From: Oscillospiraceae bacterium
Lineage (GTDB): Bacteria; Bacillota; Clostridia; Oscillospirales; Oscillospiraceae
Direction of reading: 5' to 3'
Assembly (NCBI GenBank): GCA_045645125.1
Contig: JAZRID010000266.1
Location: 1-28,009, forward strand
DNA: 28,009 bases
A model generated the notes under the pieces. The model was not told the origin of the DNA. It did not search any database and saw only the letters and a list, made by a program, of their open reading frames with translations. Both the position numbers and the translations under genes were made by a program. Shown here one piece after another: positions 1 through 28,009 of this stretch (its first letter is position 1; every line of letters begins with the position of its first letter).

Positions 1-594
1 ATAGAACAGTTGCCCACTACAGGTGCAGTCACAGGTCTGGATATGGGTATCAAGTCCTTTGCTGTTTCTTCCGATGGTACAGAATACCCCAACCATAAGT
101 ATCTTGCCAAATCTGAAAAGAAGCTGGCTCGTCTGCAACGACAACTCTCCCGAAAAACAAAGGGGAGCAAACGCAGAGAGAAAGCACGCAGTAAGGTAGC
201 AAGACTACAAGAGCATATCAGTAATCAACGCAAAGACCAGTTGCACAAGCTATCTACCGAACTACTTCGCAAGTATAGTATCATCTGTATTGAAAATCTT
301 TCGCCAAAGAATATGGTGAAAAACCACGCTTTAGCAAAGGCTATTTCAGACGCAAGTTGGGGAGAATTTCGCAGACAGTTGGAATATAAAGCAGAGTGGT
401 ACGGAAAGAAGCTTGTTGTCATTGACCGCTTCTATCCGTCCAGTCAACTCTGTTCTGCTTGTGGTACACAGTGGTCTGGGACGAAAGACCTCTCGGTGCG
501 AGAGTGGACTTGCCCGAATTGTGGTACTGTCCACGACAGAGATTGCAACGCCGCAAAGAACATTCTCAATGAAGGACTGCGCCTGTTAGCGTAG
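1..594 (+). CDS. tnpB: TnpB RNA-guided endonuclease, 5'-truncated by the window edge
   Basis: Frame is open from base 1. RuvC-I GLDMG, RuvC-II IENL, zinc finger CSAC...CPNC and RuvC-III DRDCNAA are present, so the D-E-D triad is intact. Confidence 0.95.
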
Positions 595-722
595 CTAGAA
601 TAATATGGTAGGGTGGGACACACCCGAACCCATACGCTCGGGGACACCGTGTAAGACCTCGCTAGTGCAGGCTGTGGTGGTTGAGCCGAGAATCCCCCGG
701 CTTTAGCCGTGGGGAGTGTCAA
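1..722 (+). mobile_element. IS200/IS605-family element, 3' part (left end and any tnpA lie outside the window)
   Basis: tnpB ORF followed by the typical right end: subterminal hairpin TCCCC-CGGC-TTTA-GCCG-T-GGGGA (693-715) and terminal TCAA (719-722). Confidence 0.9.
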
Positions 723-742
723 GCAAGAAAAAAGCTCCCCTT
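595..742 (+). ncRNA. Putative TnpB omegaRNA (reRNA): scaffold to 722, then flank-derived guide; 5' end probably lies inside tnpB
   Basis: Structured non-coding stretch between the tnpB stop and the TCAA end. By established TnpB biology the guide is the sequence just beyond the right end. Boundaries are approximate. Confidence 0.7.
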
Positions 743-757
743 GCGAACAAGGGGAGC
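727..757 (-). terminator. Intrinsic terminator of the 768-1784 gene
   Basis: Perfect 10-bp stem GCTCCCCTTG/CAAGGGGAGC with a UUCG loop, followed by a T-tract on the minus strand, 10 nt after the stop codon. Confidence 0.85.
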
Positions 758-767
758 CTATCAACTG

Positions 768-1784
768 TTATTGCAATACCGCAGTGACGAACTCTGCGCC
801 GAAGTAGTCGGGGTTGCCCCACGCACTCACGCGGTTGGACACCACACTGCCGTCATGGTACACGGCGATATACAGCACCGTACTCTCATCCATCAGCCAG
901 CCATTCCGAATCACCTGTCCCGTTGCGAGGTCGATGTTCTCCGCGCGTCCTGCGGCGACTTGGTACTCCACCGCCACACGGAACACATCAATATAGTCCT
1001 CTCCCACACAGGTATAACTGCTCGCCCATGTCGGCTCGCTCAGACGGTACTTACCAGTGAAGTTTGCTTTCACCTCACTGCTCCAACTGTTCATCTTCTC
1101 CTCTACGACACTCTCCGCGGTGCTTTCGATGCCAATACCATCTTTGTCGAGGAACAGCATCACCTCACCGTCCAGCACTTGCCACTCAGGTTCGGATGCC
1201 ATCGGGTACAGGGATGCAAACGGACGCTCACTGCCGACTGTCATGGTGCGCGCCATCGCGGTCATGGTCTTTTCATAGTCCTCCATGTCCTCGTCGGTCA
1301 TCTTTCCACGCACCTCATAGCCACGACTGCCACCGAAATAGAACATTCGCTCCATACCTGTCGTGTCATCGGCAAACTGCTTTGCCCCCACAGCGATAAA
1401 GGAACCAGTATACGCTGCCTTATCTGTCACCGTAACCGTCAGACAAGTTTCCTCGGTGCTACTACCATCGGGATAAAAATGCACAGCACCGTCTTTCTCC
1501 TCGGTTTTCCAGTCCATCGGCACAGGCATCGTCCAACCATCGCCCTGATACAGACGGCAATCCACTTTCTTACCGCCGACGGTAATCGAGAGGTCTGGCT
1601 CCTGCTGTGTGGTCTGGTCGTTGGTCTGCTCCTGTTGCTGTTGTTGCTGTGGGTCGTCGTCCACATTGACACGGTTCCACGGTTGCCACAACAGTACCGC
1701 ACCGCCGATGGCCGCCACGGCACCGACTGCCACCGCACCAGTAATAATTCTCTGGCGCAGATAATGTTTCTCGTAAGGATTCAT
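768..1784 (-). CDS. Membrane-anchored exported hypothetical protein (N-terminal TM helix, Gln-rich linker, possible PsbP-like domain)
   Basis: Strong SD AAGGAGG; hydrophobic segment IITGAVAVGAVAAIGGAVLLW; poly-Q linker; GWTMPVPMDW motif; own terminator. Confidence 0.8.
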   Translation of the reverse strand: MNPYEKHYLRQRIITGAVAVGAVAAIGGAVLLWQPWNRVNVDDDPQQQQQQEQTNDQTTQQEPDLSITVGGKKVDCRLYQGDGWTMPVPMDWKTEEKDGAVHFYPDGSSTEETCLTVTVTDKAAYTGSFIAVGAKQFADDTTGMERMFYFGGSRGYEVRGKMTDEDMEDYEKTMTAMARTMTVGSERPFASLYPMASEPEWQVLDGEVMLFLDKDGIGIESTAESVVEEKMNSWSSEVKANFTGKYRLSEPTWASSYTCVGEDYIDVFRVAVEYQVAAGRAENIDLATGQVIRNGWLMDESTVLYIAVYHDGSVVSNRVSAWGNPDYFGAEFVTAVLQ

Positions 1785-1832
1785 ATACTTTCCTCCTTGT
1801 CTATATCTCTCTGTATTTCGCTGATTGTCTAC

Positions 1833-1861
1833 AGTCTACCAGAAACAAGGCGGAAAGTCAC
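1833..1861 (-). promoter_or_regulatory. Possible sigmaA promoter for the 768-1784 gene
   Basis: GTGACT-17 nt-TAGACT with an extended TG. Confidence 0.45.
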
Positions 1862-1893
1862 TGCAAAATTCCTACAATATTCTAACAAATTCG

Positions 1894-2970
1894 TTACAGA
1901 GCGCGCGCGCTCCGTTCCACGGCGAGGTCGTACAGCTTTTTCAGCAGTTCGCTGTAGGGAATCCCTGTCGCCTCCCAGAGTTTCGGATACATACTAATCT
2001 GCGTAAAGCCGGGGATGGTGTTAATCTCATTAAACACGATGCTATCATCGGGCAGTAGGAAGAAATCCACACGCGACAGCGTTTCGCACCCCATCGCACG
2101 GTAGATGGCAACCGCCGCCGTGCGGAGTTTCTCGGATGCTACTTCACTAATTGGCGCAGGAATCACCGTGCGCGAGTTGGCATTTTCATACTTCGCTTCA
2201 AAGTCATAGAAGTCATTCGCCGCCAGCACTTCCCCCACCACGGATGCTTTCGGGTCAAGGTTTCCCAATACAGCAACTTCCACCTCGCGCCCTACAATCA
2301 TCTCCTCAATGAGAATCTTGGGGCAAATCGCCTTTGCGGTCAAAAATGCCTGTGCCAGTTCCTCTTTGACATGTACCTTAGACACGCCCACCGATGAACC
2401 TGCGCTGGCAGGTTTCACAAACAAGGGATACTTGCCCTTGAAATAGGCATCCACACGGTCGGCGGTGGCACTGCTATCTACCGTTACCTCTGCATCGGTG
2501 ACAACGATGTAATCCGCCTGTCGCACCCCTGCCGTTGCCGCCACCAATTTGGTCACAGTCTTATCCATACTACACGCCGAGGCACACACGCCAGGACTAA
2601 TATAAGGCAGTCCACACAGCTCCAACAGTCCCTGCAACGCACCATCTTCGCACCGTTCGCCGTGCATGACAGGATGCACACAATCAACGGGCACGGTTTC
2701 CAGTGTGCCGTTCCGCAGTACCTGCAATCCAGGGAACAGACGGTTCGGGGAGAGGAACGCAGGCAGATTATCCCCGCGCACCTCCCACCGTCCATCCGCA
2801 ATTTCTTCGGGGGTGGCGTTTGTCAGATACCACTTGCCATCCTTCGTGATACCCACGAGATTGACAGCAAACACGGTACGGTCCACATACGGCAACATAG
2901 AAGCCACAGAACGACACGATACCATATGTTCCGACGACTGGCCTCCAAATAGGATTAACAAATTTTTCAA
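1894..2970 (-). CDS. ddl: D-alanine--D-alanine ligase
   Basis: Motifs LFGGQSSEH, HGERCEDG, FVKPASAGSSVG and NEINTIPGFT. TTG start at 2970 with SD AGGAGGA 7 nt upstream. Confidence 0.95.
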   Translation of the reverse strand: MKNLLILFGGQSSEHMVSCRSVASMLPYVDRTVFAVNLVGITKDGKWYLTNATPEEIADGRWEVRGDNLPAFLSPNRLFPGLQVLRNGTLETVPVDCVHPVMHGERCEDGALQGLLELCGLPYISPGVCASACSMDKTVTKLVAATAGVRQADYIVVTDAEVTVDSSATADRVDAYFKGKYPLFVKPASAGSSVGVSKVHVKEELAQAFLTAKAICPKILIEEMIVGREVEVAVLGNLDPKASVVGEVLAANDFYDFEAKYENANSRTVIPAPISEVASEKLRTAAVAIYRAMGCETLSRVDFFLLPDDSIVFNEINTIPGFTQISMYPKLWEATGIPYSELLKKLYDLAVERSARAL

Positions 2971-3014
2971 AGCAGTTTCCTCCTGATACGCAATCTTAAC
3001 CGATATCGCACACC

Positions 3015-3043
3015 AGTATATCACTGCAAAGCGTAATCTGCAA
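3015..3043 (-). promoter_or_regulatory. sigmaA promoter for ddl
   Basis: TTGCAG-17 nt-TATACT with an extended TG. Confidence 0.65.
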
Positions 3044-3070
3044 TCCCTTCTTGCGCCCCGCTGATATCTG

Positions 3071-3916
3071 TTACGGCAACAATCCCAGTCGGCGCAAGCT
3101 CAACTCGTACTCCGCCATCCACTGCTCTAACTGCGCCGCAAATTCCTCCTGTGAGAACTGGAACTCGGTTGCCCACTGCTCCAGTGTGAGGAGCTGTTCC
3201 AGATAGTCCTGTGTGATTTCCAACATGGCATCTGCTTTCTCAAATTCGCCCTGTACACGCAAATCTTCTATCTGGCGCGCGATATCGGATGAGAGCTGTG
3301 TCTGTGCCTGTTGCACCGCAAAGCGGTTCTGTGCCGCCGTATTCTGAATGGAACTATACTGTTCCTGTCCGATGCCACCGCGGTCGCCACGCAACTCGGC
3401 ATACAGCGCGGCATTGTCCATCGCCTGTCGTTCCTGTAGGGAGATACTCTCCGCCTGTTCCCGAAACTGTCCCTGTGTGTTCTGCCAGACATTCTCCAAC
3501 TCTGTCACCGCCTGCTCCACTGCACGGTCAATCGTCGCCTTTTGCTGTTCCTCTGCCGCCTCTTTCCACGCATCCAACAGAGCTTTCATCCGTTCGGTAT
3601 CCGTGTTTTGCTCGCTTCCCTGCTCCACAGGCATTTCCACAGGAACCGTCGGGACTTCTGTATTGGTCGGGTTATTTGCCACAACAGGCTTCGCGTCTGG
3701 TTGCGTGTCAATAGGCACAGTCTGCTCCGTCAGTTGCTCGTTCTGTTTCGGGGATAGCGCAGTCTGTTTCATCCCTGTATCATTCGCCATCAGAGAAACC
3801 GCTTTGCGCTTTGGCTGTTCAGGTAGCGGTATCTCCCCTCGCTTCGGAATACGGACTGCCGACACCCCTCGCTCTGGGAATGGTACGACAGAAAATTCTT
3901 TTGGATTCACTACCAT
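3071..3916 (-). CDS. Coiled-coil protein, possible internal virion (ejection) protein
   Basis: SD GAGGAG before ATG 3916 (the track's TTG at 3925 overlaps the lysin stop). Pro-rich N-terminus, Q/E/A-rich helical C-terminus with an ELRGDRGG motif. Confidence 0.5.
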   Translation of the reverse strand: MVVNPKEFSVVPFPERGVSAVRIPKRGEIPLPEQPKRKAVSLMANDTGMKQTALSPKQNEQLTEQTVPIDTQPDAKPVVANNPTNTEVPTVPVEMPVEQGSEQNTDTERMKALLDAWKEAAEEQQKATIDRAVEQAVTELENVWQNTQGQFREQAESISLQERQAMDNAALYAELRGDRGGIGQEQYSSIQNTAAQNRFAVQQAQTQLSSDIARQIEDLRVQGEFEKADAMLEITQDYLEQLLTLEQWATEFQFSQEEFAAQLEQWMAEYELSLRRLGLLP

Positions 3917-3921
3917 ATACT

Positions 3922-4554
3922 TCAACTCCTCTCTAGTGCGCCTGCACGGTCGAGTATCACCAGCAGACGCACCATATCATACGGCAGGTCAAGGCTTTCG
4001 CCATCGCCATATAAACATCCCTGCTCTACCAACTTGCGAATCGTCGGTTGCGCCCAAATCGGGCATTGTTCCACGGTAGCATAGCGCATCCGTTCTTTCT
4101 GTTTTTCTTCATTCTCCCCCCAACAGGGCATCGTGGGTGGCAGTTTCCCTGCGAGAATCATCTGGCTTGTCCACTCCCCACCGTTATCCCACTGGATATG
4201 TGGCATATCCACGAAACTTTTCCAGTCGCCGCCCCAAGAGAAGCCCATCTCCTTGGCGATGGCTCCTGCCTTCTGGAAAAAGGCGGTGTCGTCATATTCT
4301 TGTCCCTTGACATTCTTGCAAAAGTCGAACGCAAGGCCTGCGGTATCCGCATGGAAAGTCGGCGTTCTGCCGTTGGTCACGATACTGCCAGGTCTGGTGC
4401 GTCCCTGCGCGTACAGGTACTCTTGGTACTCCTTGTCACGCACGGTATTCGTCACCAGTACATTCAGCCCGACTGCCTTGCACCGTTCCAACCATTTACG
4501 GCAATTCTGCTCCACATCATCGCGCAACAGCGCGATATCTCTACTATTCAGCAT
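3922..4554 (-). CDS. Endolysin, M15 family (L-Ala-D-Glu peptidase-like), with a short C-terminal cell-wall-binding-like domain
   Basis: Motifs RxxxYQxxLYAQGRT, H-x6-AFD, WGGDW and DMPHIQ; located directly after holin-like genes. Confidence 0.9.
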   Translation of the reverse strand: MLNSRDIALLRDDVEQNCRKWLERCKAVGLNVLVTNTVRDKEYQEYLYAQGRTRPGSIVTNGRTPTFHADTAGLAFDFCKNVKGQEYDDTAFFQKAGAIAKEMGFSWGGDWKSFVDMPHIQWDNGGEWTSQMILAGKLPPTMPCWGENEEKQKERMRYATVEQCPIWAQPTIRKLVEQGCLYGDGESLDLPYDMVRLLVILDRAGALERS

Positions 4555-4753
4555 GGGTATTTCCCTCCTGTTTCTTCTGGCTCTGCGTGCCGAAGTAAAA
4601 CGAAATCACCATGAGAAAAACCGTAAGGAAATCCTGCGCGGTAACATCACGGCGCAGTGCCAGCACTGCAAACACCGCCGTCAGTGCGATGGTGACGATA
4701 CTCTTGACCGACAGCAGTGCTGTCACACGCTTGCTCAGCTTGTCCTCTGTCAT
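4544..4753 (-). CDS. Holin-like protein with two TM helices
   Basis: 69 aa from ATG 4753; two hydrophobic segments, FYFG motif, basic C-terminus; overlaps the lysin start. Confidence 0.75.
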   Translation of the reverse strand: MTEDKLSKRVTALLSVKSIVTIALTAVFAVLALRRDVTAQDFLTVFLMVISFYFGTQSQKKQEGNTHAE

Positions 4754-4772
4754 GTTGTTCCCTCGCTCTCTC

Positions 4773-5195
4773 CTATCCACGAAAAGACCGCTCCCGCAGA
4801 CATTGCTCATACTGCTCACAGATGACCTCCTGCGCTACCTTGGTCTTTTCATTGATAAAACCGGGGTGATTTTCACAGTAGTTGTTGTAGGCGGTAATAT
4901 CCATGAGGATAAGGTCGAAGTGTTCCTTGCTATGGCGCGTATCACCATATAATTCATCCGCAAAGCGTTGAATCCGCATCCGTGCGGCCTTAATCTCACT
5001 CTCCTCCTGCCGAATTTGGAGGTCGGCCACCAGTTGATTCAACTTGTCCATCTGCCGAATGGTCTCCCCGTTAAACAGTCGTCCCAGTGCCGACAGCGGT
5101 TTAATTTTCACCTTGGATATCTCGAAGAAATAGCCGAGGATACCTAACACCACCATACCAATGGTGATAATATCACTCCATCCGAATGCTATCAT
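4773..5195 (-). CDS. Phage lysis-module membrane protein (holin-associated family)
   Basis: N-terminal TM helix, then RIQRFADE...KEHF...YC...HP pattern recognised from Firmicute prophage lysis cassettes. Confidence 0.65.
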   Translation of the reverse strand: MIAFGWSDIITIGMVVLGILGYFFEISKVKIKPLSALGRLFNGETIRQMDKLNQLVADLQIRQEESEIKAARMRIQRFADELYGDTRHSKEHFDLILMDITAYNNYCENHPGFINEKTKVAQEVICEQYEQCLRERSFRG

Positions 5196-5207
5196 CTAGT
5201 TCCTCCC

Positions 5208-5792
5208 TTAGCTCTGCGCCGTACCAAAGGCGACCCACTGATAGGTCTGTTCCGCACTGTTGTTCATCGCCGTAGCCGCAATAGGTTTTTCCGACGACAG
5301 ACTCCACGAGAGAGAACCATCTTTGGCGGTAAAGCAAATCGTTCCATAGTCAGTACTGATATCCTCACCCATCCACAGACACCACCCCTCTTTCACCGCC
5401 ATTCCTTGATAGTTGTACAGGCCACAGTCGAGGTTATCGCCTTTCGTCCGCATCAGTACCACCTGTGGTTGGAAACCAGGGGTCTGAATGGCACGGGATT
5501 TCGTTCCATCACCGCGGTAACTGCCACAGGCCATCATAGTACGGCTCGCCAATGTTTGCATCCAAGCCTGTTGCACCGTCTGGATATTTTGCGTATTTTC
5601 CTGTCGCACAGTGGCAATCTCCTGCATAATATCGCGTTGGAACGCGCTGATGGCCTGTGTATTTTCGGTAATCTTCTGTGCGTTCGCCTGTAGTGCTGTA
5701 TCAATTGCCTGTGCATTTTCGTTGAACGGTGTCAACGACAGGGAATCGCCACTCTCTGGCAATTTCAGTTGATAGTGTTTCGTTGTTTTCAT
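5208..5792 (-). CDS. Short tail fibre-like protein
   Basis: N-terminal TKHYQLKLP...D...NENAQAID anchor motif, coiled coil, and C-terminal GSYRGDG...GFQP domain. SD AAGGAG. Confidence 0.7.
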   Translation of the reverse strand: MKTTKHYQLKLPESGDSLSLTPFNENAQAIDTALQANAQKITENTQAISAFQRDIMQEIATVRQENTQNIQTVQQAWMQTLASRTMMACGSYRGDGTKSRAIQTPGFQPQVVLMRTKGDNLDCGLYNYQGMAVKEGWCLWMGEDISTDYGTICFTAKDGSLSWSLSSEKPIAATAMNNSAEQTYQWVAFGTAQS

Positions 5793-5802
5793 ATTCCTCT
5801 CC

Positions 5803-8388
5803 TTATCGCAGTGGCTCTATTGTCGCATATCCACGCTGTCCAAGGGGACCACTGACCACAATGGGTTGTAGTGGTCTGGCGGTAATCGGGAACAGTGCAT
5901 GGGGGGCTTTAATTAAGATGTATAGCCACGCACTGGACACCAGACTTTCCCATGTGTGAAACTCCCACGGCAAACTCGCCCAAGTTTCCGTCACATACAG
6001 GATGCCACCCGTGCTGTTCTGGCAATACTGCAACTTCAGCATCTCATTGAGATAGTAGTCCGCCTTTTCCCGCGCACCAATCGCCCGAAGCAGGCACACA
6101 TACCCCAGCGTTCCCTCCGACCAGATGATATCAGGCGGATTCGTATAGCCGATGGCATAAGGTTTCACCCCATCCACCGTTGCACCGCTGTAGCGCGTGT
6201 TGTAATGTTCCTCCTCCTGCGACACCACGATACTCTTGTCCTGCGTGGCATAGACCGTTTCGACGGTGTTTGCAATCTCCCGACTGTACTGCATCCCCAG
6301 AATGGACAACAGCGTTTTACCAGCCCAAGTACAGCAGTCCACCGCCCACGCGCCATCTACACCATCTACGCCCACGCCTTGATAAAACCGTGCATTTTCC
6401 GCATCGTATAGTGTGGTAAACAGTGCTTGCTTGACCAGAGCCGCCGCTCTTTTGTACTTTTCATCGCCCAGCACCAGTGCCAATTCTGTGAGGGCCTGTA
6501 GTGCCGAGCAGTTATGCTCCGTACTGCACCACGCAATCTCCTGTTCTATGTAGGTGTAGTCCTCGTTATAACTGCCGTAGCCACCCGTCAACAGTCCGTA
6601 GCGTGGGTCGTTTCCATCGGTGATTTGTCGGTTGACCAACCAATCCCCTGCCCTACGGATAACATCCAAATACGAGGCATCCCCTGTCTGCAAGGTGTAG
6701 TAGCACATTCCATGCACCAACCACCCCACTGCGCCTGTGCGTACATACCCCTCAAACAATTGTCCAATGTAATTGTCGTAACTAAAGTTAAACGAACCAT
6801 CCTCGTGTTGTTCCATACGCAGTCGCTTCATCATTTCTACGCACAGGTCATAGTCCTCCGATATGGTAAATGCCAGTAACGCTAACCCCACATCGTAAAG
6901 GAAGCACCGACTGTTCAGCACATATCCGTATAGGTTCATGGCGGTGCTACCATCTTTATCGTACTGGGGGTCATCGTTTGGAATGAGATAGGAGGCAGGG
7001 AATCTGCCCGCTATTATGTTAGAGGTGCCACCGCACAAACCAACCACCGTATACCCAGTATCGGTCGTATGGGTCAGTTTTGCGATTTTCCGTCCTTCCT
7101 CTGCCGAGTTTGTAAAGAAAAATGCAAGGTCATTGACTGTGTACACTTCACATTCCGCTGTCAAATACTCGGTATCGGTGTAAACATAAAATCTTCCTTT
7201 GTAGTCGGCGTATCTGGCATACGGACGGTCCAAAATTTCGTCCGATATTAAGATTGGAGTAAGCACCGTTTCGACTACACCAGCAGTAGCTCCATCCGTA
7301 TTCGGTACCGTTTCGTCAGCTGGGATATCAAAAATTGGAATACCATCCCAATTCCGTTTCACCAGCCGAATATCCTTAAAACTATTGCTGTTCACGCTGA
7401 CGGGGTCCACGCGGTAATATGTGACGATTTCCGTGTCATATGTTTCTACGACTTTCGTTAATTTCTCCGTTTTCCATGTCCCATCAGGATGCAACGCACA
7501 GGAACAAACGAAATACGGTTGGTCTGTCACCTCATACACATCTACTGCGTATTGCGTGTAATCGTCTAACCCACTCCATTTGCCAGAGATAACACCGCTG
7601 TAGTCTGGGGCAATGAAGTTGTCCACAGAAAGGTGTTTGGGTTCTATGCGTTTGTCACCATCACTAAAACCTGACACTTCACACCACATGAACCGTCCTG
7701 TGTAATCGTTGTCGTACTTCTCACCGAATGACAAAGTATGCGTGAATCGAGAAACATTCATTTGCCGCTTGATAAACGCTAGTGCGTCATCGGCAGCGAT
7801 GTTGGGGTCGTAGTCCCATACGCTCGTTTTCTCGTCGGCAGTGATACCGGAGATACCAATAATCTCGCCATCACTAACTCTGCGTACCTTGGCAAGTTTC
7901 GTGCCATATCGCGCTTTATTGCTATAGAAACGGTAGCGACCACCGACACACCAAACTTTACAAGTATCTTGTAAGTATTCCATGTCAGTAACGCTGTAGA
8001 GGTCCACCACATAGTCCGTCAAATAGCGGTAGCCGTAGTCCACAATACCGCCGTTTCCATCGACCAGACGAATCTCTTTACAGCCAGTATCTGCGGTTGC
8101 CTGCCAGAATCCACCCACAGGACAGAGGACACTCTCCACCAGACGCACTTCCCCTGTCACGCTGTACACTTCAATTTGGTAGGTACTGCGCTCCTCCTCC
8201 GTCAAGTCGCGCCATGTCCCTGTGATTGTGCCTGCGTAGTCCGCGCCATACGGCAAATCCACCGCCAAATACCGCTGACCGCTATACGCCAGTTCTCCCA
8301 ACTGGGGCACTTGTTCCAATGTACCGCTGATAAGGTTTTGGACATAGTCATCCGCATAGTCCGCATCAAAGCGAACATTTACCCTCAT
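5803..8388 (-). CDS. Large putative tailspike: duplicated beta-rich N-terminal modules plus a C-terminal (alpha/alpha)6 glycosidase-like barrel
   Basis: ATGA overlap with the upstream gene; internal repeats; helical repeats with QHEDGSF, STEHN and WSEGT motifs. Confidence 0.6.
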   Translation of the reverse strand: MRVNVRFDADYADDYVQNLISGTLEQVPQLGELAYSGQRYLAVDLPYGADYAGTITGTWRDLTEEERSTYQIEVYSVTGEVRLVESVLCPVGGFWQATADTGCKEIRLVDGNGGIVDYGYRYLTDYVVDLYSVTDMEYLQDTCKVWCVGGRYRFYSNKARYGTKLAKVRRVSDGEIIGISGITADEKTSVWDYDPNIAADDALAFIKRQMNVSRFTHTLSFGEKYDNDYTGRFMWCEVSGFSDGDKRIEPKHLSVDNFIAPDYSGVISGKWSGLDDYTQYAVDVYEVTDQPYFVCSCALHPDGTWKTEKLTKVVETYDTEIVTYYRVDPVSVNSNSFKDIRLVKRNWDGIPIFDIPADETVPNTDGATAGVVETVLTPILISDEILDRPYARYADYKGRFYVYTDTEYLTAECEVYTVNDLAFFFTNSAEEGRKIAKLTHTTDTGYTVVGLCGGTSNIIAGRFPASYLIPNDDPQYDKDGSTAMNLYGYVLNSRCFLYDVGLALLAFTISEDYDLCVEMMKRLRMEQHEDGSFNFSYDNYIGQLFEGYVRTGAVGWLVHGMCYYTLQTGDASYLDVIRRAGDWLVNRQITDGNDPRYGLLTGGYGSYNEDYTYIEQEIAWCSTEHNCSALQALTELALVLGDEKYKRAAALVKQALFTTLYDAENARFYQGVGVDGVDGAWAVDCCTWAGKTLLSILGMQYSREIANTVETVYATQDKSIVVSQEEEHYNTRYSGATVDGVKPYAIGYTNPPDIIWSEGTLGYVCLLRAIGAREKADYYLNEMLKLQYCQNSTGGILYVTETWASLPWEFHTWESLVSSAWLYILIKAPHALFPITARPLQPIVVSGPLGQRGYATIEPLR

Positions 8389-9233
8389 TCACTCTCACTC
8401 CCCTCGCCATTTGGCATGGCACAGTAGGCAGAAATGGCAATGGTCGCGCTGATATTCTCCCCACTCTGGTTCGTCACAGTCACCGTACCGCCGTAATATC
8501 CCATCTCAGCCTGCAACGCTTCCACTTGCAGTGTCAATCCCTCGTGGTTCACATACGGGATAAACACTGGCACATCGGCATAGCTCTGCGAGAAATAGAA
8601 CGGCAACGCCTGTGTCGTGTCCGAGCTGTAAGCCAGTGTACCGTACTCAATGCAATACGGCATTTCTGGCGTACTCGGTGTACTCGGCGTACCAATCCCA
8701 CCGCCATTTTCCAACAGTTTCTTCATTTCCTCCAGTGCCTCTGTTGCAGTTACAGCACTCTCACTCGCCAACTGTGCGGCTGTTTCTGTGCGCTGTACCA
8801 ATGCTTGCATCCCGTCATCGTATATACCGAGTGCCTCATAGATACGCTGTAGCTTGGCCATAATCTGCTCATAGATACCATCTGCAGGATTTCTCGCATC
8901 GCCCCCTGGCTCCGAACCTTCTCGTACCATGCCCAGCGTATCCCAAACACTCGTCATAATCTCGGTATCTGCGCTCACACCGTATACGCCCACTTCCAAC
9001 TGTCGCCCGATATGTTTACGGGTCAACAGTTCCCACGGCAACATACAGCAGTCATTCTCATCCACCAGTTCCGTGTGGGTTGTTGCGCCCACACGGAACA
9101 CAGCGGTTTTACTGAAGGGATGCCAGCTTTTATCGAAAGTGAAGTGGCATTTCTGGACATCCACCGCACCGACATACAGTGGCTCTGTGTCCTGCACGCT
9201 CACAATTTGACCGTCTACTTTTATCGCAATCAT
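8385..9233 (-). CDS. Tail/fibre protein with BppU-like N-terminal domain
   Basis: Pattern FTFDKSW...KTAVF...C.LPWE...VGVYG...P..GIYEQI typical of clostridial phage tail proteins. ATG 9233 has SD GGGGTG (alternative GTG start at 9242). Confidence 0.7.
   Translation of the reverse strand: MIAIKVDGQIVSVQDTEPLYVGAVDVQKCHFTFDKSWHPFSKTAVFRVGATTHTELVDENDCCMLPWELLTRKHIGRQLEVGVYGVSADTEIMTSVWDTLGMVREGSEPGGDARNPADGIYEQIMAKLQRIYEALGIYDDGMQALVQRTETAAQLASESAVTATEALEEMKKLLENGGGIGTPSTPSTPEMPYCIEYGTLAYSSDTTQALPFYFSQSYADVPVFIPYVNHEGLTLQVEALQAEMGYYGGTVTVTNQSGENISATIAISAYCAMPNGEGSESE
8668..8693. repeat. Three imperfect 9-bp tandem repeats encoding a TPSTPSTP linker
   Basis: GGCGTACTC-GGTGTACTC-GGCGTACC. Confidence 0.8.
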
Positions 9234-9247
9234 TTCGCTCACCCCCC

Positions 9248-9805
9248 TTACAGTCCGAAAAATACGATTTTCCCTGCATAGGATTGGTCCGTCGCCAGTG
9301 TGATACTGCCATCGGGATTATAGGTGACGCGGGTCGTCGCCGCGCCCCATGTACCGCTTCGATAGGTATTGTCCACCAGCTGATAAATGGTATAGCCGAA
9401 CGCCGAACGATTTCTCTTGTGTTCACTCGGCGCGATGGTCAGCGTCGCACCACCTGCCATAGAAAACCAGCTCCACTTTTGGAATTTCACTTCCACGCTC
9501 TGCACCGACAGTGGCACGCCACCGCCTGCCATCGTATCCATTTCCTCCTGTATGTGTGCGAGCGTTGCCGCGTGGGTGTCCAGTACACTCTGCATCGTTG
9601 TCGCCAGACCATTTTCGTCTGATGCGCCGAGGGAGGTGGCAGCAGTCTGTCCCTCCAATGTCGTCAGCAGTGTATTGATAAACTCCTTGACGGCATTCGG
9701 GTGATACTGCATATCTGCTCGTACCTGCACCTCACTGCTCTCATAGGTCGGAAAATCCTCCGCCCTTGTCCAATCTCGTTCATAGGTCAGTCTTGTAAAT
9801 GCCAT
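9248..9805 (-). CDS. Phage tail-associated structural protein (fibre anchor or needle-like)
   Basis: Directly follows the nozzle gene; N-terminal helical/coiled segment and beta-rich C-terminus. Confidence 0.5.
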   Translation of the reverse strand: MAFTRLTYERDWTRAEDFPTYESSEVQVRADMQYHPNAVKEFINTLLTTLEGQTAATSLGASDENGLATTMQSVLDTHAATLAHIQEEMDTMAGGGVPLSVQSVEVKFQKWSWFSMAGGATLTIAPSEHKRNRSAFGYTIYQLVDNTYRSGTWGAATTRVTYNPDGSITLATDQSYAGKIVFFGL

Positions 9806-9808
9806 TCT

Positions 9809-11668
9809 TTATCGTTCCCTCCCTTGATAGCGGTAGAATACCTGTGCGGAGATAACCGCCATATCCATACCAATTTCGTGATTACTCAACTCCATCGTAA
9901 AGTGGCGCACATGGCGACAGTTCGGTTTTCTTCGCGCCACGGTCGTAAATGCGTTCACACGCAAATCGCGGAAAGAGAGGTCATAGGGACACAGTCGCCA
10001 ACTGGTTGAACGCACTGGGGTCAAGTCCTTGCGATTCTCATAGTCCGTCATATAGGTGACATCCAGACTGGTATTCGTATCGCCACGCACCGCAAAAATA
10101 ACGCTCACGATATCCTTCAGGCGGTCATAGTCGCCCAGATACTGCGCCGCAAAGCGATATTTTTTCTCGATGGCCGTATCATAGTCCTGAAAATTACGGC
10201 ACATCGCGCTCACTTTTCCCTCTCCATCCAGATGCACGGTCGTTCTTCCTGCATTCAAAAAGGACTTCGCAGGGATATTCGTAAAGTAAAACCACACGGG
10301 ATTTGTGTAATTACTCAGTGCGTAGTCCCAGCAGTACACCTCACCGTCCGCCGCCAACCAGTACCGCTCTCCGTCGTCGTGACTACAAACCTGTTGTGCG
10401 TTTCGCAGGAGTGGCAACAAACCGTTATCCACTTTCCGACTCATGGGCGTAATATTATTTTCATAGGCAGACGAGCTATCCCGTACGATACAAATACCAT
10501 TTCTCGTACTGGCAAACACCAGATTATTCTCAATCAGTTGGATGCTCCTCGGCAGGTCACAGCCAATTGCCGCGTTAATCGCCGTATAGTTCATCGTGAG
10601 CAGGACGCGCCCATTCGCCATCTCTGTCATACTCAGGGTACTGCGTCCAATACTGCGCTCTTTGAAAATCACCAGCATATTCTGCTGTCTACCAAATCCT
10701 GTGATGGCATCCTGGGCATCCCCTGCAAAATTATATTGCTCCATGGGGAAGTAACCGGGGTCCATCACCGCATGGTTGCCACACCAGAAGTAGGCATTCG
10801 GCTGTGTCGCACCACCGCCCAGCACCACGCACACATTTTGGTCGCCACCGTACACCGTGGCACAGGGGCAGTCCATCACACTGCGGTATACTGTGGGGTT
10901 CGCCTTGGTATATGTAATCTGCACCGTATTGACGCGAACGGGTGCATGGTGGGGTGGCTCTACAGCAAAAGTCACTATTCCTGCGCCAAGGTCCACCTGA
11001 TACCCCTCGCCTTTGGTCAGGATAGTGCCATCCACACGCACCTCGTCCACACTTTCGACCGCCTGCACGGGCAAGTGGTACGCATTCACACCTGCGACGG
11101 TGGAATACCACACCGTTTTTTGGGCACTCAACCGATTTTCACTCTGGTATTCGTCACCCTGCGCTGTCGTGGGGTCTGTATTGATAAGAATAATCGGGGT
11201 ATACGCCACCACTTCCTCACAGGTGACAGTCGTACCATTCACCGCAATACCGTAGTAACCGCCTTGATTTTTGTAATACAGTTTCTCGCCATAGCGGAAC
11301 CAAGTGCCTGCACTCTCCCCCACACCACTGCGAATCTCCTGTAACACCACGCCGTTTTTTAGCATCGTCACCACATCCGTCTGGGGGATATACGCGCTAT
11401 ACAGCTTGTCCCCGCTGTGGAAAAAGGCATGGTCACGGAATACGCCTTCATAGGCGGTGTGCCCTATTCCACGCACTGCATCGTTCAAGTACACCTGCCC
11501 ATCTCGTGAGCACAGCGCACCATTCTGCCACCAGAGATTTTTCATCTCTGGACTTTCATTCGCATCCAGTCGATAGCCCAGTTCCCAAGTATTCAGTCCA
11601 CCGTCCAGTCTGGGAAAGCGTATCGTGTACTCTCTACTCGGCGGACTGGAAACTTTTATGCGTGCCAT
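9809..11668 (-). CDS. Podovirus tail nozzle (tail tubular protein B / P22 gp10-like)
   Basis: N-terminal FPRLDGGLN...NESPEMKNL...GALCSRDG signature; beta-propeller-like composition; follows the adaptor gene. SD AGGAGG. Confidence 0.75.
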   Translation of the reverse strand: MARIKVSSPPSREYTIRFPRLDGGLNTWELGYRLDANESPEMKNLWWQNGALCSRDGQVYLNDAVRGIGHTAYEGVFRDHAFFHSGDKLYSAYIPQTDVVTMLKNGVVLQEIRSGVGESAGTWFRYGEKLYYKNQGGYYGIAVNGTTVTCEEVVAYTPIILINTDPTTAQGDEYQSENRLSAQKTVWYSTVAGVNAYHLPVQAVESVDEVRVDGTILTKGEGYQVDLGAGIVTFAVEPPHHAPVRVNTVQITYTKANPTVYRSVMDCPCATVYGGDQNVCVVLGGGATQPNAYFWCGNHAVMDPGYFPMEQYNFAGDAQDAITGFGRQQNMLVIFKERSIGRSTLSMTEMANGRVLLTMNYTAINAAIGCDLPRSIQLIENNLVFASTRNGICIVRDSSSAYENNITPMSRKVDNGLLPLLRNAQQVCSHDDGERYWLAADGEVYCWDYALSNYTNPVWFYFTNIPAKSFLNAGRTTVHLDGEGKVSAMCRNFQDYDTAIEKKYRFAAQYLGDYDRLKDIVSVIFAVRGDTNTSLDVTYMTDYENRKDLTPVRSTSWRLCPYDLSFRDLRVNAFTTVARRKPNCRHVRHFTMELSNHEIGMDMAVISAQVFYRYQGRER

Positions 11669-11680
11669 ACGCTCCCCTCC

Positions 11681-12286
11681 TTACTGTGCATACGCATCCT
11701 CGACAACCCCACATTCCGTATGGGGGTGCTTTTGCAACTGTGCCAATCGCGTCTGATATTCCGTATGGAGAGTGGAAAACAGGAAAGTATCCTCCTGCAT
11801 CACCAGACAGGATGCCACATAGTACGGCAGAGCCATCTGCACCGCTGGAATATTGTCCAGTTCATCTGTATCCCTTGGCGCACTGCCCAACAATCTGGGA
11901 TAGCGGAAATACTCCACATACAGTTCTCCAGACATCCCTTTCGGCACAGCAAACTGCTGATTCCCCACCAGATGATAGCGATGGAACCGCTGAAACAGTT
12001 CACCATCATAGCGAATCAGACCTGTACTGCACATCTGCCAACAGTCTTTTGGCAGGGTATACACCAACCACGCGCCATTTTCATCACAGCGCAGGGCGGT
12101 CAATGGCTCCAGATGTCGAATCGGTGCAACGGTCGTGGCAACCTGCACCTGTGCATCGTCCAACAGCTTCGGAATCCGCGCCAGCGCATCCGCCTGATTG
12201 TTATAATGGATTGGCACAGGCGTTCCTGCCACGCTATACTGCCCAATCAGCTGTAGCGCAAAATCTCTTGCCCATTGATAAGTCAT
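11681..12286 (-). CDS. Head-tail adaptor (tail tubular protein A / P22 gp4-like)
   Basis: About 200 aa, helical termini, YTLPKD and YFRYP motifs, and ALPYYVAS near the C-terminus; lies just upstream of the nozzle gene. Confidence 0.7.
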   Translation of the reverse strand: MTYQWARDFALQLIGQYSVAGTPVPIHYNNQADALARIPKLLDDAQVQVATTVAPIRHLEPLTALRCDENGAWLVYTLPKDCWQMCSTGLIRYDGELFQRFHRYHLVGNQQFAVPKGMSGELYVEYFRYPRLLGSAPRDTDELDNIPAVQMALPYYVASCLVMQEDTFLFSTLHTEYQTRLAQLQKHPHTECGVVEDAYAQ

Positions 12287-12298
12287 GCCTCTCCCCCC

Positions 12299-14143
12299 TT
12301 ATCTGTCCTGTTGTTGGAGTTGTCGCAAGGCATTTTTCGCCACGGTAGGCAAACCGCTATACTTCGTCTGCATCCCGACGGGCAGTGTCGCCACTGTCTT
12401 ATCCTCGCTCAGAGGACCACCAATCAACGGCTGTTCTTCCCCGCGGTTCCGCACGGCAGACTGCTTTTTCTCCACAGCATTCCGCTCAATTCTTTGTCGC
12501 ATCTCCTGCACCAATTCGGCCTTGCGCGGAATCAATTTGTCGGGGATACGCTCCAGATAGTCGATAATCTCCAAAGTACCATCGCGGCGCAAATTATCCA
12601 AAGTCTGCACCATTGCAATTTCACTGTAGTAGGTCGTTGCACCTGCATTCACGCGCACATTAAACCACAAATTTTTGAACTTGCTAAAGTCGTACGACTG
12701 TGCCACACGGCGTGTCACACTGTTCGTTTTCATGCGACCCGTTGCGCTGTCAATGACAGGTATCTGCTGTCCGTTGGTTGCCAGTTCCTCAAATCTACGG
12801 TCACGCACCACAGTACGCACGCCGTAATAAGTCCCCATCATATCTAGCAAAATCGCGCCGATATCCTCCAACCACTCGTACAACCCTGCACGAATATTTT
12901 CCAAAGGCACTTCCGCACTGGACTGTAGCACCATCAGCGCGCTGGTATTGTCTGGTCTGACATTGCCCAGCTGTGCATCCGTTGCGCCCAGGCAGTCCTT
13001 CGTATAGCTCACCGCCTTGTCGATAGCCATAATAATCTGGTTCGACATATCCGCAGGTTGTAGATTATACGCCACCTGTGAAATACTCTGTCCAGGCATC
13101 AGACCACGCACACCAATCGCCTGTCCCACCTCGTTACTCCACTGGCTAATTAAATCCGCGTTATAGACTGTCTTGGGGAAGCCCATCAGCTGTAGGTGGC
13201 GCATCACCATCGCAAACATGGTGTTAATAAAAATCTGATTTGGGATAATCCCTGTGACAAGGGCACGGCCGTGGTACTGATTTTTCTGTCGTTCCCAGTT
13301 GCCCCATGCAATTGGATAGCGACGCAGACCCGTATCGATCTCCTCATAGATGACACAATTCTTTGTGGCTTTTGTGACACGAACCGTACCATCCTTCTTT
13401 TCATACAGATACACATACAACGCCTTGCCGTTTTCATCGTCACTATTCAGTTCGGTTCTACCGCCAATGCCCACCTGTTCTAATACATCACTATCTGCGT
13501 CAATGACATTCCAGTGGTCTTTCGTTTCGTGTATTCTGCGTTCCGCCTCCAGATTCTCCACACTGTCACGGCCTACAATCAGGATATACGGCTGTTTTTC
13601 TACATCTGCAACATTCGGATTGCCAAACATCACATTGATGCCATCCACCAATTCCATGCAGATTTCTCCGCGCTGTTTTCCAAACGCACCGCCGTAGGGA
13701 ATCGCATTGGCATCCCAGTAAAAATGAGCGCAGTAGTCGCCCGTCTGTGCGCCGTCAAACAGTGCCTCACGGATGCGGTAGTCCATCTTGAATTTTTCCA
13801 ACAGGTTTTGGACCTCTGCCGTTGCAATCGCGGCCGCATTTTCGCCCTCTTTTCCACCGTGGGAAGTATCTGAACTGGCATAATAGCTCAATTCATCGAA
13901 ACTAATGGACGCGGCACTACTGGTCAGACTGGCAACGAACAGGCTCGCCACACGCTTCACAATATTAAAGGTGGGCTTGGGTAACTTCTGCATCGCCCCT
14001 GTGTGTGGCAGATTTATCCACTGATTTCCCGAAAAAAATTCAACATTCGTATTCACGAGGTCATACTGGTTCGGGACAAGGCGCGTGTTATAGGTACGCC
14101 CCTGTTCATACCGTTCCCATGCCTTTGTCATTTTTTCGCTCAC
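12299..14143 (-). CDS. Portal protein (P22-like)
   Basis: 614 aa; FFSGNQW, PTFNI.KR, NQIFIN and GATDAQLG segments resemble podoviral portals. GTGA overlap with the upstream gene. Confidence 0.8.
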   Translation of the reverse strand: MSEKMTKAWERYEQGRTYNTRLVPNQYDLVNTNVEFFSGNQWINLPHTGAMQKLPKPTFNIVKRVASLFVASLTSSAASISFDELSYYASSDTSHGGKEGENAAAIATAEVQNLLEKFKMDYRIREALFDGAQTGDYCAHFYWDANAIPYGGAFGKQRGEICMELVDGINVMFGNPNVADVEKQPYILIVGRDSVENLEAERRIHETKDHWNVIDADSDVLEQVGIGGRTELNSDDENGKALYVYLYEKKDGTVRVTKATKNCVIYEEIDTGLRRYPIAWGNWERQKNQYHGRALVTGIIPNQIFINTMFAMVMRHLQLMGFPKTVYNADLISQWSNEVGQAIGVRGLMPGQSISQVAYNLQPADMSNQIIMAIDKAVSYTKDCLGATDAQLGNVRPDNTSALMVLQSSAEVPLENIRAGLYEWLEDIGAILLDMMGTYYGVRTVVRDRRFEELATNGQQIPVIDSATGRMKTNSVTRRVAQSYDFSKFKNLWFNVRVNAGATTYYSEIAMVQTLDNLRRDGTLEIIDYLERIPDKLIPRKAELVQEMRQRIERNAVEKKQSAVRNRGEEQPLIGGPLSEDKTVATLPVGMQTKYSGLPTVAKNALRQLQQQDR

Positions 14144-14397
14144 TCCGCCTCACCTCCCTGTAGGATATCCATGTTTGCCATGCCATACGCCGTATCTTGG
14201 TTGTAACGAAGCATCTCCTCAAACGCCTGTTGCTGTGCCACCAGCTGTCTGTTCTGTTCCTGCGTCCATTCTTCCGCCGTCTTTCTTCTGCTATAGTGGC
14301 GGAACATCTCATGCGCTTTCCAGCCCCAATATCCGCCGAGCAAGAGCAGTCCGAGGACAGCTACCATACCGCCTGCGCCATACATCAGGTAAATCAC
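14140..14397 (-). CDS. Small single-TM phage protein
   Basis: SD GGAGG; N-terminal hydrophobic helix; translationally coupled to the portal gene. Confidence 0.7.
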   Translation of the reverse strand: MIYLMYGAGGMVAVLGLLLLGGYWGWKAHEMFRHYSRRKTAEEWTQEQNRQLVAQQQAFEEMLRYNQDTAYGMANMDILQGGEAE

Positions 14398-14425
14398 ATC
14401 ATCGCCTCCCTGCTTTTGATTTCAT

Positions 14426-14451
14426 GCCTCCCCCTGCGAACAAGGGGAGGC
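14426..14451 (-). promoter_or_regulatory. GC-rich hairpin after the capsid gene, with no U-tract (mRNA stabiliser or attenuator)
   Basis: GCCTCCCCTTG-TTCG-CAGGGGGAGGC on the minus strand, 11-bp stem with one G-U pair. Confidence 0.65.
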
Positions 14452-14463
14452 GTTTGGCTTTTA

Positions 14464-15585
14464 TCAACCGATATGCAGGATGGCATCACCGACGGCGATG
14501 GGCATACCCTCCGCATCGACCTCGACCACACGCACGATGGCATGACCGTCAGAGGGGGTAACTTCCCTGCTGTTGCCACTCAGTTCGGTCCACTCCGCGG
14601 TGGTAATCTCACTTCCATAGGTAACAGCAGTCAGGTTGTCGGCAGACGCGGCGGTAACATAGTAACGCTTGTCGCCCTCCTTCTCACTGCTCACGATGAT
14701 GGTGCTCTTACCGTTGGCAGACGCGGCGGTGCCAACGATGAGGTCCTTCAGCACAGGCTGAGAGCCGTGGTAGTAGATGGCATCCGCCTTTTCGCTCAAC
14801 ACGAAGCAGTCATAGATGAGGCGACCCTCGACCAACCAACCAGAGATGCCAGGAGGATTGTCGTGAATCTTGTAGTCGCTCAACTGCTTGGGGGCGGTGG
14901 AGGCAATCTTATGGGTAATCAGGAATGCCGCACCAGCAGGCAGTCTGCTGGAGGGAACTTTCACAATCTTACAGCCGTCCACCTCACCGATAACGCCCTT
15001 TTCGAGCATCTCCTGTCGTTTGTCGCCGTAGTTGACAAACGCACTGTCCTGCTTCAGGAAGTTGGCAAACTTATAGGAGCAGAAGCACACGCGACCCTTG
15101 TCGGGTACATTGTGGTTGCCCAGATACTCCATACCATTCAGAAATGCCTCATACGCATTGTTCTTGGTAATGGCGGTGGTGGCATACGCGCCATGCTTGG
15201 TGGCCGCCGCCGCGAGGGTCTTAAACACATAGGTATCAAACTCAGGCACGCACACCTCACGAATCTGGCGGTTCAACGCCTTGCCAGCATCGCTCACCAT
15301 CTCGCTCTGGAGCTTATCACCCTTGTCGATGATAAAGGTAAACGCTCTGTCGCGTCTGACCGTCAGCTCCTGCACATTGCGCGTCAAATCGCTCGCACTG
15401 CCGTAGCGGTTCGCGCCACTGCGCTGGTAGTCGCCCATCGGGACAATGGGCACGGAATAGACCTTGACGGTCTGTACACCAGTAAACTGGTGGTCGTTAC
15501 TCAGGGCCAGCACCGCCTGACTTTCACGGTGGAAACGCTCATCCACCTGCTTGCTGTACTTACTTGCGAGGTTAATCATAGGCAT
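14464..15585 (-). CDS. Major capsid protein (N4-gp56-like HK97 fold) with a C-terminal extension
   Basis: Pattern INLASKYS..VDERF, DY.RSG.NRYG, RDRAFTFIID and GWLVEGRLIYDCFVL. SD AAAGGAG. Confidence 0.9.
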   Translation of the reverse strand: MPMINLASKYSKQVDERFHRESQAVLALSNDHQFTGVQTVKVYSVPIVPMGDYQRSGANRYGSASDLTRNVQELTVRRDRAFTFIIDKGDKLQSEMVSDAGKALNRQIREVCVPEFDTYVFKTLAAAATKHGAYATTAITKNNAYEAFLNGMEYLGNHNVPDKGRVCFCSYKFANFLKQDSAFVNYGDKRQEMLEKGVIGEVDGCKIVKVPSSRLPAGAAFLITHKIASTAPKQLSDYKIHDNPPGISGWLVEGRLIYDCFVLSEKADAIYYHGSQPVLKDLIVGTAASANGKSTIIVSSEKEGDKRYYVTAASADNLTAVTYGSEITTAEWTELSGNSREVTPSDGHAIVRVVEVDAEGMPIAVGDAILHIG

Positions 15586-15609
15586 GATACTATCTCTCCT
15601 TTGTTATCG

Positions 15610-16059
15610 TTAGTCCTCGGCAAAGAGGCCTTCCAGGAAGGGGTCTTTGCCCTTGGCATTGGTACTACCGCCCAGCACCGTACCCTTGACGGGTGCCTTA
15701 TTGGCGGCGGTCATATTCTGTTTCAGAATCTCATTCTCTCGACGCATCTGCTCCAGTTCCTCCTGTGCCTGTCGCATCGCGTACTCGGCATAGGCGACCT
15801 GCAAGGGGATATGTTCCTTGACGCAGGTGGCAATGACCGCCTTTGGCAGACCTTCGCCCTGTGCAAAGCCATGACGCAGATGGGGATGGCGTTCCAGCAG
15901 GGCAGTCACCTCACGGCGAAACTCCTCCGCCGTCATGCCATTCTTCTGCTCGGCATAGGACAGCTTTTCTCTGCCGTCCTCCTCATACGCCTGTGCCGTG
16001 CCAATCCAACTCTTTTCGCACACAGGCATGGTCATCATTTCTTTCTGTTTGTTCTTCAT
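15610..16059 (-). CDS. Short capsid scaffolding protein
   Basis: Directly upstream of the capsid gene; coiled coil, then a flexible tail ending DPFLEGLF. SD AAGGAGG. Confidence 0.7.
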   Translation of the reverse strand: MKNKQKEMMTMPVCEKSWIGTAQAYEEDGREKLSYAEQKNGMTAEEFRREVTALLERHPHLRHGFAQGEGLPKAVIATCVKEHIPLQVAYAEYAMRQAQEELEQMRRENEILKQNMTAANKAPVKGTVLGGSTNAKGKDPFLEGLFAED

Positions 16060-16068
16060 ACTTCCTCC

Positions 16069-17565
16069 TTAGAAATAACAGGTTGAATAGGTATCATACA
16101 GGGCATCTCCGTCCAGTGTGATTCGGGTCAACTCGTCCTCCTCATCACTGGATGCCACTATATTTTCTTGGTATTCTCCCGAGGCGTGGAGCAAATAACT
16201 GATGGCCTGTGTCGCGCTGTCCACCATGTCATCATGTTTCCCAACTGGAAAAGCTGTGAACTGGTCCACAAACGCACCAACCCACTCCTCTCCTCGAGGC
16301 AGGTAGATATGTCCCGACTCAATCGCTGGGGAAACTGCATTCACACGCGCCTCTTTTCCGCCCAACGGTGTCACTGGCACACAGAACATCTCTTTCTGCA
16401 AAGTTTGTATGATGGCACTGCCGTTCGCCTTGTCCTCAATCAAGACGGTCAACGCCTGCGGATACAGCGTACGCACCATACGAATCGCGCGGATAGTCTG
16501 GGGAAAATCCATATGTCTATTCAGGCAGTAGCGCAAGTAGTAATCATTTCCCATTTTGCCCCACACCTCAATCGCAACGAAGTCGTTCCGCTCTCCACCC
16601 TTGAAGGCGGCATCCACGGAGATAACCTCTCTGGCAAACCGTGTGATTTGGTCGGTATCGTAGTACCGCCACCAACTGCGCTTTACCAGTCCCCCCTCCT
16701 CCACACGGGGCGCGCACTGATACAGTGCTGTCCATGCGCGCTCTCCGCCCTGTGCATCGCTCAGGTAACTGCGTTTGAACTGTTGTAGCCACTTGTTATC
16801 TTTCCCCAGTTCTGGGCACAGTGCCTCTCCCACCGCACGCCCCAACGGGTCATCCTCCTCCGCCTCCACAGGCAGACGCACCAGACGAATATTCTCCTCT
16901 GCCACCAACAATCTGGCCGCCAAATCATCCTCGTGCCACGGTGTCATAATCACGACTACCTTCGCACCAGCCGCCAGACGCGACTTCAGCGAACTCAGCC
17001 ACTCGTTCCAAATCTGGGCACGGCGCGACTCACTGTCCGCCTCAGTGCGATTTTTAATCGGGTCGTCGATAATCAGGAGATTCGCACTATTGCCCGTAAT
17101 CCCAGCCAGCATACCACGGCTAATCAATCGCCCAGGTACGCACCCCTTGTTTGCTTTCAGCTCAAACTCTGTCGCACGGTTAATCGGGCCAATGGTAACC
17201 CCAAACAAAATCTCTCCAAAGGTACTCACTTTTTCCTTGTTCCGTCTGGCAAATCGCTCCGCGCTATCATCGTTATAACTCGCGAGAATCACGCGCCAGT
17301 TCGGATGGCGACCCATGCACCAACTTGGGAGAGCCTCTGTCACATTCATACTCTTTCCATGTTGGGGTGGTGTTTCCAGAATCAGGATATCGTACGCGTT
17401 CCCCGTATCGGTTTCTACAAACTTCTGCAACTCCTGCGCCACATAGGTAGCAAATCGAGTACGCTTCCACCCCTCTCCGTTGACATAGGCGAGGTAATCA
17501 ATGTAATTTCGTCTAGCCAATTCGCGCCGTGCCAATTCTGCGCGGATGCTCTGTGTCGCGCTCAT
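16069..17565 (-). CDS. Terminase large subunit
   Basis: Walker A PPQHGKS, Walker B LLIIDDP, coupling motif IMTPWH, and nuclease motifs SVDAA and HDDMVDS. Confidence 0.95.
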   Translation of the reverse strand: MSATQSIRAELARRELARRNYIDYLAYVNGEGWKRTRFATYVAQELQKFVETDTGNAYDILILETPPQHGKSMNVTEALPSWCMGRHPNWRVILASYNDDSAERFARRNKEKVSTFGEILFGVTIGPINRATEFELKANKGCVPGRLISRGMLAGITGNSANLLIIDDPIKNRTEADSESRRAQIWNEWLSSLKSRLAAGAKVVVIMTPWHEDDLAARLLVAEENIRLVRLPVEAEEDDPLGRAVGEALCPELGKDNKWLQQFKRSYLSDAQGGERAWTALYQCAPRVEEGGLVKRSWWRYYDTDQITRFAREVISVDAAFKGGERNDFVAIEVWGKMGNDYYLRYCLNRHMDFPQTIRAIRMVRTLYPQALTVLIEDKANGSAIIQTLQKEMFCVPVTPLGGKEARVNAVSPAIESGHIYLPRGEEWVGAFVDQFTAFPVGKHDDMVDSATQAISYLLHASGEYQENIVASSDEEDELTRITLDGDALYDTYSTCYF

Positions 17566-17873
17566 GCCTCCTCCGCCACCTGTGCGGCGATGGCGCGCAA
17601 CGCATCATCGGTTAGTTCCGACAGGTCCAACTCCGCCAGCTGGACTGCTGTGTTCTCCTTGTCGCACGCCTGCGCCAACGCAGTATCACGCAAATATTTC
17701 GCCGCCTGCACATCCCCTGCTGCCGCTTTCTCGCCCAACTCCAGATGAATGGCATTCAGCAAGGTATTCTCCACGCCCAATTTTTTTAGATGGGCGCGTC
17801 GCTCCTTATCGGACACTGGCAACTCCAACACCGCGCGAATACTGGTATAAAACGGACATTCCCCATTTGCCAT
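17562..17873 (-). CDS. Terminase small subunit-like protein
   Basis: 103 aa from ATG 17873 (SD GGAGGTG); AAAGDVQAAKYL oligomerisation-type motif and C-terminal LSELTDDALRAIA; ATGA overlap with terL. Confidence 0.7.
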   Translation of the reverse strand: MANGECPFYTSIRAVLELPVSDKERRAHLKKLGVENTLLNAIHLELGEKAAAGDVQAAKYLRDTALAQACDKENTAVQLAELDLSELTDDALRAIAAQVAEEA

Positions 17874-17879
17874 CGGCAA

Positions 17880-18338
17880 TCACCTCCTCTCTGTCCCCTC
17901 CTCCCACTTTTTTTCCTCATGCCACAGCTCCTGTGCCACTTCCAAGGCCTCTGCGTGCAGGCGGAGCAGATGCCTGTGGGAGTAGAACAGACCGTCATCC
18001 GCCAAAGCATCCTGAATTTCCGTCCAGCTTTTCCCTACATCCAGATACCTGCGTTGCAGGATTGTACGGTGTACGCGTTTCGGTACACGGGCTACGAAGG
18101 CCTCCACGCGCCGATAGCTCTCCAACTCCTCATTCACCACAGTCAACTCGCGCTTGTGCTCGTCGTCAATCAAGCGCGAAAGTTTTCGGGCTACTGCTCC
18201 TTTTTCCAGGCGTAGATTCTTACGCCGTTCATCCAGTGCATCCAAACGCCGATGCAATCGCTGTACTTCCAGCGTTGCCGACGTGGCAGACTCCAGAAAC
18301 TGTACCATCGCACACATTTCATTCGTCGCGTTTCTCAT
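17880..18338 (-). CDS. RinA/ArpU/DUF1492-like transcriptional activator
   Basis: 152 aa from ATG 18338 (SD GAGGAG); C-terminal sigma-region-4-like ILQRRYL...SWTEI...YSHRHLLRLHAEAL; canonical position just before terS. Confidence 0.75.
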   Translation of the reverse strand: MRNATNEMCAMVQFLESATSATLEVQRLHRRLDALDERRKNLRLEKGAVARKLSRLIDDEHKRELTVVNEELESYRRVEAFVARVPKRVHRTILQRRYLDVGKSWTEIQDALADDGLFYSHRHLLRLHAEALEVAQELWHEEKKWEEGTERR

Positions 18339-18501
18339 ACGGTATCCACTCCTCACTTGCATAAGTTCCGCCCCAGCACTGTTCGCATTGGGTTCGCGCA
18401 ATGTTCTGGCAGTTTCGTGCTGGTGCGCCACGGAAATACTCCCCTGGGCAACCATACGCACCGCCGTAAAACGCATCATTCACCGCCTGCGGTTGACGCA
18501 T
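18319..18501 (-). CDS. 60-aa Cys-rich protein, possibly metal-binding
   Basis: SD GGGAGG 8 nt before ATG 18501; GCP-x11-C-x6-CxxCW pattern; overlaps the activator start. Confidence 0.65.
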   Translation of the reverse strand: MRQPQAVNDAFYGGAYGCPGEYFRGAPARNCQNIARTQCEQCWGGTYASEEWIPYEKRDE

Positions 18502-18616
18502 CTGTAATTCCTCCCGATAACTCTGTTTCATCGCTACTGCCTACCCTGTTTTTTTGGTATCCGTCGGTATCGAGATGTGTCTGTGCATGGCCAAACAGCT
18601 CGTCCGCTGTGCCCCC

Positions 18617-18645
18617 ATAATAGATGGCGCACTCTGCCGCGTCAA
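18617..18645 (-). promoter_or_regulatory. sigmaA-type promoter of the virion operon
   Basis: TTGACG-17 nt-TATTAT, with an A-rich UP-like tract upstream. Confidence 0.75.
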
Positions 18646-18710
18646 TAGTTTTTCTTAATCTTGGCTTGAATTGGCACATCAGTATAAAGTTTTTCTTTAC
18701 ATTCTAAACA

Positions 18711-18744
18711 AATAAAAAATCCTCTCTTTCCGCACAAAGAGAGG
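18711..18744 (-). terminator. Second intrinsic terminator downstream of arcD
   Basis: 9-bp stem CCTCTCTTT/AAAGAGAGG followed by ATTTTTTATT on the minus strand. Confidence 0.75.
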
Positions 18745-18747
18745 GTG

Positions 18748-18794
18748 AAAAAGGGTGCATTGCTACAAAAACACGGTACAATACACCCTTTTTT
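18748..18794 (-). terminator. First intrinsic terminator of the arc operon (potentially bidirectional)
   Basis: GGGTGTATTG/CAATGCACCC stem flanked by A and T tracts, immediately after the arcD stop. Confidence 0.8.
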
Positions 18795-18799
18795 CTTCT

Positions 18800-20185
18800 T
18801 TATTGCATCACAGCCCCGATGGCGAGGAAGCCGACCGTGATGAGGGCGAGGAGCGCGATAATCTTCCAAGAAAATCGTACCCATCTGTCATACGGCACAT
18901 TCCCCAGCGCGAGTGCGCCCATCACGACAGCGGCAGTCGGGGTAATCAGGTTGACCAATCCCGAAGCCGCCTGAAACGCTGTGACAATCATCTCGCCATT
19001 CACGCCTGCAAACTGTCCCAGCGGTGCGAGAATCGGGACGGACAGTGTCGCCAATCCCGACGACGAGGGAATTAGTACCGACAGGGGCAAATAGATGAGA
19101 TACACGAGAATAATAAACAGCAGAGAGGAAGTCCCTTCCAGAGCCACTTCGCCCCAGTGCAGGATGGTATCGGTAATCGCGCCGCTGTCCATCAGTACAG
19201 TAATCCCTCGGCTGATACCAATGATAAACGCCACGCCCAGTAATTCCGCCGCGCCACTCACAAACGCGTCTATTATCCGTTCCTCACCCAGTCCGTAGAA
19301 CAGACCTATTACCACACCGCCGACCAGAAACAGGCCACTCAACTCGCTAAACCACCAACCCAGTGTCGGCAACGGCAATCCAATTTCATCAAACGGAATC
19401 ACCGCATAAATCATAATCAGGAACACGGTGGCAAACAGTAGCAGGGCAATTTTTCGCCGTCCATCCAACGCTGGCGTTTCTCCATCCGAGGCAAAGTTCA
19501 GCTTGGCGGTATTATCCCCTGCGAGGGAACTGGCTGGATTCTTCTTCACCTTTGCGGCATACCGCATCACAAACACGATAGCCGCCGTATCGCACACAAT
19601 CAGCAATAAAAGGCGCAATACCAGACCATCTCCGAGCGACACCCCAGCAAACCCAGACGCAATACCAGTCGCAAAGGGGTTCACCGTTCCTGCGATAACA
19701 CCTGCACCACTGCCCAACAGCACGACTGCGATGCCCACGAGGGTATCATATCCCGCCGCGAGGAACACAGGAATCAGCAGAGGGAAGAATGCCATCGTTT
19801 CCTCCCACATACCAAACGATGTGCCACCCAGACTAAACACAATCATCAGCACAGGAATCAGCAAAATCTCTTTGCCGTTCAACCGTTTCACTACGGCCGC
19901 CACGCCTGCATCAATCGCGCCTGTTTTCATCACCACGCCGAGGAAACCGCCGACCATCAGAATAAACACCGCGACATCGACTGCATCAAAGAACCCCTCA
20001 AAGGCGGCCAGTATAATCGCCCCGACCCCCTGCCCCTGTTGGGGTACACCGTGGTAGCTCCCTGCAACAGGCAACCCATCCACGCGAATATATTCTCCTG
20101 CTGGAATCACCCAAGTTGCCACGGCCACAACCACCAACAGGGCAAATAGGATGGTATAGGCCGTCGGCATCCGAAATTTATTCAT
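18800..20185 (-). CDS. arcD: Arginine/ornithine antiporter, YfcC family
   Basis: MPTAYTIL...TWVIPAG N-terminus, many TM helices and a PSSSG motif; follows arcB. ATG at 20185. Confidence 0.85.
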   Translation of the reverse strand: MNKFRMPTAYTILFALLVVVAVATWVIPAGEYIRVDGLPVAGSYHGVPQQGQGVGAIILAAFEGFFDAVDVAVFILMVGGFLGVVMKTGAIDAGVAAVVKRLNGKEILLIPVLMIVFSLGGTSFGMWEETMAFFPLLIPVFLAAGYDTLVGIAVVLLGSGAGVIAGTVNPFATGIASGFAGVSLGDGLVLRLLLLIVCDTAAIVFVMRYAAKVKKNPASSLAGDNTAKLNFASDGETPALDGRRKIALLLFATVFLIMIYAVIPFDEIGLPLPTLGWWFSELSGLFLVGGVVIGLFYGLGEERIIDAFVSGAAELLGVAFIIGISRGITVLMDSGAITDTILHWGEVALEGTSSLLFIILVYLIYLPLSVLIPSSSGLATLSVPILAPLGQFAGVNGEMIVTAFQAASGLVNLITPTAAVVMGALALGNVPYDRWVRFSWKIIALLALITVGFLAIGAVMQ

Positions 20186-20190
20186 TGCAA

Positions 20191-21189
20191 TCAACAACCA
20201 ATCGTTGCGACCAGCACCGCCTTGATGCTGTGCATACGGTTTTCCGCCTCGTCAAACACGACGCTGTGCGGTCCACGGAACACCTCGTCGGTCACTTCGC
20301 GGATGTCAATACCCTTGTCCATCCACTCCTTCGCCATTTTGGTTTCAAAGTCATGGAACGAGGGCAGGCAGTGCATATACAGCACCTTGGGGTTGCCCGT
20401 CTTATCCAGCATCTCCTTGGTGGCACGGAACGGAGTCAACAGCTTGGTGCGCTCAGGAATCAGTGCCTCCTCACCCATCGAGGCCCAGATATCGCCGTAA
20501 ATAACATCCGCACCAATCAGGGTATTCATGTCACTGGTAATCTCGATGGTAGCACCCGTCTGTGCCGCAATCGCCTGTACTTTCTGCATCACTTCGCGGT
20601 CCACACCTGCCACCAGTTCCTGCGGACCCAGACCGACAAAGTGCATCCCCATCTTGGCACATCCATACATCCATGCGTAGCACATATTATTTCTGACATC
20701 GCCGGGGAAGACCACCTTGACATCGCGTAAGGGCTTGGCGCAGTGTTCCTCAATGGTCATCATATCCGCGAGAATCTGGGTGGGGTGGTCCACATCCGTC
20801 AGACCGTTCCAGACACTGACACCACTGAATTTAGCGAGGTCCTCGACTACTTTCTGGTCGTAGCCACGGTACTCGATACCGTCAAAGAAGCGTCCCAGCA
20901 CCTTTGCGCTGTCCTCCAACGACTCCTTTTTGCCCATCTGACTGCTTCCTGCGTCCAGATAAGTCACATGCGCCCCCTCCTGCGTCGCCGCGACCTCAAA
21001 GGAACAGCGCGTACGGGTAGAGGTCTTTTCAAACAGCAGGACAATATGCTTGCCCTTGAGGGCCTGCCCCTTGCCGTGGGCACGACGCTTTGCTTTCAAG
21101 TCATGCCCCAAGTCCAACAGATAACGGATTTCCTCCGTGGTCAGGTCCATCAGTGTGAGAAAACTTTTCCCTTTCAGATTAACAGCCAT
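20191..21189 (-). CDS. arcB: Ornithine carbamoyltransferase (catabolic by context)
   Basis: STRTRCSFE, HPTQ and HCLP motifs. Confidence 0.95.
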   Translation of the reverse strand: MAVNLKGKSFLTLMDLTTEEIRYLLDLGHDLKAKRRAHGKGQALKGKHIVLLFEKTSTRTRCSFEVAATQEGAHVTYLDAGSSQMGKKESLEDSAKVLGRFFDGIEYRGYDQKVVEDLAKFSGVSVWNGLTDVDHPTQILADMMTIEEHCAKPLRDVKVVFPGDVRNNMCYAWMYGCAKMGMHFVGLGPQELVAGVDREVMQKVQAIAAQTGATIEITSDMNTLIGADVIYGDIWASMGEEALIPERTKLLTPFRATKEMLDKTGNPKVLYMHCLPSFHDFETKMAKEWMDKGIDIREVTDEVFRGPHSVVFDEAENRMHSIKAVLVATIGC

Positions 21190-21215
21190 GCGTTTCTTCC
21201 TTTCTTATCATCCGA

Positions 21216-22454
21216 TTACTCCACATCATCGCGCACAAACGGCATACTCATACACCGTGGGCCACCGCGGCCTCGGCTGAGTTCGCTACATGGAATGGTG
21301 TGAATTTTGATACCATTTTCTTCAAGAATCCGATTCGTCACATAGTTTCTGCCGTAGACGACCACCTCACCGGGGGCAATGGCGAGGGTATTGCTACCAT
21401 CGCTCCACTGCTCTCGTGCCGCATCAATCGGACTATCATTGCCACACTTAATCAGCGTCACATTGCTCAGTCCCAGATGTTCCTTCAGGATATCCTCCAG
21501 TCGTCCCTGTTCCTCTTTCACGCGCACTTTTCCGTCCACCAGTTCCAGAACAAACACGGTAATCTCATGGAGGATATTAGGGTGTACGGTAAATTTATCC
21601 CTATCGACCATCGTAAACACGGTATCAAGGTGCATGAAACTTCTGGTTTTCGGGATATCAAACGCAAGAATCTTTTTGAAAGTCTTACTAATCGACAGTA
21701 CGGTATGGGCAAACTTATCAATACTATCCTCTTGGGTACGCTGGGAGATACCCACGGCAATGACCTCTTTGGACAGCACCAGAATATCACCGCCTTCGAT
21801 GGACGAAGTTTCGCCTCGGTCGTACCACTTCGGCACATCCTTGTACTTCGGGTGATATTGGAAGATAAACTTACCAAACAGCGTTTCTCGATTTCGCGTC
21901 ACCGTGTGCATACGGTGTAAGGACACACCCGTACCAATGGTGGCAAACGGGTCACGGGTGAAATAGAGGTTGGGCATAGGGTCGATTAAGAAGGGATAGT
22001 CGTCACTGCGGAAGCGCATATAATCCGCGAGTTTCCCTGTTTCAAAGCTCCTGACATCGCTCTTTCTGACACCAGCCATCATGGTATCCACCAAGGTTCG
22101 GTTGTCCATTTCCGCAAAATAGTCGCGCAAAATTTCGCGGATGCGGTGTTTGTTCAGGTCCGCTTCATCGAGGAACTGTTCCACCAATTCCTCTCGGACG
22201 GACGGTTCCTCCATCGTCTGTGCCACAAGGTCAGCCAGATAAAGGACTTCTACGCCGTTATTGCGGAGGCATTGTGCAAAAGCGTCATGCTCCTCCTGTG
22301 CCACTTTCAGGTAGGGGATATCATCAAACAGCAGTCTTTCGAGGTATTCGGGCATCAAGTTTTCGAGTTCTCTGCCTGGACGGTGTAGCATGACCGTACG
22401 CAGTCGCCCGATTTCGCTCGTGTTGTGCAGCGCGCTTGTATGTTCCCGCGCCAT
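21216..22454 (-). CDS. arcA: Arginine deiminase
   Basis: [31 protein letters not shown] and [10 protein letters not shown] motifs. Confidence 0.97.
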
Positions 22455-22619
22455 AGTGCATCACTCCTTTTCTTTCTCTAGGATGACCGTTCTGGCCAAA
22501 ATCATACATCTGTTATCGGTTTTTCCTCTGGACATTTACCTGAACATCGTATAAACTGAGTCTGTCAAATTTTTAATCGGATAGTTGTCCATACTGAAGA
22601 AGATAGGAGTGTTGTTACC

Positions 22620-23558
22620 ATGAGTAATTTATATGATGTTATCATTCTCGGTGCAGGTCCCGCTGGTCTGACCGCCGGTCTGTACGCAGGTCGCAGTCGT
22701 CTGCGCACCCTGATTATCGAAAAAGGACAAGACGGTGGCCAGATTGCCCAGACTGACGAAATTGAGAACTACCCTGGCCAGACGGTTGAGGGTGAGAGCG
22801 GCCGTAGTCTGGTGGCACGCATGAGCCAGCAGGCGGCCAAGTTTGGTGCTGAACGCTGTAGCGATGTCATTAAGAGCGTGGAACTGCACGGCGATGTCAA
22901 GAAGCTCATCGGCAATAAGGGTGAGTATGAGGCAAAGTGCGTCATCATCGCCACAGGTGCGTTCCCCCGCCCCATCGGTTGTGAGAACGAAGGCAAATTC
23001 ACTGGTCGCGGTATTTCTTTCTGCGCCACCTGTGATGCTTCTTTCTTCGAGGACTACGAGGTGTATGTTGTCGGTGGTGGCGACAGTGCGGTTGAGGAAG
23101 CCATGTATCTGACCAAGTTTGCGCGCAAGGTGACTATCATCCACCGCCGTGACGAATTGCGTGCGGCGAAGTCCATTCAGGAAAAGGCATTTGCCAACCC
23201 CAAGATTTCTTTCCTGTGGGATAGCGTGGTGACTCGCGTTGATGGCAAGGGTCTCCTGAATACCATGACCGTCAAGAATGTTAAGACAGGGGAGGAAACC
23301 GTCATCCACGCCGACCCGAAAGACGGCGTATTTGGTCTATTTGGCTTCATCGGCTATCAGCCCAACTCTCAGCTCTTTGATGGTATCCTAGAGTTAGACA
23401 ACGGCTATATCGTCACCGATGCCGATATGCACACCAACATTCCTGGTATTTTTGCCGCAGGTGATATCCGCGCCAAGAGCTTGCGTCAGGTCATTACCGC
23501 CGCCGCCGATGGTGCTATCGCCGCTGTGCAGGCCGAGCACTATATCAGCAACCACTAA
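22620..23558 (+). CDS. trxB: Thioredoxin-disulfide reductase
   Basis: GAGPAG FAD motif, CATCD redox centre, GGGDSA and HRRDELRA. Confidence 0.97.
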   Translation: MSNLYDVIILGAGPAGLTAGLYAGRSRLRTLIIEKGQDGGQIAQTDEIENYPGQTVEGESGRSLVARMSQQAAKFGAERCSDVIKSVELHGDVKKLIGNKGEYEAKCVIIATGAFPRPIGCENEGKFTGRGISFCATCDASFFEDYEVYVVGGGDSAVEEAMYLTKFARKVTIIHRRDELRAAKSIQEKAFANPKISFLWDSVVTRVDGKGLLNTMTVKNVKTGEETVIHADPKDGVFGLFGFIGYQPNSQLFDGILELDNGYIVTDADMHTNIPGIFAAGDIRAKSLRQVITAAADGAIAAVQAEHYISNH

Positions 23559-23569
23559 AATCAAACAAC

Positions 23570-23618
23570 AAAAAAGCGGAGTGTTGCAACCAAAATTGCG
23601 ACACTCCGTTCTCTTTTT
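23570..23618. terminator. Bidirectional terminator between the convergent trxB and peptidase genes
   Basis: 13-bp stem CGGAGTGTTGCAA/TTGCGACACTCCG with A and T tracts on both sides. Confidence 0.85.
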
Positions 23619-23622
23619 ATTT

Positions 23623-24648
23623 TTAATAATAGCCTTTTATTCCGCGTTTGGAACCATCTTTCATCTCCAGCACAATCGTTCGTCGCATGGTCTGTACGGC
23701 ATCCCCCACCTGTAAAAATACGATATGACTACAGAAAATTCTGTTTTCCACACGGAACATATTCATCGGGTCATACCCACAAATCACACCTTCACACTCC
23801 GTATACGCAGTTTGGGCAATGTGTTCAGCAATCTTCCGTGTTCTCTCTTCCATCATTTTTTCATAGGTCGTTTGGAGAGAGGGGGATGGTTGTACCACCA
23901 CGGTATGCGCCAAAGCAACCGGATTTTGTTCGTACGCGGTTAAGGCACTCCCTATTTCATTCTGTACTCTGCGTCCCAGTTTCTCCAGACACAGGAAAAA
24001 TACCGCACCGCTGTCATACGACATCCGCCGAACATCAAACTGCCGTTCCGTTTCCGCACGCAGTCGTTGCAGATAGCTCGCCATCTTTTTCTCAAACTTC
24101 TTTGGCGCAATCTGGCGCAGTGCTTTCAACCCAACATACTCTGCCATCCCCTCCAGCGTTTCCGCTTTCAGTTCCTCCTGCACCATGTCGGGATACCGTT
24201 CCATTCGCATGGCACGGATTGTCGCAAACTTCGCCAGTGCATCCGCATCCTCATATGCGTCCGCCAAATAGCAATTTTCGCGATACTTTCGGGTATAGTT
24301 TTCCATATCACTCGGATAGCACAGCAATTTCAAATCTGACGGAAACCGCTTTTCACCCAGTGTATGTTGGTGACAGTGAAACATCTCATGTACAATAGAG
24401 GCGGCAAGTTCCTCCGCATCTGCCACAGGCGAAAATGCCACATTCCAGATGGCAATATATTCTCCCTCGTAGCAGAGCGCAGTATTGCCCATAAACTGCT
24501 CCGTATACGGCATCAGCTTTCCATCCAGACAGACAGTTTCCTGTGTATACAGTGCAAATCGATAGCGATGAAAGGTAGGAAACAATGTTGCAAAATCAAT
24601 TTTTTGCAGAATCGCATCTATTTCCCCATATAAGTTTTGTATATCCAT
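23623..24648 (-). CDS. Putative zinc metallopeptidase (gluzincin-like)
   Basis: HEMFH motif and downstream ETLEGMAEY. ATG 24648 lies 5 nt after the amidohydrolase stop. Confidence 0.65.
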   Translation of the reverse strand: MDIQNLYGEIDAILQKIDFATLFPTFHRYRFALYTQETVCLDGKLMPYTEQFMGNTALCYEGEYIAIWNVAFSPVADAEELAASIVHEMFHCHQHTLGEKRFPSDLKLLCYPSDMENYTRKYRENCYLADAYEDADALAKFATIRAMRMERYPDMVQEELKAETLEGMAEYVGLKALRQIAPKKFEKKMASYLQRLRAETERQFDVRRMSYDSGAVFFLCLEKLGRRVQNEIGSALTAYEQNPVALAHTVVVQPSPSLQTTYEKMMEERTRKIAEHIAQTAYTECEGVICGYDPMNMFRVENRIFCSHIVFLQVGDAVQTMRRTIVLEMKDGSKRGIKGYY

Positions 24649-24653
24649 TCGTA

Positions 24654-25967
24654 TCATTCTCCCATGATATCCAGTACCGTGCAAGTAAATACTTCCACGC
24701 CTACGGGCAGGATAGCTTCTACAAAATCAAAGCGGTCGTTGTGGTTGATAGCCGCGCACGGTGTCAGTAGACTGAAAAATGTCGCCTTGCCACCGCGCTC
24801 AATGACGCGCTGTGCCATATAGCTGAAATCCTCACTCCCACCGTCCATACTGGCGAGTGCGGTGGCGCGATACCCCTGTTTCCGTGCAATAGTCTGCACA
24901 CGCTGTGCCAGTGACCAACTGCTCTCCATCGCTGGCGCGCCGCCCATCGGTACAATCTCCACGCTACACCCGTACATCTGCGCCGCCGCCTCTACAATCG
25001 CGGTGGCGCGTTCCTCCATGTAGGTATTCGCCTCCGCCGTCGCCGCGCGCACTTCTATCTCCAACTTCGCTGTTTCACACACCACATTGCGCCCCGTTCC
25101 AGCGGTAAACCGCCCCACATTCACATGGGTCGGGACACTGCTATAGCGTGGAATCGCGTGGAGATTCAGCGTCGCTGTTGCGGCGGCTAGCATAGCGTTG
25201 TTCCCCTCCTGCGGTGCAATGGCGGCATGAACCGCCTTTCCGCGGAAGATAACATCCCACTTTGTCGTGGCAAGTGCGCCCCGGCCACCCTCCGCAAACA
25301 CAGCTACCTCGTTACCGGGAGCTTTGTCCATGGGGAAGATATGTGCGCCCAGTGCGAAATCCACATCATCGAGGAGTCCACGCTCTACGATAGCACGCGC
25401 ACCGCGTACCCCTTCTTCCGCAGGCTGAAAAATCAACTTCACGGTACCGTGCAGTTGGTCGCGGTGTTGCATCAGCAATTTCGCTGTACCAAGGCCAATC
25501 GCAATATGGCCATCGTGGGCGCAGGCATGCATCACCCCCAACACCCCGGAGGAAAATCCCTCGTCATGGGGGCGGTGTCCCTCTTTCGCACACTCACACA
25601 CGCCAAGCGCGTCAATATCGAAGCGCAGTGCTACTGTCGATCCCTCGCCACAGCGCAAGTATGCAACAACACCAGTAAACCCACCTGCCGTACGGGGCAA
25701 AAATTCAGCATCCGCCCCATTTTCCTCTGCCCACTGGTAGTGTGCGTCCAGTATGGTACGGTTAGGGACACCCATTCGCGCCGTATCCAGACACACCGCG
25801 TCCCCTAGCAACACTTCCTCATACCCCATTTTTTGCAATTCTCGCGCAATCCGAGAGGTGGTACGCATCTCCATCCACGCAGGTTCCGCGTAACGATGAA
25901 ACTCTCTCCGCAGTGCGGTCAATGCAGCAGACAGACCTTGCGCCTCCACTTTTATCCATTCTTGCAT
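24654..25967 (-). CDS. M20D amidohydrolase (AbgA-like)
   Basis: RREFH, RFDIDAL, HACAHDGH, FQPAEEG and GSEDF motifs. Confidence 0.9.
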   Translation of the reverse strand: MQEWIKVEAQGLSAALTALRREFHRYAEPAWMEMRTTSRIARELQKMGYEEVLLGDAVCLDTARMGVPNRTILDAHYQWAEENGADAEFLPRTAGGFTGVVAYLRCGEGSTVALRFDIDALGVCECAKEGHRPHDEGFSSGVLGVMHACAHDGHIAIGLGTAKLLMQHRDQLHGTVKLIFQPAEEGVRGARAIVERGLLDDVDFALGAHIFPMDKAPGNEVAVFAEGGRGALATTKWDVIFRGKAVHAAIAPQEGNNAMLAAATATLNLHAIPRYSSVPTHVNVGRFTAGTGRNVVCETAKLEIEVRAATAEANTYMEERATAIVEAAAQMYGCSVEIVPMGGAPAMESSWSLAQRVQTIARKQGYRATALASMDGGSEDFSYMAQRVIERGGKATFFSLLTPCAAINHNDRFDFVEAILPVGVEVFTCTVLDIMGE

Positions 25968-26509
25968 CCATCTGTCCCCCTCTGTACTCCCTTGGTCAAC
26001 CCTGCTTTTTTCAACAGTTTCTCCAATAGCGTCCGCAGTGGTGCAAACAGCGTCAATGCCATGACGAAGTTTCCTGCCGCGTGGATGGCATCAAACGGGA
26101 CACCACTCACCCACCACGACAGTGCATAGGCGACACCGCCAATCGGGATATAGATGGGCGCGCACAGCACCCCGAAGAACAGGCCAAACGCGCCACACAG
26201 CACCGCCCATCCCAGTTTTGACTCCATCTTCCGCAACAGCCACGATATCAGCCACAAAATCGCCCAGACATACAGGTAGCAAAGCGACCAAGTATTCAGT
26301 CCCCAGATGGCCCACTCCAAAAACACATAGAGATAGATGGGGGCAAGTGCCCACGGCCCCAGTGTGACAGTGTAGACCATGACGAGCAGGGACACTGGCT
26401 CGATATTCGGCAGGGATGCCATCGCCATTTTCAGCACGAACATGAGGACACCGAGTTGTGACAGGATGACCATGCTCAAGGTGCGCTGTCTACGGCTCTG
26501 TGTTACCAT
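25952..26509 (-). CDS. ECF transporter S component, CbrT-like (cobalamin)
   Basis: About six TM helices with LPNIEP and FD..HA.GN motifs; downstream of a B12 riboswitch. Confidence 0.8.
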   Translation of the reverse strand: MVTQSRRQRTLSMVILSQLGVLMFVLKMAMASLPNIEPVSLLVMVYTVTLGPWALAPIYLYVFLEWAIWGLNTWSLCYLYVWAILWLISWLLRKMESKLGWAVLCGAFGLFFGVLCAPIYIPIGGVAYALSWWVSGVPFDAIHAAGNFVMALTLFAPLRTLLEKLLKKAGLTKGVQRGTDGCKNG

Positions 26510-26901
26510 TTCGTCAGCACCAACTCATAGTGTTCGCCATCTGCGATAGGCTGTTGGTCAGCACCCACCAGCAGGGACTCGCCATCCTGACTGACGCTCC
26601 AGAAAGTCTGGTCAGCATCAGATGCCTGCTCGCCGTCCACCTCTTTAATGTACAGACCGTAAGGGCCATCCTCACCGACCACGCCCAACGCCTCATGTTC
26701 CAAGAGAGCTTGTCCCAGATACTCCGCATCGGTACGGACAGTATACTCTTTTGCATCGCCGTTGCCGTGGACAATTTCGATAATCAGTGTCTTATTGCCC
26801 TCTGTGGTTGCACCTCGTGTGGCAAAATACGCCCCCACAAACACCACTGCAACACACACCAGTGCCACCAATCCAATCATCGCGCCCTTGTTCTTTTTCA
26901 T
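26503..26901 (-). CDS. DUF4430-like membrane-anchored protein (putative cobalamin binding)
   Basis: ATG 26901 with SD AAGGAG; signal/TM helix; YG.YIKEVDG...W...GAD..PI.DG beta-grasp pattern. Confidence 0.8.
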   Translation of the reverse strand: MKKNKGAMIGLVALVCVAVVFVGAYFATRGATTEGNKTLIIEIVHGNGDAKEYTVRTDAEYLGQALLEHEALGVVGEDGPYGLYIKEVDGEQASDADQTFWSVSQDGESLLVGADQQPIADGEHYELVLTKW

Positions 26902-26949
26902 TGTTTTGTTCTCCTTCTCTTTTTTGATGTGGTTTCGGCACACCAATTG

Positions 26950-26985
26950 AAACAAAAATGCCCGATGCCAAATCGCACCGAGCAT
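26950..26985 (-). terminator. Riboswitch expression-platform terminator
   Basis: ATGCTCGGTGC/GCATCGGGCAT stem followed by TTTTGTTT, about 50 nt before the ATG. Confidence 0.75.
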
Positions 26986-27048
26986 CCACCACCTGCTAAC
27001 AGGTGGCTTCTATCACATAGCATGGTCCGGTTTCGGCAGAACATTTTT

Positions 27049-27156
27049 ACAGACCGCCCATGTATCTGACTTATCCTCTCGACGGAGGCATCACAGTGAC
27101 CGACTCGCAGGGACTTTCACCCTATTCCATGTGTCGCGCAAACGACCGCAATCTGT
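27049..27156 (-). ncRNA. Cobalamin riboswitch (compact form)
   Basis: GGAA-TAG-GGTGAAAGTCC...CACTGTGA and AAGTCAGATAC (B12 box), closed by the helix ACAGATTGC/GCGGTCTGT. Confidence 0.85.
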
Positions 27157-27203
27157 TCTATTCAATTGAGATACCCCTGACGAACTTCTCATTCACCAGG
27201 GGT

Positions 27204-27232
27204 ATGGTAGCACAGTGTTCAGGAAAAGTCAA
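27204..27232 (-). promoter_or_regulatory. sigmaA promoter of the B12 operon
   Basis: TTGACT-17 nt-TACCAT with an extended TG. Confidence 0.7.
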
Positions 27233-27251
27233 GGCAAAAAACAGGCAGTTT

Positions 27252-27506
27252 TTACTTCTGTGCCTGCATAGCCTCCTCCAGTGCGATGGAGAGCTGGTCG
27301 GGGCAGCTGGTGGGCTTACTGCCACAGCAGATACCGCGCAGACGCTTCACAGCCTCCTCCACGCTCATGCCCTCGACGAGCTTAGAAATACCCTGCAAAT
27401 TGCCGTGGCAACCGCCGAGGAACACGACGGACTTAATGATATTGCCCTCCAGCTCGACATCAATGCTTCTGGAACAAGTACCCTTGGTCATATACGTATA
27501 TGTCAT
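27252..27506 (-). CDS. TIGR03905-like TSCPD-domain protein
   Basis: GGCHGNLQGISKLVEG and CGSKPTSCPDQL motifs. SD AAGGAG. Confidence 0.9.
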   Translation of the reverse strand: MTYTYMTKGTCSRSIDVELEGNIIKSVVFLGGCHGNLQGISKLVEGMSVEEAVKRLRGICCGSKPTSCPDQLSIALEEAMQAQK

Positions 27507-27565
27507 TTTACTATCTCCTTATCTTTCCAATAAATTCCTGTCGCCAATATCTGCAACAGCGTTGT

Positions 27566-27594
27566 ATTATAACAGGAACGCACGCAAAATGCAA
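27566..27594 (-). promoter_or_regulatory. sigmaA promoter of the TSCPD gene
   Basis: TTGCAT-17 nt-TATAAT with an extended TG. Confidence 0.8.
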
Positions 27595-27654
27595 CCCCCT
27601 GTAAAGTAAGCACACACATCTGCACAAAAAATTGCAAAAAGTTGAAAAAATGCC

Positions 27655-27683
27655 TTGAAAAGCAGGAATACTTGTAATATACT
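27655..27683 (+). promoter_or_regulatory. sigmaA promoter of typA
   Basis: TTGAAA-17 nt-TATACT. Confidence 0.7.
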
Positions 27684-27725
27684 GTCTAGTTGTTTTTTGT
27701 TATTTAGATAGGAGAGGTATGTACT

Positions 27726-28009
27726 ATGCAGAATAATAAACTTAGAAATATCGCTATCATCGCCCATGTTGACCACGGCAAGACCACCTTGGTGGATGAA
27801 ATGTTGAAGCAGGGCGGTGCCTACCGCGAAAATCAGGAGGTTGTGGACCGCGTGATGGACAGTGGCGACTTGGAGCGCGAGCGTGGCATTACCATCCTTG
27901 CGAAAAACCCCGCCATTCAGTACGGCGACACCAAGATTAACATTGTCGACACCCCTGGCCACGCCGACTTCGGTGGCGAGGTCGAGCGTATTCTCAAGAT
28001 GGTCAACGG
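27726..28009 (+). CDS. typA: Translational GTPase TypA/BipA, 3'-truncated by the window edge (absent from the ORF track)
   Basis: My translation: [29 protein letters not shown]...[15 protein letters not shown]...[33 protein letters not shown]. Confidence 0.95.

Follow-up and report, generated by a model that had tools for sequence, protein, structure and literature searches.

A podovirus-derived late operon fixed behind the arc genes of Candidatus Pelethomonas is probably a gene-transfer-agent-like element

An operon encoding a phage head, a short tail and lysis proteins, and lying directly between host genes, raises the question of whether it belongs to a phage or to its host. The locus studied here occupies positions 3071–18645 of the window (the whole 28,009-nucleotide stretch of DNA analysed, from a cattle-gut MAG of Candidatus Pelethomonas, Oscillospiraceae) and lies on the minus strand, as do all features located below. 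It consists of 18 co-oriented genes with start/stop overlaps, encoding a four-Cys microprotein, a regulator, a short TerS-like protein, TerL, scaffold, capsid, portal, adaptor, nozzle, fibres/spike, holins and an M15 lysin. All genes named in the initial annotation were present and co-oriented, the count being 18 rather than 17. That annotation proposed a domesticated podovirus-derived gene transfer agent (GTA) or other host-controlled particle, a reading supported by synteny, co-divergence, dN/dS and a LexA box in most lineages. We consider it rather likely, from comparison of the sequences, that the locus originated as the late operon of a temperate podovirus, domesticated, fixed ancestrally behind the arc operon and kept by selection as an element of the GTA/viriform type. 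It is probably GTA-like because of its fixed site, the selection acting on it, the lack of replication and mobility functions and the apparent LexA control in most relatives.

As initially claimed, no integrase, repressor or replication family was matched by any cluster ORF in PHROG and Pfam/NCBIfam searches or with Foldseek, and no direct repeat of at least 9 bp was common to both junctions. A tRNA search found none. The direct flanks were also those first described, with arcA (arginine deiminase), otc and the DcuC-family transporter gene arcD (18800..22454; Pfam ADI, OTCace, DcuC) on one side and a D-Ala-D-Ala ligase (ddl, 1894..3024; Pfam Dala_Dala_lig_N and C) on the other. A TnpB (IS605 OrfB) fragment, in a region where no IS scars had been noted before, is located at the contig end, 2.5 kb from the cluster.

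The genomes compared were MAGs throughout. The operon followed arcA-otc-arcD in all eight lineages found (G000, which is that of the window, G035, G001, G018, P0001, P0005, P0006 and P0016). The left junction, from arcD through a conserved promoter to the Cys gene, was the same in G000, G035, G001 and G018 and recurred in four more metagenomic lineages from independent assemblies. The right-hand neighbour was the D-Ala-D-Ala ligase only in G000 and G035, and an orf338 homologue in G001 and the P0005 lineage. Within the genus, the cluster was detected in 4 of 49 species genomes, the four being nearest kin by both arcD and RecA. Trees of the element (g4, TerL, major capsid protein and portal) and of the flank (arcA, otc and arcD) gave equal groupings (Mantel r 0.94, p 0.0008), these host markers being physically linked to the element and the independent support from RecA being weak. 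The arcD-linked TerLs grouped in a single clade (support 100/98) with full phages as its sister group, and GC3 of the element followed host GC3 species by species. Fixation behind the arc operon probably dates from the ancestor shared by a small clade of Ca. Pelethomonas. Conserved synteny and congruent trees were what the initial annotation had expected of a domesticated element; no empty-site joint, its expectation for a prophage scattered among close strains, was seen.

No copy of the element was found at any non-arc site, and bulk bovine-gut assemblies displayed flat depth and intact junctions. An autonomous small temperate phage, replicating and integrating via host or unrecognised functions, is scarcely credible here: the small ORFs without assigned function (Cys, g3, g8, g12 and g15) could be cited in its favour, but one site with congruent phylogeny in eight lineages, the lack of att repeats or a tRNA target, and absence from the IMG/VR viral contigs, where only the full-phage type with a phrog_606 TerS was seen, all argue against it. 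The sister phages moreover need ~20 kb more sequence for replication and integration.

Element genes had dN/dS values of 0.03–0.3 in every pair and on all branches, with the TerL, TerS-like, portal and capsid genes among the most constrained (0.03–0.1). Between G000 and G035, dS was similar for the element (~0.24–0.6, with three outliers) and for neighbouring host genes (0.17–0.42). The region from the Cys gene to the lysin gene was intact everywhere, and the DNA past the lysin gene formed a deletion series. There the last gene, g19 (3071..3925), encodes a 284-aa fragment of a 667–752-aa phage protein and aligns only to its residues ~270–440; the counterpart has 588 aa in G018, 306 aa in G035 and 136 aa in the P0005 lineage and is missing in G001. 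Of the larger genes in the structural arm, g19 was the least constrained (dN/dS 0.22, and indels), and it is probably an eroding remnant outside the selected unit.

This erosion of the right arm, the decay of the LexA box in the sub-lineage of the window and contig L234, a possible truncated variant in which the capsid gene is joined directly to a host SpoIID gene, would each suit an inert, decaying prophage remnant that is functionless at present. We regard such a remnant as very improbable; it is already disfavoured by the dN/dS values, which stay within the same range in the G000–G035 comparison, after box decay. The 18 ORFs are, furthermore, intact across divergences with saturated dS, and the boundary of conservation is that of a functional unit, from promoter to lysin.

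Upstream of the operon, an intrinsic terminator-like hairpin (18721..18744; 9-bp stem then T run) marks the end of the arc operon at arcD; it is kept in G035 and P0001 but not in G001 or G018. The downstream member of the two insulating terminators initially annotated was not recovered: a search past the last gene gave no terminator-like site, and a promoter-like TTGCAG-17-TATACT for ddl stands there. The palindrome TAAAGAAAAACTTTA (18685..18699), ~45 bp upstream of the -35 and conserved in G000, G035, P0001, G001 and G018, is a candidate activator or regulator site. The single sigmaA-like promoter first proposed was confirmed as one sigma-70-type promoter (18617..18645; TTGACG, 17-bp spacer, TATTAT; 10/12 matches), of which TTGAC...TATTAT is kept in 8/8 lineages. 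Between its -35 and -10 lies AGAGTGCGCCATCT (18622..18635), a degenerate LexA (Cheo) box remnant with four mismatches, and no other operators were recognised in the promoter of the window. At the same promoter position, four of the eight lineages (P0005, P0006, G001 and G018) have a perfect AGAAC-N4-GTTCT with differing N4 spacers, P0016 and P0001 have one mismatch and G035 has three. The same motif, AGAACAGGTGTTG, is found upstream of lexA in 4/4 genomes. The host DNA-damage repressor LexA appears, on these motifs, to control the operon in most relatives.

The first gene (18319..18531) encodes the 70-aa four-Cys microprotein, which is 59–96% identical in relatives, with its Cys residues and GCPGxYFRGA conserved, and was recovered only at the head of arcD-linked elements. 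Although it has no match in Pfam, NCBIfam or PHROG, its conservation marks the ORF as a genuine gene, possibly a regulatory one. Its ORF is overlapped by 20 nt by the start of g3 (17880..18338), a putative transcription regulator of 152 aa (152–153 aa in relatives; dN/dS 0.1–0.5) with matches to phrog_36 (E 4e-7) and phrog_248 (‘transcriptional activator’; E 1e-3). Like this activator call, the TerS call for the 105-aa product of g4 (17562..17879) follows from position and a weak PHROG match, in this case to phrog_2412 of unknown function. Homologues of g4 adjoin TerL on its upstream side in many related phage loci; most of these have 143–196 aa, including 45–60 N-terminal residues absent from g4. 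The TerS that the sister phages encode belongs to phrog_606 and is not related to g4.

The large terminase TerL (16069..17565; phrog_38, E 3e-101; Terminase_6N and 6C) had a dN/dS of 0.03–0.11. It is followed by a scaffold protein of 149 aa (15610..16059), about half the length of that of the sister full phages (146–191 aa in arcD-linked elements vs 284–325 aa in G018:C147 and G035:C29) and alignable to them in the C-terminal part only. The major capsid protein (14464..15585; 373 aa; phrog_422, E 9e-59) is 82–86% identical to full-phage capsids, one such phage being on a 35-kb contig. The head may therefore hold more than the 15.6-kb locus, and the element would then be an exception to the classical rule that GTA particles are unable to carry the genes encoding them. 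The product of g8 (14140..14397; 85 aa), which has a membrane-type helix at its N-terminus and is conserved in all elements and sister phages, precedes the portal protein (12299..14143; phrog_156, E 5e-28; P22_portal, E 1e-11).

The predicted folds of the next two proteins are those of a podovirus tail. The head-to-tail adaptor (g10, 11681..12286; AF2 pLDDT 90) matched podovirus adaptors in Foldseek (LME-1, SU10, Carin-1, T7 gp11 and N4; E 1e-6 to 1e-3), and for the nozzle or tail hub (g11, 9809..11668; AF2 pLDDT 90, pTM 0.86) every one of the top 31 Foldseek PDB matches was a podovirus tail hub, among them P22 gp10, T7 gp12 and Sf6 gp8 (E ~1e-17, TM 0.55–0.70). A 185-aa tail protein (g12, 9248..9805), conserved beside the nozzle across the phage family, had no family match. 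The fibre or spike anchor (g13, 8385..9242; 285 aa; phrog_19695) has a conserved N-terminal domain and a variable C-terminus, and its common part with the 512–532-aa fibres of G001 and G018 is the N-terminal ~140 aa only. The 861-aa tail fibre or spike (g14, 5803..8388; phrog_7032, phrog_13714 ‘tail fiber’, E 5e-19) is restricted to the G000, G035 and P0005 lineages. A 194-aa tail-module protein (g15, 5208..5792), 55% identical in G035 and 28–30% in G018, again had no family match. Lysis is represented by two holin-like proteins, g16 (4773..5195; 140 aa, N-terminal transmembrane helix; phrog_37604 of unknown function, E 1e-21) and g17 (4544..4819; 91 aa, two transmembrane segments; phrog_13256, E 4e-18), the latter directly upstream of the lysin and conserved in all elements, and by the M15-peptidase endolysin (3922..4554; phrog_6523 ‘endolysin’, E 3e-38; Peptidase_M15_4).

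Complete temperate phages with a serine integrase, a repressor and RepA/DnaB, at 73–85% protein identity, were found elsewhere in the same genomes. Since they reach only this identity and form a sister clade, they are not the near-identical full prophages that would have spoken against the initial annotation. The Ca. Pelethomonas podoviruses G018:C147 and G035:C29 have the host genus and genomes in common with the locus, resemble it in TerL (73%), capsid (82–85%) and portal (75%), and have homologous adaptor, nozzle, g12, fibre N-terminus, holin and lysin. They differ in having a serine integrase, an HTH repressor, RepA/DnaD/DnaB/ParB, a phrog_606 TerS, a double-length scaffold, and the 667–752-aa and a 2300–2425-aa polyvalent-type protein, and they occupy other sites or a circularly permuted contig. 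The latter two proteins, lost or eroded in the element, are candidate ejection proteins; should DNA delivery depend on them, the particles may be unable to transduce.

A helper-dependent defective prophage, silent or incomplete alone and relevant only when a related complete phage is induced in, or infects, the same cell, is an unlikely but substantial alternative; it would provide that phage with head, tail and lysis components or swap them with it, act as a reservoir for recombination, or hinder it. Full phages or their fragments co-occur with the element in G018 (C147), G035 (C29) and the G000 MAG, whose small contigs encode DnaB, DnaD and serine integrase (95%, 92% and 80% identity, respectively), and the large proteins absent from the element could come in trans. 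The tail genes of the element in G018 (C146) are closer to those of co-resident C147 than to those of G000, so the locus still recombines with phages. However, Cys, g3, g4 and TerL group in a separate clade for which ~170 related loci offered no phage donor, the promoter is its own and conserved, with a host LexA operator, and co-divergence with the flanks argues for selection in situ; in G001 (86% complete), no full phage was found.

If the operon instead served SOS-triggered altruistic lysis or a killer particle, as in PBSX or colicin operons, for competition or release of cell contents, DNA transfer would be irrelevant. We consider this distinctly improbable, as the constraint on the TerL, TerS-like, portal and capsid genes would be unexpected if DNA packaging did not matter, and we know of no tailocin-type killing mechanism for short podovirus tails. 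It is favoured by a LexA-gated promoter leading straight to holins and lysin, by the loss of the candidate ejection proteins, and by the precedent of PBSX, a Gram-positive defective prophage that packages DNA and kills rather than transduces (PMC12946183).

Under the favoured GTA-like reading, the one promoter would drive the whole operon, with host LexA acting on the Cheo box ancestrally and still in most lineages, and DNA damage would derepress the boxed promoter. The microprotein and g3 may tune or amplify expression. The TerS-like g4 and TerL would then load DNA into P22-portal capsids by a headful mechanism, the short tail would be completed by the adaptor, nozzle and fibre/spike proteins, and the holins and endolysin would lyse the producer cell. 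Because neither excision nor replication functions are encoded in the locus, packaged DNA would have to be chromosomal, taken at random or packaged in situ onwards from a pac site, and may be transferred to recipients.

The locus probably adds to an already described kind, podovirus-like GTAs having been reported from gut bacteria for the first time in 2026. FpGTA of Faecalibacterium prausnitzii (Nat Commun 2026; PMC12946183) is a podovirus-like GTA of gut Clostridia; the initial annotation was right about this gut-virome work, and the idea is less new than was assumed there. Compared by description, both systems belong to gut bacteria of the order Oscillospirales, encode a podovirus-type head, portal, adaptor/nozzle, fibre and holin/endolysin, and lack genes for replication or integration; in both, the TerS has no evident DNA-binding domain, the total is ~16 kb and related species conserve the system (PMC12946183). 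FpGTA (PMC12946183) differs in its two operons (10.5 and 5.5 kb, ~125 kb apart) vs one here, in ~40-nm heads with 8.5 kb vs a capsid 82–86% identical to those of ~35-kb phages, in being near-ubiquitous in its genus vs 4/49 species genomes, and in having demonstrated particles vs predicted ones here. GTA-like VLP DNA signals have been reported in mouse-gut Pelethomonas, with the cluster not identified there (bioRxiv 10.64898/2026.07.08.737213). Among the 96 TerL relatives, none was from Faecalibacterium.

RcGTA of Alphaproteobacteria is likewise a phage-derived structural cluster of ~15 kb, vertically inherited under purifying selection, with a reduced small terminase, and is host-regulated and lysis-released, two traits predicted here. 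It is, however, siphovirus-like and multi-locus, with a small oblate head holding 4 kb and control by CtrA/GafA and quorum sensing, compared to a single, podovirus-like, LexA-boxed locus; RcGTA is also ancient and widespread, whereas this locus is young enough for sister phages to circulate still. PBSX of Bacillus subtilis, a defective prophage of a Gram-positive host, shares SOS induction, packaging of chromosomal DNA and producer lysis without propagation, all predicted here from the genes, but it is myovirus-like, spans 28 kb, encodes an Xre repressor and an Xpf factor of its own and acts as a killing particle, whereas the locus here has a short tail and no repressor gene. Tectivirus GIL01 and colicin operons resemble this locus in that the promoter of the lethal operon is overlapped by an operator for host LexA, no CI-type repressor is encoded and a small accessory protein gene lies beside the switch. 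In GIL01 LexA works with the small protein gp7, and a comparable role for the four-Cys protein is pure conjecture; GIL01 differs in being a replicating linear plasmid prophage, and the products of colicin operons are toxins, not particles.

The podovirus-type locus beside arcA-otc-arcD is, in our moderately confident reading, a domesticated, host-fixed and ancestrally SOS-gated podovirus particle and lysis operon that is GTA-like. Its genes, of which we counted 18 and not the 17 of the initial annotation, all read in one direction on the minus strand and lie close together, as a single operon, between 18645 and 3071. Profile searches of this minus-strand operon identified TerL (phrog_38, E = 3e-101; Terminase_6N/6C), the major capsid protein (phrog_422, E = 9e-59), a P22-type portal, a tail fibre (phrog_7032) and an M15 endolysin. 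The nozzle and adaptor calls, previously made on position, were settled by structure prediction: the nozzle/hub g11 (pLDDT 90) matched P22 gp10, T7 gp12 and Sf6 gp8 in Foldseek (E ~1e-17), its first 31 PDB matches being podovirus nozzles and hubs only, and g10 matched T7 gp11-type adaptors. With the portal, these adaptor and nozzle folds fit the P22/T7-type podovirus tail of portal, dodecameric adaptor and hexameric nozzle, and no window ORF matched tape-measure, tube or sheath families in PHROG, Pfam and NCBIfam profile scans. The TerS and activator labels given earlier to g4 and g3 are positional or draw on weak matches; the Cys protein, g3, g4 and g19 returned nothing usable from Pfam, NCBIfam or the protein atlas, and a DUF5681 lead led nowhere. 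The initial ORF call g2 (18479-18679) proved spurious and spans the conserved promoter; the operon truly begins with the 70-aa Cys ORF, which is read in a different frame.

Scans of all window ORFs against PHROG, Pfam and NCBIfam gave no match to integrase, repressor or replication families, and the earlier description of a podovirus virion and lysis operon free of such genes was thus confirmed by profile scans and folds. Its statement that att-like direct repeats are absent also held, with no direct repeat of 9 bp or longer joining both element junctions, and no tRNA was found in the window. On the host side, arcA-otc-DcuC (‘arcD’) precedes the operon and ddl follows it. Two terminators had been proposed, of which the upstream one was found; the 46-bp gap between g19 and ddl (3025-3070) yielded no terminator-like hairpin, and transcription of the phage operon could thus continue into ddl. 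The same gap carries a promoter-like TTGCAG-17-TATACT directed into ddl. Phage satellites carry their own integrase and replication/primase genes and borrow tails or whole virions from a helper. The gene content of this locus is reversed, with full virion and lysis genes, and is unlike that of PICI, cf-PICI or P4-like satellites.

Two genomes of the genus, G018 and G035, each hold a second copy elsewhere, and both copies are complete temperate phages. The copy in G018 (contig G018:C147, looked up as L115, L116 and L233) is 34,993 bp long with integrase and repressor internal and each end occupied by phage genes; this layout suggests that a complete ~35-kb temperate podovirus was assembled in circularly permuted form and that the contig is not an integrated prophage, and no exact terminal overlap was found in it. 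It encodes RepA, a phrog_606 TerS, the same head, tail and lysis set, a serine integrase, an HTH repressor and proteins of 667 and 2299 aa. The copy in G035 (contig G035:C29) encodes DnaD, DnaB, ParB, RepA, TerS, head genes and proteins of 752 and 2425 aa. In both, the 2300-2425-aa protein (phrog_22978, with a weak match to the Pfam LPD3 ‘large polyvalent protein’ family) comes after the 667-752-aa protein (L111:11657-18931 in G035:C29; G018:C147:17728-24627), and only truncated pieces of the two are left in the arcD-linked elements. Pieces of such a phage are also found on small contigs of the MAG that contains the window (G000). An intact temperate prophage would have an integrase, an immunity repressor and a replication module next to its late genes, and att sites; the sister phages have the three gene functions, and all of these marks are absent from the window. 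That the locus is an autonomous phage is hardly credible.

The TerL tree places the arcD-linked copies in a single clade (support 100/98), with the full phages as its sister group; the capsid tree does not resolve the two. The wider structural module is common among Oscillospiraceae phages, and GC3 tracks the host in element and full phages alike and does not separate them. Compared with its sisters, the arcD-linked form is without integrase, repressor and replication genes, and has a scaffold of half the length (146-191 aa versus 284-325 aa). Its TerS-like protein has 101-105 aa, the nearest phage homologues apparently having 45-60 additional N-terminal residues (ORF starts were estimated). 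The right arm is a deletion series, with 588 and 895 aa in G018, 284-306 aa in G000 and G035, 136 aa in the metagenomic P0005 lineage and none in G001; the block from promoter to endolysin is exactly the stretch intact in every lineage. What the initial annotation called a coiled-coil protein (g19) most likely represents a fragment in decay.

The fibre region has been exchanged between lineages, and its G018 version is nearer to the co-resident phage than to the G000 element, which indicates that the locus still recombines with phages. The 861-aa spike g14 (5803-8388, minus strand) is confined to the G000, G035 and P0005 lineages, its place in G001 and G018 being taken by a 512-532-aa fibre and a conserved 118-aa protein. 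The receptor-binding module has been exchanged inside the domesticated clade. A helper-dependent defective prophage, or a recombination reservoir for such phages, would be in keeping with this exchange and with the co-resident phages; set beside the fixed position of the locus in its hosts, we regard it as unlikely.

Capsid homologues of more than 80% identity were found in four of the 49 species genomes of the genus (G000, G001, G018 and G035). These four are mutually nearest by arcD (83-98% versus 70-75% for the remaining genomes), with which RecA agrees more weakly (94-100% versus at most 92%), and in all four the cluster begins directly 3' of arcA-otc-arcD. A query of the 70-aa Cys protein against 5.8 billion proteins returned 18 clusters, and all contexts inspected fall in four additional lineages from independent assemblies that share trxB-arcA-otc-DcuC-Cys-g3-g4-TerL-scaffold-capsid-portal-adaptor-nozzle. 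The left junction is the same in the eight lineages. A tree of the element (g4, TerL, capsid and portal) and a tree of the flanks (arcA, otc and arcD) gave the same groupings of these lineages, and pairwise distances were correlated between element and flanks (Mantel r 0.94, p 0.0008), the host markers being physically linked to the element; the element evolves ~1.65 times faster than the flanks. All genomes compared are MAGs. An empty site was sought in outgroups, in which the DcuC homologue (70-75% identical) lies mostly in another context and no clean site was definable. Order-level portal matches (24-41% identity) were unrelated phages having the portal alone in common. Public runs containing the window sequence are metagenomes from the gut of cattle and other ruminants, and in bovine-gut contigs, which are bulk, low-depth and uninformative on induction, the junctions were intact and depth was flat, with no excision joint found.

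Essentially all genes in all pairs had a dN/dS of 0.03-0.3. In unsaturated pairs the element had dS similar to that of the adjoining host genes; between G000 and G035 it was ~0.24-0.6 in the element (with three outliers) and 0.17-0.42 in neighbouring host genes, and dS was saturated in deeper pairs. A neutral stretch of 15 kb would not have kept its reading frames at such divergence, nor at the saturated dS of the deeper pairs. These values contradict an inert remnant, a phage relic decaying without function, which we consider very improbable. The locus, in its replication-less form, has thus been under purifying selection in situ since before the lineages split. Set against the criteria for GTAs and viriforms of Lang, Kogay and co-workers, the window holds a chromosomal phage-like structural cluster without replication and integration/excision genes, at a fixed locus co-diverging with its host and under purifying selection.

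Alignment of the spacer between arcD and the Cys gene revealed one promoter kept in all eight lineages (TTGACn, 17-bp spacer, TATTAT). Its -35 and -10 elements enclose the Gram-positive LexA/Cheo box, AGAAC-N4-GTTCT, which is perfect in P0005, P0006, G001 and G018 with differing N4 spacers and has one mismatch in P0016 and P0001, three in G035 and four in the window, where no LexA box within one mismatch was found near the promoter. The presence of AGAACAGGTGTTG upstream of lexA in all four genomes validates the LexA motif for the genus. The ancestral state was probably direct repression of the sole promoter by host LexA, without a phage repressor. In the sub-lineage of the window the box has decayed and the genes are still constrained (dN/dS 0.03-0.2 for G000 versus G035), and the window's near-consensus promoter precedes holins. 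A PBSX- or colicin-like particle that lyses or kills under SOS control without transfer would share such a switch and lysis genes; we judge it quite unlikely. A palindrome, TAAAGAAAAACTTTA (18685-18699, minus strand), lies ~45 bp upstream of the -35 element in five of the eight lineages and may be bound by g3 or by some factor of the host.

Within the favoured reading of a domesticated, GTA-like operon, a narrower version is possible, and we advance it tentatively: a temperate podovirus may have been domesticated independently, and recently in evolutionary terms, in Ca. Pelethomonas, where it would have become a single-operon GTA gated by LexA. Domestication would have involved loss of integrase, repressor and replication genes, N-terminal shortening of TerS, halving of the scaffold, erosion of the ejection/polyvalent proteins and takeover of the late promoter by host LexA. 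We infer that particles would be produced, loaded and transferred; since the locus has no means of excision or replication, their cargo has to be chromosomal. A textbook GTA, whose head holds less than its encoding locus, is disfavoured on two counts. First, with a capsid protein 82-86% identical to its counterpart in the ~35-kb phages, the particle may have room for more than the 15.6-kb locus, the evidence on head size being mixed in view of the halved scaffold. Second, the large phage proteins that were lost have a possible role in DNA ejection.

GTAs beyond the Alphaproteobacteria are only now being recognised, and the first podovirus-like gut one was published in 2026. GTA-like packaging has been reported in Ruminococcaceae and Oscillospiraceae, as the initial annotation correctly stated, and the same paper describes FpGTA of Faecalibacterium, a GTA of podovirus type that is encoded in two operons and whose 40-nm heads carry 8.5 kb (PMC12946183, Nat Commun 2026). 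By description, FpGTA is split into head/neck and tail/lysis operons, whereas the present locus is one contiguous operon (3071-18645) that has a LexA operator and full-size capsid relatives and is restricted to a narrow clade. A TerL scan of 185,579 species genomes gave no Faecalibacterium among the 96 relatives listed. In a 2026 transductomics preprint, mouse-gut Pelethomonas displayed GTA-like VLP coverage with no GTA cluster found by its criteria (bioRxiv 10.64898/2026.07.08.737213); if the narrower GTA reading is true, the locus would supply the missing structural genes behind these VLP DNA signals. It is a concrete, testable candidate with a simple predicted switch of one promoter and one LexA box, and its sister phages, still active in the same genomes, make the steps of domestication directly readable, before versus after. 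Should the particles move chromosomal DNA after DNA damage, SOS-triggering antibiotics or inflammation would directly raise gene flow among rumen and gut Oscillospiraceae.

In one metagenome, a contig (L234:12955-16247; ena:ERZ27317690:k141_575232) has the capsid gene followed directly by a host SpoIID gene, and a second contig from the same sample (L241) starts at g8-portal and holds the remaining cluster; the former stems either from a non-producing strain that has lost the distal two-thirds or from a branch in the assembly. An Rfam scan of the whole window gave no match at gathering thresholds, at which a candidate B12 riboswitch (23600-27200) was unconfirmed. The window is one whole 28-kb contig (G000:C266) of a MAG that is 72% complete, and its left end (1-594, plus strand) is a 5'-truncated TnpB (IS605 OrfB, with a Cas12f-like TNB domain). 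At least seven further TnpB copies with 82-92% DNA identity occur in the MAG, mostly at contig ends, and this repeat probably broke the assembly there. Next to it, orf338 (771-1784, minus strand) is without a significant family match (weak T7SS-associated domain, E = 0.007) and, in G001 and the P0005 lineage, is conserved as the gene adjoining the element on its right-hand side. In the outgroup genome G022, orf338 is ~1 kb away from the DcuC homologue, which hints at the arrangement before insertion.
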